64,000 nucleotides of DNA from Actinomycetes bacterium (GCA_021803025.1 JAJZQV010000003.1:20634-84633), one strand, 5' to 3'. Positions 1-64,000 are shown, counted from the first letter of the stretch. Numbers and translations: made by a program. Notes: generated from the letters alone by a model not told the origin.

Positions 1-15
1 CTTGCCCCTCGGCGC

Positions 16-88
<73 letters not shown>

Positions 89-94
89 CGAGTG

Positions 95-131
95 GAGGGC
101 CCGGTCAGACTCACGGTCTGGCCGGGCCCTC
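95..131 (+). terminator. Strong GC hairpin immediately after tRNA-Lys
   Basis: GAGGGCCCGGTCAGAC / GTCTGGCCGGGCCCTC gives a 16-bp stem (one G-T wobble) with a 5-nt loop. No clear T-tract. Confidence 0.5.
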
Positions 132-272
132 TCGTCGTTCCAGCATTCCGGCCACGGTCTTCCAATCAATTCACTCGTGATGAAAGCTCTTTCATCCCGG
201 TCATGAGCGGCCCAGGGACCTCGCTACCCTCAGCGCCGAAGGGGTGTCCGGTCAAGGCATCTGCCCCTGATC

Positions 273-2558
273 GTGAGAGGACACCCCTCGATGCCGAGCG
301 CAGGAGCAGCGCACGTTCCAGCACGGTTCCCGTCGGCCGCACGCAAGGTGGTGGGTTCACTTCTCGGGTCTCTCCTGGTGCCCGGGATCCTGGTCGTCGC
401 CGCCGCGCCCGCCCACGCTGCGCCTCCGACGACACCCGGCGCCATGGCGTCACTCCCGCCGTCGCGCATCCTCGACACCCGACTCTCGGGCGGGACCTTC
501 CGCGCCAGTGAGTCGAGGTCGCTCCAGGTCACGAGCAAGGGCGGCGTGCCCTCGTCGGGAGTGTCGGCAGTCGTGCTCAACGTCACCGTGACGGATACGA
601 CGGCCGGGGGCTACCTCACCGCGTCACCGACCGGGACTCCCAGGCCCACCGCCTCGAACCTGAACTGGGACGCGGCAGGCACCACCACCCCGAACGCGGT
701 GACGGTGAAGGTTGGAACCGGCGGCAAGGTGGACCTGTACCAGTCCGGACCTGGAACTGCGCAGGTCATCGTCGACGTCGCGGGCTACTTCGTGGACGGC
801 GATGTGACCGACGCGGGCGGGTTCATCGCCCTCACGCCTGCGCGGATCATGGACACCCGTGAAGCCGGAGGAGCCTTCGCCCCTCTTGAGTCGCGCGACG
901 TACAGGTCACCGGGAAGGTAGGGGTCCCAGCGGGCAATGTCTCCGCCGTCGTTGTCAACGTCACCGTGACCGACTCCACGGCGGGGGGCTACCTGACGGC
1001 CTATCCCTCCGGAACCAGCAGACCGACCGCGTCGAACCTCAACTGGACCGCCGGGGTCACCATCCCGAACCTGGTCACCGTAAAGGTCGGCGACAAGGGG
1101 AAGGTGTCGCTATACAGCTTCAGCACGGGCACGGTCCACGTCGTTGCCGACGTCGCCGGCTACTATCTCGGCGGCACTCCGACCAAGCCGGGCATGTTCG
1201 TGGCACTGGCTCCCTCGCGGGTCCTCGACACGCGGTCGTCCAGGCCCGTTGCAGCCTGGTCGTCCAGACCACTGGTCATGACGGGCCGAGGCGGCATCCC
1301 GGCCTCCGGCGTATCGGCGGTCGTGCTGAACACGACCGTGACGGACACGACGTCGCTGGGGTACCTCACGGCCTACCCCAACGCAGCCACGCCGCCGACC
1401 GCATCCAACCTCAACTGGTCGCGACCTGCCACGACGGTCCCGAACCTCGTCACGGTGGAGCTCGGGTCCGACGGGGCCATCGCCTTCTACAACGGCTCGT
1501 TCGGCACCACCCAGGTGGTGGCGGACACGGCCGGCTACTACCTGTCGGGACCCCAGGTCGACAACACGCGGCCCATCTACGACACGCTCGGCCAGCGGCT
1601 GGACGCCCACGACGGAGACCTGCTCCAGACCGCCGACGGAAAGATGTACCTGTACGGCACCGCGTACGGCTGCGGCTTCCGTCTGGGCGACTCCACCACC
1701 TCGTGGTGCGGCGTCCGCATCTACAGGACGACGGACCTGCACACCTTCACCCCGACCGGTGCCGTGGGCGGGAAGTATGCCTTCGACCATTCGACCTCGT
1801 ACTGGCAGGACCTGTGCTCACCGTCCGACGGGCACTTCGGGTGCTACCGCCCCCACGTGGTGCAGCGCCCCAGCGACGGCAAGTACGTCATGTGGATCAA
1901 CAGCGGCGGGACACAGGGCTACGTCACCCTGCTCGCCGACTCCCCCGATGGCCTGTTCGTCCCGACCGGTGTCGACCCGGTGCTCTCGGTCGACCCCAAG
2001 CTCGGCCTGCGCTGGGGTGACATGGACCTGACGATCGCGCCGGATGGACGCGGCTACATCACGTACACGGCGATCGACCCCGTCGACAACGCGCACACTC
2101 TCGTCATCGAGCAGCTCGACGCCACGCTGACCACCGGCACCGGTCGCCACGTCGTCACCGACTCGTCACCGTACGTGCCCGACCTGGCCGAGTCGCCGGC
2201 GCTCTTCTACGGCCCGAACAAGGCGTGGTACCTGATCTACTCCGACCCGGCCAGGCCGTTCCTTGCGACCGGTACGGGCGTGATGAACGGCCCGCGCAAC
2301 ACGGCCGACCCGATCGGGTCCTACGTCCAGCCGCGCCTGCTCGTTCCCGACTCGTGCGGAGGGCAGCCGAGCGGGGTGTGGCCCATCCGCGACGGCTCCG
2401 GACGGACGGCGTTCGTGTACGGGTCGGACCGCTGGGACACCGCCACCCTGAACCAGGCGAAAGCGACGAACTACTTCGGCTCGCTGACGTTCACCTCGTC
2501 GATCGCGGACGGCAAGGCGATCGACGCGTACGTCTGTCAGTCGTTCTGGTACCTGTGA
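273..2558 (+). CDS. Secreted protein: three tandem ~110-aa repeats plus C-terminal GH43-like domain
   Basis: 761-aa ORF with a signal-like N-terminus (VVGSLLGSLLVPGILVVAAAPAHA). The repeat LDTR..VSAVVLNVTVTD..GYLTAYP..PTASNLNW..PNLVTVKVG..DVAGYY occurs 3 times (aa ~60-423). The C-terminal ~330 aa carry DAHDGDLL and AESPALFY motifs reminiscent of GH43-type propeller hydrolases. Family call is from memory. Alternative start ATG 291. Confidence 0.75.
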   Translation: MRGHPSMPSAGAAHVPARFPSAARKVVGSLLGSLLVPGILVVAAAPAHAAPPTTPGAMASLPPSRILDTRLSGGTFRASESRSLQVTSKGGVPSSGVSAVVLNVTVTDTTAGGYLTASPTGTPRPTASNLNWDAAGTTTPNAVTVKVGTGGKVDLYQSGPGTAQVIVDVAGYFVDGDVTDAGGFIALTPARIMDTREAGGAFAPLESRDVQVTGKVGVPAGNVSAVVVNVTVTDSTAGGYLTAYPSGTSRPTASNLNWTAGVTIPNLVTVKVGDKGKVSLYSFSTGTVHVVADVAGYYLGGTPTKPGMFVALAPSRVLDTRSSRPVAAWSSRPLVMTGRGGIPASGVSAVVLNTTVTDTTSLGYLTAYPNAATPPTASNLNWSRPATTVPNLVTVELGSDGAIAFYNGSFGTTQVVADTAGYYLSGPQVDNTRPIYDTLGQRLDAHDGDLLQTADGKMYLYGTAYGCGFRLGDSTTSWCGVRIYRTTDLHTFTPTGAVGGKYAFDHSTSYWQDLCSPSDGHFGCYRPHVVQRPSDGKYVMWINSGGTQGYVTLLADSPDGLFVPTGVDPVLSVDPKLGLRWGDMDLTIAPDGRGYITYTAIDPVDNAHTLVIEQLDATLTTGTGRHVVTDSSPYVPDLAESPALFYGPNKAWYLIYSDPARPFLATGTGVMNGPRNTADPIGSYVQPRLLVPDSCGGQPSGVWPIRDGSGRTAFVYGSDRWDTATLNQAKATNYFGSLTFTSSIADGKAIDAYVCQSFWYL

Positions 2559-2569
2559 GGATGGCGCGA

Positions 2570-2597
2570 GGGCCCGGCTGATCGCTCAACCGGGCCC
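2570..2597. terminator. Hairpin between convergent genes
   Basis: GGGCCCGG-N12-CCGGGCCC lies between the stop of the 273..2558 CDS and the stop of the permease at 2620. Confidence 0.45.
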
Positions 2598-2619
2598 CCG
2601 CTAGGACACGCGTCGCATA

Positions 2620-3540
2620 CTACTTCACGCCACCAGCCGTGAGACCGGCGACGATCCTGCGCTGGAAGAAGAGCACGAGGATGAGCAGCGGGATCGTCGT
2701 GATGACGCCTGCAGCCATGATCGAGCCGTACGGGATGTTGTAGCCGAGGTTGCCCGTGAACTGGCTCAGGGCGACCGTGGCCGTCTTCATGTCCTTCGAC
2801 TGCAGGAACGTCAGCGCGATCATGAACTCGTTCCACACCGCGATGAAGGTGAGGATCGCCGTCGTGAAGACGCCGGGCGCCGCGAGCGGGAGGATGATCT
2901 TCCGGAACGCCTGGCCCGGGGTGCAGCCGTCGACCATCGCCGCCTGCTCGAGCTCGACCGGCAGCTGCCGGAAGAACGCCGTCAGGTTCCACACGCACAG
3001 CGGAAGACCGAACGACAGTGACGGGATGATCGCAGCCTGGTACTGGTTGAGCCAGTTCGGGAACCAGCTGTACGTACCCGTGAACAGCTTGAACAGCGGG
3101 ACCAGCAGCGTCACGCCGGGGAACATCGAGCAGCCGATGATGATGCTGAGAACGAGGCCCTTCGCAGCGAACCGCAGACGGGCCAGCGCGTACGCACCGA
3201 TGATCCCGAACACCAGGGTCAGCACGGTCGTCGTGACGGACACGACGAGAGAGTTGACGATGGCCCGCAGGAAGTTGTTCTGCGGGCTGAAGACGCCGAC
3301 GAAGTTCTCGAAGGACGCCGGGCTGGGCCAGTAGTCCGTGCTCTGCCCCATCGTCGGGAGCCGGAACGCCGAGATGACCATCCAGTAGAACGGCATGAGG
3401 CAGTAGACGACGATGAGCGCCATGCCCGCCGCCGATGCGATCCGGCCGAGCCACCAGCTGATGTCACGGTGAGGCTTGTTGAGGGCACCCAGCTCCTCCG
3501 GAGTGAGGTGCGCGATGACAGGAGTAGCAACCTGGGTCAT
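2620..3540 (-). CDS. Carbohydrate ABC transporter permease (CUT1, MalG-like)
   Basis: 306-aa polytopic ORF with an EAA-type loop (LEQAAMVDGCTPGQAFRKIILPLAAPG). ATGA overlap with the upstream permease. Confidence 0.9.
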   Translation of the reverse strand: MTQVATPVIAHLTPEELGALNKPHRDISWWLGRIASAAGMALIVVYCLMPFYWMVISAFRLPTMGQSTDYWPSPASFENFVGVFSPQNNFLRAIVNSLVVSVTTTVLTLVFGIIGAYALARLRFAAKGLVLSIIIGCSMFPGVTLLVPLFKLFTGTYSWFPNWLNQYQAAIIPSLSFGLPLCVWNLTAFFRQLPVELEQAAMVDGCTPGQAFRKIILPLAAPGVFTTAILTFIAVWNEFMIALTFLQSKDMKTATVALSQFTGNLGYNIPYGSIMAAGVITTIPLLILVLFFQRRIVAGLTAGGVK

Positions 3541-4628
3541 GATGCCGCGCTCCCACTCGTGACGTTGGTACGGACCCGACCAGCGGCCTTGGCCTGCTGC
3601 TGGTGAAGCGCCTTCATGCGCTTGCGCTGCGCGTTGACCGCCTTGAGCTCCTCGTCACCGACGACATCGGCGCCGAGCAGCTTCACGAACAGGAACGCCA
3701 CGAGGACGATATAGAAGAACAGGATGATGGAGTACGCCGCGGCCGGACCGTACCGGGTCTGCATCGTCTCCTGGTAGGCGAACATCGACAGGGTCTCGAC
3801 GGAGTACTTGTTCGCACCGATCATGCCGTAGGGCAGGTCGAACATGCGGAGCGTGTCGAGCGTGCGGAACAGGACCGCCACGACGAGAGCCGGCTTGACC
3901 ATGGGGAGCGTGATGCGGACGAATGTCTGCCATGCGTTCGCCCCGTCGACCCTCGCCGCCTCGTACACCTCGGCGGGAATCGTCTGGAGGCCTGCCAGAG
4001 TCAGCAGCCCGATGAAGGGGGCCGTCTTCCAGACGTCGGCGACGATGATCGAAATCTGCGAGTACTTGTTGTCGGCGAGCCACAGGATCGGGTTGTTGGT
4101 CAGGCCGAGGACCTTGTTGGCGACGCCGGAGGTGTTGAAGATGAGCTTCCACATCATCGCGGACACGATGGTCGGGATGGCCCAGGGCACCAGGATGGAG
4201 GCCCGGACCAGGCCGCGGCCACGGAATGCCTTGGCCATGATGAGCGCCATGGACACGCCGAGAACCGTCTCGAGGATGACGCAGACGACCGTGAACAGGG
4301 TGGTGTTGATGAACGAGTTGACGAGCCGGTCCATCGAGCCGTAGACGCCGACGACTGTGGCCGGGTGCGCGAAGATGTCGGTGAAGTTCTGGAACCCGAC
4401 GAAGTTCGTCCCGGTCTGGACGAGACCGGTCTGCGGGTCGATCCGGTCGTTCGTGCGGAAGAAGGACTCGGTGACCGACATGATGATCGGGATGCCCGCC
4501 ACGAGTAGCAGCACCAACATCGTCGGTGCCAGGAGCATCGCGGCCAGAGCGCCCTGGCCATCGGAGAACGCGTTCTTCTTGCGCTTAGTAGCTACCGGAG
4601 CTGTTCGCTCCGCTGTGGTGACTGCCAT
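3537..4628 (-). CDS. Carbohydrate ABC transporter permease (CUT1, MalF-like)
   Basis: 363-aa polytopic ORF with EAARVDGANAWQTFVRITLPMVKP motif. Operon with 2620..3540 and 4716..6020. Confidence 0.9.
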   Translation of the reverse strand: MAVTTAERTAPVATKRKKNAFSDGQGALAAMLLAPTMLVLLLVAGIPIIMSVTESFFRTNDRIDPQTGLVQTGTNFVGFQNFTDIFAHPATVVGVYGSMDRLVNSFINTTLFTVVCVILETVLGVSMALIMAKAFRGRGLVRASILVPWAIPTIVSAMMWKLIFNTSGVANKVLGLTNNPILWLADNKYSQISIIVADVWKTAPFIGLLTLAGLQTIPAEVYEAARVDGANAWQTFVRITLPMVKPALVVAVLFRTLDTLRMFDLPYGMIGANKYSVETLSMFAYQETMQTRYGPAAAYSIILFFYIVLVAFLFVKLLGADVVGDEELKAVNAQRKRMKALHQQQAKAAGRVRTNVTSGSAAS

Positions 4629-4654
4629 GGCACCTCCAAAGCGAGAATGGGCCG

Positions 4655-4694
4655 CTGGCGTGGCACCCGGGAAGACACCCGGATGCCACGCCAG
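4655..4694 (-). promoter_or_regulatory. Intercistronic hairpin between binding-protein and permease genes
   Basis: CTGGCGTGGCA ... TGCCACGCCAG gives an 11-bp stem with an inner CCGG pairing, located in the 87-nt gap inside the operon. Confidence 0.4.
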
Positions 4695-4715
4695 CGAGAC
4701 TACCTAGTGATGCCC

Positions 4716-6020
4716 TTACTTGACGAGAGCCTGGAGCTTCGTCTGGAGGTCGTCCATGGCTGCCTTCGGCGCCGCCGTCCCGTTCAGTGCGTTGTACGCA
4801 GCATCCTGGATCGCCAGCGTGACGTCGCCGTACTTGACGGCCTTCGGGCGGGCCTGTGCGTTGTCGATCGACGCCTTGAGAACCGGCAGGTACGCGAACT
4901 TGCTGGTCAGCTCGGGGTCGGTGTACAGCGCGGTCCAGGTCGGGGCTGACGAGTTGGCCAGCGTGTTCGACTTCTGGTTCTCGGGGCTGTTGTACCACTT
5001 GAGGAACGCCAGCGCGGTGCCCTTGTTCTGCGAGTACTTCGAGATGCCCATGTTGTGACCACCGAGGGTGGAGACGCCGGGACCGTTGAGGCCGGGGATC
5101 GGGGCGACGCCGAACTTGCCGGCGACCTTCGAGGATCCGTCAGTCTTCTGGGCCAGCGTGTACACGTACGGCCAGTTGCGGAGGAAGACGAGGTTGCCGT
5201 CCTGGAACGCCTTGCGCGACTCCTCTTCCTTCCATGTCAGCGCGGCCTTGGGGATGGTGCCGTCCTTGAACGCGTCCACGGCCCACTGGACACCGGCCAC
5301 AGCCTGGGGGGTGTTGACCGTCGGCTTGCCGTCGCTCGACAGGAACTGGCCGCCCGCGGAGTTGACCATCTCGGCGAAGTTGCAGGTGAGGCCCTCGTAC
5401 TTCTGGAACTGGCCGCCGTAGCAGTCGATGCTCGGGTTGGTCGTCTTGATCTTGGCGCAGGCCGCCTTCATGTCGGACCAGGTCTTGGGCACCTGGAGGC
5501 CCGCCGCGTCGAGAAGGTCCTTGCGGTAGTACAGCAGCGCGCCGTCAGAGGTCGACGGGAATGCGTACAGCTTGTTGAAGTACGTGCCGGAGTCGACGGC
5601 GGCCTTGAGGTAGCCGGAGGTGTCGAGGGAGCTCGGCAGCTGGGCAAGGTAGCCGTTGGCGGCGAACTCGGCGGTCCAGACGACGTCGACCGACAGGACG
5701 TCGTAGTTGGACGCACCCTTCGACTCGGCGTTCTTGATCATCGCAGCGCGCTGCTCGTCGGCGGACTCGGACAGCTCCACCAGGGTGACCTTCTGGTCGG
5801 GGTGGAGGGCGTTCCACTTGTCGAGGATCCCCTGGACGTAGCCGGAGGTGTCCTTGCCCTGTACGTAGTTGATGGGACCCGTCTTGCTCCACTCGTCCGT
5901 CGAGGCGGAGGCGGAGGCCCCCGCTGCACCTGAGGAGCTGCCGCAGGCGGCGGTCGCGAGGAGCGCCGTAGCAGACAGGACCGAGAGTGTGAGCCGGGCC
6001 AGCTGGTTCTTGCTTGCCAT
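4716..6020 (-). CDS. Sugar ABC transporter substrate-binding lipoprotein
   Basis: 434-aa ORF with lipobox LLATAACGSSS and typical family-1 extracellular solute-binding composition. First gene of the SBP-permease-permease operon. Confidence 0.9.
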   Translation of the reverse strand: MASKNQLARLTLSVLSATALLATAACGSSSGAAGASASASTDEWSKTGPINYVQGKDTSGYVQGILDKWNALHPDQKVTLVELSESADEQRAAMIKNAESKGASNYDVLSVDVVWTAEFAANGYLAQLPSSLDTSGYLKAAVDSGTYFNKLYAFPSTSDGALLYYRKDLLDAAGLQVPKTWSDMKAACAKIKTTNPSIDCYGGQFQKYEGLTCNFAEMVNSAGGQFLSSDGKPTVNTPQAVAGVQWAVDAFKDGTIPKAALTWKEEESRKAFQDGNLVFLRNWPYVYTLAQKTDGSSKVAGKFGVAPIPGLNGPGVSTLGGHNMGISKYSQNKGTALAFLKWYNSPENQKSNTLANSSAPTWTALYTDPELTSKFAYLPVLKASIDNAQARPKAVKYGDVTLAIQDAAYNALNGTAAPKAAMDDLQTKLQALVK

Positions 6021-6320
6021 GTAGTAGACCTCACTTCGTTGTAGGGGCTCGGGCGAGCCTTGCCACAGTAAGACTCACCCATCCTTTGAAACGGTCCACC
6101 TTGGTGATCGCCGCCAATTCGTTACCAGGGCTGGATCCTGGTTCTTTTTGAACGAGCCAATGTGGTGCATCACGGACATTAGTGGATCCGTGAGGGGCGC
6201 GGCTACAGAGCGTGGACAAAACGCGGGCCCTCGTCTGGCAAGGCGCGAAAAAGGCTGTTTGACAAGGGAAGATGGAAGGTCACAAAGTGGTCACGACGCG
6301 CCTGGCACAGTCAGCGCGCG

Positions 6321-6340
6321 GCCCCGAAACGGTTCGGGGC
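6321..6340 (-). terminator. Hairpin 5 nt downstream of the DUF3618 gene
   Basis: GCCCCGAA-ACGG-TTCGGGGC, an 8-bp stem. Confidence 0.4.
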
Positions 6341-6345
6341 GGAGG

Positions 6346-6654
6346 TCAGGCCCTCGACGAGCGCCTTCCTAGCGCCCTGACCGCCAGGACGAACGTCACG
6401 ACGCCGACAGCTGCGCCCGCGATGAGCGCCAGCCGGTCCAGCCTCCAGCCGTACTGGTCCTTGACCTGGGCCTTCGCGGAGGTGAGCTGCTCGTCGGCGA
6501 ACGCCTTCGCGTCCTCGACGGTGCGGTGGACGACGGCCTTCGGGTGGAACTCGCCGATGAGGTTCGCGAGGCTCTCCTCGATCTGCCGCTGGGCGCGGTC
6601 GATGTCCGCCTGGATCTCGGTGAGCGTGCGCTCGGTCGCCTGCTTCTCAGCCAC
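6346..6654 (-). CDS. DUF3618-like small membrane-anchored protein
   Basis: 102-aa ORF with an N-terminal coiled-coil-like segment (TLTEIQADIDRAQRQIEESLANL) and a C-terminal TM helix (LALIAGAAVGVVTFVLAV). Family name recalled from memory. Confidence 0.7.
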   Translation of the reverse strand: MAEKQATERTLTEIQADIDRAQRQIEESLANLIGEFHPKAVVHRTVEDAKAFADEQLTSAKAQVKDQYGWRLDRLALIAGAAVGVVTFVLAVRALGRRSSRA

Positions 6655-6805
6655 GAGGTCCTCCCCCTGCTCCGCCGTACGTTCGCCCGGCTTGTGCCGG
6701 CGCGCCCGGCGCCACTCACTCTAGCCACCCCAGTACGGCCGTTCGAGGTGTCCGGAGGCGGATCGCTGCCGTGACGGTGTCGGCGTGGCCCACTATCGTC
6801 GGCGT

Positions 6806-7282
6806 ATGACGACCCTGGCGATAGGCGACCCGGCCCCTCCCTTCACTCTCCCCGATGCCGACGGGAACCTCGTGTCCCTGTCGGACTTCGCCCCGGGCAA
6901 GGTCGTGGTCTACTTCTTCCCTGCTGCGCTCACACCGGGCTGTACGACGCAGGCGGTCGACTTCACCGCCAACCTCGGCGACTTCGAGCGCGCCGGGATG
7001 ATGGTCGTCGGCATCTCTCCCGACCCCGTCCCGAAGCTCGCCGAGTTCAAGATGACCGAGCACGTGACGTTCCCGATGCTCAGCGACGCCGACAAGACGG
7101 TGCTCAAGGCCTACGGGGCGTACGGGGAGAAGGTCCTGTACGGCAAGACCGTCCTCGGCGTCCTGCGCTCGACGTTCGTCGTCGACGTCGACGCCGAGGG
7201 GGACGGGACGGTGGAGGTCGCGCAGTACGACGTGCGTGCCGCCGGCCACGTCACCAAGCTCCGCAAGGAGCTGGGGGTCTGA
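6806..7282 (+). CDS. bcp: Thiol peroxidase Bcp (peroxiredoxin Q type)
   Basis: GDPAPPFTLPDADGNLVSLSDF..VVVYFFPAALTPGCTTQAVDF contains the peroxidatic Cys motif. The ORF track starts at 6785; ATG 6806 is preferred. Confidence 0.9.
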   Translation: MTTLAIGDPAPPFTLPDADGNLVSLSDFAPGKVVVYFFPAALTPGCTTQAVDFTANLGDFERAGMMVVGISPDPVPKLAEFKMTEHVTFPMLSDADKTVLKAYGAYGEKVLYGKTVLGVLRSTFVVDVDAEGDGTVEVAQYDVRAAGHVTKLRKELGV

Positions 7283-7330
7283 CCTTTCGCCACGGGGGAC
7301 AGAGCCGTACAGGCTTCTTCGCCGTCCGGG

Positions 7331-8290
7331 GTGAGCGCGCGCAACATGTTCGACAGGGGGTTCCAGAGACATGGCGACGAGGCCGGACCCGTGATCTCCG
7401 CCGAGCTGCTGGCCGTCGTCGTCGCGATGGTCGACGACGAGCCGTGCGTGCTCACGCTCGGGGAACCGCAGCCGCGGCTCCCGGCGGGACCGCTCCTGCC
7501 CGGGCACCGGTCGCTCCAGGCCGCGACACGGCTCTGGGTGGAGGAGCAGACCGGGCGCCGGCTCGGCTATCTCGAGCAGCTGTACACCTTCGCCGACCTT
7601 GACCGGGACGGCGGCTCCACGCGGACGGTCTCGATCTCCTACCTCGGCCTCACGACTCCCAACGCCGAGACCGGCTTCGGGGACTGGAGACGCTGGTACT
7701 CGCTGCTTCCGTGGGAGGACGTCCGTTCCGAGCCGACACTCCTCACGGAGCGGATCGAGCCGCAGCTCCGGGAGTGGGCAGGGAGCGAGAAGTCGCTGGC
7801 CGGCGAACGGCTGCAGCGCTGCGCGGTGACGTTCGGCCTCGACGACCACCCTTGGCAGCCCGACCTGGTCCTCCAGCGGTACGAGCTGCTCTACGAGTCG
7901 GGACTCGTCCCGGAGTCGCCCCCCGCGTGGCGGCAGCCGGATGCCGACCTCGTCCCCGGTGACCCCATGGTGGGCGACCATCGGCGCGCACTGGCGACGG
8001 GCCTCGCCCGGCTGCGCGCCAAGATCGGCTACCGGCCCGTGGTCTTCGAGCTCATGGCTCCGGAGTTCACGCTCGGCCAGCTTCAGGACTGCGTCGAAGC
8101 GCTCGCCGGACGTGCCGTGCACACCCAGAACTTCCGGAGGCTCATCGAGCAGCAGGACCTCGTGGAGGACACGGGCAAGGTGGAGAGCAGGACCGGCGGG
8201 CGCCCGGCCCGCCTGTACCGGTTCCGCCGGGAGGTGCTGCAGGAACGTCAGGCGGCCGGCACGAAGCTGCCAACGGGCAGGAGCCGCTGA
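7331..8290 (+). CDS. nrtR: NrtR-like Nudix-related transcriptional regulator of NAD metabolism
   Basis: 319-aa ORF with an N-terminal Nudix-like fold without an obvious catalytic box and a C-terminal winged-helix-like tail (GRPARLYRFRRE). It sits directly upstream of nadABC, the classic NrtR context. Start uncertain. Confidence 0.6.
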   Translation: MSARNMFDRGFQRHGDEAGPVISAELLAVVVAMVDDEPCVLTLGEPQPRLPAGPLLPGHRSLQAATRLWVEEQTGRRLGYLEQLYTFADLDRDGGSTRTVSISYLGLTTPNAETGFGDWRRWYSLLPWEDVRSEPTLLTERIEPQLREWAGSEKSLAGERLQRCAVTFGLDDHPWQPDLVLQRYELLYESGLVPESPPAWRQPDADLVPGDPMVGDHRRALATGLARLRAKIGYRPVVFELMAPEFTLGQLQDCVEALAGRAVHTQNFRRLIEQQDLVEDTGKVESRTGGRPARLYRFRREVLQERQAAGTKLPTGRSR

Positions 8291-8323
8291 GGTCCGCCGT
8301 CCCAGATGGTGGGCGGCCAGATG

Positions 8324-8362
8324 GCTCTGCACTTATGCTCTGAGTTAGCATAAGTGCAGAGC
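8324..8362. promoter_or_regulatory. Perfect 16-bp-arm palindrome in front of nadA (candidate NrtR operator)
   Basis: GCTCTGCACTTATGCT-ctgagtt-AGCATAAGTGCAGAGC. Relatively AT-rich core, 28 nt upstream of the preferred nadA ATG (8390). Confidence 0.5.
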
Positions 8363-8389
8363 GAAGATACCTCCCGTCTGGAGAACCGC

Positions 8390-9376
8390 ATGTCCCCCAC
8401 ACTGACCGCCGCCGGCCTGTACCCGAAGGTCGCCCACGTCGTCCCCGCCATCGAGTGGGCCACGATGTCCGACGACGTCGACGCGATCCTGCGACTCAAG
8501 CAGGAACGCAACGCCGTGATCCTCGGCCACAACTACATGTCGCCCGAGATCTTCCACGGCGTCTCGGACATCGTCGGCGACTCCCTCGCGCTCGCGCGTG
8601 AGGCCACCGAGGTCGACGCCGACGTCATCGTGCTCGCAGGGGTCCACTTCATGGCCGAGACCGCGAAGCTGCTCAACCCCGCCAAGACCGTGCTGATCCC
8701 GGACCTGCGCTCCGGCTGCTCGCTCGCGGAGTCGATCACCCCCGAGGACGTACGGGCCCTGCGAAGGCTCCACCCCGGCGTCCCGGTCGTCACGTACGTC
8801 AACACGTCTGCCGCGGTGAAGGCCGAGTCGGACATCTGCTGCACCTCCGGCAACGCCGTGCAGGTCATCGAGAGCCTCGGCGTCCCGCGGGTGATCATGA
8901 TCCCCGACCAGTACCTGGCCGGCAACGTGGCGCGACTCACGGGGGTCGAGGTGATCACCCATCCCGGCGCCTGCGAGGTCCACGAGAGGTTCACCCCCAC
9001 CGACATCCGACAGGTCCGCGTCGACTACCCCGGCGTGACGGTGCTGGCCCACCCGGAGTGCCCCTCCGACGTGGTCGACGAGGCAGACTTCTCGGGCTCG
9101 ACGGCCCAGATGCAGGAGTTCGTCGAGTCGCGGCGACCCGCGCGCGTCGCTCTCATCACCGAGTGCTCGATGAGCGACAACCTCGCGGCCGCCAACCCGG
9201 ACCTCGAGTTCGTACGGGCCTGCAACCTGTGCCCGCACATGAAGCGCAACACTCTCGGCGCGATCCGCCGGGCGCTGGAGACCATGACACACGAGGTGAC
9301 CATCGAGGCGGCGGTCGCCGAGCGGGCTCGCCTCGCCGTCGACCGCATGCTGCAGGTCGGCAGGCCCGGCCGATGA
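8390..9376 (+). CDS. nadA: Quinolinate synthase
   Basis: Motifs ILGHNYM, VHFMAETAKLLNP, VTYVNTSAAVKAESDICCTSGNAV, AHPECP. GGAGA lies 7 nt before ATG 8390. The ORF-track start 8354 lies inside the palindrome. Confidence 0.9.
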   Translation: MSPTLTAAGLYPKVAHVVPAIEWATMSDDVDAILRLKQERNAVILGHNYMSPEIFHGVSDIVGDSLALAREATEVDADVIVLAGVHFMAETAKLLNPAKTVLIPDLRSGCSLAESITPEDVRALRRLHPGVPVVTYVNTSAAVKAESDICCTSGNAVQVIESLGVPRVIMIPDQYLAGNVARLTGVEVITHPGACEVHERFTPTDIRQVRVDYPGVTVLAHPECPSDVVDEADFSGSTAQMQEFVESRRPARVALITECSMSDNLAAANPDLEFVRACNLCPHMKRNTLGAIRRALETMTHEVTIEAAVAERARLAVDRMLQVGRPGR

Positions 9377-10884
9377 CCGCCGTGACGCGGGTCGTCCAGG
9401 CAGGCGGCCCCGTGATCGTCGGCGCCGGTCTGGCCGGGCTCACCGTGGCGGTCGAGCTCGCGCCGCTGCCGTGCGTCGTGCTGAGCGCGGGCCCGGTGAG
9501 CACCGGAACCTCGACGGGCTGGGCCCAGGGCGGGGTCGCCGCAGCGCTGGGCCCGGACGACAGCCCCGACCTTCACACCGCCGACACGCTGGCGGCGGGG
9601 GCCGGGCTCTGCGACGCCGACGTCGTCCGGGCCGTCACCGAGGCCGGGCCCGCCGCGATCTCCTGGCTGGCCGGACTCGGTGCGCGCTTCGACCGCGAGC
9701 CCGACGGCACGTACCGGCTCGGGCTCGAAGGCGCGCACACTCGGCGCCGGATCGTCCATGCGCTCGGTGACCGTACGGGTGCCGAGCTGCTGCGGACCGT
9801 CGTGGAGGCCGCACGCACTCGTCCCTCGGTGTCGCTGTGGGAGCACTCGGTCGCGCGGGAGGTCCTCGTCGCGGACGGCCAGGTGCAGGGCGTCCTCGTC
9901 GACACGCCCGAGGGTCCGGTCGAGCTCCGGACCGGCTCGGTCGTTCTCGCGACAGGCGGGATCGGCGGCCTGTTCGACGCCACCACGAACCCGCTGACCT
10001 CCCGAGGACAGGGACTGGCCCTCGGGTTCAGGGCCGGCGCAGCGCTGCGAGACCTGGAGATGGTCCAGTTCCACCCCACGGCCCTCGACGTCGGCCTCGA
10101 CCCGATGCCGCTCGTGAGCGAGGCCGTGCGCGGCGAGGGGGCCGTCCTCGTCACCGAACGTGGAGAGCGCGTGCTCCGGAACCCTCTGGCCGCTCGGGAT
10201 GTGGTGTCCCGCGCGGAGTGGGCCCAGCTCCAGGCGGGGCATCGCGTCTTCCTCGACGCCCGTTCCGCACCTGGCGCGCGGTTCGCCGAGCTCTTCCCCT
10301 CGATCGCCGCGACGGCCCTGGCCGCGGGCATCCACCCGGCGAGCGACCTGCTCCCCGTACGTCCCGCCGCCCACTACCACATGGGCGGGATCCAGGTGGA
10401 CCTCGACGGCCGGACCACGGTCCCGGGGCTCTTCGCAGTCGGCGAGGTGGCCTCGACGGGCCTCCACGGGGCCAACAGGCTGGCCAGCAACTCGCTCCTC
10501 GAAGCAGTCGTCTGTGGACGCCGGCTGGCCCGGCACCTCCGGCGCACGACACCGGGCGCCGCCGGGGGCGTCCCCGCAGCCGCGCCGACGATGCGACCGT
10601 TCACGCCTGCACCGGTCGACCCTGCCGTCCGCCGCGTCCGTGAGATCCTCACGCGCGCCGCCGGGGTCCTGCGCGACGCCGAGGGGCTCGGAACCGCCCT
10701 CGAGCTCCTACGCGAGCACGTGGACACCGACGCCGGGCTGGTCGGCTACCTCGTGGTCCGCTCGGCACTGCAGCGCGAGGAGTCTCGCGGCGGCCACACC
10801 CGTACCGACTTCCCCGCCGCATCAACGGAGGTTCGACACACGATGATGACCGCGACCGACCTTGTGACTGTGGGCGTCCGATGA
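9373..10884 (+). CDS. nadB: L-aspartate oxidase
   Basis: Start ATG 9373 overlaps the nadA stop (ATGA). FAD motif VIVGAGLAGLTVA, HYHMGGI, and a C-terminal ESRGGHTRTDFP motif. Confidence 0.9.
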   Translation: MTAVTRVVQAGGPVIVGAGLAGLTVAVELAPLPCVVLSAGPVSTGTSTGWAQGGVAAALGPDDSPDLHTADTLAAGAGLCDADVVRAVTEAGPAAISWLAGLGARFDREPDGTYRLGLEGAHTRRRIVHALGDRTGAELLRTVVEAARTRPSVSLWEHSVAREVLVADGQVQGVLVDTPEGPVELRTGSVVLATGGIGGLFDATTNPLTSRGQGLALGFRAGAALRDLEMVQFHPTALDVGLDPMPLVSEAVRGEGAVLVTERGERVLRNPLAARDVVSRAEWAQLQAGHRVFLDARSAPGARFAELFPSIAATALAAGIHPASDLLPVRPAAHYHMGGIQVDLDGRTTVPGLFAVGEVASTGLHGANRLASNSLLEAVVCGRRLARHLRRTTPGAAGGVPAAAPTMRPFTPAPVDPAVRRVREILTRAAGVLRDAEGLGTALELLREHVDTDAGLVGYLVVRSALQREESRGGHTRTDFPAASTEVRHTMMTATDLVTVGVR

Positions 10885-11729
10885 GAGCTCTTCCCCAGCT
10901 CGTCATCGAGCCGCTCGTACGGGCGGCCCTCCTCGAGGACCTGGGGCGCGCAGGTGACATCACCTCCGACAGCATCATCCCCGCCGACGCGCACGCGACC
11001 GTACGGCTCGTCGCCCGCGAGGCGGGTGTGGTCGCCGGGAGCGCGTGCGCCGTCCTCGCATGGCAGCTCGTCGAGAGGCGCATCGTTGTCCAGATCGACC
11101 TCCCCGACGGCTCCCGGGTCGAGCCGGGCAGTGTCATCGGCACCGTTGAGGGGCCCGCGCGCGGGGTGCTGACCGCGGAGCGGGTGGCGCTGAACTTCCT
11201 CGGCCACCTGTCGGGAGTCGCCACCGGTACCGCCACGATCGCCGACGCGATCGCTCACACGCGGGCGACGGTGTGCGACACCCGCAAGACGATCCCCGGC
11301 CTACGGGCTCTCCAGAAGCACGCGGTACGGATGGGAGGCGGCGCCAACCATCGCTTCGGTCTGGACGACGCGGTGCTCATCAAGGACAACCACATCGCTG
11401 TCGCCGGCGGGGTGGCGAACGCCGTCCGGGCGGTACGGGCGAACGCCGGCCACATGGTGAAGGTCGAGGTGGAGGTCGACGACCTCACGCAGCTCCGCGA
11501 GCTGCTCGACCTGGGGGTGGACGCCGTGCTGCTCGACAACATGGGGCCGGAACTCCTGCGGGAGGCGGTCGCTCTCGTCGACGGCCGCATGGTCACCGAG
11601 GCCTCGGGGCGGATCACCCCGGAGACGGCGGTACCGATCGCCGAGGCGGGAGTCGACCTCATCTCGGTCGGATGGCTCACCCACAGCGCCCGCGTGCTCG
11701 ACATCGGCCTGGACCACGTCGGAGGCTGA
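10881..11729 (+). CDS. nadC: Nicotinate-nucleotide pyrophosphorylase (carboxylating)
   Basis: 282-aa ORF with ATGA overlap with nadB. Motifs DTRKT.PGLR, KHAVRMGGGANHRFGLDDAVLIKDNH. Confidence 0.9.
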   Translation: MRALPQLVIEPLVRAALLEDLGRAGDITSDSIIPADAHATVRLVAREAGVVAGSACAVLAWQLVERRIVVQIDLPDGSRVEPGSVIGTVEGPARGVLTAERVALNFLGHLSGVATGTATIADAIAHTRATVCDTRKTIPGLRALQKHAVRMGGGANHRFGLDDAVLIKDNHIAVAGGVANAVRAVRANAGHMVKVEVEVDDLTQLRELLDLGVDAVLLDNMGPELLREAVALVDGRMVTEASGRITPETAVPIAEAGVDLISVGWLTHSARVLDIGLDHVGG

Positions 11730-11758
11730 CCGCCGAGCGGGCCGGCCGGCCCCTCGCG

Positions 11759-12646
11759 TCAGCCGTCGAGCCGGGACTTCTCGGCCAACCTCGTCCGCAA
11801 CATCGCCAGCTCGTCGCGCGGGAGCCGGTACGTGTGCTCGACGGCCGGGAACTCGCGCTGCCTGACGGCGTCGGCGTACGCGGTCAGCCCGCGCACGGCC
11901 TCGGACCGGAGGTCGGCGAACCGTCGCACGAACCTCGCGGCGTGACCGTCACTGAGGCCGAGCAGGTCGTGCCAGACCAGCACCTGGCCATCCGTCGCGC
12001 CGCCGGCTCCGATGCCGATCGTCACGCACGTGGTCAGCGGGGCCAGCAGCTCGGTCACCGCGGCCGGCACCGCCTCCAGGACCACCGCGAAGCATCCGGC
12101 CGCCTGCAGGGCGAGTGCGCCGTCGATGACCCTCTCCGCCTGGTCGGCCGTCCGTCCCTGCGCCCGGTAGCCGCCGAGCGACGTCGCCGCCTGCGGCGTG
12201 AGCCCGACATGGCCCATCACCGGGATGCCGGCCTCGACCACGGCTCGGGCCCGGTCGACAGACGTGCCGGCGCGTTCCAGCTTCACCGCGTCGGCGCCGC
12301 CCTCCTTGACGAAGCGCTGGGCGGTTCGCACCGCCTGCTCCTCCGACGCCTCGTACGAGCCGAAGGGGAGGTCTGCGACGAGGAACGGGTGGCGCAGACC
12401 CCGTCGCACGGCCCGTACCAGCACCAGCAGCTCGTCCACGCTGACCGGAACCGTCGACTCGTACCCGAGCACGACGTTCGCCGCGGAGTCGCCCACGAGG
12501 ACGATGTCGACGCCCACCTCGTCGGCGATGCGCGCGCTCGGATGGTCGTACGCGGTCACCATGACGATCGGCTCCCCCGCCGCCTTCTTGGCGGCCAGCG
12601 AGGTGAGCGTGACCCTGGCCGCCGCGTCGCGCCCCCCGGCGGACAC
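11759..12646 (-). CDS. panB: 3-methyl-2-oxobutanoate hydroxymethyltransferase
   Basis: VMVTAYDHPSARIADEVGVDIVLVGDSAANVVLGY and GADAVKLE motifs. GTG start 1 nt after the panD stop. Confidence 0.9.
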   Translation of the reverse strand: MSAGGRDAAARVTLTSLAAKKAAGEPIVMVTAYDHPSARIADEVGVDIVLVGDSAANVVLGYESTVPVSVDELLVLVRAVRRGLRHPFLVADLPFGSYEASEEQAVRTAQRFVKEGGADAVKLERAGTSVDRARAVVEAGIPVMGHVGLTPQAATSLGGYRAQGRTADQAERVIDGALALQAAGCFAVVLEAVPAAVTELLAPLTTCVTIGIGAGGATDGQVLVWHDLLGLSDGHAARFVRRFADLRSEAVRGLTAYADAVRQREFPAVEHTYRLPRDELAMLRTRLAEKSRLDG

Positions 12647-12647
12647 G

Positions 12648-13040
12648 TCAGCCCTCGGCCGTGTCGTTGAGCGAGGCCACGTCCGCGTCGACCGCGACGA
12701 TGCGGTTGCTGCGGTCGACGTGGACCACGCGCGGCTCGTACGCCTCGAGGTCGCCCTGTTCGTACAGGCCGTACGAGATGAGGATCACCGTGTCACCGGT
12801 GTGTACGAGACGTGCCGCGGCACCGTTGACCTTGATCTCGCCCGAGCCCCGCGTACCGGCGAGCGTGTACGTCTCGAAGCGGGCGCCGTTGTCGACGTCG
12901 ACCACGGCGACCTGCTCGTTGACGAGAATGTCCGCCGCGTCGAGCAGGTCGGGGTCGACCGTGATCGACCCCACGTAGTGGAGGTCGGAGTCGGTGATGG
13001 TCGCTCGATGGATCTTGCTCTTCAGCATGGTCCGGATCAT
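12648..13040 (-). CDS. panD: Aspartate 1-decarboxylase
   Basis: [25 protein letters not shown] contains the self-processing G-S site. ATGA overlap with panC. Confidence 0.92.
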
Positions 13041-13954
13041 GGGGCCACCTCGATGTTGTCGATGAGTCGTGTCGACCCCACCCGCGCGGCGAGGGCGATG
13101 AGCGTCGGGCGGTCGAGCGTCTCCACAGGCAGGAACGAATCGGGGTCCACCACGGCCACGTACTCGGCCTCGATGCCGGCGTCGGCCAGCACGTCCGCGA
13201 CGGCCCGTGCGAGGAGGCCCGGGTCACGTTCCCCAGCCGCGACCGCCGACTGCGCCGCGACGAGTCCCCGGTGCAGCGCCGTGGCTCGCCGCCGCTCGTG
13301 CGGGTCGAGCCGCACGTTGCGGCTGCTCATGGCCAGGCCGTCCTCCTCCCGCACGATGGGGAGGACCTCGATCCGGGTCGGGATGTCCAGGTCGGCCACC
13401 AGCCGCCGGACGACGGCGACCTGCTGGGCGTCCTTGGCTCCGAAGAAGGCGATGTCCGGCCGGACCATGTTGAGCATCTTCGCCACGACGGTCGCGACAC
13501 CGGCGAAGTGGCCCGGCCGCAGGGCGCCCTCGAGTACGTCCGCCACGCCCGACACCGTCACCGTCGTCGCGAAGCCCGGTGGGTACACGGCCTCCACCGC
13601 GGGCGCGAAGAGGATGTCCGCCCCGCACGCCTCGGCCAGCCTCGCGTCCCGGTCCTCGTCCCGAGGGTAGGCGACGAGGTCGGCCGCCTCGTTGAACTGG
13701 GTGGGGTTCACGAACAGCCACACGACCACCAGGTCACAGGAGGCACGTGCTGCCCGGATCAGCGAGAGGTGGCCCTCGTGGAAGGCGCCCATCGTCGGTA
13801 CCAGCCCGACGCGGCCGCTGGAGGCCACAGCGGCACGTACGGCCGCCACGTCACGAACGATCCTCACCGCCGGGTCTCTCCCGCCTCGAGCTGTACCACT
13901 GGAGCAGGTCACGCCGCGATGGCGCCAGACGAGCCTACGCGAGTGCGCGCGCAC
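13037..13954 (-). CDS. panC: Pantoate--beta-alanine ligase
   Basis: [18 protein letters not shown] (HxGH motif) and FGAKDAQQ. The true start is probably an internal GTG near 13870; the N-terminal ~28 aa of the ORF look non-native. Confidence 0.85.
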
Positions 13955-14012
13955 CTGTCCTGCCTCCCCGTCCTCGTGGGACGCGAGTGGCGGTGGGGAC
14001 GGGAGAAGCGGC

Positions 14013-14097
14013 TGGTACCGGAGAAGGGACTCGAACCCTCACGCCTTGCGGCACAGGAACCTAAATCCTGCGTGTCTGCCAGTTCCACCACTCCGGC
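14013..14097 (-). tRNA. tRNA-Leu (anticodon TAG), type II with long variable arm, CCA encoded
   Basis: Reverse complement GCCGGAGTGGTGGAACTGGCAGACACGCAGGATTTAGGTTCCTGTGCCGCAAGGCGTGAGGGTTCGAGTCCCTTCTCCGGTACCA. Anticodon stem CAGGA/TCCTG, loop TTTAGGT, T arm GAGGG-TTCGAGT-CCCTT. Confidence 0.9.
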
Positions 14098-14169
14098 TGG
14101 CGTCTCGAGTGTACGAGAGCGAGCGGCCCCCGACGTGTCCACGAGAGGTCTCATCGGAGCGGTTGAGCT

Positions 14170-15159
14170 CTACTCCCGGGGCCACCTCTCGGGAGTCGCG
14201 ACCCGGAGACGGTTGAACATCCTGAGCGCCTCGGCCCGGTCCTCCACTCCACCCCCCTCGTGACCGTTGTATGGCCAGACCGTGATCGACTTCGGCCCCC
14301 CGTAGTTGTGAAAAGCTCCGAAGACGGTCGAGGGCGGACACGTGGCATCCATGAGTGCCGCCGAGAACAGGGCGTGAGCCTGTGCGCGCCGAGCCAGGTT
14401 GACGCCGTCGAAGTACGAGAGGGTGTGGAAGACCCGATCAGCATCCGTCCTGTGCACGGCGAGGTAGCGACCCAGCTCCTGGTAAGGCGGGTTGTCTGTC
14501 AGGACGGATGCGCGACGAAGATCGCAGAGAAAGGGCACGTGTGCGGCGATCGCGGTCAGGTCGCGGCGGAGCGCAGCCACCGCGATCGCGATTCCCCCAC
14601 CCTGGCTTCCCCCCGTGGCGAACAGCTGCGACGAGTCGACCCGCGGATGGGCCCGAAGTACATCAACAGCGCGGACCGCATCGACGTAGACCCGGCGATA
14701 GTAGTAGTTGTCCGGGTGGTCGATTCCCCTGGTCAGGTGACCGGGGAACGACGGGCCGCTTCCGACGGGGTCCGGCGTCACCCCGGCGCTGTGCCCCGAG
14801 CCCTGACCGCGCGTGTCCATGACGAGGGTCGCGTAGCCGGCAGTTGGCCAGAGCAGATGATCGAGGGGATTTCCGCGCCCGCCGCCGTACCCGAGGTACT
14901 GCACGACAGCGGGCAACCGTTCCTCGTTGTTCGTCGGCAAGAGGAGCCAGGCCGCGATCACGTGGCCGCCAAAGCCGGCGAATGTGACATCCCACACGTC
15001 GACCGACTCCAGGCCAGCGTCAACGGGTGAGAGCGTCACGTCGAGCGGGTACTCGCCGGACTCTGACAGGGTGCGCAGCCAGAAGGCGTCGAGGTCGTCC
15101 GGCTCCTGGGCCGCGCTGCGGTACTGCCACAGCGCTGCCTCATCAAGGTCCGTGAACAT
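14170..15159 (-). CDS. Carbohydrate esterase family 7 (acetylxylan esterase / cephalosporin-C deacetylase type)
   Basis: 329-aa ORF with an N-terminus typical of the AXE1 family (LWQYRS..PDDLDAFW) and nucleophile elbow GGSQGGG. Last gene of the LacI-ABC operon. Confidence 0.8.
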   Translation of the reverse strand: MFTDLDEAALWQYRSAAQEPDDLDAFWLRTLSESGEYPLDVTLSPVDAGLESVDVWDVTFAGFGGHVIAAWLLLPTNNEERLPAVVQYLGYGGGRGNPLDHLLWPTAGYATLVMDTRGQGSGHSAGVTPDPVGSGPSFPGHLTRGIDHPDNYYYRRVYVDAVRAVDVLRAHPRVDSSQLFATGGSQGGGIAIAVAALRRDLTAIAAHVPFLCDLRRASVLTDNPPYQELGRYLAVHRTDADRVFHTLSYFDGVNLARRAQAHALFSAALMDATCPPSTVFGAFHNYGGPKSITVWPYNGHEGGGVEDRAEALRMFNRLRVATPERWPRE

Positions 15160-15180
15160 CTGCGTGGAGTCTCCTGCCTG

Positions 15181-16818
15181 CTACCGAGCGACGCGAATGC
15201 TGGCGAGATGTCTGTCGCTGGTGCGTATCTCGTCCGGCCAGGCCAGCATGATCCCCAGACGGCCGTTGAGGAGGGCCTGGAAATCTCGAAGCACGCCTTC
15301 CGTGCGGTACACCTGTTCCGGCGAGACGCGTTCTTCAGCGCAGAAGGCCGCGAGCGCGCCCACGGCCTCGCCGATAGACCATTCGACTGGGTGCAATCGG
15401 TAGGCGCCATTGGTGATGTGCGTCGTGCCGATGTTCTTGTTCGCCGCGAGCAGGTTGTCCACGCCCTGCGGCAGCAGCGCACCCAGTGGGATCTGGAACG
15501 GATGACAGTCGATGTCGATGTAGGTTCGGCCCGACGTGCTCGGATGCAGGTCGATTCGGTAGTACCCGACGCCCACGGAATCCGAGAACTGCGCGGCACT
15601 CCGATCGTCCTCGCGCATGTGCCGGCCGATGTGGCCTTCGGTGATCGTGAACAGCGCGCGGATCCGTCGTGACTCGCGTACGTAGACCTCCTTGGCCAGC
15701 CCGTCCCCGGTGCCGGTGACGTCTCCACGGAGGAGCAGCTCCGGATACCCGGTGCCTCCATCGGAGCGTGGAGCCTCCGTCTGCATCCAGTGAATGAACG
15801 AGAGGGTCAGCTCGCGGGCACCGTCCAGGGCTGACTGGCGGGCGGCGTCGCCGACCCCAAGCAGTGGCTTCTCCCAGTAGTCCGCCTGAGGCCAGTTCAT
15901 GAGGGTTACGTCGCCGCTCGGCCACGATGGCCGCATGGTCGCACGCGCAAGAATCCGGCGATAGTGCCACAGGTCGTGGTCGCGGCTCGTCTCGGCATCA
16001 TGCGGACCGCCGGCAAAGATCGGCCGGGTGCGTCGACCCAGAGTGATCGGCTCGACGTCGTCCCACGACAGCTGCGGCCCGGGCCAGAATGGTGCGACCG
16101 ACGTCTTCCAGTGGTCGTACCCGGCAGGACGATCGATCGTATGGTCCTCACCCGCGCGGTACTCCAGCGCGGCGCACCACGTCACCGCCTGCTGGTCGAG
16201 CGGGTCTGCGACCGCGGGGGCGTGCCGCTCCCCCGTCTCGTCCGCTGACTCGGCGCCCATGACGAACGGGACGTCCGCGAGAGGCAGCAGGTCGCCCAGC
16301 TCCGTGGCATCGGCCACGAAGCGGCCCTCCAGCCGAGTCTCGCGACCATCGCGTGAGTCGCGCACCAGCACGGCCACAAGCCGCGATCCCTCACGCTCGA
16401 CCGCCAGCGGCTCCACATGGGTGAGGACTTTGAGCAGTCCGGAGGCAATCAGCGGGGAGACCATCTCCAGTATCGCGAGCGCGCCGACCCTCGGCTCGTG
16501 ACAGAGGCCGGAGACGAATCCCTCACCGGGGTTGAGGTTGATGGTGTTCTTCGCGGCGTCGGTCAATGGATAGTTACGGCGGTAGTGGTCGCGAATACGA
16601 TTCCGCAGTTCCGAGTAGCTCGGCGAGATCTGGTGCGTCTCGATCCACTTGTGCTCGTCCGGTGGGACCGCTTGGGTCGTGAGCTGCCCGCCGAGCCAGT
16701 CACCGCGCTCAGCGAGGACCACCGTGCTGCCGAGCCGAGCGGCAGTCAACGCCGCAGCGACCCCGCCGAGTCCTCCGCCGATCACCACGAGATTGGCGGC
16801 GTAATGCCTTTCGGGCAT
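15181..16818 (-). CDS. FAD-dependent oxidoreductase (FAD_oxidored/PF12831-like), function unknown
   Basis: Start MPERHYAANLVVIGGGLGGVAAALTAARLG gives a Rossmann GxGxxG motif. 545 aa. The ORF-track start 17145 overlaps the upstream permease and was rejected. Confidence 0.8.
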   Translation of the reverse strand: MPERHYAANLVVIGGGLGGVAAALTAARLGSTVVLAERGDWLGGQLTTQAVPPDEHKWIETHQISPSYSELRNRIRDHYRRNYPLTDAAKNTINLNPGEGFVSGLCHEPRVGALAILEMVSPLIASGLLKVLTHVEPLAVEREGSRLVAVLVRDSRDGRETRLEGRFVADATELGDLLPLADVPFVMGAESADETGERHAPAVADPLDQQAVTWCAALEYRAGEDHTIDRPAGYDHWKTSVAPFWPGPQLSWDDVEPITLGRRTRPIFAGGPHDAETSRDHDLWHYRRILARATMRPSWPSGDVTLMNWPQADYWEKPLLGVGDAARQSALDGARELTLSFIHWMQTEAPRSDGGTGYPELLLRGDVTGTGDGLAKEVYVRESRRIRALFTITEGHIGRHMREDDRSAAQFSDSVGVGYYRIDLHPSTSGRTYIDIDCHPFQIPLGALLPQGVDNLLAANKNIGTTHITNGAYRLHPVEWSIGEAVGALAAFCAEERVSPEQVYRTEGVLRDFQALLNGRLGIMLAWPDEIRTSDRHLASIRVAR

Positions 16819-16850
16819 GGTTTGAATACCTTTCTTCGTCCACGTGGGCA

Positions 16851-17765
16851 TCAGCCCTTGAGGCTGCCTTCTGACAGTCCAGAAATGAAACTGCGTTGAT
16901 TGAACAGGAAAATGACAAGAACAGGCAAGGTGACCAACACCGCACCTGCCATCAGCGGCCCGTATTGAACGTTCCCCGCCGACAGGAAACGGGCAAGCGC
17001 CAGCTGAACCGTCTGCATCCGAGCCGACGAGGTGACGACTAATGGCCACAGGAAGTCGGACCACACCGCCGTGAACGAGAAGATCGCAACTACCGCGACC
17101 AGGGGCCTGGCCAGTGGAAGGTAGATTCGCGAGAAGATGCGCCACTCCCCAGCCCCATCGATCCTTGCGGCTTCGGAGAGCTCGATGGGGGCAGTGCTGA
17201 AGAACTGTCTGGCCAGAAAGATGTTCATGGGCATCACCAGATACGGCAGAACGACACCCGCTAGCGTGTCCAACAATCCACTCCCCCCCTGGCCGACAAT
17301 GTCGTTGCCACCGACGAGAGGGATACCCCTGGCAATCAGGAAGAGCGGGATCAAGGTGACCGAACCGGGGATGGCAGTTGTCGAGACCAGAAGGTAGAAA
17401 AGGGGGGTTCTACCCGGGAACGGGAGCATCACAAACGCATAACCGGCCATCACGGCGATGAGACAGTTGGCTGAAACTGCTACGACTGCGACAATTGCCG
17501 AATTCAGCAGCGCGCGAATGAGGTTGGCATTGACCAGGGCGGTTGTGAAGTTTCCTAGCGTCGGATGCGACGGGATGAGACTGATCGACCCGAATGCCTC
17601 CTTCTCGGGAGTGAAGGCGATGCTGATCATCCAAAGGAAGGGAACCAGGACGATCACCGTGGTCAGCCCCAGAATGAGGCCTGCACCCCAGCGGTTTCGC
17701 CTCATCTCCTTATGGCTCACGCTGCGCACGCTGCTGGTTCGGCGAGTCGCCCTTGAAGCTCTCAT
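16851..17765 (-). CDS. Carbohydrate ABC transporter permease
   Basis: Start ATG 17765 overlaps the stop of the upstream permease (ATGA). EAA loop LSEAARIDGAGEWRIFSRIYLPLARP. Confidence 0.88.
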   Translation of the reverse strand: MRASRATRRTSSVRSVSHKEMRRNRWGAGLILGLTTVIVLVPFLWMISIAFTPEKEAFGSISLIPSHPTLGNFTTALVNANLIRALLNSAIVAVVAVSANCLIAVMAGYAFVMLPFPGRTPLFYLLVSTTAIPGSVTLIPLFLIARGIPLVGGNDIVGQGGSGLLDTLAGVVLPYLVMPMNIFLARQFFSTAPIELSEAARIDGAGEWRIFSRIYLPLARPLVAVVAIFSFTAVWSDFLWPLVVTSSARMQTVQLALARFLSAGNVQYGPLMAGAVLVTLPVLVIFLFNQRSFISGLSEGSLKG

Positions 17766-18742
17766 TTTTGTCTCCCCATCAGTCCGCGAATCGATAGCAA
17801 GGAGAAACCAGCAATGAAGGCGAAGAGCACGAAGGCCATGGCCGATGCGTATCCGAGCTGGTTGTACTGAAATGCCTGAGTATAGATGAGGTAGTTGACC
17901 GTGGTCGTGCTGCCAAGTGGCCCTCCCTGGGTCAGCACATAGATCTCGGCAAAGCCTTGAGCGAGGAAGATGATGTCCATGGCAACCACATAGACAAGCA
18001 TCGGGCGAAGGCCGGGCAGCGTCACATAGCGGAACAGTCCCCACGCGCCTGCGCCATCGACTCGGCCCGCCTCGTACAGCTCCTTTGGAATGGACTGGAG
18101 GCCGGCCAGCAGCAGCACCATGTTGCTGCCGAGGGCCATCCATATGCGCATCACGGATGCCGCGTTCAGCGCGGTGTCCTGATCGAGCAGCCATGACTGA
18201 CGGGGCAGGCCGAGAATCCCGAGGATCTCGTTGATCAGGCCGTTCTGCGAATAGATCCACAGCCAGACCATGCTCACGGCGGTGAGTGAGACAATGTGTG
18301 GGACGTAGAGGGCCGAGCGAAAGAACCCCACACCGCGAAATGGCCGGTTGACCAGCAGCGCCAAGCCAAGTGCTGCAGCGACAGTGATCGGCAGGACCTG
18401 CGCCACGTACCGTCCCGTGACCAGAAGCGAGTTTCCGAAGTCGGCGTCCGTCAGGAGCCTGGCATAGTTCTCAACGCCAATAGGCGTGGGGCCCGACCGA
18501 CTGAGCGGGCTGTACTTTGTGAAACTGAGGATCAGGCCGTACAGCACCGGGGCGAGTTGGAAGACCAGCACGTAGAGCGCCGCAGGCAGCACGAAGAGAA
18601 GCCCGGACCGGCTCGCGTTCGTCCAGCGACGTCTTGGGTTCGATATCCGCCTTGGGGGCGCCCCCCCGACGGACGCAGGTCCCCGAGCGCCCTTCGGAGA
18701 GGGCCGCACCACTACGCTCATGTGATTCTCCAACTCGCCCAC
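17762..18742 (-). CDS. Carbohydrate ABC transporter permease
   Basis: 326-aa polytopic ORF with LYEAGRVDGAGAWGLFRYVTLPGLRP. Start may be the internal ATG at 18721. Confidence 0.88.
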   Translation of the reverse strand: MGELENHMSVVVRPSPKGARGPASVGGAPPRRISNPRRRWTNASRSGLLFVLPAALYVLVFQLAPVLYGLILSFTKYSPLSRSGPTPIGVENYARLLTDADFGNSLLVTGRYVAQVLPITVAAALGLALLVNRPFRGVGFFRSALYVPHIVSLTAVSMVWLWIYSQNGLINEILGILGLPRQSWLLDQDTALNAASVMRIWMALGSNMVLLLAGLQSIPKELYEAGRVDGAGAWGLFRYVTLPGLRPMLVYVVAMDIIFLAQGFAEIYVLTQGGPLGSTTTVNYLIYTQAFQYNQLGYASAMAFVLFAFIAGFSLLSIRGLMGRQK

Positions 18743-18749
18743 GCGCCAA

Positions 18750-20093
18750 CTAGCCGTTCGCCTTCAGGATCTTGTCCACCGCCGCGGCTGCCTGGGTCAA
18801 CGCATCCTTCGATGACATCTTCTTGTTCAGCGCCTGCTCCAGAAACTTGTCCATGGTGTCGCGGATCTGGACCCAGCCTGGGACATTCGGATTCGGCACG
18901 AACTGCGGGGCCGCCTTGACGAACGCCTTGAGAATGGGGCTGTTCTTGACGTAGGACGTCTCAGCGGCAGAGGAGCGCGGCGGGACTGCACCGATGCCCT
19001 GCGTGTACTCCACGCTGGTGTCGGGCGCAATCATGTACTGGATGAACTTCCAAGCCAGTGCCTTGTGCTTGCTGTCGGCGTTGATCATCAAGCCTGGGCC
19101 CGCTCCACCCATGGCATAACCCTTGTCAGCGCCTTCGAACTTAGGCGGCATCATGACACGCAAGTCCATTTTGGGGTTGGCTGCGACGATCTGCTGCATG
19201 CCGTTGGGGGTCTGGAATTCCATTGAGGCAGTGCCGAGCACGATCGGCTGCTGGGCGGTCGGCGTGTTGATGTAGTTGGCGCCAAGTCCCGCGGACACTG
19301 CGTCGGGGCCGTTGAAGAGGCTGGTGAAGTAGTCGAGGGCGGCCACACCCTGCTGCGAGTCGAAGGCCGCGGCTGTCTGCTCCTTGTTCAGCTGCGTCCC
19401 CCCGTTGGAGAGGAGGAGCGCCGCGAAGGTCTGCTGTCGACCGATGGGCTGGCTGGGCAACAACAGGCCGGAGCGGGTAATGGCGCCGGACGCATCTCGC
19501 TTTGTCAGCTGCTTGGCGGCAGCGCGCACGCCCTCCCACGTTGTCGGCGGCTTGTTGGGATCGAGTCCTGCCGCCGTGAAGTCGGCGGCGTTGTACATGA
19601 TCAAGCTGCCCTGCATCGACAGGGGAACCAGATACTGCACTCCGTTCACCTGGCCGCCCTGCAAGGCGGAGGACATGTCGCTTCGATCCTTCTCGCTGAG
19701 CTGTTGGATGTAGTTGGTCAGCGGCTCGACGCGCTTGTTGGTGACGAAGTCGGCGACCGCCGCGGGACCATGCCCGAAGACATCTGGGGCCGTCCCCGCC
19801 GCGAACGCAGCGTTCAGCTTGGTGGAGATATTGCTCCAGTCCACGTAGGTAACGCTGACCTGAGCGCCCGTCGCCTTCTCGAAGTTCGGGACAATCTTCT
19901 TCGTGACGAGGGCAATCTCGGTCGGGTCCGTGCCGGGAAACCAGACGCTGATCTTTCCGCCCTCCGTCGGCACTGCCCCTGGGCTGGTCCCGGACCCGGC
20001 TGTCGGCCCTGCGCAGCCAGCCAGGACAAAGGCACTGACTGCAGCGATGGTCACCGTCCCTGTGAACAATCGATGGCGTTTCATAGCCTGCAT
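18750..20093 (-). CDS. Sugar ABC transporter substrate-binding lipoprotein
   Basis: 447-aa ORF with signal plus lipobox (VSAFVLAGCAG) and family-1 SBP composition. Confidence 0.9.
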   Translation of the reverse strand: MQAMKRHRLFTGTVTIAAVSAFVLAGCAGPTAGSGTSPGAVPTEGGKISVWFPGTDPTEIALVTKKIVPNFEKATGAQVSVTYVDWSNISTKLNAAFAAGTAPDVFGHGPAAVADFVTNKRVEPLTNYIQQLSEKDRSDMSSALQGGQVNGVQYLVPLSMQGSLIMYNAADFTAAGLDPNKPPTTWEGVRAAAKQLTKRDASGAITRSGLLLPSQPIGRQQTFAALLLSNGGTQLNKEQTAAAFDSQQGVAALDYFTSLFNGPDAVSAGLGANYINTPTAQQPIVLGTASMEFQTPNGMQQIVAANPKMDLRVMMPPKFEGADKGYAMGGAGPGLMINADSKHKALAWKFIQYMIAPDTSVEYTQGIGAVPPRSSAAETSYVKNSPILKAFVKAAPQFVPNPNVPGWVQIRDTMDKFLEQALNKKMSSKDALTQAAAAVDKILKANG

Positions 20094-20166
20094 GACGACT
20101 CCTCATTCCTTTTCGTGTACGGCGGGGGACGATCCCCCTCCTGGTTCGTGAACGTGCTCAGGCTGC

Positions 20167-21246
20167 TCACGTGGCCCGGTCCGATGTCGAGCCCAGCTCA
20201 GACGTGCTGTGCAGCCGTGCGATCGTGGTCAGGAGCGGTGGCTCGCACGGCAACACCTCGAAATGGTCGGACCCGATGTGACCGTCAAGGAGTTCGATGA
20301 GCACAGCAACGGCTCTTCGGCCCAGTTCACGTCGCGGGACCGTGATGTGGCTCCAAGGGTTGACCGCGTCGGCACGTGGTGCATTGTCAAGAACGACGAC
20401 GGAGAGCTGGTCCGGTATACCAATGCCGATGGCCGCCGCGAGACCGCCGAGTGTCGTCGCCAGCTCGTGGTTCTCGATGACGATCGCAGTCGTGCCGGCG
20501 TCAAGCACACCCAGGAGCCAGGCCTGCGTCAACTGATTCGGTTCGCAGATGCGGCGTTGGGTCGCGTTCAAGGCGCGGAAGGCGATGGCCTCGTCGAAAC
20601 CCGCACGGCGCTCTTCCTGCGGGTTCTTCGTCAGCGAGGTGCCGAGGTAGGCGATAGAGCTATGCCCATGGTCGGCGAGGGTATTGACGACAGCGCCGAC
20701 CGCACCGAAGTACCCGGCGGTCACATATGGCACCCCAGGAACATCACGATGGCCGATGAAGACGAACGGAAACCCCTCGCCGGCAAGCCGTCGGAGCTCC
20801 TCGTCGTTCTGTTCGAGACCGAGAATCACAGCACCGTCAGCGAGTTTCAACCGATTCGAGCCCGACCCGTAGATAGTGCGGGTCCCGTCACTGCCCTGCG
20901 TCGAGGCGAAGAGCACGAGATCCTGCCCGAGTTCGACGGCCTGCTCCTCGATCCCGATGAGGATCTCGTTGAAGTAGTTGTCCGAATGTACGGGGAACAC
21001 GCGCTCGAACGTGTGCACGCCGATGAGTCCGTTACGTCCCCCTCGTAGAGACCTTGCGGCGACATTCGGCACATAGCCGAGCTGTCGTATTGCGGCGCGA
21101 ATGCGCTCCTGGGTCGTCTCCGGGATACCGTTCTCAGCCGCCCTGCCGTTGACCACCATAGAAACCACCGCTTGAGACACCTCAGCGATGCGAGCGATGT
21201 CGCGCTGCACGGGCTTGGTCTTCTTGACCACGTCACGTCTCCTCAC
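20167..21246 (-). CDS. LacI-family transcriptional regulator
   Basis: N-terminal HTH (QRDIARIAEVSQAVVSMVVNGR) plus a periplasmic-binding-fold sugar sensor domain. GTG start. Confidence 0.9.
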   Translation of the reverse strand: MRRRDVVKKTKPVQRDIARIAEVSQAVVSMVVNGRAAENGIPETTQERIRAAIRQLGYVPNVAARSLRGGRNGLIGVHTFERVFPVHSDNYFNEILIGIEEQAVELGQDLVLFASTQGSDGTRTIYGSGSNRLKLADGAVILGLEQNDEELRRLAGEGFPFVFIGHRDVPGVPYVTAGYFGAVGAVVNTLADHGHSSIAYLGTSLTKNPQEERRAGFDEAIAFRALNATQRRICEPNQLTQAWLLGVLDAGTTAIVIENHELATTLGGLAAAIGIGIPDQLSVVVLDNAPRADAVNPWSHITVPRRELGRRAVAVLIELLDGHIGSDHFEVLPCEPPLLTTIARLHSTSELGSTSDRAT

Positions 21247-21269
21247 TGAGGACGCTGGGCTAATCTCTA

Positions 21270-21285
21270 GGTTATACGTATAACC
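21270..21285. promoter_or_regulatory. Perfect 16-bp palindrome, candidate LacI-family operator
   Basis: GGTTATACGTATAACC with the central CG typical of LacI-type operators. It lies 24 nt upstream of the LacI start and downstream of the candidate -10. Confidence 0.55.
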
Positions 21286-21299
21286 CGATGGTGTTTTTC

Positions 21300-21329
21300 A
21301 TGTTATGGCGACAGGCACAGAGTTGTCAA
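21300..21329 (-). promoter_or_regulatory. Candidate promoter of the LacI-ABC-oxidoreductase-esterase operon
   Basis: Minus strand reads TTGACA-N18-TAACAT: consensus -35 and a TAnnnT -10. Confidence 0.4.
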
Positions 21330-21634
21330 GCGCCCACTGTTGACCCATGGACGGAGGATCCACGTGGAGGAGGGGTGATGATGAGGCCGATCCCCGCGTA
21401 CGCGCAGGTCGACGAAGCAAAGTGTCACGGCTCTCGTGACCTGAGGGAGTCCGGGTGGACGTGTTGGTGCGGGTGGCAGAGGTCGAGCCCTCGAGAGTCG
21501 GGGTTACCGGCGGGGGGACTCGCCCACCCCACCTCGGACAGGGTCCCTGAAGAAGATCATCCGCGGACAACGCCCTAGAAACCCCTTGGCGTCTGGGGAC
21601 TCTCCTTCCTTTTCCGAGGAAACTCTGGCCGCGC

Positions 21635-22462
21635 CTATCCTTTGAGGCCGCTGGCGAATCCTTTGATGACATACTTCTGCAGAAGGAAGAACACGAGGAT
21701 GATCGGCAGGATCGCTATGAGGATTCCTGCAAAGACCACCCCCCATTCGGTCGCGTACTCGCCCCTGAATGAGAAGATCGCGACCGTAAGCGTACGAGCC
21801 TCGCTGCCGCCCAGGTAGAGCAACGGCGTCAGGAAGTCGTTCCACACGTGGATGGAGGTCACGATAACGACTGTTCCGGTGACCGGCCGTAAGAGGGGAA
21901 AGACGACGCGCGAGAAGCTCTGGAAAGCATTCGCTCCGTCGACCTGTGCGGCCTCCTCGTACTCGCTGGGCTGGGTGGCCAGGAAGCCGCTGTACAGGAA
22001 CACGGTCAGCGGAAGGTAGGCGCCGACGCTGTAGATGATCACCGACCAGGGCGTCTGCAGCAGCCCCAGGTCGCGCATGAGCTGGTACAGGGGAACCATG
22101 CCGAGCTGGATGGGGATCGAGATTCCCAGGGTCACGAGAATGAGGAGAACCCGGTTGACCCGGCCGGCGCCTCGAACGAGCCCGTACGCCGCCGCTGACC
22201 CGAAGCAGATCAGCACGACGACACTGATCGCGGTGATGAGAATCGTCTGCACGAACGCGCGGGCAAGATCCGCCTGTCCCCACGCGATCATGAAGTTGTC
22301 GAGGTAGAGCCGGGTGGGAGGGGTATAGGCGGACTTCGCGACCTCCGTGGGCGACTTGAACGCGACCACGACGAGAATGTAGATCGGGAACAGCGCGATC
22401 ACCCCGAAGACGGCGAAGAGCAGTTCCAGTGCCAAGCTCTGCACACCGTAACGTCTTCTCAT
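21635..22462 (-). CDS. Carbohydrate ABC transporter permease
   Basis: Start MRRRYGVQSLALELLF at 22462 overlaps the upstream stop by 1 nt (TGATG). EAA loop YEEAAQVDGANAFQSFSRVVFPLLRP. Confidence 0.88.
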   Translation of the reverse strand: MRRRYGVQSLALELLFAVFGVIALFPIYILVVVAFKSPTEVAKSAYTPPTRLYLDNFMIAWGQADLARAFVQTILITAISVVVLICFGSAAAYGLVRGAGRVNRVLLILVTLGISIPIQLGMVPLYQLMRDLGLLQTPWSVIIYSVGAYLPLTVFLYSGFLATQPSEYEEAAQVDGANAFQSFSRVVFPLLRPVTGTVVIVTSIHVWNDFLTPLLYLGGSEARTLTVAIFSFRGEYATEWGVVFAGILIAILPIILVFFLLQKYVIKGFASGLKG

Positions 22463-23382
22463 CAGGTTGCCCCCGTCCGTCGGCGCGCCCACGTCTGGAT
22501 GAACGCAGCGGCCGCAATGATCATGGTGAGCACCAAGGCGATCGCAGACCCGTACCCGTAGTTGCCCAGCACGAATGACTGTTGGTACGTGACGAGCGAC
22601 AGAACCTGGGTGGCAACGCCCGGGCCGCCGTTCGTCATGACGAAGATCTGGTCGAAGATCTTCAGCGCCCCGACCATTGTGAGCGTGATGTTGATGGTCG
22701 TGGCAGGACCGAGCATCGGTCGGGTGATGTGCCAGAAGTTCTGTCGCCCGTTGGCACCGTCGATCGCGCTTGCCTCGTACAACTCAGCGGGTACCTCCTC
22801 GAGAGCGGCGAGGTAGACGACGATCGAGAAGCCGGTGTTCTGCCAGATCAGGGCGACGATGACCGACCAGATCGCCACAGAGGTGCTGCCGAGCCAAAGC
22901 TGGATCAGCGAACCCAGGCCGAGCCCGGAGAGCACGCTGTCGATAGGCCCGCCAGGGTTGTACAGGAACTGCCACAGCACCCCCACGATGAGCGACGGCA
23001 GGATGAACGGCAAGAAGAAGATGGTCCGCAAGGCCCCGCGCAGCTTCAGCCTCTGGTGAAGACCGATCGCCAGCATCAGCGCGAGGGCGGTCTGACCGAT
23101 CACCAGAGAGACGGTGACCAGGATCGTGTTCCCGACCGAGCGGATCGCGTCCTGGTCTGCAAGGAGCGTCCGGAAGTTGGTCAAGCCGACGAAGTCAGCC
23201 CGTCTCCCCCCCTTGGAGTTCGTGAAGGCGAGAGCGGCACCCGCGAAGGTCGGGTAGATCAGCACCGTTCCGTAAAGAACGAGTGCGGGCAGTGCGAACC
23301 AGAGCAAGCTGCGTCTGTTGGGATGCCTGCCCTTCTTGAGGTTCTTGCCCGTACTGATCGCGGGTGCCACAGTCGTCGTCAT
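22462..23382 (-). CDS. Carbohydrate ABC transporter permease
   Basis: 306-aa polytopic ORF with LYEASAIDGANGRQNFWHITRPMLGP. Confidence 0.88.
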   Translation of the reverse strand: MTTTVAPAISTGKNLKKGRHPNRRSLLWFALPALVLYGTVLIYPTFAGAALAFTNSKGGRRADFVGLTNFRTLLADQDAIRSVGNTILVTVSLVIGQTALALMLAIGLHQRLKLRGALRTIFFLPFILPSLIVGVLWQFLYNPGGPIDSVLSGLGLGSLIQLWLGSTSVAIWSVIVALIWQNTGFSIVVYLAALEEVPAELYEASAIDGANGRQNFWHITRPMLGPATTINITLTMVGALKIFDQIFVMTNGGPGVATQVLSLVTYQQSFVLGNYGYGSAIALVLTMIIAAAAFIQTWARRRTGAT

Positions 23383-23397
23383 ATCGTCGTTACCTCA

Positions 23398-24666
23398 TCA
23401 GCCCTTCGCGTAGGCCGCATCGAGTGCAGCGAGTACCTTCGGGATGGTGATCTCGCCCGACGCCAGCAGCGGTGCAGTCTTGAAGAAGGCCTGCTGAGTG
23501 TCGCCGTTGACCCACCGGTGGTTGGGGAACGGGGTGAAGTGCTGGTTGGCGATGTACGGCTTCAGGACGGTGCCCAGCTCTGTCGAGACGGCCGTCGAAC
23601 CGGTAAGGATCGGGATGCTCGAGGTCGCCTTGGCGTAGTCGGCCGCGCGGGTGGGGTCGGACAGGTACTGGAACCAAGCCTTGGCGCCGTCGGGGTTCTT
23701 CGCCTTCGCGTTGAGGGCCAGCAGCTCAGGTGAGATCGGTACGTAGGTCTCGTCCGGGTTGTCCGTCGCGGGCAAGGCGAACACGCCGACATCGTCCGCC
23801 TTGTTCGGGAAGGACGCGAACAGCGCCGGAGAGTTCGTCGAGACGAGCGGAATCATGGCCGCAGCCCCGGAAGCAGTCTGCTTCATGGCTCCGTCGAGCG
23901 TCACCCCCAGCGCGTTCGGAGTGATGTAGCCCTTGTCCATGAGCGTCTTGTACTTGGCGAAGACCTCGTTCCATCCCGGGTCCTTGACGAAGCTCGTCGT
24001 GCCGGCCTTCATCTGTGCATCGATGTCCGGTTCACGCGCGCTCACCAGCGAAGCTGCGAGCATGTACGGAATGAACTGCGCCATCGACGGCGTCCCCAGG
24101 CCCTGAGCGACAGGAATCTTGTCGGCGTCCTTCAAGGTCTGACAGACGGTGAGGAACTCGCTCCATGTCGTCGGAGCCTTGACTCCGACCTGGGTGAACA
24201 CTGCCTTGTTGTAGAACATGAGGATTGCCTGACCGGAGGTCGGGTACGCCCAGATCCTGCCATCCCACTCGAGGAGCGCGCGATACGACGCCGGGATGTT
24301 CTTCGCCCAGGGCTGGTCGGTCAGGTCGGCCAGCGATCCTTCCTTGGCCAGCGGGAGTACGCCAGCCGTCAGGCTGCCGAGCGCGGCTCGGACCACATCG
24401 GGCGCCGTCCCAGAGTTGATCTGGATGCGAAGCTGCTCGACAAGGGCGTTCACCTCAGAGGTCGTCGGCTTGAACTCGTAGCCTGTCGACTGCGTGAAAC
24501 CGTCGTAGAACGGCTTGAAGCCGGCTCCTTGCTCGTGCGTGATGAGCGCAGTGACCTGCTTCGTGCCGCCTCCGGAGCTGGCTGACGTGCACCCTCCGAC
24601 AGCGAAGGCTGTCGCTAACACCCCGACAGCAGTGGCGCCAAATTGGCGCCGGGTAAGAGATTGCAT
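23398..24666 (-). CDS. Sugar ABC transporter substrate-binding lipoprotein
   Basis: 422-aa ORF with a Tat/Sec-like leader and lipobox (ATAFAVGGCTSASSGG). Confidence 0.88.
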   Translation of the reverse strand: MQSLTRRQFGATAVGVLATAFAVGGCTSASSGGGTKQVTALITHEQGAGFKPFYDGFTQSTGYEFKPTTSEVNALVEQLRIQINSGTAPDVVRAALGSLTAGVLPLAKEGSLADLTDQPWAKNIPASYRALLEWDGRIWAYPTSGQAILMFYNKAVFTQVGVKAPTTWSEFLTVCQTLKDADKIPVAQGLGTPSMAQFIPYMLAASLVSAREPDIDAQMKAGTTSFVKDPGWNEVFAKYKTLMDKGYITPNALGVTLDGAMKQTASGAAAMIPLVSTNSPALFASFPNKADDVGVFALPATDNPDETYVPISPELLALNAKAKNPDGAKAWFQYLSDPTRAADYAKATSSIPILTGSTAVSTELGTVLKPYIANQHFTPFPNHRWVNGDTQQAFFKTAPLLASGEITIPKVLAALDAAYAKG

Positions 24667-24681
24667 AGTTGCGTTTTCTCC

Positions 24682-26169
24682 TTACTGATGTTTGACGGTA
24701 TTTGTGGTTTTCTGTTCGTCCGGGGCGACTATCACGGCTTCGATGTTCAGCACAGTGGCGATCTTCTGGATGGTCGCGGCGTGGTGACCGATGCCGAGCG
24801 CATAGTGATGCGTCGGGGCCTCGGCGACCCATCTCTTCAGGAATGTGCGCACATCGGGCTGGAATCGGCCGAGTGTGTTGGTGTTTCCCGTGGGCGGAAC
24901 TGGGAGGTGGAGGGACTGTCCTTCGGCAATCACGAACTTGAACTTCCCGTTCGCCGTGATGGTGTTTCCCAACATGGTGATGGGGCCCTCTTTGATATTG
25001 AACTCCACGCTCGCACCAGCGCCAGGCTTGCCGTGGTACTTGCGAAGACTCCGGATCGCGGGCCGACCTTCGGCGATATTGATGTGGTGCGGGCCGTCGT
25101 GTCCGACAAGTACCGCATCCCGCTCATAGTCGATGGGATGGAACTCGGCGAAGCTTCCGCCGATCTCAAGGCGATCCATCACCATCATGGCGACACAGGT
25201 CTTGATATCGAACTCCCCGCACATGGGGAACCCCGCCGCCTGCAGCAGCGAGTTGCCCACGATCAGATTCGTCATCAGGGTTCGCGTCTCGGATCCCGGC
25301 AGTCCCTCGTAGTAGTACGCCAACCCGTCGAGGTTCTTCTCCGCGACGAATTGGTCAAGGGCCACGGCCGCACGCGCGGCCGTCGTCAGATCGTCCTGGG
25401 TGAGGCGCAGGGTGAGTGGGTCTGAGACCGGGTCCGGGGTGTCGAAGAACGCGAGAATCTCCCTTTGCTTGGCGTCCACCATCCTCGGATCCTGGTCGAC
25501 GTAGTGGCGAAGGATGTCCTCAGGCTCACAGAGCACCACGTGGCTGCCGAACGTGGCGGTGAGCGCCGTCGGGTCGGTGTGCATGTCGAGCATCGACTCC
25601 AAGACGTGCCCCATCAGACCGATCCGTGCGTTCCGCAGACTGTGGTAGACCTTCGCGATCTGGCACCACTCAGCCAGCTCAGCGTCGGCGATCGGGTCGT
25701 CGTGCAACTTGCCCAGGATCACCTCGGGGGGCCGCTTACCCATGCGTACGGCCGTGGCCGCGAACTCAGGAACGGCACAGAAGTCGTCGTTGACCAGCTG
25801 CATGTATGTGGTCGCGTGCGCATAGTCCATCGCGGCCAGTGGCTGCAGCGCAACCAAAACCACAGGTATGTCGAGAGCACGAATCAGCACGCCGAAGGTC
25901 GAGGACGTGGCATACGTGACCATGTCGACGAACAACAGGTCGAGGTCAGCGGCCCGGATCTTTGGCAGCGCCGCATAGGCGGTTTGCGCATCGTCGACCA
26001 TTCCGAAATTGATGGCCTCTACCCCGTTGGCGACAACCTTTGCCTCGAGGGTCCGCGCTTTCCCTTCCATGTCTTCGAGGAGTCCGGCGAACTGCCCCCA
26101 GTAGACGTTGTGTCCCACTGAGAGAATTCCCACTCTGGCTTCCAGTGGCCTACGGCGTTCAATCGCCAT
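24682..26169 (-). CDS. L-fucose/L-arabinose isomerase family protein
   Basis: Start MAIERRRPLEARVGILSVGH at 26169 with GGAGCAAGAGG upstream. About 495 aa. N-terminal layout (VGILSVGH..YW, LLFVDMVTYATSS) and C-terminal FKFVIAEG..HHYALGIGHH resemble the FucI/AraA-like isomerase family. Family call is from memory. Confidence 0.7.
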   Translation of the reverse strand: MAIERRRPLEARVGILSVGHNVYWGQFAGLLEDMEGKARTLEAKVVANGVEAINFGMVDDAQTAYAALPKIRAADLDLLFVDMVTYATSSTFGVLIRALDIPVVLVALQPLAAMDYAHATTYMQLVNDDFCAVPEFAATAVRMGKRPPEVILGKLHDDPIADAELAEWCQIAKVYHSLRNARIGLMGHVLESMLDMHTDPTALTATFGSHVVLCEPEDILRHYVDQDPRMVDAKQREILAFFDTPDPVSDPLTLRLTQDDLTTAARAAVALDQFVAEKNLDGLAYYYEGLPGSETRTLMTNLIVGNSLLQAAGFPMCGEFDIKTCVAMMVMDRLEIGGSFAEFHPIDYERDAVLVGHDGPHHINIAEGRPAIRSLRKYHGKPGAGASVEFNIKEGPITMLGNTITANGKFKFVIAEGQSLHLPVPPTGNTNTLGRFQPDVRTFLKRWVAEAPTHHYALGIGHHAATIQKIATVLNIEAVIVAPDEQKTTNTVKHQ

Positions 26170-26238
26170 GCCTCTTGCTCCAATTCTTATCGTAGTTCCT
26201 TGGTGCCGATATCTGTCGGCGCGCTCACAGCGCATCCA

Positions 26239-26716
26239 CTACTCGAGGCAGAAGACTTCCTGCATGAACCTGCTCGTGGCATGCTCTTCGTCCGGCTCCA
26301 TCATGAGCGGAGCCATGCCGGCCTGCCATTCGAGCCACGTGTCGTCCTGCCCCATCCGAGCTCGATGGTGGTGCCTGGTGCATGGTGGCCGGTGTCGAGG
26401 CAGATCATTGTCTTCTCCCCGAGCACGGGGACCTGGGGATGGCTGGTATCCCAGTCGCACACGTCCGTGTGGTATAGCGCCGGCGCGTGGAACCTGTACT
26501 CCAGCACCAGACGCTGCTCAGGTCCGAGCCGGTCATAGATCTTCGCAAGGGAGCTGGCGAGCCCGATCTCCTGATGGCCACGGATGTCGACCTGGCCGGG
26601 GTGATCGGAGCCGTCAGCCAGCAGCTGCCGAACGCCCACGAGGGCAACTTGGTGGCCCGTGTAGCCAGCTCATCACTGATCGGTTCAAAGGTGGTCATCA
26701 TCGACCCTCTGCTCAT
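26239..26716 (-). pseudogene. Decayed RhaI-type (xylose-isomerase-fold) sugar isomerase
   Basis: Three overlapping ORFs in three frames. Frame 1 gives TTFEPISDELATRATKLPSWAFG (N-terminus). Frame 2 gives LADGSDHPGQ..LAKIYDRLGPEQRLVLEYRFHAPALYHTDVCDWDT..LGEKTMICLDTGHHAPGTTIE (core metal site). Frame 3 gives a short tail. About 480 nt remain, versus about 1.3 kb expected for this family. Confidence 0.6.
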
Positions 26717-26734
26717 GTTCGGTCCGGATTCAAA

Positions 26735-26746
26735 TGAACCGTTTCA
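26735..26746. promoter_or_regulatory. Candidate LacI-family operator
   Basis: TGAACCGTTTCA is an imperfect palindrome with a central CG. It begins 3 nt downstream of the candidate -10 and is divergent from the LacI gene at 26997. Confidence 0.45.
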
Positions 26747-26749
26747 GTC

Positions 26750-26778
26750 AAACTATCCTGCCGTCCGCAGCCTGTCAA
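26750..26778 (-). promoter_or_regulatory. Candidate promoter of the isomerase-ABC operon
   Basis: Minus strand reads TTGACA-N17-TAGTTT. Confidence 0.45.
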
Positions 26779-26996
26779 TAGGCTTTGACTAGGTTCTATG
26801 CATCAACGAGGCAGGAAGATCCGGCCTTATGATGGGCCATGATCTGAAGCGCTTCATATACCGAGAGCTCAGTTCTGCTGCGATGGCACAGGGTTCGCTT
26901 CGGATCAGTGCGCCGAGCGCGCAGGGAAGAACCGAGCTGTTGGTGGGCTATACGCTCGAGACAGGCCGCGAGAAGCCGTGGTGGAGGAGGGTGACC

Positions 26997-28046
26997 GTGC
27001 GGAACGGCGACAAGGTCCGCCTGAGCGACGTGGCGCGGGCCGCCGGGGTCTCCCTCGGTACCGTCTCCAACACGCTCAACCGCCCCCATACGGTGTCGGA
27101 GCAGACACGCAAGAAGGTCCTCGCCGCAATCAAGAAACTTGACTTCGTACCAAACGAAGGCGCGGCGTCCCTACGCAGTGGTACAAGCAGGATGCTTGGC
27201 TTGGTGATCCCGGACGTCACCAACCCGATCTATGCCGAGATCACGAAGGGCGTTGCAGTTGCCGCTGAGGCAGCAGGCTATGCAGTCATGTTGTTCAACA
27301 CCGATGACCAGCCCGACCGCGAGCTCAGACAACTCGAGATGCTCGCGAGACACAGGTCGGCCGGCGCCCTGATTGTCCCTCGAAAGGCCGACGACCATCG
27401 CCTTGAACGACTTCGAAACCTCGGACTGCACCTGGTTCTCATTGACCGTGCCGCATCCGAGCATGACGGTTGCTCAGTTTCGATCGACGACGTCCGCGGC
27501 GGCCTCCTAGCCACGAGCCATCTTCTGGCCTCAGGTCGGAGGAAGATCGCGTTCGTCAGCGGACCGGTTCTGGTCCCGCAGGCGGCAGGGCGGCTTGAGG
27601 GTCTCCGCAGAGCCCTTGTTCAGGCGAAGCTCGATCCCGGCAGCTGCATTGAGATCGACATGGAGGACACGTCCTACGCCGACGGTGAACTCGCGGCGAG
27701 CCGGATCGCGGAGATGTCCGACCCGCCGGACGGCGTCTTCTGCATCAACGACCAGCTGGCTATCGGGGTCTTGCGGGGACTCATACGCGCCGGCATCAGT
27801 GTTCCCGCCGAGATTTCCGTGGTGGGATACGGCGACTCCGCCATTGCCGAGAGCGCACCCGTGCCACTCACCACTGTTCGGCAACCCATGTTCGACCTCG
27901 GGCGCGCAGCAGTAGGTCAACTGCTCAGCGAAGTGGACGAATCCCGTGAGGAGCACCACCACTCCTCGACTGTCTTCGTTCCCTGTCTCGTGATCAGGTC
28001 CTCAGCTCCTCAGATCGAGCGAAGCAGGACTCCTAGCGACGAGTAG
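26997..28046 (+). CDS. LacI-family transcriptional regulator
   Basis: HTH VRLSDVARAAGVSLGTVSNTLNRP plus a sugar-binding domain. GGAGGAGG lies 6 nt before GTG 26997. The ORF-track start 26829 is likely too far upstream. Confidence 0.88.
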   Translation: MRNGDKVRLSDVARAAGVSLGTVSNTLNRPHTVSEQTRKKVLAAIKKLDFVPNEGAASLRSGTSRMLGLVIPDVTNPIYAEITKGVAVAAEAAGYAVMLFNTDDQPDRELRQLEMLARHRSAGALIVPRKADDHRLERLRNLGLHLVLIDRAASEHDGCSVSIDDVRGGLLATSHLLASGRRKIAFVSGPVLVPQAAGRLEGLRRALVQAKLDPGSCIEIDMEDTSYADGELAASRIAEMSDPPDGVFCINDQLAIGVLRGLIRAGISVPAEISVVGYGDSAIAESAPVPLTTVRQPMFDLGRAAVGQLLSEVDESREEHHHSSTVFVPCLVIRSSAPQIERSRTPSDE

Positions 28047-28060
28047 TCGTTCCGTCAGAG

Positions 28061-28288
28061 TTGGACGAATTCATGGCTCTTCACAATCGACAGAGCAGCT
28101 GGGGCCTGAAGCCGCCGGTCTCGAGTTGGGTCGCCAGGGCCGGCGTCGAACCACCGCAGGGCGTGACCTGGTCGGACGCCATCGCGAATCGGAACTGGCT
28201 GATCCACCAGTACGACACGGTCTCTCAACTGCCGACCCGGAGAGCGAGTAGGCCCAATTGGTCGGTATCGGAAGGGCCCGATAAGTAA
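28061..28288 (+). pseudogene. Relic of a HEPN/DUF86 (HepT-like) toxin gene
   Basis: The 75-aa ORF contains TWSDAIANRNWLIHQYDTV, an exact Rx4HxY HEPN motif (nt 28190-28213) in the usual W..I...RN.L.H.Y context. The N-terminal half of a normal ~130-aa HepT is missing and there is no cognate nucleotidyltransferase gene. Confidence 0.35.
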
Positions 28289-28356
28289 AAGGCCCGATCC
28301 GAGTCGTTCACGCCTCGAAGGACGCATCGCGCCTTGTCAGATGGCATTTCGAATCG

Positions 28357-28437
28357 TACCGGAGAACGGACTTGAACCCTCACGCCCTTCGGCACGGGAA
28401 CCTAATCCTGCGTGTCTGCCAGTTCCACCACTCCGGC
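28357..28437 (-). pseudogene. Degenerate copy of tRNA-Leu(TAG)
   Basis: Reverse complement GCCGGAGTGGTGGAACTGGCAGACACGCAGGATTAGGTTCCCGTGCCGAAGGGCGTGAGGGTTCAAGTCCGTTCTCCGGTA. The first 33 nt are identical to the gene at 14013..14097. The anticodon loop is 1 nt short (TTAGGT), the anticodon stem has an A-C mismatch, the T stem has a G-G mismatch, and the 3' end is CGA instead of CCA. Confidence 0.6.
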
Positions 28438-28534
28438 CGGCGTCTCGAGTGTACGAGAGGGGGCGCTCCGACTTGTCCACAGCCCAGGCGGCGTTGCCTT
28501 GCGCGGCCGGCGCTGGGGGCCTGACGCTCGGCGG

Positions 28535-29488
28535 GTGAAGAGAGCACACCCGTGGGCCCTGCCCACCAGACCAACCACGAGGACAGACCTGCTCGCACTC
28601 GGGATGACGGACCACATGCTGCGTACCCGAGTCACGTCGGGAGCGCTGGTGACCGTGCGCCAGGGCGTCTTCATCCGTGCGGACGCGTGGCCCGAGGACG
28701 GCGCCGCACAAGGCATCCTCCGGGCCCGTGCCGAGCAGGCTGCGAACCCCGAGGGCGTGATGAGCCACCAGTCCGCGGCGCTGGTCCTCGGCCTTCCGGC
28801 GCCGGGTTTCGCACGCTGGCACGAGCTTCCTGTCGCCATCACGCTCCCCACGGGCCACAGCTCGCGGACTCGCTCGACGGTGCATCACGTGGGCCCGCTC
28901 CCGAGCCACCACGTCATGCTCGATGAGGAGGGGTATCGGATCACGACGCCGGCGCGTACAGCCGTGGATCTTGCCGCACGCCTGGACCTGCCCGAGGCAC
29001 TGGTGCTCCTCGATGGCGCAGCGCGCATGATCTGCGCCTCGTATGTGAGCACGCCGCGACGTCGTGACTACACGACGGGCGCCTACATCACTGCGGCGCG
29101 CGACCTCTTGAGCGAGGCCGCCCGTACCGTCCGGGCGGGCCGGCTGCTCGACGCTGTCGCCGTGACGCTGCCGTGCCGGGAATCGCCTGCAGAGTCCCTG
29201 TCGGCAGGCCACATGATCCTGGCCGGGATCCCGGCTCCTTCCTTCCAGGCGATGCTCCGCACGCCGAGGGGAACCTACTTCCCAGATTTCCTCTGGGAGG
29301 ACGCACGGCTCATCGGCGAGTGCGACGGCGCCGTGAAGTACACGGGCGCCGCCGCGGTCGTGGCGGAGAAGGAGCGAGAGCAGGACCTTCGCGACAACGG
29401 CTGGCGGTTCGTGAGGTGGCTGCCGAAGGAGGTCATGCTCGAGCCGGCGCTGGTCATGGCGCGCATCGCGCGGGCACTGAGCCTCTGA
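28535..29488 (+). CDS. AbiEi-N-like / DUF559-type endonuclease-domain protein
   Basis: N-terminus TRTDLLALGMTDHMLRTRVTSGALVTVRQGVF is AbiEi_4-like. C-terminus FPDFLWEDARLIGECDGAVKY..EREQDLRDNGWRFVRW is DUF559/Vsr-like. Start is GTG 28535 or ATG 28604. Confidence 0.7.
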   Translation: MKRAHPWALPTRPTTRTDLLALGMTDHMLRTRVTSGALVTVRQGVFIRADAWPEDGAAQGILRARAEQAANPEGVMSHQSAALVLGLPAPGFARWHELPVAITLPTGHSSRTRSTVHHVGPLPSHHVMLDEEGYRITTPARTAVDLAARLDLPEALVLLDGAARMICASYVSTPRRRDYTTGAYITAARDLLSEAARTVRAGRLLDAVAVTLPCRESPAESLSAGHMILAGIPAPSFQAMLRTPRGTYFPDFLWEDARLIGECDGAVKYTGAAAVVAEKEREQDLRDNGWRFVRWLPKEVMLEPALVMARIARALSL

Positions 29489-29490
29489 GT

Positions 29491-29690
29491 GGCCGGACCG
29501 CCAGAGTTGCGCTCTCCAGGGGCGAGACAAAGAGGTCCAAGCACTCGACCGCAGAAGTTGCGCTGTAGGGCTGCTCGGACACCCGCCATGAGCGCAACTC
29601 TGGCGGTCGGAATGCCGGCGACCTCCCGGACCTCGCTCATGAGCGCAACTCTGGCGGTCGGACCGCCAGCCACCCGGCCGACCTCGGTCA
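29491..29690. repeat. Nested inverted array of ~52-bp repeat units
   Basis: Core GACCGCCAGAGTTGCGCTC at 29496-29514 and a variant at 29547-29564 run forward. The reverse complement GAGCGCAACTCTGGCGGTC is at 29590-29608 and 29641-29659. An internal palindrome CTGGCGGTC-g-GACCGCCAG is at 29651-29669. Confidence 0.85.
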
Positions 29691-29709
29691 TCCGAACGTA
29701 GCCGGCGGT

Positions 29710-31059
29710 TCAGAGCGTGTCGACGGCGGCCTCCTCGTCCCTCGCCCGCACGGGCGTCGGACGCAGTGCTGGGTCGTCGAGACGGAACGCCCGTACCGGC
29801 CCGGGCTTCTCGGACAGCGCTGTCTCGAACCGTACGGTCACCCAGCCGTGGCCGCTGCCCCACACCCACCCGGGGCCCCAGACGTCGTGGGTCACGTCCT
29901 CCCCCGGTTGGTAGCCCGGCACGGCGTGTCGCACCGTCGGCGCGACGGTGTCGACCTGCAGCTCGTCCGGGCTGGAGGAGGCCACCTCGAACAGCGCCTC
30001 CTGCGCGGCGGAGGTGAAGCCCGAGACGCCCACGCCGAGGAGCCGCACGCCGTGCGCGACCTGCGCCGATGCGCCCCGCAGCAGCTGGCGGGCGGACTCC
30101 GCGATGACATCCCCGTCGTCGACCGCACCGAGGAGCGTCCGCGACCTCGTGTGGGTCGTGAAGTCGCCCAGCTTGATCTTCACCGTGACCGTACGGGCGA
30201 ACAGGCCCGCTCGCCGCAGCCGCTCCGCGACACCGGCCGCATCGCGGGAGACCTTGGCCTCCAGCATGACCAGGTCGGCGATGTCGCTGTCGAACGTGTC
30301 CTCGACCGAGATCGACTTCACCTCGCGCTCGGCGCTGACGGGCCGGTCGTCGTCGGCGACGGACAGGCGGGCCAGCTCGGTGGCCCAGGCCTGGCCGACC
30401 TCGCGCCGGAGCTCGTTGGGGGACGCACGGCGCAGATCGGCGACCGTCTGGATCCCGAGCCGGTCCAGCTTCTCCGCGGTCACGGGACCGACACCCGGGA
30501 TCGCCCGTACGGCCAGGGGCGCGATGTGGTCGACCTCGGTCCCCGGTGGCACGAGGTGGATCCCGTCCGGCTTCGCGATCTCGGAAGCGAGCTTCGCCAT
30601 GAACTTGGAGCTGCCCAGTCCCACTGACGCAGTCAGCCCGCCCGTCACCTCGGCCACCCGGGCTCGTACGTCCCTCGCCAGGGCGAGCACCGCCTCGGTG
30701 TCGGCGACGTCGACACTCCCGGCCGCGAGATCGACGTACGCCTCGTCGAGGCTCACCGGCTCTACCAGCGGCGAGACCTCGGCCAGGACGGCCATCACCA
30801 GGCGCGAGGCGGTCCGGTACGCACCGAACCGTCCGGACAGGAACGCGGCTCGAGGGCACAGCCGCCTCGCCTCGTGCATGGGCATCGCCGAGTGCACCCC
30901 GTACGCCCTGGCCTCGTACGACGCCGTCGACACCACGCCGCGACCGCCCAGCCCACCGACGATCACCGGCTTGCCGCGCAACGACGGCTTGTCGCGCTGC
31001 TCGACCGACGCGAAGAAGGCGTCGAGGTCGAGGTGGAGGATCGAGGCGGTCTGCCTCAT
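29710..31059 (-). CDS. dinB: DNA polymerase IV (Y-family) with extended C-terminus
   Basis: ILHLDLDAFFASVEQRDKPSLRGKPVIVGG, SLDEAYVDL, and little-finger region. 449 aa. Confidence 0.9.
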   Translation of the reverse strand: MRQTASILHLDLDAFFASVEQRDKPSLRGKPVIVGGLGGRGVVSTASYEARAYGVHSAMPMHEARRLCPRAAFLSGRFGAYRTASRLVMAVLAEVSPLVEPVSLDEAYVDLAAGSVDVADTEAVLALARDVRARVAEVTGGLTASVGLGSSKFMAKLASEIAKPDGIHLVPPGTEVDHIAPLAVRAIPGVGPVTAEKLDRLGIQTVADLRRASPNELRREVGQAWATELARLSVADDDRPVSAEREVKSISVEDTFDSDIADLVMLEAKVSRDAAGVAERLRRAGLFARTVTVKIKLGDFTTHTRSRTLLGAVDDGDVIAESARQLLRGASAQVAHGVRLLGVGVSGFTSAAQEALFEVASSSPDELQVDTVAPTVRHAVPGYQPGEDVTHDVWGPGWVWGSGHGWVTVRFETALSEKPGPVRAFRLDDPALRPTPVRARDEEAAVDTL

Positions 31060-31163
31060 GAGCGGGTCCCGGACATCGCCGACAGCCTACGAGGGCGGGA
31101 GGGACCATGAGAGGACATGAAGTAGCGTGCGTCACACCGTCGGCGTACACGTGAGGAGGTCCG

Positions 31164-31703
31164 GTGCCCAGACCCACTCCCGAGCGCCTGACCCCTGCGG
31201 ACGAGGTCGACTGCCTGCCGCTGGTCTCGCGCGACCCCGAAGACCTGCTCGTCAACCTCGAGGCGATGGTCCGCTGGGCCGACAGCGCGCGGATGCGTCG
31301 GGAGATCATGGCCGCCATCGACTTCCCGATCGACGACGTGTCTGCCTTCCTGACGCTGAACCAGCTCGTCTACCGCGGCGCCACCCGCCCCACGGACATC
31401 GCCGACGCGCTCGGCATCGGCCGTCCCAACGTGTCCCGGATCGCCGGCCGGCTCGTCGACGAAGGGCTCATCGTCCGCGTCGCCGACCCGCAGGACGAGC
31501 GTGGGATCCTGCTCGCGCTCAGCACGAGCGGTCGCGTGTACGCCGAACGGATCGCGGCGATCGCCGAGGGACGAGTGCGCGCTGCGCTCAGGACCTGGAC
31601 GGCCACGGACGCCGCACAGCTCACCGCGCTGTTCGCCCGTTTCGTGAGGTCGACACTGGCCGACGACGAGCAGGACCTTCGGGAGCTCCTGCCTGGCTCC
31701 TGA
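31164..31703 (+). CDS. MarR-family transcriptional regulator
   Basis: Winged HTH TRPTDIADALGIGRPNVSRIAGRLVDEGLIVRVADPQDERGILLALS. GAGGAGG lies 5 nt before GTG 31164. Confidence 0.85.
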   Translation: MPRPTPERLTPADEVDCLPLVSRDPEDLLVNLEAMVRWADSARMRREIMAAIDFPIDDVSAFLTLNQLVYRGATRPTDIADALGIGRPNVSRIAGRLVDEGLIVRVADPQDERGILLALSTSGRVYAERIAAIAEGRVRAALRTWTATDAAQLTALFARFVRSTLADDEQDLRELLPGS

Positions 31704-31713
31704 TCCGAACTAT

Positions 31714-31741
31714 TTGCAGCAATGAAATAATATGATACGTT
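31714..31741 (+). promoter_or_regulatory. Candidate promoter in an AT-rich patch upstream of the large hydrolase gene
   Basis: TTGCAG-N16-TACGTT within aactatttgcagcaatgaaataatatgatacgtttcagg. Confidence 0.3.
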
Positions 31742-31776
31742 TCAGGGATTCGTCCGGCTCTTCGAAGGAGAAGACC

Positions 31777-34731
31777 ATGACCGAGTCCCCCGCCCTCGAC
31801 GAGCTCCGCCGGGCGCTGGCCGACCCCCCGAGCGAGACCCGTCCGGAGATCCGCTGGTGGCTGGCCGAGGGCGTGCACACCGACGAGACGCTCCGTACCG
31901 AGATCGAAGCCGCACATCGCCTCGGGTTCGGCGGTATGGAGTTCCTCGCGATGGATGAGGAGGGCGTCGACCATGCCCGGTACGGGTGGGGCTCCGAGGA
32001 GTGGACGCACGACTCGGAGGTCGTCGTCACCGAGACCACGGCTCGCAACATGGCGGTGAGCTTCACATCAGGTACGAACTGGTCGAACGCCAACCTGCCC
32101 ACCATCACGCCCGACGAGCCCGCAGCGGCTCAGGAGCTCGACGTCGTGACGGAGGACCTCGCGTCCGGCGCCACCCGCACCGGGCCCCTCACCCGGATCG
32201 ACCTCGAGGCCCCGCTGCCCGAGGGCCACATGCTCCCGGGGCACCGCGGCCGCATCACCGTCCAGCACCTGGTCGCCGTCATCGCCGTCAAGGTGCTCGA
32301 CGCGACCGCGACCCCGCCCGTTCTCGACGCCGCCTCGGTCGTCGACCTCACCGGCCAGGTCGTCGACGAGTCCCTCGACTGGCAGGCGCCGGAGGGCGAC
32401 TGGAAGCTCTTCACGTACTGGATGCACGGTACGGGCCAGACCGCGAACCCCTCCGCGTCGGTGAACTACACGGTCAGCTACATCGACCGGCACGGCGTCG
32501 ACGCGGTCATCGACTACTGGGGCTCCGTCGTCCTGACCCCTGAGCTGCGCGCACAGATCGCCAAGAACCCGCGCACCCAGATGTACATGGACTCCCTGGA
32601 GCTCTCCACGTACGGGGCCGGCGGGCTCTTCTGGGGCCACACGTTCCCCGAGGAGTTCAGGGTCAGGCGCGGGTACGACATCGAGCCCTGGCTGCCGTTC
32701 CTCACCCGGTCCATCTTCCTGTTCACCGTCACGACGCGGTACCACTTCGCTGCGGACGAGGCCTCGCGCACCCTGGTGGAGAAGGTCCGCCACGACTACG
32801 TACGGACGCTCACCGACCTGTACATCGAGAACATGCTGCGACCGTTCGCGGAGTTCCTGCACGGCGTCGGCATCACGCTGCGCTCGGAGATCAGCTACGG
32901 CCTGCCCTTCGAGCTGACTCGCCCGGGACCGGAGGTCGACGGGATCGAGACCGAGTCGCTCGAGTTCGGTTCGCAGATCGACGCGTACCGCCTCCTCGCC
33001 GGACCGGCTCACCTGTTCGGCAAGCCGTACTCGTCGGAGACCGGCGCGACGACGCGCAACCACGTGCTCGACATGCGCTTCTACGACCAGGTCATCGCGA
33101 CACAGTTCGCCGCAGGCGTGACGAAGACCGTGCTGCACGGCTGGGCCAGCCCCGCAGGCGCCGAGGGCGCGACGAAGTGGCCGGGCCATGAGGGCATGTG
33201 GCCGATGTTCTCCGAGCGCTTCGACACCCGTCAGCCGGCCGCCGAGTTCTACCCGCTGTGGACTCTCGCCGTGGCCCGCCAGCAGCTGCTGCTGCGGCGC
33301 GGGCGACCGCGCATCGACGTCGCCATCCTCCGTACCGACCACTTCGTCGAGAACATGATCGGCATCACCCTCATGGACGCCGACGGCAACAGGATCCCTG
33401 ACGAGGATGCGGTCGGGCGCATGTGGATGCGCAACCGCGAGAACCAGTGGTGGCAGGACCTCGGCATGCAGGACGCGGGCTGGACGTACGAGTACTTCGA
33501 CGCCGAGCTCCTGCTCCATCCCGAGGTCACGTTCGGCGACGGCGTGCTCCAGCCGGGCGGTCCGGGCTACCAGGCGGTCGTCGTCTACCAGGAGTCCCTC
33601 GACCCGGATGCCGCCGTACGTCTGCTCGAGCTAGCACATGCCGGGCTCCGGGTCCTGGTCGTCCATGGGGCGCGCGAGGTGAAGTGGCTCGCCGCCGGCC
33701 TCCACACGGTGCACGAGAAGGCGGCGGCCCGCACTCCCGGCAACGACGGTCGTGACGCCGAGCTGGCAGCGACGATCGCGGCGCTGGTCGCTGAGCCGAC
33801 CGTGCGGGAGATCTCCGACCCCACCGAGACCGTGTCCACGTTGAGAGACCTCGGCGTCGTGGGCCGGTCCGAGTTCCTCGAGGACAACCGCAGCGTGCTG
33901 GGGCTGCTGCGCGACGACGAGGACCTGGCCCACCTGTTCCTCTACAGCTTCCTGTACGAGACCGGCGAGCCGTCGCACGTACAGGTCGCGCTCCAGCAGG
34001 CGGGCGCCGTCCACCGCGTCGACCCGTGGCGGGGCACCCTCACCCCGTACGCAGCATCGCTCGGCGACGACGGCCGGCTCGTCGTCTCCGTGACGCTCGA
34101 GCCCGGGGAGGTCGCGTACTTCACGGTCGACCACCGCGGGCCCGTCGGCGGCATCCCCACCTCCGAGTCAGTCGTCACCACGCTGGACGACTGGCAGATC
34201 TCGGTGGAGAGCTGGGACGCCGGCGAGCTCGAGATCATCACCGAGGACCGAGGCCTGGGGTACGTCACCCGCGAGGTCCGGCCCCACACCGCGGTGACCG
34301 CCATCGCGGTGGGCGAACGCTCGCTCACGCCGTGGCTCGACCTGGCCGAGGTGGGTCCGGAGGTGTCGGGGGTCGGCGACTACGTGGCGCACGTCACCGT
34401 GCCGGCCGAGGCGCTGGATGGAGGAGCCCGGCTGGTCCTCGATCTCGGCTCCACGGCCGGCGGGCTGGGCTCGGTGTCCGTCAACGGCGGGGAGCCGCGG
34501 GGCTTCGACACGTCGCTTCCGCGCGTCGACGTGACCGGCGACCTGCGTCCCGGCGACAACGAGGTCCACGTGCGCACTGCCAGCTCGCTCAACAACCGCC
34601 TGCTGGCGCGCGGGTACTACGACAAGGTCCCGGACATCGTCGCCATGCAGGTGGGCTCGTCCGCGACCCAGCGGACGACCCCGCACGCGCACGGGCTGCT
34701 CGGGCCCGTGAGGCTGGTGCGGGTGAGCTGA
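31777..34731 (+). CDS. Large glycoside-hydrolase-like protein (tentatively GH106 / alpha-L-rhamnosidase-like)
   Basis: GAAGGAG lies 8 nt before ATG 31777. About 984 aa. N-terminus TRPEIRWWLAEGVHTDETLRTEIEAAHRLGFGGMEFLAMD matches my memory of the GH106-type opening motif, and a C-terminal beta-sandwich-like tail follows. Family assignment is unverified. Confidence 0.7.
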   Translation: MTESPALDELRRALADPPSETRPEIRWWLAEGVHTDETLRTEIEAAHRLGFGGMEFLAMDEEGVDHARYGWGSEEWTHDSEVVVTETTARNMAVSFTSGTNWSNANLPTITPDEPAAAQELDVVTEDLASGATRTGPLTRIDLEAPLPEGHMLPGHRGRITVQHLVAVIAVKVLDATATPPVLDAASVVDLTGQVVDESLDWQAPEGDWKLFTYWMHGTGQTANPSASVNYTVSYIDRHGVDAVIDYWGSVVLTPELRAQIAKNPRTQMYMDSLELSTYGAGGLFWGHTFPEEFRVRRGYDIEPWLPFLTRSIFLFTVTTRYHFAADEASRTLVEKVRHDYVRTLTDLYIENMLRPFAEFLHGVGITLRSEISYGLPFELTRPGPEVDGIETESLEFGSQIDAYRLLAGPAHLFGKPYSSETGATTRNHVLDMRFYDQVIATQFAAGVTKTVLHGWASPAGAEGATKWPGHEGMWPMFSERFDTRQPAAEFYPLWTLAVARQQLLLRRGRPRIDVAILRTDHFVENMIGITLMDADGNRIPDEDAVGRMWMRNRENQWWQDLGMQDAGWTYEYFDAELLLHPEVTFGDGVLQPGGPGYQAVVVYQESLDPDAAVRLLELAHAGLRVLVVHGAREVKWLAAGLHTVHEKAAARTPGNDGRDAELAATIAALVAEPTVREISDPTETVSTLRDLGVVGRSEFLEDNRSVLGLLRDDEDLAHLFLYSFLYETGEPSHVQVALQQAGAVHRVDPWRGTLTPYAASLGDDGRLVVSVTLEPGEVAYFTVDHRGPVGGIPTSESVVTTLDDWQISVESWDAGELEIITEDRGLGYVTREVRPHTAVTAIAVGERSLTPWLDLAEVGPEVSGVGDYVAHVTVPAEALDGGARLVLDLGSTAGGLGSVSVNGGEPRGFDTSLPRVDVTGDLRPGDNEVHVRTASSLNNRLLARGYYDKVPDIVAMQVGSSATQRTTPHAHGLLGPVRLVRVS

Positions 34732-34768
34732 CCTCCGCCGGGTCTGTCAGGTCGGCCGGGTCTCCGGC

Positions 34769-36406
34769 TCAGGACAGGGTGAGGACGAGCCGAAGGCTGG
34801 ACGGGCTGCGGAACGGCACGAGGAGGCGAGGTCCGGCGTGGGCGTCGGTGCCCCCGAGGAAGGTGTACGCCTCCCCGGGGTGGTAGTCCGACGTCAGGGC
34901 TCCGGCGTCGACCTCCCCCCCGAGCCGCACGGACATGCGGCCGTCGAGCAGGGTGCCGTCGCCCTCTGCCACGGCTGTGCGAGCGTCGCGGAGCCGGACT
35001 GCGCCGCCGACCTCTCCCAGCGCGCTCTCGCCGAGGACCGCCAGCTCGAGGAGCTGGCCCGTACCTGCTCCGCGCGTACGGAGGTGCATCTCCACACCAC
35101 GCTCGCCCGGTACGACGCTCACGGTCGTCTCGAGGGAGACCGTGTCGCGAGCACGCTGCGAGAACGCCATCTGCGCGGCGAAGCGCCCCTCGAACTCCAG
35201 GTCGTAGTCCGCATCGCCGCGAATCGCCTCGGGTGGCAGCGGCTGGTAGTAGTGGCTCTCGACCCTCTCAATGAGCGTGACCGTCGCGCCGTCGACCGCG
35301 AGCTCGGTGGGCCTGTACGGACCGAGGTTGAAGAAGCTCCGGCTCAGACGGAACCCCAGCGTCAGATCACCGAGACTCACCTTCGCGAACGTCGGGTCGG
35401 CGCTCGTCCCCGACGCCACCCGTCCCAACCGGGCGACGTCCGAGGGCGCGTGGCACACGACCCGCAGCGACTGGCGCTGCCAGACGGCGAGCCTGCTCGT
35501 CGTGAGGACCCGCCAGCCGGCGACGGCCTGAGTTGGTTCAGCGGGCGGCAGGGTGCCGATCCTCGCGTCCAGCAGCGCCTGCGCCACGGCATCCACATCG
35601 CCTCGGCCGCCCCCCGCCTCCGCCCGTACCGCCATGGCCGAGCACAGGCCACAGCCTGTCGCAGCCGCAACCCGGCGGTACAGCAGCCCGTACGCGCTGA
35701 GCGGGAAGTCCTTGCGCTGGTCCTGGCGTCGCGACTGGATCGTCTCCACGAGGTCGCGGGCATCCACGAGGTCGACCGTGGCGTGGAGGTTCCGGTGGAC
35801 CGCGTCGGCGAGATCCGCCCGGTCGAGCAATCGGGCCATGTCCAGGAGACAGGGACCGGACACGTGGACGGCGTAGTTGGGGCTCCTCTCGCTGAACAGC
35901 CCGTCCTCCTGGAGGTCGACGCCTTCCGCGAGCCACTCCCCTGCCCGCTCGAGGCAGTCCGACCAGCCGAACAGGTGCCACAGCTGGACCAGCGCGCAGC
36001 TGATCTCCCACCGGTGGTTGGGGGTGTGCACACCTCCGCGAACGAGCGCGTCCCGGCAGGCCACGACGACGCGTGTCGCCGTGTCACGTACCGCCTCGAG
36101 CTCCGGTTCGTCGCGCTGCGCGAGGACGCGGAGCAGCCGGCACAGCCCGTTGACGGTGAAGGCGGAGTCCGGCGGGGAGACGAGGTTGTCCCCCGTGAGG
36201 AACAGGCCGTCCGGGCCTTGCTGCGCCACGAGCTGGTCGAGCGCGCGCTCGGCTGCCGGGACCAGCTCCGGACGACCGTCCGCGAGCCACACGTAGACGA
36301 GTGACTCGACCCTCACCTGAAGCTCCCGGTGCGCGAGGTGCTCGACCGGCGACTCGGGGTCGAGGCCCGCGCGCAGCAGCTCCACCTGGTCGTCCAGGTA
36401 CTCCAC
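34769..36406 (-). CDS. Uncharacterised 545-aa protein, last gene of a sugar ABC operon
   Basis: Long ORF separated by 4 nt from the upstream permease. The N-terminal half is helical-repeat-like (TPNHRWEISCAL, ERSPNYAVH). The C-terminal half is beta-rich. No signal peptide seen. Confidence 0.75.
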   Translation of the reverse strand: MEYLDDQVELLRAGLDPESPVEHLAHRELQVRVESLVYVWLADGRPELVPAAERALDQLVAQQGPDGLFLTGDNLVSPPDSAFTVNGLCRLLRVLAQRDEPELEAVRDTATRVVVACRDALVRGGVHTPNHRWEISCALVQLWHLFGWSDCLERAGEWLAEGVDLQEDGLFSERSPNYAVHVSGPCLLDMARLLDRADLADAVHRNLHATVDLVDARDLVETIQSRRQDQRKDFPLSAYGLLYRRVAAATGCGLCSAMAVRAEAGGGRGDVDAVAQALLDARIGTLPPAEPTQAVAGWRVLTTSRLAVWQRQSLRVVCHAPSDVARLGRVASGTSADPTFAKVSLGDLTLGFRLSRSFFNLGPYRPTELAVDGATVTLIERVESHYYQPLPPEAIRGDADYDLEFEGRFAAQMAFSQRARDTVSLETTVSVVPGERGVEMHLRTRGAGTGQLLELAVLGESALGEVGGAVRLRDARTAVAEGDGTLLDGRMSVRLGGEVDAGALTSDYHPGEAYTFLGGTDAHAGPRLLVPFRSPSSLRLVLTLS

Positions 36407-36410
36407 GGCG

Positions 36411-37301
36411 TCAGTCCTTCAGACCCGAGTTCATGTTCGCGTTCATGATCTGGGGGCTGAACGCGATGAAGAGCGCGACCATCGGGATCAGCGAGATGAT
36501 CGACGCGCTCAGGAGGACGGACCAGTTGATGTTGTCGACGCCGACGATCGACCGGAGAGCCACCTGGAGCGTGTAGTTCTTCGGGTCGTTGAGCACGATG
36601 AGGGGCCAGATGTAGTCGTTCCAGCGCCAGTGGAAGCTGAAGATCGCCAGGGTCGCCGCGATGGGCCGGGCGAGCGGCAGCATGATCTGCCAGAAGATCT
36701 TGAACTCCCCCGCCCCGTCGATCCGGGCGGCTTCCGCGAGCTCGCTCGGCACGGTGGAGAAGTACTGGCGGAACATGAACACGCCCGTCGCCGTCATGAC
36801 GCTCGGCAGGATGATGCCGGCCAGGCTGTTGTACAGCCCGAGGTCGAGGATCACTCGGAAGGTCGACGGCATGATGACCTCGGTGGGCAGCATCGTCGTG
36901 ATGAGGATGCCGACGAAGAACCAGCGCAGCCACCAGTTGGTGTACCTGGCGAACGCGTAGCCCGTCGCGGCGCTCACGATCACCGTGAGGAACGTCGTGA
37001 CGACGGCGACGACTGAGGTGTTGAGCACGTACCGGGCGAAGCTGAACCGCTCCCACGCGGTCACGTACCCGCTGAACGTCCAGTGCTTCGGGAACAGGGT
37101 GAGCGGGTAGCTGAACAGCTCCGACCCCGGCTTGAACGAGCTGAGCAGGAACCACAGCGCCGGGAACATCCACGCGCACGCGAGGAGCCACACGATCGCG
37201 GTGACGATCGTCGTCGCGAGCGAGCGCGACGTCGTACGGCGCCGGCGGAGGCGCCTCTCGCCCGAGACGTCGCCCATCGTCCGAGCCTCCATCGTGGTCA
37301 T
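36411..37301 (-). CDS. Carbohydrate ABC transporter permease
   Basis: True start ATG 37301 (MTTMEARTMG) overlaps the upstream stop (ATGA). EAA loop LAEAARIDGAGEFKIFWQIMLPLARP. The 587-aa ORF-track entry is a read-through artefact. Confidence 0.88.
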   Translation of the reverse strand: MTTMEARTMGDVSGERRLRRRRTTSRSLATTIVTAIVWLLACAWMFPALWFLLSSFKPGSELFSYPLTLFPKHWTFSGYVTAWERFSFARYVLNTSVVAVVTTFLTVIVSAATGYAFARYTNWWLRWFFVGILITTMLPTEVIMPSTFRVILDLGLYNSLAGIILPSVMTATGVFMFRQYFSTVPSELAEAARIDGAGEFKIFWQIMLPLARPIAATLAIFSFHWRWNDYIWPLIVLNDPKNYTLQVALRSIVGVDNINWSVLLSASIISLIPMVALFIAFSPQIMNANMNSGLKD

Positions 37302-38209
37302 CCCAGCTCCGTTCGACGGTCGATCCTGACTTGGATGAGCGCGATGACGAGCAGCATCACCATGAGCACGAACGAGGCTGCCGACGCGTATCCGACTTTG
37401 TTGAGCTCGAAACCGGTGTGGTAGATGTACTGGACCATCAGGTAGTTCGTGTTGCCCGGGCCGCCGCCGTTGAGCGCCTGCACGAGGGCGAACTCCTTCA
37501 TCGCGCCGATCGAGCTCAGCAGGATCACCATGAACGAGGTGGGCCGCAGCAGAGGCAGCGAGATGCTCCAGAACTGCCGCCACGAGGATGCCCCGTCGAT
37601 CTGCGCCGCCTCGTAGTAGCTGCGCGGGATGTTCCGCAGCGCCGCCATGAACAGGAGCAGGTTGAACGCCAGCCCGCCCCACACGGCGGCGATGACGACG
37701 GTCGCCAGGGACAGGTTCGAGTCGGTCTGCCACGAGATCTGACCGATGCCCACCTTCGAGAGCACGAAGTTCACCACGCCGAAGCTCTCCCCGAACATCC
37801 AGCGCCAGATGACGCCGGCGACGATCGGCGAGATGAGCCAGGGGACGAAGAAGAGGATCTGCGCCGCCCGCGACCAGCGGCAGAAGGGTCCGACCAGGAG
37901 CACGGAGATGAACAGCGGTACGACGAAGCCGAGCGGCACGACGAGCACGGCGTACGTCAGCGTGCGGAGGACGGCCTGGTAGAAGTCGCTGTCGCTGAAC
38001 AGCTCGACGTAGTTCGCGAAGCCCACGAGCTTGGCCGTGCCGTACCCGCGGTAGTTCGTGAACGAGTAGTAGAGGCCGAGTACGGCCGGCCACACGAAGA
38101 AGACCGCGAACAGCACCATCGTGACGACCGTGAAGCCGAACGGCACGAGGTTGTTCCGCGCGCGCGTCTGCCACGAGATGCGTCGCACCGGGGCCTGGAC
38201 TGCTGTCAT
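37298..38209 (-). CDS. Carbohydrate ABC transporter permease
   Basis: GAAGGAG lies 5 nt before ATG 38209 (MTAVQAPV). YYEAAQIDGASSWRQFWSISLPLLRP. Confidence 0.88.
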   Translation of the reverse strand: MTAVQAPVRRISWQTRARNNLVPFGFTVVTMVLFAVFFVWPAVLGLYYSFTNYRGYGTAKLVGFANYVELFSDSDFYQAVLRTLTYAVLVVPLGFVVPLFISVLLVGPFCRWSRAAQILFFVPWLISPIVAGVIWRWMFGESFGVVNFVLSKVGIGQISWQTDSNLSLATVVIAAVWGGLAFNLLLFMAALRNIPRSYYEAAQIDGASSWRQFWSISLPLLRPTSFMVILLSSIGAMKEFALVQALNGGGPGNTNYLMVQYIYHTGFELNKVGYASAASFVLMVMLLVIALIQVRIDRRTELG

Positions 38210-38285
38210 GACCGCTCCTTCGAGGTCACCGACGTGAGGTGCGCGCCGGGGGACGCGGGGACCCCGGTCCCCCGGCGGCGGGGTC

Positions 38286-39554
38286 TCACTTGAACGCACT
38301 CGTGAGTGCCTTGCTGACGTTCGACACCGTCGTGTCGACGTCCTGCTGGCCGTTGAGGAACTTCACCGTCTCGTCGCGGGCAGGGTCACCCGAGACGGCC
38401 TTGCCGCTCAGCATGTTCTTGAAGTCGTTCTGCTTGACCTTGCCGACGATGTCGGGCGACGCCGCGATCTCCTGGTTGTACAGGGTCAGGGCGTCCTTGT
38501 TCGCGCTGTAGTTCGGGGTCACGCCGTCGACTGCCGGCAGCATGACGGAGTACTCGCACAGCTTCTGGTAGTTGGCCGGCGTGTACAGCCAGTTCAGGAA
38601 GTCGTGCGCCGGCTGCTCCTGGCCGGTCCCGTCGAAGATGACCATCTCCGCGGCCTCACCGAAGTTCGACGCACGTACCGGCTGCTTGGGCAGATACACC
38701 GACGCCCACTCGAAGCTCTTGATGTTCGCGGCGAAGTCGGCGATCTGCCACGAGCCGGAGTAGTACGCGGCGACCTGGCCGGACTTGAACAGCGCGTTCG
38801 GGTCGTCGTTCGACAGCCACACCGACTTCGGCATGAACTTGTCGTCGGTGATGCTCTTGAAGAAGTTGAGGGCCGTCTTCGTCGCGTCGTTCGTCGTGTA
38901 CGTGCCGCTGCCGTCAGGGAGCCACCACGTGCTGCCGAACTCGAACATGAGGGCCTTCTCGCGGTGGCTGGACCGGTCGAAGACGAGGCCGTACTTCGCC
39001 CCCGCGCTCGCCTGGACCTGCTTGGCGGCGGCGACGAACTCGTCCCACGTCCAGATGCTGCTCTCGGTGGTGGGGTACTTGACCCCCTCCTTGTCCCACA
39101 GGGTCTTGTTCACGAACATGCCGACTGCGGTGATGTCGGAGGGGAGGCTCAGCGCCTTGCCCGAGGACTCCTGGACGACGAAGCCGCTCTTGACCTTGTT
39201 GGCCGTGACGATGTCCTTGAGGTCGACGAGCCGGTCCTTCCAGACCGGGTCGATGCTTGGCATCCGCGCGAGGGCCGGGAGAGCGTTCGCCTGGGCCGCG
39301 TTCTTGATCTTGGTGGGGAGGTCGGCGTAGGCGACCTCGACGACCTCGACCTTCTTGCCGGTCTGCTGCTCGTACAGGGCGGCCATCTTCGCGTAGCCGC
39401 CTCCCTGGTTCGCGTCGCCTGACTGGTAGAACTGGATGGGGCCGCTGGCAGCCGAGCTGCCCGAGGCGGCCTTGCCACCGCTGGAGCAGGCGGCGAGTCC
39501 CAGGGCACCGACGCCCACCGCGCCTGACAACAGTGTTCGGCGAGTTACGTTCAT
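38286..39554 (-). CDS. Sugar ABC transporter substrate-binding lipoprotein
   Basis: MNVTRRTLLSGAVGVGALGLAACSSGG is a Tat-like leader plus lipobox. 422 aa. Confidence 0.9.
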   Translation of the reverse strand: MNVTRRTLLSGAVGVGALGLAACSSGGKAASGSSAASGPIQFYQSGDANQGGGYAKMAALYEQQTGKKVEVVEVAYADLPTKIKNAAQANALPALARMPSIDPVWKDRLVDLKDIVTANKVKSGFVVQESSGKALSLPSDITAVGMFVNKTLWDKEGVKYPTTESSIWTWDEFVAAAKQVQASAGAKYGLVFDRSSHREKALMFEFGSTWWLPDGSGTYTTNDATKTALNFFKSITDDKFMPKSVWLSNDDPNALFKSGQVAAYYSGSWQIADFAANIKSFEWASVYLPKQPVRASNFGEAAEMVIFDGTGQEQPAHDFLNWLYTPANYQKLCEYSVMLPAVDGVTPNYSANKDALTLYNQEIAASPDIVGKVKQNDFKNMLSGKAVSGDPARDETVKFLNGQQDVDTTVSNVSKALTSAFK

Positions 39555-39771
39555 GGATGACTCCTTCGTCTGTGACGGCCAACTTTGTCCTGACAGATGA
39601 CGTCAACGGCCTGGCCGCATCCCGACGTCCTCCGCACCTCTCATGAGCCCCTTACCCACAGCGGCGTCGATGACGTCGAGAACGAGACGGGCTCGGAGTG
39701 GAGGTCGGGCGTCCTCTCCCAGCACGTTCTCGCCTCGACCACGACCTCTGCGGGGTGGCAAACGGGAAGCG

Positions 39772-39809
39772 CTCTCCGGAGAGTATGTCGGGTAGCAATC
39801 ACCGGTCAA
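39772..39809 (-). promoter_or_regulatory. Candidate promoter with overlapping 12-bp palindrome
   Basis: Minus strand reads TTGACC-N18-TACTCT. The perfect palindrome CTCTCCGGAGAG (39772-39783) overlaps the -10 region. It lies about 220 nt upstream of the SBP start. Confidence 0.3.
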
Positions 39810-39912
39810 CCGGGCATACGAGCGAAATTATGACCTGACATGACCGTGCATTGGCAGATGACAAGGCTGTCCACAGCCGGGCCTGGACCCGTCACAGAGG
39901 TCACCTGGGACG

Positions 39913-40416
39913 TCACTCCAGCGGCAGGGACGGGGTGATCCGCGCGTACTCGACGAAGTCGAAGCCTTCGCGCGGCGTGCGGGAGGTCTCGCGCCAGACC
40001 GCCGGGTCGATCTCCGGGAAGAGCACGTCGCCCATCGGGTCGTCGTGCACCTCGGTCACGTCGAGGTCGGTGAGGTAGTCCCAGAAGAGCCGGTAGATCT
40101 CGCCTCCGCCGGCGACCCACCACCGGCGGTCGGGGTAGCCGTGGAGCGCCTCGAGAGCCTCCTCGACCGAGTGCACGATGTGGACGCGGTCGTCGGCGTA
40201 CGAGCGGTCGCGGGTGACCAGGAGGGTGACCCGGCCCGGGAGGGGGAAGCCGATGCTCTCATGGGTGCGCCGACCTGTGATGAGGACACCGCCCATGGTC
40301 ACCCTCTTGAACCTCGCCGAGTCCTCGGGCAGGTTCCAGGCCATGCCGTTGTCGCGACCGATGACGCGGTTGGTCGCAAAGGCCGCGATCGCGGTGAGCG
40401 TGCGCGATTCCCCCAT
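39913..40416 (-). CDS. folA: Dihydrofolate reductase
   Basis: IAAFATNRVIGRDNGMAWNLPEDSARFKRVTMGGVLITGRRTHESIG. 167 aa. Confidence 0.9.
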   Translation of the reverse strand: MGESRTLTAIAAFATNRVIGRDNGMAWNLPEDSARFKRVTMGGVLITGRRTHESIGFPLPGRVTLLVTRDRSYADDRVHIVHSVEEALEALHGYPDRRWWVAGGGEIYRLFWDYLTDLDVTEVHDDPMGDVLFPEIDPAVWRETSRTPREGFDFVEYARITPSLPLE

Positions 40417-40427
40417 GTCGCTCCTTG

Positions 40428-41222
40428 TCAGACCGCGATCGGGGCCTTGATCCCCGGGAGGGGGTCGTAGCCGTCCACGCGGATGTCATCGAGGGTGAAC
40501 GCGTCGATGGCGGTCACCTCCGGGTTCAGCCACAGCGTGGGCAGTGGCCGAGGGGTGCGGGTGAGCTGCTTCTCCGCCTGGTCGATGTGGTTGAGGTACA
40601 GGTGGGTGTCCCCGAGCACGTGCACGAAGTCGCCGACGTCCAGGCCCGTCACGTGGGCCACGAGGTGCGTCAGCAGGGCGTACGAGGCGATGTTGAACGG
40701 GACGCCGAGGAAGATGTCGGCCGACCGCTGGTACAGCTGGCAGCTCAGGCGTCCGTCGGCCACGTAGAACTGGAAGAACGCGTGGCACGGCGGCAGCGCC
40801 ATCTTGTCCAGCTCCCCCACGTTCCAGGCGCTGACGATGTGGCGCCGCGACGAGGGGTTGGACCGGATCTGGTCGATGACCTGGGCGATCTGGTCGACGT
40901 GACGACCGTCCGGGGTTGGCCAGGAACGCCATTGGGCGCCGTAGACCGGGCCGAGGTCGCCGTTCGCGTCGGCCCACTCGTCCCAGATCGTGATGCCGTT
41001 CTCGTGGAGCCAGGCGACGTTGGTGTCACCGCGCAGGAACCACAGCAGCTCGCCGAACACGCTCCGTACATGGATGCGCTTCGTCGTGAGCATGGGGAAG
41101 CCCTCGCGAAGGTCGAAGCGCATCTGGTGGCCGAACACCGAGAGCGTGCCGGTGCCTGTGCGGTCGTCGCGCTGCACGCCTTCAGTGAGGACCCGGTCCA
41201 GGAGGTCCAGGTACGCCTTCAC
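40428..41222 (-). CDS. thyA: Thymidylate synthase (ThyA type)
   Basis: GTG 41222 ([12 protein letters not shown]) with GGAGA upstream, overlapping the rdgB stop. Motifs [29 protein letters not shown]. Confidence 0.92.
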
Positions 41223-41824
41223 GACTGGTTCTCCAACCTCGCGAGCACGGGCAGCATCGCGCGCACGGCCTGGCCCCGGTGGCTCACAGCGTCCTTCTCG
41301 TCCGGCGCCAGCTCGGCGTTGGTCACGTCGTGGCCGTCGGTGACGAAGATCGGGTCGTAGCCGAAGCCGTTCGTGCCGCGGGGAGCGTCGACGAGGACGC
41401 CTTCCATCGTGCGGCGCAGGACCTCCTCGGTCCCGTCGGGACGGACGAGCGCCATGGCGCACACGAAGCGCCCGCGGCGCCGGGCGGGCTCCACGTCACT
41501 GATCTGGCGCAGCAGCAGCTCGAGGTTGTCGGTGTCGGAGGCGCCCGGACCCGCCCAGCGCGCCGACCGCACGCCCGGCATCCTGTTCAGCACGTCGACC
41601 TCGATGCCCGAGTCGTCGGCGAGCGTCGGCAGGCCGGTGACGGCAGCGCCTGCCCGGGCCTTGATGAGGGCGTTGGCCTCGAACGTGTCGCCGCTCTCGA
41701 CCGGCTCCTCGTACGGTGTCACGTCGCCGAGGCCCACGACCTCGAGGGACAGGCCCGCCTGCTCCACGAGGCGCCTCAGCTCGACGATCTTCTTCTCGTT
41801 GCCCGATGCGATGAGCAGCCTCAT
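41219..41824 (-). CDS. rdgB: dITP/XTP pyrophosphatase (RdgB/HAM1 family)
   Basis: [41 protein letters not shown]. Confidence 0.9.
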
Positions 41825-42540
41825 CGCCGCAATGCCTCCTGCTGCAGCTTCGTGAGCTCGGCGCAGCCGGCGAGGCCCAGGTCGAGGAGACTGTCCAGCT
41901 GCTCCCGGCTGAACGGCTCGGCCTCGGCAGTGCCCTGCACCTCGATGATGCGACCGTCGCCCGTCGCCACGACGTTGAGGTCTACGTCCGCAGCGGAGTC
42001 CTCCACATAGGCGAGGTCGAGCATCTCCGCTCCCCCGACGATCCCGACACTCACGGCGGCTACCGATCCCCGCAGCGGCTCCTTGACGAGCAGGTTGCGG
42101 TCGCGCAGCCAGCTCACGGCGTCGGCGAGCGCGACGTACGCACCGGTGATCGACGCCGTACGGGTCCCCCCGTCGGCCTGCAGCACGTCGCAGTCGAGCT
42201 GGATGGTGTTCTCCCCGAGCGCCGTGTAGTCGATGATGCCGCGCAGGGAACGGCCGACGAGCCGCGAGATCTCGTGCGTGCGGCCGCCGATCCGGCCCTT
42301 GACCGACTCGCGGTCTGACCGTGTGTGGGTGGCGCGCGGCAGCATGGCGTACTCCGCAGTCACCCAGCCGAGCCCGCTGCCCTTACGCCAGCGCGGGACG
42401 CCCTCGGACACGCTGGCCGCGACGAGGACCCGTGTCCTGCCGTACTCGACGAGGACCGACCCCTCCGCGTGGTCGAGCCAGTTGCGCGTGATCCGTACGT
42501 CCCGGAGCTGGTCGGCCTCACGGCCGTCTGTTCTCGCCAT
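41821..42540 (-). CDS. rph: Ribonuclease PH
   Basis: Start [34 protein letters not shown] at 42540. [21 protein letters not shown] overlap with rdgB. Confidence 0.92.
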
Positions 42541-42550
42541 GGCCCCGACC

Positions 42551-43396
42551 TTATCGGGGCGTGCCGACAAGTCCGAGATCGTCCGACGCCAGCTCCGGGA
42601 GCGGCTCCACGTCGGCGACGAAGTCGCCCATGAGGCGCCGGCCGATGCCCGCGAACCGCTCCGGGTTGCCCGTGGTGAGGAAGCGTCGGTACCCCTCGCG
42701 CGGTACGGGCTGCAGCAGGTCGCGGCGCGTGAGCGTCGAGAACGTCGACTTCCCGCACTCCTCCGCGCTGGAGACCAGCGTGACGCCGTCTCCGAGCACA
42801 TACGAGATGACGCCCGTCAGCAGCGGGTAGTGGGTGCAGCCGAGGATCAGCGTGTCGACGTCGGCCTCCTGGATGGGCGCGAGGTACTCCTCCGCGACGG
42901 CCAGGAGCTCGGAGCCGCCGGTCACCCCGGCCTCGACGAAGTCGACGAACCTCGGGCACGCCGAGGTGGTCAGCCGGATCTGGGGCGCCGCGGCGAACGC
43001 GTCGTCGTACGAGCGCGACGTCGCGGTCGCCTCCGTGCAGATCACGCCGACGCGTCCGGTCTTCGTGGCCGCGACGGCGCGCCGGGCGGCCGGCAGGATC
43101 ACCTCGGTGACGGGGATCGAGTAGCGCTCCCGGGCGTCACGCAGCACGGCCGCGGACGCGCTGTTGCACGCGATGACCAGGGACTTCACCCCGAGGTCGA
43201 CGAGGTGGTCGAGGCACTGGAGCGCGTAGGCGCGAACCTCCGCGATCCGCTTCGGCCCGTACGGCGCGCGGGCCGTGTCGCCCAGGTAGATGATGTCCTC
43301 CCCCGGCAGCTGGTCGAAGATCGACCGCGCCACGGTGAGCCCGCCGAACCCCGAGTCGAAGATCCCGATAGGTGCGTCCCGGTCGGCTGAAGTCAC
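42551..43396 (-). CDS. murI: Glutamate racemase
   Basis: [30 protein letters not shown]. The start is uncertain (GTG 43396 chosen; the ORF extends to 43468). Confidence 0.88.
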
Positions 43397-43473
43397 CCGC
43401 CCATCGTACGAGTCCTCGGAGGAAGGCTGTACGGACCGTCCGCACGGGCTCACGCCGCTCGGCTCCATGCGCC

Positions 43474-43555
43474 GATCCGCTTTTCCGTACCGCAGATCGG
43501 GCGGTCCGAGCCTGCAACGCAGGGTGGCCCCCGCTGCGGTACGAAAAGGCGGATC
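43474..43555. repeat. Long imperfect inverted repeat / hairpin
   Basis: GATCCGCTTTTCCGTACCGCAG ... CTGCGGTACGAAAAGGCGGATC are 22-nt arms with small offsets. The 38-nt interior contains CCTGC-aac-GCAGG. Confidence 0.6.
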
Positions 43556-43576
43556 CGAGCGCCCCCTCGAGCGACC

Positions 43577-44131
43577 TCAGCCGGTGATGGCGTCGAGGAG
43601 CAGCGCCTGGACGTAGCCGACCCAGTGGTACACGTCGGCCACAGGCGTCCGCTCGTCCTCCGGGTCGAGACCGTCGACGAGCTCGGCGTCCTCCTCGTCC
43701 TCGATGCCCAGGCGAGCAGCCAGCACGAGGCGGATCGCATTGAGGGTCCGCAGCCAGGCGTGCTGCTCCGACAACGGGATGGCGACCTCGGGCTCGGACT
43801 CACCGCGCGCCGGCTCCAGCGCTGTGAGCACGACCTCGGCATCCGCCGCCTTCTGCAACCGCAGCTCGGCCTCCATGAGCCGCCTGAACTCCGCGGCCTC
43901 GTCGGCGTCGCTCGACGCGTCGGGGAACAGCCTTCCGACTGCCGGGTCCTCCCGGTCCAGGGGCTTCGCCTCCCGCTCGTTGACCCACCGCTCGAGCGGG
44001 TCCTCCGACCAGGCGGGAGCGTCCACCAGCTCCACGAGCTGGGTCACCATCGACTCGAGCAGCCCGACCTCGAACGGCAGGCAGCACCACGTGATCCCGC
44101 CCTCGCTGTCCCGGACGAACTCGCTCCTCAC
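43577..44131 (-). CDS. DUF2017-like protein (conserved ClpS neighbour)
   Basis: GTG 44131 overlaps the clpS stop (GTGA). An acidic 184-aa protein in the conserved actinobacterial position after clpS. Family name is from memory. Confidence 0.7.
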   Translation of the reverse strand: MRSEFVRDSEGGITWCCLPFEVGLLESMVTQLVELVDAPAWSEDPLERWVNEREAKPLDREDPAVGRLFPDASSDADEAAEFRRLMEAELRLQKAADAEVVLTALEPARGESEPEVAIPLSEQHAWLRTLNAIRLVLAARLGIEDEEDAELVDGLDPEDERTPVADVYHWVGYVQALLLDAITG

Positions 44132-44433
44132 GCGGCGGGCTCCAGCGTCGCCCACAGCCCGTACGCCTGCATGGCCGTCACGTCGCGCTCCATCTCGTCC
44201 TTCGTGCCCATGGCGACGGCCGAGCGACCTTCGTTGTGGACCTCCAGCATGAGCCGCGTGGCCTTCTCCTTCGTGAAGCCGAAGTAGGTCTGGAACACGT
44301 ACGTGACGTACTGCATCGTGTTGACCGGGTCGTTCCAGACGATGCAGACCCAGGGCTCCTGCCCGAGGCGCTGGTCCTCCACTCTTTCCTGGATGGCGGT
44401 GCCACCTCCAGGTTGCTCGGTCATGTCACGCAT
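44128..44433 (-). CDS. clpS: ATP-dependent Clp protease adaptor ClpS
   Basis: VCIVWNDPVNTMQYVTYVFQTYFGFTKEKATRLMLEVHNEGRSAV. Confidence 0.92.
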   Translation of the reverse strand: MRDMTEQPGGGTAIQERVEDQRLGQEPWVCIVWNDPVNTMQYVTYVFQTYFGFTKEKATRLMLEVHNEGRSAVAMGTKDEMERDVTAMQAYGLWATLEPAA

Positions 44434-44474
44434 TCTGTCAGGGCCTTCCCAGGTCGAGCACTAGCCTGAGGCCC

Positions 44475-45818
44475 ATGACGTCGCCCAGCACCGCGCTGCT
44501 GACCGATCACTACGAGCTCACGATGGTCCGCGCTGCGCTCGCATCCGGCACCGCGTTCCGGCGCAGCGTGTTCGAGCTGTTCACGCGCCGGCTGCCTGCC
44601 GGACGCCGCTACGGCGTGGTCGCCGGGGTGGGTCGCGCCCTCGACGCGCTCGAGCACTTCCGCTTCGGCGACGAGGAGGTCTCGTTCCTCCTCTCGCACA
44701 AGGTCGTCGACGACGTGACAGCCCAGTGGCTCAGCACGTACCGATTCACGGGCGACATCGTCGGCTACGGCGAGGGCGACCTGTACTTCGCGGGCGCCCC
44801 GCTGGTGATCGTCGAAGGCACGTTCGCAGAGGCGGTCATCCTCGAGACCCTGCTGCTCAGCGTGTACAACTACGACTCGGCCGTCGCCTCCGCGGCGAGC
44901 CGCATGAGGCTCATGGCCGACGGCCGCCCCTGCATCGAGATGGGCTCTCGACGCGCCAACGAGTACGCCGCGGTCGCCGCGGCCCGCGCGGCGTACATCG
45001 CCGGCTTCTCGGCGACGAGCAACCTCGAGGCGGGCCGTACGTACGGGGTCCCGACGACCGGTACGGCCGCACACTCGTTCACGCTGCTCCACGACACGGA
45101 GGAGCAGGCCTTCGTCGCCCAGGTCGCGGCGCTCGGCCAGGAGACCACGCTGCTCGTCGACACGTACAACATCGAGGAGGCTGTACGGACCGGCGTGCGC
45201 ATCACGGACGGACGTCTGGGCGCCGTACGGATCGACTCCGGCGACCTCGTCGCGGCGGCCAAGGAGGTACGTGCGCTCCTCGACGAGCTCGGCGCCACCC
45301 ACACGAGAATCATCGTGACCAGCGACCTTGACGAGTGGCAGATCGCGGCCCTGTCCGGGGCTCCCGTCAACGCGTACGGCGTCGGCACCTCCGTCGTCAC
45401 CGGCTCGGGCCACCCGACCTGCTCGTTCGTCTACAAGCTCGTCGCGCGCGCCACGTCGGACGTGCCCGACGCGCCCGTCGTCCCGGTCGCGAAGAAGTCG
45501 TTCCACAAGGCGACCGTGGGGGGCCGCAAGTACGCGCTGCGCCGCCGCGACGCCAAGGGGATCGCCGAGGCCGAGCTCATCGGCATCGGTGCGGACCCCG
45601 AGGGCGACGGGGACGACCGGCCACTCCTGCGCCAGCTCGTCCGCAAGGGGGAGGCCGTCGGCCGCGAGTCCCTGGCCGCCGCCCGCGAGCGCCACGAGGC
45701 GGCCGTGCATGAGCTTCCCCGCGACGCCTTCAAGATGTCGCGGGGCGAGCCCGCCATCCCCACGTACTTCCTCGACGAGGCGGGCCACATGACGATCAAC
45801 CCGTACGAGAGGAGCTGA
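44475..45818 (+). CDS. pncB: Nicotinate phosphoribosyltransferase
   Basis: ALLTDHYELTMVRAAL.., GTAAHSF, RIDSGDL. 447 aa. Confidence 0.9.
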   Translation: MTSPSTALLTDHYELTMVRAALASGTAFRRSVFELFTRRLPAGRRYGVVAGVGRALDALEHFRFGDEEVSFLLSHKVVDDVTAQWLSTYRFTGDIVGYGEGDLYFAGAPLVIVEGTFAEAVILETLLLSVYNYDSAVASAASRMRLMADGRPCIEMGSRRANEYAAVAAARAAYIAGFSATSNLEAGRTYGVPTTGTAAHSFTLLHDTEEQAFVAQVAALGQETTLLVDTYNIEEAVRTGVRITDGRLGAVRIDSGDLVAAAKEVRALLDELGATHTRIIVTSDLDEWQIAALSGAPVNAYGVGTSVVTGSGHPTCSFVYKLVARATSDVPDAPVVPVAKKSFHKATVGGRKYALRRRDAKGIAEAELIGIGADPEGDGDDRPLLRQLVRKGEAVGRESLAAARERHEAAVHELPRDAFKMSRGEPAIPTYFLDEAGHMTINPYERS

Positions 45819-45819
45819 C

Positions 45820-46419
45820 ATGACCTACTCCGACTTCGGCACGCCCGTAGGCAAGCGGGCGCTCATCGTCGTCGACGTCCAGAACGACTTCTGCGAGGAC
45901 GGCTCGCTCGCCGTCGCCGGGGGCGCCAAGGTCGCGGGCGACATCTCGGCGTACCTCGCCGGAGGCCCCGGGTACGACCTCGTGGTCGCCACCCGCGACG
46001 CGCATGTGGACCCGGGCGCCCACTTCTCCGACACACCCGACTTCGTCGACTCGTGGCCGCCGCACTGCGTGGTCGGCACGCCCGGCCAGGAGCTGCACCC
46101 GAACCTCACGTTCCGCGACTTCGACGGCGTGTTCGACAAGGGTGGCTTCGAGGCCGCGTACTCCGGCTTCGAGGGCTCGAACGCCGAGGGGCGCGGGCTC
46201 GACGAGTTCCTCGCGGAGTCGGGGGTCACCGACGTCGACGTGTGCGGGATCGCCACCGACTACTGCGTCAAGGCGACGGCCCTGGACGCCGCGATGCTCG
46301 GGTACGTGACGACCGTTCTGACCGACCTCACCGCCGCGGTGGCGCCGGACGGGCTCGACGCGACCTACCAAGTGCTCGCCGACTCAGGCGTCGCACTCGG
46401 AACCGCCCGCGACGCCTGA
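45820..46419 (+). CDS. pncA: Nicotinamidase / pyrazinamidase (isochorismatase family)
   Basis: KRALIVVDVQNDFCEDGSLAV, WPPHCV, and DVCGIATDYCVKATALDA with the catalytic Cys. It starts 1 nt after pncB. Confidence 0.88.
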   Translation: MTYSDFGTPVGKRALIVVDVQNDFCEDGSLAVAGGAKVAGDISAYLAGGPGYDLVVATRDAHVDPGAHFSDTPDFVDSWPPHCVVGTPGQELHPNLTFRDFDGVFDKGGFEAAYSGFEGSNAEGRGLDEFLAESGVTDVDVCGIATDYCVKATALDAAMLGYVTTVLTDLTAAVAPDGLDATYQVLADSGVALGTARDA

Positions 46420-46460
46420 CACCTCGCGTTCGGCTCCCTGGTACCTAGTCGGGCCCGAGA

Positions 46461-46564
46461 CCTGGTGCGGTTTACCACGTTAACCTGGGGAACCGGATGT
46501 TCTCATGGCAGATCTGCCATGAGAACATCCGGTTTGCCCACTTATCATGGTGAACCGCAGCACC
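46461..46564. repeat. ~104-bp palindromic element with perfect 40-bp core
   Basis: Core 46493-46532 is CCGGATGTTCTCATGGCAGA|TCTGCCATGAGAACATCCGG. The 32-nt flanks are 21/32 self-complementary by hand alignment. It lies between the convergent pncA and malQ genes. Confidence 0.85.
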
Positions 46565-46609
46565 CCTAACGGCGCGGGCGGTCCGGGGCGGAGGATTCGC
46601 GGACTGACC

Positions 46610-48760
46610 TCACACGTCCGGGGAGGACGTGTCCCGGGCAAGGAAGCCGTTCATCACGTCGCTGAGGCGGCGCACCCTGTCTGAGTCGTACAGGTCCTCG
46701 AGGTACAGGCGCTCACCGTCCGGGCCGCCCAGCGGCACGCGCCAGTTGGGGTACTCGTCGATCGTGCCCGGCTGGTTCTGCGTGCGCCGCTCGCCGGCCG
46801 CGTCCGTGAGCGCGACGCACAGCACGCGCGCGGGCGTCCACGTGAGGAACCGGTGCAGGGCCAGGGTCACGTCCTCGGTCTCGCGGTCCCGGGGCGACAG
46901 CGCACCCCGCTCCTCGAGCATGCCGAGGACGGCCGACTGCTCGCGGGCGTCCGCCTCGATCTCGGAGTCGAGCGACTCGGTGAGCAGCCCGAGCTGGTAC
47001 CGCAGCCGGACATGGTCGTGCGCGAGATACCCGGCGGTCGGCGGAAGGTCGTGCGTTGTGACGGAGGCCATGCAGTACTCGCGCCACCACTCGGGCGCCA
47101 GCGGCTTCCCCTCGTGGTCGTACTCGAACCACAGGATCGACGTACCCAGGATGCCGCGTCGGCGCAGGTAGTCGCGTGCCCACGGCTCGACCGTGCCGAG
47201 GTCCTCGCCGATCACGAGGGCACCTGCCCGGTGCGCCTCGAGCGCCAGGATCCCGACGAGGGCCTCGTGGTCGTAGCGCACGTACGCGCCCTGCTGCGGC
47301 CCGTACCCCTGCGGGATCCACCAGAGCCGGAACAGCCCGATGATGTGGTCCACCCGGACGCCCCCCGAGTGCCGCAGGATCCCGGCGACCATCGAGCGGA
47401 ACGGGGCGTACGCGAGGTCCGCGAGCCGGTCGGGACGCCACGGCGGCTGGCCCCAGTTCTGTCCCGACTGGTTGTACGGGTCGGGCGGCGCGCCCACGGT
47501 CACGCCGTTCGCGAAGACCGAGTGGAGCGCCCAGGTCTCGGCCCCGTCCGCGTTCACCCCGACGGCGAGGTCGGACACGACACCGATCGCCATCCCCGCG
47601 TCCTTGGCCGCCTGCTGGGCACTGGACAGCTGGGTGTCGGCGATCCACTGCAGCCACATGTAGAACGTGACGAGGTCGCTGTGCCGGGCGGCGAAGTCGC
47701 CGACCTCCGGCGAGGCGGGCCGCTGCAGCGACTCCGGCCAGGACCGCCAGCTGCGCCCGTACGTCTCGCTGAGTGCGCACCACGTCGCGAAGTCCCGCAG
47801 CTGGCGACCCTCCCGACGCTGGAAGTCCTCGAACGCCATCTGCCGGGCGGCCTTGCGCCCGGCCCGGAACACGAGCTCGAGCGCCTCGCGCTTGGCGTCC
47901 CACGCGTCGTCGCGCTCGACCCGTACAGAGCCGGCCAGGTCCGCGACGAGCTCCCGGCGCGTCTCGTCGACCGCGGCGCGGTCCTTCGCCGAGAGCGACG
48001 CGTACTCGGGGATCGCCTCGGGCCGGATGTACAGCGGGCTGACGTAGCGCCGGCTCGACGGCAGGTACGGCGACGGCTCCATGGGCGGCACGGGCTGGGC
48101 GGCGTGCAGCGGGTTGATGAGCACGTACGACGCGAAGTGTCTCGTCGCGCTCCAGATGGCCAGGTCTGCGAGGTCGGTGAGGTCGCCGACTCCCCACGAG
48201 TCGCGGGAGGAGACCGAGTAGAGCTGCGTCGCGAAGCCCCAGATCCGCTTGTTCCCCATCTGCCGGGGGAACCCGAGCCACGTCGGAGTGACGACGAGCG
48301 ACGACTCGACCTCGTGGTCCTCGGAGCGCAGGACGAGCCGGTGGTAGCCGAGTGGCAGCTCGGCGGGCGTGACGAACGTGGCCTCGCCGAGCCACTGACC
48401 GTCGATCTCGCGGTCGGGCTCCCCGTTGTCCACCTGCCTCGCCTCGACGGTGCCGCCGTCCTCCAGCCGTACGAAGACGTGGGCGCCCGCCCCGGCCCCC
48501 ACGTGGACCGGGAAGGTCTTGCTCTGGCCCTGCTCGACGACGATGCACGGCGGCAGGGCGCGCTGCCACTGGCGGGTGCGGTGCGCCTCCACCGCGGCAC
48601 GTGCCTTCTCGGGGGTCGACGCGTCGACGTCGAACGCGCTGAGGACTGCGACCACCGACGCGTCGTCGACCTCGGTGTGGTTACCCTTCCAGTCCCAGAA
48701 CTCCGTGCTGATCCGGTACAGCCCGGAGAGCTCCCGGAGTGCGGGGTCAGTCAGGGGCAT
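46610..48760 (-). CDS. malQ: 4-alpha-glucanotransferase (amylomaltase, long actinobacterial form)
   Basis: PSPYLPSSRRYVSPLYI, GVVSDLAVGV, VRVDHIIGLFRLWWIP, IGEDLGTV. ATG 48760 is preferred over the ORF-track start 48856. Confidence 0.9.
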   Translation of the reverse strand: MPLTDPALRELSGLYRISTEFWDWKGNHTEVDDASVVAVLSAFDVDASTPEKARAAVEAHRTRQWQRALPPCIVVEQGQSKTFPVHVGAGAGAHVFVRLEDGGTVEARQVDNGEPDREIDGQWLGEATFVTPAELPLGYHRLVLRSEDHEVESSLVVTPTWLGFPRQMGNKRIWGFATQLYSVSSRDSWGVGDLTDLADLAIWSATRHFASYVLINPLHAAQPVPPMEPSPYLPSSRRYVSPLYIRPEAIPEYASLSAKDRAAVDETRRELVADLAGSVRVERDDAWDAKREALELVFRAGRKAARQMAFEDFQRREGRQLRDFATWCALSETYGRSWRSWPESLQRPASPEVGDFAARHSDLVTFYMWLQWIADTQLSSAQQAAKDAGMAIGVVSDLAVGVNADGAETWALHSVFANGVTVGAPPDPYNQSGQNWGQPPWRPDRLADLAYAPFRSMVAGILRHSGGVRVDHIIGLFRLWWIPQGYGPQQGAYVRYDHEALVGILALEAHRAGALVIGEDLGTVEPWARDYLRRRGILGTSILWFEYDHEGKPLAPEWWREYCMASVTTHDLPPTAGYLAHDHVRLRYQLGLLTESLDSEIEADAREQSAVLGMLEERGALSPRDRETEDVTLALHRFLTWTPARVLCVALTDAAGERRTQNQPGTIDEYPNWRVPLGGPDGERLYLEDLYDSDRVRRLSDVMNGFLARDTSSPDV

Positions 48761-48987
48761 GAGAGCTCTTCCACGAGGTCGTACGGCGTCAGGACCAGCC
48801 TTCCAGCGGACACGGGACGAGGCAAGCGCAGCGAGGTCCACGGCGGGTGCCGTCACGCGGGTCCCGACGAGGTATCAGAGCGCCGCACCCGACTGGGCGT
48901 GGTGGGTCTGCGCGGGGATCGTCGTCCTGGGCTGTCTCGTCGGCGGCCTCATGCTCGCTCTCGTCTAGCGTCGCCCGGTCCGGCGGG

Positions 48988-49764
48988 TCAGCTCCGGCGG
49001 ACCACCTGGGTACGGGCCAGGAGGTCGGGCAGGCTCTGGCGCTTCGGGTGCCACAGGACCATCGAGATGCTGACGGCGTTGACGGCGAGGAACAGGCCGC
49101 CGCCCTGGGAGAGGAGCGTCCAGGCCAGCGACCGGGCGAGCCCCCGGCTCCATCCCACCTTGTCCGCGTGCTTGTCGACGGGGCAGACCGCGATTCCTGC
49201 GACCCGCTGGCCCAGCGTGCGGGACCAGACCCCCAGGCAGACGACCCCGTACGCGACGGTGGCGACGATGACCGCGTACGTCATGAGCATGAGCAGGTGG
49301 CTCAGGTCGTCGGGCAGCGTGCTCTGACCGCCGACCAGGACATCGTCGTAGAGGACCTGCATGCCCGACACCACCCGGTTCTGAAAGTCGTGGATGACGA
49401 CGGACATCACGGCGGTGATGACGAACGACACGAGCAGGTTGTCGATGATCGTGGCGACGACCCGCCGGCCGAACGACGCCAGACCGGTCGCGGCAGCGGC
49501 GGCGACGATGGGCTGTACGTGGGTGGTCGCGGGCCGGACCACGGGCCGGAACCCGACGTGGACCTGTGACGCGGGGGCACCTGGCGAGGATGCGCCGTGG
49601 GTGCCGGAGGGACGGGTGCCGCCGGGCGACGGGGCGGATGCGTCCGCGAGCCGGACCTGGTCGGACCAGGCAACCCCGTTCCACCACCGCTGCCGGCCGG
49701 GATCGGCCGGGTCCCGGTACCACCCGGGGGGCGGCACGGGCTGGCTGCTGGGGGGTTCGGTCAC
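48988..49764 (-). CDS. RDD-family membrane protein with N-terminal DUF2510-like motif
   Basis: PPGWYRDPADPGRQRWWNGVAWSDQV followed by an RDD-type polytopic domain (GRRVVATIIDNLL.., SLPDLLARTQVV). Confidence 0.75.
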   Translation of the reverse strand: MTEPPSSQPVPPPGWYRDPADPGRQRWWNGVAWSDQVRLADASAPSPGGTRPSGTHGASSPGAPASQVHVGFRPVVRPATTHVQPIVAAAAATGLASFGRRVVATIIDNLLVSFVITAVMSVVIHDFQNRVVSGMQVLYDDVLVGGQSTLPDDLSHLLMLMTYAVIVATVAYGVVCLGVWSRTLGQRVAGIAVCPVDKHADKVGWSRGLARSLAWTLLSQGGGLFLAVNAVSISMVLWHPKRQSLPDLLARTQVVRRS

Positions 49765-49910
49765 GTGTCAAGTCTGCCCTATCCGCAGGAGAGGTCTCTT
49801 ACTCATCACGTGCTGTCGCGATACCAGCGAGTACGATCCCCTGCGGGGGATAGGCAACGGGGGGGAGCACAGCTCCTTCCGGCCTGCGCCTTCGCCGAAG
49901 CCGTGTTCCG

Positions 49911-51107
49911 GTGGACATCTCGAGGAAGCAGCACGTGGACAAGATCGGTCGCTACCGACTGACCCAGCGCATCGGCGCCGGGGCCTTCGCGACCGTGTGG
50001 AAGGCCCGCGACGACGAGCTCGACGTCGACGTCTCGGTCAAGATCCTCGCGGACAACTGGGCAGACAACGACGACGTCCGGAGCCGCTTCCTCGCCGAGG
50101 CCAAGCTGCTGCGGCGCATCCAGGACGAGCGCATCGTCAGGGTGTACGACATCGGCACGCTGCCGGACGGACGTCCCTACTTCGTCATGGACTACGCGAA
50201 CGGCGGGTCGCTGGAACAGCTTCGCAAGCAGCCGGTCGAGCCTGGCCGGGTGCTCCGGCTCTGCGCCGAGGCGGCGCGTGCGCTCGAGGTCCTGCACCGC
50301 CACCGGATCATCCACCGCGACGTCACGCCCAGCAACATCCTCCTCGACCACTCCGAGACGCAGGGGCTGCGGGTCATGCTCGCCGACCTCGGCGTGGCCA
50401 AGAAGATGGTCGACCGGATGGGCGCCACGATGACGGCGGGCACACCAGCCTACATGGCCCTCGAGCAGGCGACCGGGTCCCCGTTCGACGCACGCGCGGA
50501 CATCTACTCGATCGGCGCCGTCACGTACGCCCTGCTGTCGGGCAAGCCGCCGTTCCCGGTCAAGACGCTCGCCGACCTCCTCAGCCGCAACCCGGCGGTC
50601 GGTCCGGCTCCGATCGCCGACCGCGTGGGTGCTCCCCGGTCGCTCGACGATGTCCTCGCCTCGGCGCTGTCCCCCGACCCGGGAGCACGCCCGCAGACCG
50701 CAGAAGCCCTGGCGTTCGCGCTCGACCAGCTCGCGGACACCCTCCCGGGGGGCCAGACGTACAGGCCGCGGCCGCTGCCCCCGGCCGGAGGCTCGGTGCT
50801 GCGTCCAGCCTTGCCCACGCCCTTCTCGACGCCGTCGAGCTTCATCTCGGGCCTTGGACCGGCCCCGGGGATGTCGGGTGCTGCCTCGATGGTCTCCCTT
50901 CCTCCGGACTCGTACTACACGGCGGCCCCGGCCTCGATGACCTACGAGACGCCGACCAGCGTGCTCGCCAGCTACATCCCGGAGGCGGAGTACCAGCCCG
51001 CCCCCGTCGCGGAGAGCCACTCCCCTCTGTTCTGGGTGTGGGTCGTCCTGTCGGCCGTCGCGCTGTTCTTCCTGACGCTGATGATCACGATCTGGATCTC
51101 CGGCTGA
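49911..51107 (+). CDS. Ser/Thr protein kinase with C-terminal membrane anchor
   Basis: GAGAFATVWKA, VKIL, HRDVTPSNILL, DLGVA, TPAYMALE. A Pro/Ser-rich linker and a terminal TM helix (FWVWVVLSAVALFFLTLMITIWI) follow. Confidence 0.9.
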   Translation: MDISRKQHVDKIGRYRLTQRIGAGAFATVWKARDDELDVDVSVKILADNWADNDDVRSRFLAEAKLLRRIQDERIVRVYDIGTLPDGRPYFVMDYANGGSLEQLRKQPVEPGRVLRLCAEAARALEVLHRHRIIHRDVTPSNILLDHSETQGLRVMLADLGVAKKMVDRMGATMTAGTPAYMALEQATGSPFDARADIYSIGAVTYALLSGKPPFPVKTLADLLSRNPAVGPAPIADRVGAPRSLDDVLASALSPDPGARPQTAEALAFALDQLADTLPGGQTYRPRPLPPAGGSVLRPALPTPFSTPSSFISGLGPAPGMSGAASMVSLPPDSYYTAAPASMTYETPTSVLASYIPEAEYQPAPVAESHSPLFWVWVVLSAVALFFLTLMITIWISG

Positions 51108-51132
51108 CGCGTCGCCCGCCTAGACTCGGGGC

Positions 51133-51414
51133 GTGAGCACCACTCCGCAGACCCAGCGAGCGCCCGGCGCACAGACCGTCACCGATGAGCGCACCCTGCC
51201 GCGCCTCGACGACGGAGACCACGAGCGGTTCGCCCACTACGTCGCGAAGCGCACGCTGACGGAGGCCATGGTCATGGGCACTCCCGTCGTCGCCCTCTGC
51301 GGCAAGGTGTGGGTGCCGAGCCGCAACCCCGAGAAGTTCCCCGTCTGCCCCGAGTGCAAGGAGATCTGGGAGGCGCACCCGGAGGGTCCCTCCTCGAACG
51401 AACCCGACGCCTGA
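51133..51414 (+). CDS. DUF3039-like protein
   Basis: DHERFAHYV...ALCGKVWVPSRNPEKFPVCPECKEIW. 93 aa. Confidence 0.75.
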   Translation: MSTTPQTQRAPGAQTVTDERTLPRLDDGDHERFAHYVAKRTLTEAMVMGTPVVALCGKVWVPSRNPEKFPVCPECKEIWEAHPEGPSSNEPDA

Positions 51415-51530
51415 GTGACGTGCTGCGCCTGGCGCACCGATCTACGAGCGCATCTTCCCCGGTCGTGGACGCTGCTGACGAGGGACCTGCTGGGCGAGCC
51501 GACGTGACGCGACGGGACGCACCCGGCGGG

Positions 51531-52910
51531 TCAGGACTCGTCGGTCCAGCGCGGCTCGGGCGAGCGTCCGTACCAGTAGCCACCCGGCGCGAAGAGCCGG
51601 TCGACGACCGACGTGAGCAGGCCCGCCTCCTGGAGCGTGTCGAGGATCGTGTAGCGGGTACGGATCGTCTGAGCACGGAGGTACGTGATGCGCAGCTCCT
51701 CCAGGGAGATGCCGATCTGGCTCGGGTGGTGGATCGCGCCGACCCTGCCGAGGATGTCCTCGACCTCGGACGCGGGCATGAGCTGCTGAGCGAGGCGGAA
51801 CCTCAGCTCGGGCCAGACGCGCTTGAGCGTCTCGAGGCGCGCCCTCGCCTCTTCGCGGCTCAGGTACTTGGCGGCGGACTCCCGCACGGCCGACTCGCGG
51901 ATGACCGCCACCGGCTGCAGCGCCTCCACGCGGGCGCGGTCCTCCTCGGGGGTCGGCCAGCTGCGCAGCCGGTGCTCCACGTTGAGCGACGAGAGGTCGA
52001 GGCCCAGGACGACCTCGTACAGCGCGCACATCGCGAGCGTGCCGAGGCCCACCTTGAAACCGTGCGAGAGCGGGATGGCCCAGTCGCGTCCGTACCCTTC
52101 CATCTCCCACTGGTGGCTGAAGTAGTGCCCCGCGCCGGAGGCCGGCCGGGACGTGCCGTGGACCTGGATGGCCAGGCCCGACATCTGGAGACCCTCGCTG
52201 AGCGCCGCGACCGCCTCGATGTCGCCGCGCCGCAGCCCGTCCGGGTCGGCGATCGCGTCCTGGAGCGGGCCCTGGACGAGGTCCCAGACGTCCCAGTCGA
52301 CGGCCTCGACCCCGAGAGCGTCCGCGACCATCCAGTCCGCGCCCGCCGGCACCTTCTCGAAGAGGTCCCCGAGCCCGGTGGCCGTGAGCCGGCTGGGCGC
52401 GGCCGCCATGACATCGATCGGTGCCACGACGGCGATGGGCGCCCGGCACGGGACCGTGCTCTTGACACCCTTGACCGTGATCGCCGCGCCCTCCGCGGTG
52501 TAGCCGTCGACGGAGGCCGCGGTGCAGACCGACAGGTACGGGCGGCCCAGGAGGTGGCTGGCGTTCTTGACGATGTCGTTCATCGAGCCCGAGCCCACAG
52601 AGACCGCGGCGGCATCCGTCGCGGCGAGGATGTCGCGGACCCGGAGCACCATGGCGTCGTCGGCGAACAGCACCGGCCGCCCGGGGAAGATCACCGGCTC
52701 GTCGAGGTCCACGCCCGCTGCGCGCAACGACTCCTGGGCACCGGGCCCGGCCGCCGCCCACGTGTTCTCGTCGGCGACGATGACCGCACGCATACCGGGG
52801 AGGTGCTCGACGAAGGTCGCGCCGGTGAGCCCCAGCGCGCCGACGCCCATCACGACTGCCTGTGTCTGGTCGGCACCGGCGAGTGCGGTCTCGATCCTGC
52901 TCGTCGTCAT
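51531..52910 (-). CDS. sn-glycerol-1-phosphate dehydrogenase-like (AraM/EgsA, DHQS-like iron-ADH superfamily) with C-terminal extension
   Basis: VSVGSGSMNDIVK, CTAASVDGY, GLGDLFEK, SHQWEMEG, HGFKVGLG. ATG 52910 was chosen; an in-frame upstream ATG at 53015 is possible. Confidence 0.7.
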   Translation of the reverse strand: MTTSRIETALAGADQTQAVVMGVGALGLTGATFVEHLPGMRAVIVADENTWAAAGPGAQESLRAAGVDLDEPVIFPGRPVLFADDAMVLRVRDILAATDAAAVSVGSGSMNDIVKNASHLLGRPYLSVCTAASVDGYTAEGAAITVKGVKSTVPCRAPIAVVAPIDVMAAAPSRLTATGLGDLFEKVPAGADWMVADALGVEAVDWDVWDLVQGPLQDAIADPDGLRRGDIEAVAALSEGLQMSGLAIQVHGTSRPASGAGHYFSHQWEMEGYGRDWAIPLSHGFKVGLGTLAMCALYEVVLGLDLSSLNVEHRLRSWPTPEEDRARVEALQPVAVIRESAVRESAAKYLSREEARARLETLKRVWPELRFRLAQQLMPASEVEDILGRVGAIHHPSQIGISLEELRITYLRAQTIRTRYTILDTLQEAGLLTSVVDRLFAPGGYWYGRSPEPRWTDES

Positions 52911-53152
52911 GGCAGGGACTGAAGATGAACTGCTGCGCACCGCCCGATCCTCGCATCCGTTCCGGCGAGTGCCGCCGTGGATGTCGGCGAAGGCCATGAG
53001 TTTCACGAGTTCCACGTCGCGGGGGCGCGAAGACCCGTGCGTCCGACATGATGCTTCCGCAGACTCGGGATGAGTGACGGGTCGTCAGGGCGCGCTGAAG
53101 ACGTTCACCTTCCCCGGCTAGAGTGCTGGCCAGAGTCGAGCAAAGGGGAGAC

Positions 53153-53653
53153 ATGGCGCTCACCGTCGTGTGGATGAGGCATGGCAAGTCGTCGTGGGAC
53201 CACCAACAGCATGTCACCGACGAGCGGCGAGAGCTCGCGCCCCGCGGACGGGCGAACGCCAACGCTGCGGGTGCCCTGCTCGCCAGCCGGGGCGTCGCGT
53301 TCGACGTCGTCATCCTCTCCCCCGCCGAGCGCGCGCGTCAGACGTGGGAGAACGTCTCCGAGGCAGGTGTGACCGCCGGAGAGGTCCGCGAGGAGGTGGA
53401 CGTGTACGAGGGGGACGCCGAGACGATCGTCCGGCTCGTCGCCGGCACGGATGCCCGCAGCGTCCTCGTCATCGGCCACGAGCCGACGATCAGCGAGGCC
53501 GTCGAGCTGTGCGCGACACGGGAGCGGACCAAGCCGTGGGCGGCCTTCGACATCAAGTACCCGACGTCGGCGCTGGCCACCGTCGAAGCCGCCAGTGGCG
53601 ACGACCTCGTCGCCGGCAAGGGCCGGCTCGTCGACTTCGTCGTCCCGCGGTAG
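53153..53653 (+). CDS. Histidine phosphatase family protein (SixA-like)
   Basis: GGGGAG lies before ATG 53153. VVWMRHGKS (RHG motif) and VIGHEPT. Confidence 0.8.
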   Translation: MALTVVWMRHGKSSWDHQQHVTDERRELAPRGRANANAAGALLASRGVAFDVVILSPAERARQTWENVSEAGVTAGEVREEVDVYEGDAETIVRLVAGTDARSVLVIGHEPTISEAVELCATRERTKPWAAFDIKYPTSALATVEAASGDDLVAGKGRLVDFVVPR

Positions 53654-53681
53654 CGCTCCGGGGACCGGACCCCCTACGAGG

Positions 53682-55157
<1,476 letters not shown>

Positions 55158-55218
55158 GGGGCGGATCATACCTGGCCGCGACCGGGTCTCACCGATCACG
55201 GGCACCGCCCGCTCCGCG

Positions 55219-55647
55219 TCAGGCCTGGGCCGCGAGGTGGGTGAGCGCGAGGTCATACCCTCCCAGGCCGAGGCCGACGATGACGCCGGTGACGTACGGG
55301 GACACCACCGAGTGGCGCCGGAACTCCTCCCGCGCGTGCACGTTGGAGATGTGGACCTCGATGACCTTCTCGACCTGGACGACGGCGTCGGCGATCGCGA
55401 TGGAGTAGTGCGTCCAGCCGGCCGGGTTGATGACGACCGGGACTTTCTGCTCGGCGGCCTCGTGGAGCCAGCCGATCATCTCGTGCTCCGCGTCGGTCTG
55501 ACGGACCTCGACCTCCAGTCCCAGGCCCACGCCCGTCCCCACGAGGTGCTCGGCCAGCTGGGCGTACGTCACGTGCCCGTAGATGGCCGGCTCCCTCTTG
55601 CCGAGCTGGCCGAGGTTGGGTCCGTTGAGGACCAGCACGCGCGTCAT
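55219..55647 (-). CDS. aroQ: Type II 3-dehydroquinate dehydratase
   Basis: [48 protein letters not shown]. An alternative ATG is at 55656. Confidence 0.9.
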
Positions 55648-55690
55648 GGGCGACATCCTGCCAAACCCGGTGCCGCGACCGCCATGACGC

Positions 55691-56707
55691 TCAGAGTGTC
55701 GCGGACAACCCGAGCGAGAGGTACGCGGCTCCGTACAGGCCCTTGAGCAGCAGCACCGCGTAACGCTCGACGTCGTTCCCGGCGTCGTGCTGCACGACCC
55801 GGACCCGTACGTCGTGCCGTTCCGCCATGGCGAGCAACTGGCTCCTGGTCCGCAGGACGACCGGGTCGTCCGACGCGTCGTCGAGCACGATGAGGGTCGT
55901 GCAGAGCCCGTCGACTGGGTCGTCGAACGGGTCCGCGAACGGGTCGCGGCTGCGCGCCGCCTCGATGACGGGCACGAGGTCCTCGGCATCGGCGGCCAGC
56001 GCCGGCAGGCCGCTGGCCTCGCGCAGCGCCTCGGCGACGCGCCTCGAGGCGCGCGCGGCGAGCACGGACCCGCCCCAGACGAGCGGAAGGTCGTCGCCGA
56101 TCGTCAGCGCGAGGTCCTTCCCCGGGTTCGTCGCCAGGGTCTGGTGCGGCGAGCAGGCCTCGGCGACGGCGTCCATCGCGGCGGCCACACGCTCCCGGTG
56201 GACCTCCGGCCCCAGTCCGATGCGGCTCAGCCCGTCGAGGACGACGATGGCGGCCGCGAGCGGGTCGCCCGTACGGGTCTCGATGATCGTCGTGGACGGT
56301 CCCGCCGCCTGCTCGGCCACGGGAGATCCCTCGGGACAGGCGACGATGACACCGGCCCCCCTGCGCACGGCCTCCGCGATCGTGGTGCTGACGTCCGGGT
56401 CGTACGTCTTGTCGGTGAGCACGATGACGAGGTCGAGCGGGCCCACCCAGGCCGGCAGCGCGTGCATGGGCCAGGCCACGAACGGTACCGGGCAGGAGGG
56501 CTCGAGAACTGCCCGGATGAGGCGCGCCTCGGGCCCGGACGCGATCACCGCGCGCGGGCGGAACGGGTCGCCCATCTCACCCAGCCTCGACAGGTCGGCC
56601 TGGCCGGACTCGATCCGCAGCCGGGCACCGGCCTGAGCCAGGTACCGCAGTGGCGCGTCGACGGCGAGGAGGGCCTCAGGATCCTCGAGCCGCGAGTCGT
56701 CGAACAC
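55691..56707 (-). CDS. SIS-like / TobH-like conserved actinobacterial protein (Rv3256c-type neighbour of manB)
   Basis: 338-aa ORF in the conserved position between Trm112/manB and ahcY. No catalytic motifs recognised. Confidence 0.6.
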
Positions 56708-56710
56708 GGC

Positions 56711-56962
56711 TCACTCGTCCTCGTCGCGGGCGACGACGTGCGTCGCGTCGTCGTCGTGGTCTCCGGCCACCCCCGCCCGCTTGTGACCGGGGGCGCGTGC
56801 CTCGTCCACGAGCAGGATCGGGATCGAGTCCCTCACGGGGTAGGCGAGACCGCACTCTGGCTTCGCGCAGACCAGCTCGGAGGCCTCGTAGTCGACGACC
56901 AGCGACGAACGGCAGTTCGGACACGCGAGGATCCCCAGGAGGGCCTCGTTGAGCTGCGTCAT
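56711..56962 (-). CDS. Trm112-family zinc-ribbon protein
   Basis: LLGILACPNCRSSL..LVCAKPECGLAYPVRDSIPILLVDEA. Confidence 0.85.
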   Translation of the reverse strand: MTQLNEALLGILACPNCRSSLVVDYEASELVCAKPECGLAYPVRDSIPILLVDEARAPGHKRAGVAGDHDDDATHVVARDEDE

Positions 56963-58332
56963 GCTCTCTCCTCTCCACGGACGAGCCTGAGTGTCTCGTC
57001 ACGCCACGCCTCCATGGTGGCCCGGTCCGCCGCCTCCACGTTGAGCCGCAGCAGTGGCTCGGTATTGCTCGAGCGTAGGCTCACCCACCACCGCTCGCCA
57101 CGGACGACGAGGCCGTCCTCCCACGAGACGGTGCCACGGTCCGCGTAGGCCGCGGCGACCTTCTCCATCGTCGCCTGCTGGTCGTCGACGCGGGAGTTGA
57201 TCTCCCCCGACGCCACGTACCGCTCGTACGAGCGGGCGAGGGCCGACAACGGGACGTCGGCGTGGCCGAGCAGGCCGAGAACATGCAGTCCGGCGAGCAT
57301 GCCCGTGTCGGCGCCCCAGAAGTCACGGAAGTAGTAGTGGGCGGAGTGCTCGCCGCCGAAGATCGCGCCGTGCTCCGCCATGAGCGCCTTGACGTACGTG
57401 TGTCCGACCTTGCTGGTCACGAGGGTGCCGCCGTTCTCGGCCACGACCTCCGCGACGGAGCGCGAGGTGATCGTGTTGACGACGATGGTCGCGCCGGGCT
57501 CGCGGGCGAGCTCCGCGGACGCGATGAGCGCGGTGATGGTGGAGGGCGAGACCACGTGCCCGAGCTCGTCGATGACGAAGCACCGGTCGGCGTCGCCGTC
57601 GAAGACGAGTGCCAGATCCGCCCTGTTGTCCAGGACGGCCTTCTGGGCGTCGACGAGGTTCTGGGGCTCGAGCGGGTTCGGCTGGTGGTTGGGGAACGAG
57701 CCGTCGAGCTCGAGGAAGAGTCCGATCACGTCGACGTTGAGCGGTCCGAGGACGCTCGGGACGGTGTGGCCTGCCATGCCGTTGCCCGCGTCGACGACGA
57801 CCTTGAGACGACGGATGCCGTCGAGGTCCACGAGCGAGCGCAGGTACGAGCCGTACTCGCCGAGGATGTCCCGGGTGGTGACGGTCCCCGGCTCGGCGAC
57901 GGGAGCCGGTAGGCCGGCGGCGTCGTACGTCATGGCGAGCGTCCTGAGCTCGACGAGGAACTCGCTCGTCACGGGCTTCGCGCCCATGAGGCAGAACTTC
58001 GCGCCGTTGTAGCGGGCCGGGTTGTGGGAGGCCGTGAACTGGACGCCGGGAAGACCCAGGTGGCCGGACGCGAACCAGAGGCCATCGGTCGACGCGAGGC
58101 CGACGTCCACCACGGAGGCACCGCCCTCGGTCGCACCACGGGCGAAGGCCTTCGACAGCTCCGGACCGCTCGTGCGCATGTCTCGGCTCATGACGAACGT
58201 CTCACCCGCGAGCCCGGCGATGTCGACGTACGCTCGGCCCAGCGCGCGAGCGCCGTCCACGTCCCACTCCGCCTCAGGGCCGCCGACGATTCCTCGGATG
58301 TCGTTGGCCTTGAAGATCGGAGTCGTCAGCAC
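56959..58332 (-). CDS. manB: Phosphomannomutase/phosphoglucomutase
   Basis: IFKANDIRGIV, FTASHNPARYNGAKF (phosphoserine loop), DGDADR, GGEHSAHYYF. GTG 58332 was chosen; the ORF-track N-terminal extension looks non-native. Confidence 0.88.
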   Translation of the reverse strand: MLTTPIFKANDIRGIVGGPEAEWDVDGARALGRAYVDIAGLAGETFVMSRDMRTSGPELSKAFARGATEGGASVVDVGLASTDGLWFASGHLGLPGVQFTASHNPARYNGAKFCLMGAKPVTSEFLVELRTLAMTYDAAGLPAPVAEPGTVTTRDILGEYGSYLRSLVDLDGIRRLKVVVDAGNGMAGHTVPSVLGPLNVDVIGLFLELDGSFPNHQPNPLEPQNLVDAQKAVLDNRADLALVFDGDADRCFVIDELGHVVSPSTITALIASAELAREPGATIVVNTITSRSVAEVVAENGGTLVTSKVGHTYVKALMAEHGAIFGGEHSAHYYFRDFWGADTGMLAGLHVLGLLGHADVPLSALARSYERYVASGEINSRVDDQQATMEKVAAAYADRGTVSWEDGLVVRGERWWVSLRSSNTEPLLRLNVEAADRATMEAWRDETLRLVRGEERA

Positions 58333-58363
58333 GCCACCGAGCCTAGTGCCCTGACGGCCCGCC

Positions 58364-58735
58364 CTAGCGGCGAAGCCCCGGTCCGGGGTCGGCGTCCGTG
58401 AGCAGCGTGAGATGTCCCCGCCGCGCGAGCTCGACGACGTTCGCGGGCCGCTTGGGAGCCTCCTCGCCGAAGCCGGCGGCCTGGCGGACGGCATCCGCGA
58501 GCGCCATGAGGTCGTCGCTCGAGTGGGCGGGGTGCTGGTCGTCGAGGGGAAGGCGGATGACGTCCCAGCCACGAGGGGCCGACAGGCTCTGCGAGTGCGC
58601 CCGGCACAGGTCGTAGCACCCGGGCTCGGCCCGCAGCGCCAGAGGCCCGAGGACCGCGGTGGAGTCGGCGTAGACGTACGTGAGCGTGGCGATGGCAGCG
58701 TCCGAGCAGCCCGTCCTCGAGCAGCGCCTTCTCAC
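58364..58735 (-). CDS. DUF3499-like protein
   Basis: MRRRCSRTGCSDAAIATLTYVYADSTAVLGPLA..YDLCRAH. Confidence 0.75.
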   Translation of the reverse strand: MRRRCSRTGCSDAAIATLTYVYADSTAVLGPLALRAEPGCYDLCRAHSQSLSAPRGWDVIRLPLDDQHPAHSSDDLMALADAVRQAAGFGEEAPKRPANVVELARRGHLTLLTDADPGPGLRR

Positions 58736-58837
58736 GCAGGCACGCTAGCCCCCCTCACCGTGCCGGGTGCGGATTGGGCGCGCATGTCGCCGACATGGAC
58801 CCCGGGTGCCCGGGCCGCGAGAAGTAGAGTGTGGCGC

Positions 58838-59272
58838 ATGCCGGACCGCCGCGACCGCCACCAGCGAGGCATGCGTGGTCCGCTCGCACCTGCCAACAGT
58901 GTCGCGGGCAAGGCTCTACGACGTGACCGGCCTGTCTCGCGCTCGGAGTTCTTCCTCCAGAGCCTCTCGGAGTCCCTCGCACGCATCTCGGCGGCCGCGC
59001 CGGAGGCCCTCGTCGGCGTCGACGTCGGGCTGGAGGACGTCCCGGACATGGCGGGCCAGTGGTCGAGCCGGGTGCCGTTGGCGGCCGCTCAGGAGGCGAC
59101 ATCGACATCTCCGGCGCGCATCGTCGTGTACCGGCGGCCGATCGAGCACCGGGCGACGACCCGTCGCCAGCTACGGGCCCTCATCCACGGCACGCTCGTC
59201 GAGCAGGTGGCCGCCCTCACGGGAATCCCCGTGGATCGGCTCGACCCCGACGAGGAGGACGACGAGGACTGA
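58838..59272 (+). CDS. Conserved small acidic-tailed protein (metallopeptidase-family-like, no intact HExxH seen)
   Basis: ATG 58838. 144 aa with C-terminal DPDEEDDED. It occupies the conserved position divergent from the DUF3499 gene. Confidence 0.55.
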   Translation: MPDRRDRHQRGMRGPLAPANSVAGKALRRDRPVSRSEFFLQSLSESLARISAAAPEALVGVDVGLEDVPDMAGQWSSRVPLAAAQEATSTSPARIVVYRRPIEHRATTRRQLRALIHGTLVEQVAALTGIPVDRLDPDEEDDED

Positions 59273-59279
59273 TCCTCGC

Positions 59280-60590
59280 TCAGGCGAGGTTGGGGTCCAG
59301 CGTCGGCGAGACCTGGACGTCCCCCGGGCCACCAGGCCCCCATGCGGCCACGCCGAGCCCGGTGACCGAGCCGAGCTTCTCCACGATGGTCGAGAGCCGG
59401 AGGTCGGGCGAGTCGGTGGCGAGCTCGGCCGCCGTCCCGGTCGTCATGGGAACCTGCACAGTGGTGCCGGGATCGACCGTCACCGTCTGCGTGTCGACCA
59501 TCGAGGCGCCGTTGCGCAGCGTCACTCTGAGGGACGCCGCCGTCGCACCCGGGTTGGACGCCACCAGCACGCTGCCGGCGACCATCGGCACCACGGACAC
59601 GCCGTGGAACGCGGGTCGCGCGGGCGAGACGGCGAGGTCACCGCCTGCACCCGACGACCACACCGCGGCGACCACCGGCTGGGTCGCCGTGACCTGAACG
59701 CCCGCCACGTCGCCTGCCAGGGCAGCGTCGAGGGGGACGGTGACGGTCGCTCCGGCCTCGACGGGGACAGCATCCGCTCCCGCGGCGACGAACGCACCGC
59801 CGGCGGCGAGCACCTCCGCCTTCACGGTCGTACGGCGGTCTGAGGTGTTCGTGACGACGAGGCTGCGCGAGCCGGGACCGCCCGGGATGCCGGCGATCGT
59901 CGCGGAGGTCGCGGCGGGGGCGGACGCCGAGACCCAGTCGTTCCCGCCGGCACCCGTGACACGGGCGTACGTGGACGTACGTCCCTGAGACGCGGTCACG
60001 ACGGCCGTCACGGTCCCCCCGCCGGACACGAGCGGAGCGAGCGGGACCTGGCGCGTGCTGTTCCCGAGGACGCTCAGCCCCCGGGACCCCTGCGTGTCCA
60101 GGCGTCCCTTGGGCCCGTAGAACGCGATGTCCACCGTCGCCTGCGTCGGGTCCGGGTTGGCGACGAGGAGCGAGACCGAGTGCGTGGCGTCGGACACGAG
60201 CCCGACGAACGCCTGCTCGACCGACGGCGCACTGCACGACGCGAGCCACAGTCCCTTGACGGGCCCGTTGGCCGCCGTCGCCGAGGAGAAGCCGCCGATG
60301 GCCTGGCTGCCGGACAGGACGTGCGGCTGAGCCGTACCCGTCACGCCGTTCGAGGGGACCGGTGCGGTGGTCGTGGTCTGGATCGCGCGCCCGGACACGT
60401 CACCGGTGTCGGCCCCCATCACGGTGGTGGACAGGACAGCGGGGTCGTGCGAGGGGCAGACCAGGGACTGCGTCCCCGTGACGGTGACCGAGGTTGCAGG
60501 GACCGTCCGGGATGGGACGAAGGTCAGGCCGGTCGTCGCCAGCGCCACGAGGACCAGCGCGACGACGGCCCGCCACAGCCGAGGCGTCAT
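59280..60590 (-). CDS. DUF5719-like secreted/anchored protein
   Basis: ATG 60590 overlaps the stop of the GT2 gene (ATGA). N-terminal TM/signal MTPRLWRAVVALVLVALATTGL. Ala/Thr/Val/Gly-rich beta-type sequence. Confidence 0.7.
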   Translation of the reverse strand: MTPRLWRAVVALVLVALATTGLTFVPSRTVPATSVTVTGTQSLVCPSHDPAVLSTTVMGADTGDVSGRAIQTTTTAPVPSNGVTGTAQPHVLSGSQAIGGFSSATAANGPVKGLWLASCSAPSVEQAFVGLVSDATHSVSLLVANPDPTQATVDIAFYGPKGRLDTQGSRGLSVLGNSTRQVPLAPLVSGGGTVTAVVTASQGRTSTYARVTGAGGNDWVSASAPAATSATIAGIPGGPGSRSLVVTNTSDRRTTVKAEVLAAGGAFVAAGADAVPVEAGATVTVPLDAALAGDVAGVQVTATQPVVAAVWSSGAGGDLAVSPARPAFHGVSVVPMVAGSVLVASNPGATAASLRVTLRNGASMVDTQTVTVDPGTTVQVPMTTGTAAELATDSPDLRLSTIVEKLGSVTGLGVAAWGPGGPGDVQVSPTLDPNLA

Positions 60591-63500
60591 GACGCGCCTC
60601 CCAGGGATCGGCGGCCCACGCTCTCCTCCACGACGGCGGAGTGCCGGCCAGGGCGGTAGTCGTCGGACTCGCGGCTCACGGCCGGTGCGGCGAAGAGTGC
60701 GAGCAGCAGCACGGCGACGAGCTGTGCCAGCGCGAGCCACCCCGACCACCGGTCCGGTGCGAGCTGCACGGTCACGGGACCGGTCTGGCCCGTGAGGGCG
60801 AAGGCCGGTCGCCAGTCGGGTGACGTCGTACGGTCGAGCGCGACGCCACCCACCGACACCCGCCACCTGGGGTCGGCAGCGTCGGAGAGCAGCAGGGTGC
60901 CCGTGGCGCCCGACTCGATCGAGCCGGTCACCGACCGCGTCCCGTCGGACCGGACGAGCAGCACCCGGGACGGTCGGCTCGTGACGGTGAAGACCGTCGT
61001 GCCGTTCGAGGTGCCGCCCCGAGAGATACCGGGGGACGCGGCGAGCGCAGCGCTGACCTCGGGCGTGACGCCGCGGACCTGCACGTACAGGACGGCGAGT
61101 GCGCTGAGCTCCGAGGCGATCTCGTCGTCCTGGCGGGCCGCGGCGATCTGCGCGACGACCCTTTCGGCCGCGGTGCGCACCTCCGGCTCGACCGGTGTCA
61201 GCCCGGTCTCCCCGTCACCCCAGACCGTGTGGTCGGCCTGGTGGAGCAGCCACCTGACCTGGCCGCCCGAGAGCGAGACGATGAGCGTACGCGCGTGGAG
61301 GTCGCTGCTCTCGCTGTCCGCGATGTACGGAGGGAGGGCGCTCGACTGGCCACGGTGGAGAGGCGAACCCAAGCCCCCGACAACGAACCAGCCGAGCGAC
61401 ACGAGCGTCAGCACGGCGCCGACGCCCACGACGACGGCGCTCACGGCCTGGCCGCTTCCGAAGCTCTGCGCGGCGAGTCGCCGTCGGGCCTGGTCGAGCC
61501 CGGACACCGTCGCGACGACGAGGCAGCCGAGACCGGCCACGAGCCACATCGTGACGGCGGGACGTACGGGGCCGGTCGCCACAGGCACGACCGTACGGCT
61601 GAGGAGCGCGGCAAGGACGACCAGGCCCGTGCCGCCCGCGGCGAACCGCCAGCTCCCGGCCGTCTGTGCGGTGGCGAGGGCGGTGCCCACCCACAGCAGC
61701 CCCACGACCACGGCAGACAGCCACACGGGCGGGAGGCCGTCACCTGCCGAGCGACCCAGGAACAGCCACCACGCGGGGACTGTGGCGGACGAGGCGAGCA
61801 TCGGATCGGGCCCCGTGAGCAGGCGCCACGGGAACCGTACGAGCGAGGGCACCCACGGCGCCAGGACGGCCAGGGGGATCAGCGCGGCCACGATCGCGCG
61901 CACGAGGCCGCCGCGACGGGCGCCCACGACGACGAGCGCGGCCCCGCCGAGGAGGAACGAGAGCGGAGCGATCGCGGCCGCGACCGTGAGCAGCAGCGCC
62001 GCCCAGGCGGGCTCGCGCAGCCGGTCCACGACGGTCCCGGAGCCCGGCCACCGGTCGAGCGACGCCGCGTACAGGGGCAGGAGCACCGCCCACACCGCGA
62101 GCCAGACCTCGCCGCGCGCGTAGCCGGCGACGAGGGCGGGCAGCAGGGCATACGCGAGGGCGGCTGTCCAGCGGAGCCGCGCGCTCCGGACGAACGGCTG
62201 GAGGAAGGCGGCCATGGCGAGGCATGCGGCCGGTACCGCGAGCCACAGGGCGGCCACCGCCGCCCAGGTCGGGACGATGCCGATCCCGGAGGCGACTGCG
62301 GCCATCCCCTCCCACGGCGCCGGGCGTACCGGCGCTCCTGCAGGCCGCTGGACGTACGACAGGACAGCGGCGCCCACGCTGCCTGGTGCCGCCAGCAGCT
62401 CGGTGGAGGTGAGGACGCCGGAGCCGACGAGCCGCCGGCCGGCGACAAGCAGGGCGACCACGCCCAGGCCGCCGGCCACCCAGGGCCAGACCGCCTTCGC
62501 GCGGATCGGCCCGCCCGCGTAGTCGTCCCCCGTGAGCTCGTCGAGGCTCAGCTCGCTCGAGCTCGTGAGCACGCGCAGTCGCTCCTGCAACGTGGTCCAG
62601 ACGGTCTCGGCGAAGCGCGTGACACCGGACAGCCTGTGCGGCCTGAGACGCGCCACCCTGCGGCGCGTCTCTTTCGTCGCCCCCAGTCGCCGGATCCGAC
62701 GCCGGAGAGACCGGGTGCCCTTGCCGGACGTGATGAGGTCGCGCAGCGCCTGGAGCTCCTCCAGGCTCGCCTCCGGTCGCTTGCCGATGAGAAGGCCCAG
62801 CGCTGACAGCAGGGTGCCGAGCGTGAGCCGCAACAGGGCCCACATGGCCCCGAGCCCCCGATGATGAGCGAGGACCGTACACATGCCGAGGTAGCGGTCG
62901 TACCCCGTCTCGGTCCGGTGGCGCTGCTCGGCGAGGGTCCCCGTCCGCAGGCCTCGTAGGGAGGCCTGACGGTGGACGATGTGAGCGTCTGGACAGGTCA
63001 CGACGGTGGCACCTGCCAGGGTCGCTCGCCAGCCGAGCTCCACACCGTCGCGGTGCATCGGGATGGCGGGGTCGAAGCCGCCGAGCCGCTCGAACTCAGA
63101 CCAGCGGACGAGCATCCCGCAGGTCGAGCCTCCGAGGACGGGCTCGGGGTCGTGCTGCCCCTGGCCGATCTCACCGGGCTCAAGGCCCAGCTCGCGCCGC
63201 CCGGCGTGGGAGATCGACGCCCCCAGCTCTGAGATGCGTGGAGCGTCGCGGCGGCGTCCGGGCCGGACGAGCATCGGTACGACGATGGCCGCGTCGGGAG
63301 TCTTCACCGTCTGGGCGAGGAGCCGTTGCAGGGAGTCGGGAGCGACGCTCACGTCGTCGTGGAGGAGCCAGAGCCACTCGGTCTGCTCACGTCCGTCGAG
63401 CGCGGCGGCGACGGCCTCCCCGAAGCCCCATCCGGCCTGACCCTGTACGACCTCGTCGATGCTCGTGCCCACCGCGGAGGCGAGGATCTCGCCCGTCGCG

Positions 63501-63700
63501 TCGTCGGACCCGTTGTCCACCGCGATGACGGTCCCCGGCCGGGTCTTCAGAGCGGCCACCGAGCGGAGCGCATCCTTCAACCAGGACTCGGCGTTCCGGG
63601 CGACCAGAACAGCGGTCACCGTCGACCCTGCAGGGACTTCGGCGACGTGTTCGGGCTCGGCGTCGACCCAGCTCCAGAGCTCGGCGGTGGTGTCGGTCAT
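60587..63700 (-). CDS. Giant GT2-family glycosyltransferase fused to a polytopic membrane domain
   Basis: The N-terminal ~270 aa are GT2 (VTAVLVARNAESWL, VIAVDNGSDDAT, LLHDDV). They are followed by about 750 aa containing many predicted TM helices. 1037 aa in total. Confidence 0.85.
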   Translation of the reverse strand: MTDTTAELWSWVDAEPEHVAEVPAGSTVTAVLVARNAESWLKDALRSVAALKTRPGTVIAVDNGSDDATGEILASAVGTSIDEVVQGQAGWGFGEAVAAALDGREQTEWLWLLHDDVSVAPDSLQRLLAQTVKTPDAAIVVPMLVRPGRRRDAPRISELGASISHAGRRELGLEPGEIGQGQHDPEPVLGGSTCGMLVRWSEFERLGGFDPAIPMHRDGVELGWRATLAGATVVTCPDAHIVHRQASLRGLRTGTLAEQRHRTETGYDRYLGMCTVLAHHRGLGAMWALLRLTLGTLLSALGLLIGKRPEASLEELQALRDLITSGKGTRSLRRRIRRLGATKETRRRVARLRPHRLSGVTRFAETVWTTLQERLRVLTSSSELSLDELTGDDYAGGPIRAKAVWPWVAGGLGVVALLVAGRRLVGSGVLTSTELLAAPGSVGAAVLSYVQRPAGAPVRPAPWEGMAAVASGIGIVPTWAAVAALWLAVPAACLAMAAFLQPFVRSARLRWTAALAYALLPALVAGYARGEVWLAVWAVLLPLYAASLDRWPGSGTVVDRLREPAWAALLLTVAAAIAPLSFLLGGAALVVVGARRGGLVRAIVAALIPLAVLAPWVPSLVRFPWRLLTGPDPMLASSATVPAWWLFLGRSAGDGLPPVWLSAVVVGLLWVGTALATAQTAGSWRFAAGGTGLVVLAALLSRTVVPVATGPVRPAVTMWLVAGLGCLVVATVSGLDQARRRLAAQSFGSGQAVSAVVVGVGAVLTLVSLGWFVVGGLGSPLHRGQSSALPPYIADSESSDLHARTLIVSLSGGQVRWLLHQADHTVWGDGETGLTPVEPEVRTAAERVVAQIAAARQDDEIASELSALAVLYVQVRGVTPEVSAALAASPGISRGGTSNGTTVFTVTSRPSRVLLVRSDGTRSVTGSIESGATGTLLLSDAADPRWRVSVGGVALDRTTSPDWRPAFALTGQTGPVTVQLAPDRWSGWLALAQLVAVLLLALFAAPAVSRESDDYRPGRHSAVVEESVGRRSLGGAS

Positions 63701-63756
63701 GCGCTCCCTCGGTCGTCGGACGGATCCCGCCCGCGATCGGTGAGCCTACACAACGT

Positions 63757-64000
63757 CTAGACGGCCCTCTTCTTGAGACGACGGCGCTCGCGCTCGCTCA
63801 GACCGCCCCAGATGCCGAACCGCTCGTCATGAGCGAGTGCGTACTCGAGGCACTCGGCCCTCACGTCGCACGAACGGCAGACCTTCTTGGCCTCCCGGGT
63901 CGACCCGCCCTTCTCAGGGAAGAACGCCTCAGGATCCGTCTGAGCACACAGGGACCTTTCCTGCCAGCCCAGTGTGCCTTCATCGGCGTCCCCGCCGACC
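63757..64000 (-). CDS. whiB: WhiB-family transcription factor (WhiB2/WhmD-like), 5' end outside window
   Basis: Hand translation of the minus strand gives ..CAQTDPEAFFPEKGGSTREAKKVCRSCDVRAECLEYALAHDERFGIWGGLSERERRRLKKRAV*. Confidence 0.88.
   Translation of the reverse strand, partial: VGGDADEGTLGWQERSLCAQTDPEAFFPEKGGSTREAKKVCRSCDVRAECLEYALAHDERFGIWGGLSERERRRLKKRAV

Follow-up and report, generated by a model that had tools for sequence, protein, structure and literature searches.

Within a 64,000-nucleotide stretch of a Propionibacteriaceae genome (the window), a foreign-looking 14-kb block of sugar-uptake genes has a functional tRNA-Leu gene on one side and a degenerate copy of it on the other. 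Eleven sugar-utilisation genes are bracketed by two tRNA-Leu(UAG)-like sequences, copy A at 14013–14097 and copy B at 28356–28437. As a set of acquired genes at a tRNA hot spot the islet is ordinary, and its sole unusual trait is the duplication of the whole tRNA gene together with its upstream region.

The tRNA-Leu repeat

Two tRNA-Leu(TAG) copies in the same orientation had been noticed in an earlier, sequence-only reading of this DNA, and ARAGORN places both on the minus strand, calling tRNA-Leu(tag) at 14013–14097 and 'tRNA-??? (ag)' at 28356–28437. The repeat aligns 14015–14142 with 28356–28480 (some 128 nt, roughly 90% identical, shifted by 1 nt through a deletion) and includes about 46 nt of 5′ flank in each copy, the tRNA module running from −46 to +74. 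Both copies have the same initial 33 nt of tRNA sequence and the same 21-mer, GGCGTCTCGAGTGTACGAGAG. The 76-nt bodies differ at 6 sites and the 3′ ends read CCA and CGA, respectively, in keeping with the roughly seven differences counted earlier. Similarity extends past the tRNA 5′ end to GTCCAC (GTGGAC on the tRNA strand), in agreement with the earlier description. A 23-nt probe from the 3′ part of the tRNA matches these two sites only, with 0 matches expected by chance. That a repeat of the whole tRNA and its 5′ flank is a poor fit to the classical duplication of a 3′ att core had been rightly observed.

Copy A is intact, encodes its CCA end and scores 49.9 bits with Rfam model RF00005 against a gathering score of 29; it has a 7-nt anticodon loop, and one variable-loop base is all that separates it from the single tRNA of the relatives. 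Its flank within the repeat (14098–14142, minus strand), delimited by alignment, contains a conserved TACACT box at 14108–14113 and GTGGACACGT. Copy B scores 26.4 bits, below the gathering score, and has an anticodon loop of 6 nt instead of 7. It has lost 1 nt from the anticodon loop and has mismatched pairs in two stems, A:C in the anticodon stem and G:G in the T stem; its lesions, four of them private, occur in none of nine functional copies. The earlier reading had overlooked this loss of function. The aligned flank of copy B (28438–28480, minus strand; TACACT box at 28448–28453) runs into the DUF559 intergenic region, as in the relatives.

Upstream of this tRNA, CTCGTACACT is kept at a distance of 10–11 nt in all ten related loci. 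A strict scan of the tRNA 5′ flank for a sigma-70 promoter returned nothing, and the conserved flank is a putative promoter. A lineage-specific leader, CGAGACGCC, is common to copies A and B and occurs in no relative, and over the leader and the −35-like region each copy is closest to the other. From the shared leader we conclude that both copies came from very closely related genomes. The T-loop reads TTCAAGT in copy B and in two related contigs (L111 and L115), and TTCGAGT in copy A and the outgroups; this base and the shared leader do not fit any one simple tree unless gene conversion or homoplasy is allowed.

Composition and content of the block

In 1-kb windows the GC content is 0.58–0.68 inside the block and 0.70–0.74 just outside, in line with the drop between the copies reported earlier. 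GC3 is the more informative measure here: the other ABC sugar loci of the window are also low in total GC, yet their GC3 is native, at 0.90–0.97. In all 11 block genes GC3 lies at 0.72–0.85 (mean 0.793), significantly below the 0.84–0.97 (mean 0.912) of 26 backbone genes (Mann–Whitney p = 2.6e-6); the mean across the 33 other genes of the window is 0.91. The contrast survives comparison with matched ABC genes, and codon log-likelihood is reduced in 11 of 11 block genes. GC3 steps down at copy A and back up at the boundary between the second LacI-type regulator (LacI2) and a hepT relic described below. The GC and codon-usage comparison proposed with the sequence-only reading thus comes out in its favour.

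The cargo falls into two sugar modules. Module 1 (14170–21231), all on the minus strand, comprises an AXE1/CE7 esterase (14170–15159), an FAD oxidoreductase (15181–16818), two permeases (16851–17765 and 17762–18721), an SBP (18750–20093) and a LacI-type regulator (20167–21231); its gene calls were taken from same-species contigs and its GC3 is 0.72–0.83. Module 2 (21635–28046; GC3 0.74–0.85) encodes on the minus strand two permeases (21635–22462 and 22462–23382), an SBP (23398–24666) and an arabinose/fucose-isomerase-like protein (24682–26169), which are followed by an unannotated gap (26170–26828), where the pseudogene of the earlier reading did not find confirmation, and by LacI2 on the plus strand (26829–28046). 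Pfam and NCBIfam assign every major ORF of the block to sugar uptake, catabolism or LacI regulation, which agrees with the earlier description of purely accessory cargo made up of two LacI-regulated ABC sugar loci. Both CUT1-type uptake sets are complete, each with an SBP_bac_1/8 SBP, two BPD_transp_1 permeases and a LacI/PBP regulator. The block holds no ABC ATPase gene; actinobacteria usually share an MsiK-type ATPase among their sugar transporters. As had been stated, integrase and transposase are absent: Pfam detects no integrase, transposase or recombinase domain in any block ORF or gap, and the window yielded no integrase, excisionase, replication or transfer genes. Segmental duplication, which the sequence-only reading had offered as an option, was rejected for the cargo, the paralogues in the window being at most 34% identical.

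The block is absent from the locus in five relatives (L095, L099, L102, L105 and L115) and from the parts visible in the sister species (L101 and L111). AXE1 has four homologue clusters at 75–87% identity and the rest, mostly from Microbacteriaceae, at 66% or less; dinB and panC each have dozens of clusters at 80–94%, so that the homologue check on the island genes also supports the earlier view. Elsewhere, module 1 lies beside GH5/GH2 genes (L103) or beside a truncated tyrosine recombinase (L114). From the foreign composition and patchy distribution, we conclude that the block was horizontally acquired.

Four independent same-species assemblies span panC, copy A and AXE1, and a same-species contig (L092) spans the end of LacI2, the hepT relic, copy B, DUF559 and dinB, so that the junctions around each copy have independent backing. 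Of LacI2, this contig retains no more than the final 15 nt; no independent contig covers 25160–28031, so it is the window assembly that physically joins the block to LacI2. That stretch, the ending of short-read contigs at the repeat and the low total GC of the other sugar ABC loci might suggest a native region of atypical composition, or an assembly artefact at the repeat. Such a reading is barely credible and largely refuted: those other loci, unlike the block, have native GC3, no relative examined has the block at this locus and homologues of its genes are scarce across the clade, and the assemblies across panC–A–AXE1 and the contig across the right end speak against an artefact.

Flanks and relatives

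On the lower-coordinate side, copy A is followed by panB/D/C (11759–13867, minus strand), nadA/B/C (8390–11729, plus) and nrtR (7391–8290, plus), identified by Pfam, and then by a Redoxin/AhpC-TSA gene (6806–7282, plus) that gene calls and synteny define as the conserved left anchor. The nrtR/nad/pan cluster is native in composition (GC3 0.88–0.94) and occupies this locus in the window only; in L095, L099 and L105 the stretch from tRNA to Redoxin lacks it. The segment specific to the lineage with respect to the outgroups is about 21 kb (7.3–28.1 kb), native-composition pan/nad genes included. The 3′ flank of copy A and the pan-nad-nrtR genes are collinear with a sister-species MAG (L111) at 85% nucleotide identity, up to −20 of the tRNA. 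In that species the cluster is also directly 3′ of tRNA-Leu, but away from Redoxin. Copy A is linked to the pan/nad genes as it is in the sister species.

On the higher-coordinate side, an AbiEi/DUF559-like gene (28616–29488, plus) and dinB (29710–31059, minus), assigned by Pfam and synteny, form the right anchor, which is syntenic with L095, L099, L105, L108 and L115; window positions 28354–31826 are collinear with L115. Copy B occupies the position of the relatives' single tRNA-Leu, adjoining DUF559/dinB. Its DUF559-side flank recurs in L115, L105 and L108, and its 3′ trailer, TCTGACAAGG, in L108 and L099. We conclude that copy B, still set in its native flanks at the syntenic site, is a pseudogene.

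Beyond the trailer lies the C-terminal part of a hepT (HEPN/DUF86) toxin gene with the motif RNWLIH (Rx4H) at 28128–28237 on the plus strand, the toxin relic of the earlier reading. It is 82% identical at the nucleotide level (73/89, E 2e-22) to the hepT beside the tRNA in L099 and 67% identical over 39 aa by tblastx; the Pfam HepT-like model gives E 0.007 for the relic (16.6 against a cut-off of 23.5) and 9.8e-6 for the L099 protein. The collinear hepT segment lies 140 nt downstream of copy B, compared with 155 nt in L099, and at least 230 nt of native 3′ flank, hepT included, separate copy B from the cargo. Because copy B keeps the ancestral 3′ trailer and this L099-collinear relic, the right end of the block falls inside hepT, at about 28047–28127. 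The earlier claim that the repeats bracket the block therefore stands as regards location between the copies, but not as regards the right end, which is in hepT and not at the tRNA. From the arrangement of these sequences, the repeats are probably not both insertion junctions.

Between dinB and Redoxin the locus is hypervariable: about ten relatives show at least seven different arrangements. The outgroup order is dinB-DUF559-(cargo)-tRNA-(cargo)-Redoxin, without pan genes and with the tRNA 0.2–1.7 kb from Redoxin. The sister species, represented by two short unlinked contigs (L101 and L111), has a GH43-like gene followed by the tRNA and panCDB, with dinB on a separate contig beside a different LacI/SBP. 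Relatives cease to match at the tRNA 3′ end itself or no more than about 25–35 nt from it.

Origin of the duplication

We tentatively favour, at a little short of even chance, an account in which two versions of one tRNA locus, together with the acquired islet, were stacked by integrase-independent recombination and the redundant ancestral tRNA then decayed. The hypervariable dinB/DUF559–Redoxin interval would be organised around the clade's single tRNA-Leu(UAG) gene, and the two copies would derive from two structural versions of it: an older one, DUF559-tRNA-hepT-mnt-Redoxin, as in the outgroups, and a younger one, [sugar genes]-tRNA-panCDB-nadCBA-nrtR, as in the sister species. The incoming segment may have had an anchor at one end, in conserved sequence flanking Redoxin (or dinB/DUF559), and an illegitimate join at the other, either inside hepT (about 28047–28127) or a short way upstream of copy A; this would make it a case of homology-facilitated illegitimate recombination. 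With two tRNA-Leu(UAG) genes present, ancestral copy B would become dispensable and decay while copy A supplied the function. At the block boundary hepT is truncated and mnt is missing, and conserved anchors are present on the Redoxin and dinB/DUF559 sides; neither illegitimate junction shows diagnosable microhomology. Neither presumed parental version was recovered in any genome above 94% identity, and the conflicting signals of the T-loop base and the shared leader also tell against the account. From these comparisons we infer the stacking, the enzymology behind it and the sequence of events, and the account needs a structural polymorphism of the locus that persisted or was exchanged among close lineages.

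A Campbell crossover within the 128-nt repeat would yield the same final structure. A circle carrying the tRNA-Leu module (−46 to +74), the hepT relic and the sugar block would have recombined, in a RecA-dependent manner, with a chromosomal tRNA-Leu already lying before panCDB, leaving two hybrid full-length copies around the insert. The repeats of about 128 nt, 5′ flank included, are direct, long enough for homologous recombination and sharply bounded on both sides, the full-length flanking duplication is exactly the predicted end structure, and integrase is absent. The donor, however, would require an earlier insertion of the block into hepT and an illegitimate circle closure joining the AXE1 end to −46. 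Of the earlier proposal of a Campbell-type insertion, the full-length direct duplication is there to be seen; the empty recipient site is not, DUF559-tRNA-panC being absent from about 12 related loci on short contigs (where panC-tRNA leading directly to DUF559-dinB had been predicted), nor was a circular form or plasmid relative found among the plasmids and viral contigs searched. We consider this route unlikely, though a live contender.

Distinctly unlikely, in our view, is classical integrase-mediated insertion into tRNA-Leu through an unusually long att spanning the whole gene, with later deletion of the integrase. In L114, whose AXE1 is 87% identical, the esterase is directly followed by the truncated tyrosine recombinase (PF00589, E 3.7e-11), at the position where the upstream region of copy A begins in the window, and the divergence of relatives at or near the tRNA 3′ end is what a tDNA integration hot spot would be expected to show. 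Against this, the repeat takes in 46 nt of upstream sequence that an att does not need, the decayed copy is the proximal one, which integration should regenerate, the block is not at the 3′ end of copy B but beyond its ancestral hepT-containing sequence, and the window lacks the mobility genes.

The mutual closeness of the copies in the leader and −35-like region, at a locus that clearly rearranges repeatedly, would also follow if the 128-nt module had been duplicated locally, perhaps through template switching in repair, and the sugar block and the pan/nad genes had entered between and beside the copies by independent illegitimate insertions. This is improbable: it demands several independent events at one spot, does not explain why the flanks match different relatives (outgroups for copy B, the sister species for copy A), and no relative has a tandem or nearby cargo-free duplicate.

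A broader scheme, which we regard as a long shot, would make tRNA-Leu and its promoter a portable landing pad that works without integrase. Pieces of chromosome bearing the 128-nt module, whether circularised or transferred by conjugation, would be captured by RecA-dependent single crossover, and the cassettes between copies, sugar loci here and a different LacI/SBP/GH43 set in the sister species, would be swapped by homologous recombination. If true, the landing pad would be a general cassette-exchange route in Propionibacteriaceae without mobile-element enzymes.

Comparison with known systems

Actinomycete ICEs of the pSAM2, SLP1 and pMEA types target tRNA genes, and their att identity segments can be relatively long. 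The present locus shares with them an actinobacterial host and a tRNA as target, but it lacks integrase, excisionase, Rep and FtsK/TraB-like transfer functions, and its cargo is purely catabolic. As in Campbell integration through a cloned homologous segment, a full-length direct duplication flanks the insert; here, though, the segment is only about 128 nt and one copy has extended native sequence on both sides. The relic resembles HepT–MNT modules in its Rx4H region and in matching an intact L099 hepT that lies by a Polbeta-type MNT gene. It differs in that only about 35–40 C-terminal codons are left; having lost its MNT partner and the N-terminal half, the module is non-functional.

Incoming modules that displace ancestral ones yet leave orphaned pieces behind, possibly through homology-facilitated illegitimate recombination, are described for T6SS effector–immunity and Rhs orphan arrays (PMC5361080, citing de Vries and Wackernagel 2002 and Prudhomme et al. 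2002). By analogy, the proposed stacking would share a conserved-flank anchor, an illegitimate join at the other end and decay of the ancestral orphan. What is orphaned here is a tRNA gene, accompanied by a toxin relic, and not an immunity gene, and the process is inferred from one genome.

Islands associated with tRNA genes and tDNA hot spots are known, for example, from Burkholderia pseudomallei and Klebsiella (PMC2612704, PMC4891358). They resemble our locus in patchy cargo of atypical composition beside a tRNA, strain variability and tRNA-derived flanking repeats. Our locus is unlike them in having no integrase, a repeat that takes in the whole tRNA plus 46 nt of 5′ flank instead of a 3′ core, a decayed upstream syntenic tRNA and one cargo end in a toxin gene. 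Among the hallmarks of a classical island, atypical composition and sporadic presence are found, whereas a recombinase at the end, a short 3′ repeat and an intact proximal tRNA are not. Island-finding rules built on integrase, 3′ tRNA repeat and intact proximal tRNA would miss or misread this tRNA-linked islet, in which the dead copy is the syntenic tRNA, the distal duplicate carries the function and a truncated toxin gene forms one cargo boundary. The hot spot has also received operons of essential pathways (pantothenate and NAD). For annotation, copy B should be labelled a pseudogene, and 'bracketing repeats' are not necessarily recombination sites. In evolutionary terms the locus opens no new class of system; it is a data point on sugar-cassette turnover in uncultured Propionibacteriaceae.

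The tRNA-Leu repeat

ARAGORN identified an intact tRNA-Leu(tag) gene at 14013-14097 on the minus strand (copy A) and a defective gene, reported as 'tRNA-??? (ag)', at 28356-28437 on the same strand (copy B). A repeat finder and pairwise alignment revealed these to be copies of one unit of ~128 nt (14015-14142 and 28356-28480) with ~90% identity, comprising the entire tRNA and ~46 nt of its 5' flank; the homology ends sharply on either side. The alignment agrees with the sequence-only reading that the opening 33 nt of the tRNA and the 21-mer GGCGTCTCGAGTGTACGAGAG are the same in both copies and that the tRNA has ~7 differences. Probing with 23 nt of the tRNA 3' end gave two sites only, A and B, with none expected by chance, and no third tRNA-derived repeat was found at the nrtR/Redoxin end. 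Because the tRNA genes sit on the minus strand, the sugar-utilisation block between them lies upstream of A and downstream of B. A strict sigma-70 promoter scan gave no match at A or B, and the putative tRNA promoter is proposed from a single feature, a conserved TACACT box. Homology between the 27-nt spacer separating A from AXE1, the neighbouring CE7/AXE1 esterase gene, and the 3' end of a GH43-like gene in the sister species (CCGCTC...TGAGACCT) was not significant: ~16% of shuffles scored at least as high.

Copy B is a pseudogene. Its lesions were judged against A and nine functional copies from relatives, and three changes found only in B count as disabling: a 1-nt deletion that leaves an anticodon loop of 6 nt, an A:C mismatch in the anticodon stem and a G:G mismatch in the T stem. 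The variable loop carries one further private base change. The Rfam tRNA model, with a gathering score of 29, assigns 49.9 bits to A and 26.4 bits to B. CCA is not encoded in B; this is the ancestral state, because GGTACGA follows the discriminator in most relatives. Independent assemblies of the species carry B in identical form.

Base composition and gene content of the block

The drop in composition first noticed between the tRNA copies is evident in 1-kb windows, where GC is 0.58-0.68 within 14-28 kb and 0.70-0.74 on both sides, and in the third-position (GC3) profile. Total GC dips to ~0.64 also at two other sugar-transport loci (2.5-6.5 kb and 36-40.5 kb), from which the block is told apart by GC3. 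This is 0.72-0.85 (mean 0.793) in 11 block genes and 0.84-0.97 (mean 0.912) in 26 backbone genes (Mann-Whitney p = 2.6e-6); the seven nrtR, nad and pan genes span 0.88-0.94 (mean 0.910). In the six ABC genes that lie outside the block, GC3 is 0.90-0.97, versus 0.72-0.85 in the six inside it (p = 0.002), and we conclude that the composition step resides at synonymous sites. At A, GC3 falls from 0.903 in panC to 0.815 in AXE1, and a second step leads from 0.736 in LacI2, the LacI-type regulator gene at 26829-28046 (plus strand), to 0.84 and 0.92 in DUF559 and dinB. Elsewhere in the window, GC rises to 0.767 and AT skew to +0.49 at 61000-62500, within a 1053-codon ORF (60587-63745, minus strand); this suggests a low-complexity or repetitive protein.

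The cargo consists of two modules. In module 1 (14170-21231), genes for two permeases, a solute-binding protein and a LacI-type regulator are accompanied by those for the CE7/AXE1 acetyl esterase and a PF12831 FAD oxidoreductase. Module 2 (21635-28046) combines two permeases and a binding protein with an arabinose/fucose-isomerase-like protein, and its LacI-type regulator is transcribed divergently. The cargo yielded no gene for a recombinase or transposase and none for replication or transfer, in keeping with the earlier statement that integrase and transposase are absent. Segmental duplication, which had been offered as one origin, is rejected as a recent source of the cargo, the ABC and LacI paralogues in the window being at most 34% identical. 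An ORF at 28055-28327 (minus strand) is spurious, having no family match and lying antisense to a hepT relic. The gap between the isomerase-like gene and LacI2 (26170-26828) is unusually long at ~660 nt, and longer if LacI2 starts later. A pseudogene had been placed in it, but no frame has a Pfam match; an Rfam sR5 match at 26613-26704 is below threshold and probably due to chance.

Ancestry of the two copies and the right boundary

Copy B is collinear with the locus of one relative, L115, from the tRNA through DUF559, dinB and MarR (80.6% over 3.5 kb), and the two have the upstream motif GTGGACAAGT in common. The 3' trailer TCTGACAAGG of B is found also in L108 and L099, from other relatives. 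A hepT segment coding for the Rx4H motif region lies 140 nt 3' of B, compared with 155 nt in L099, at 82% nucleotide identity (73/89, E 2e-22); in L099, hepT is intact and stands beside its MNT partner. This segment is the toxin relic of the sequence-only reading. Its retention 3' of B places the right boundary of the block within hepT, between the LacI2 stop (28046) and 28128, and not at the tRNA repeat that had been thought to bracket the block on this side.

Copy A is collinear with the tRNA-pan-nad-nrtR region of the sister species (MAG GCA_035702685.1), with 85% nucleotide identity from panB to tRNA position -20. The flanks of each copy thus match a different relative. The leader CGAGACGCC is common to A and B and absent from every relative compared; the sister contig L111 and L115 alike have CGTCACGCC. 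To judge from these leaders, A and B either originated in genomes that were very close relatives or were homogenised in part through gene conversion.

Synteny around the locus

Relatives have one tRNA-Leu(tag) between dinB and the Redoxin/AhpC gene, with varying surrounding content. The order is dinB-DUF559-ECF sigma-LytR-sigma-ORF-tRNA-0.2 kb-Redoxin in L095 and L096 (dinB 88%), dinB-DUF559-sigma-LytR-tRNA-hepT-mnt-Redoxin in L099 (dinB 84%), dinB-DUF559-tRNA-1.7 kb-Redoxin in L105, DUF559-tRNA-other in L108, dinB-tRNA-unrelated genes in L102 (dinB 89%) and dinB-fragmented DUF559-tRNA-unknown 410-aa gene in L115 (dinB 92%). In the sister MAG, contig L101 (dinB 94%) reads dinB-LacI'-SBP', the LacI' being only 33% identical to LacI2, and L111 (panC 90%) reads GH43-like gene end-tRNA-Leu-panCDB-nadCBA-nrtR-GMC oxidoreductase. 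L112 (panC 88%) has pan-nad-nrtR in a different context without the tRNA. The empty site anticipated earlier, panC-tRNA followed directly by DUF559-dinB, was not found among the relatives' loci compared. Synteny with the outgroups sets the extra DNA of the window at ~21 kb (7.3-28.1 kb), in which nrtR-nadABC and panBDC are joined by copy A and the sugar block. Five loci with the closest panC in GTDB species genomes (L001-L005, 70-87%) have only panBDC in common and no tRNA nearby, and were set aside as too distant for a synteny test.

The panCDB-nadCBA-nrtR genes (7391-13867) form a conserved unit with different neighbours in each genome seen: Redoxin and the tRNA/AXE1 side in the window, GMC oxidoreductase and GH43 in the sister, and TetR/ABC2 in L112, where nadC is called only in shortened form and nadA and nadB are uncalled. 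Core cofactor operons are being shuffled along with accessory cassettes. The AbiEi/DUF559-like gene, intact in the window (290 aa), is split in L115 (2280-3223) into 78-aa and 174-aa fragments. In three relatives (L095 at ~15960-15985, L107 and L110), a direct-repeat motif, GTGCAACAT(A/T)CGTGCAACA, is conserved 60-100 nt downstream of tRNA-Leu in 3' flanks that are otherwise unlike; it could serve an integrative element or a regulator as a protein-binding site. The gap between the convergent DUF559 and dinB genes contains, within 29491-29677, a 51-nt tandem unit (29576-29626 and 29627-29677, 76% identity) with a partial inverted copy at 29491-29514 (92% complementary); its core, ATGAGCGCAACTCTGGCGGTCGGA, has no other occurrence in the window.

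Population and distribution

For panC and dinB, the nearest named relatives come from MAGs assigned to Propionibacteriaceae and Propionicimonas. The window is matched at 99.8-100% identity by fourteen contigs from other samples and by two NCBI MAGs. Four of these span panC-A-AXE1, and one, L092, runs from the end of LacI2 through the hepT relic and B to DUF559 and dinB, so both sets of junctions are real. The block appears to be fixed in the sampled population; across 25160-28031, coverage comes from the window assembly alone. Short-read contigs frequently end at 14064-14068 and 28404-28408, both within the repeat. L092 was considered as an island-free variant and rejected, as it has a nested IS21/IS3-type insertion in the final 15 nt of LacI2. 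Its segment 3030-5757 (sample ERZ27237442), joined to window position 28032, leaves the window sequence 15 nt short of the LacI2 stop and contains an IS21-family element (IstA/IstB, terminal multiple repeats GTGGCCAAGTAGAAGTC) inside an IS3-like transposase fragment. IS activity thus touches the LacI2 junction in part of the population.

Homologue clusters number more than 50 for dinB (82-94% identity) and more than 100 for panC (78-93%). For AXE1 there are only four, at 75-87%, the next being at most 66% identical; named matches are chiefly Microbacteriaceae, such as Frigoribacterium. In L103 (AXE1 76%), a permease-permease-FADox-AXE1 unit is followed by GH5 and GH2 genes. In L114 (AXE1 87%), a 5'-truncated tyrosine recombinase gene (1283-1594) comes directly after the AXE1 stop; it matches PF00589 (E 3.7e-11, profile positions 101-169 of 172) and retains box II HDLRHT and the catalytic Tyr region. 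We conclude from this distribution and these contexts that the block is patchy and, over evolutionary time, mobile; in the L114 lineage at least, it is associated with an integrase remnant.

A metagenome scan with the A/B-specific leader gave no match, and a broader scan returned six loci, each single-copy. Viral contigs had no match to the tRNA 5' half, and the 3' half matched phage tRNA arrays only, with no attP-like element. Two very large IMG/VR contigs (L116 and L117) carry arrays of 7-8 tRNA genes, each including a tRNA-Leu(tag) with the same 3' 28 nt as copy A; the tRNAs are encoded by phages and do not represent att sites. When the whole block was compared with plasmids by megablast, a single trivial match of 130 nt resulted.

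Origin of the structure and comparison with known systems

On the best reading, a single chromosome has come to carry two versions of one hypervariable locus, stacked together. One, outgroup-like, would have been DUF559-tRNA-hepT-mnt-Redoxin, and the other, sister-like, would have been sugar genes-tRNA-pan-nad-nrtR. Stacking could have proceeded by homologous recombination at one end plus an illegitimate join, as has been proposed for loci elsewhere in which orphaned ancestral pieces stay behind (PMC5361080), or by a Campbell single crossover inside the 128-nt module. Both routes give the same product with a similar number of events. The former is slightly favoured because it explains the truncation of hepT and the loss of mnt exactly at the cargo boundary; the Campbell-type insertion originally suggested is retained as the second route. 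After stacking, one of the tRNA-Leu(UAG) genes would have been redundant, and B presumably decayed.

Classical integrase-mediated insertion at tRNA-Leu, towards which the remnant in L114 points, as does the divergence of relatives' sequences at or soon after the tRNA 3' end, has a low probability. The repeat takes in 46 nt upstream of the tRNA, the decayed copy is the proximal one, native sequence lies between B and the cargo, and integrase is absent. The first of these bears out the original judgement that such an event fits worse.

Of what defines a classical integrase-borne island, the block lacks two features, the recombinase and the 3'-core repeat with an intact proximal tRNA, and nothing in it is characteristic of an ICE or AICE. 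Its behaviour is that of a genomic islet associated with a tRNA gene at a tDNA hot spot. This kind of feature is already known and to a specialist is tidy, not surprising; the instructive twists are that the duplication takes in the whole tRNA gene and its upstream region, that the syntenic tRNA copy has turned pseudogene and that a toxin-gene relic forms one boundary of the cargo.
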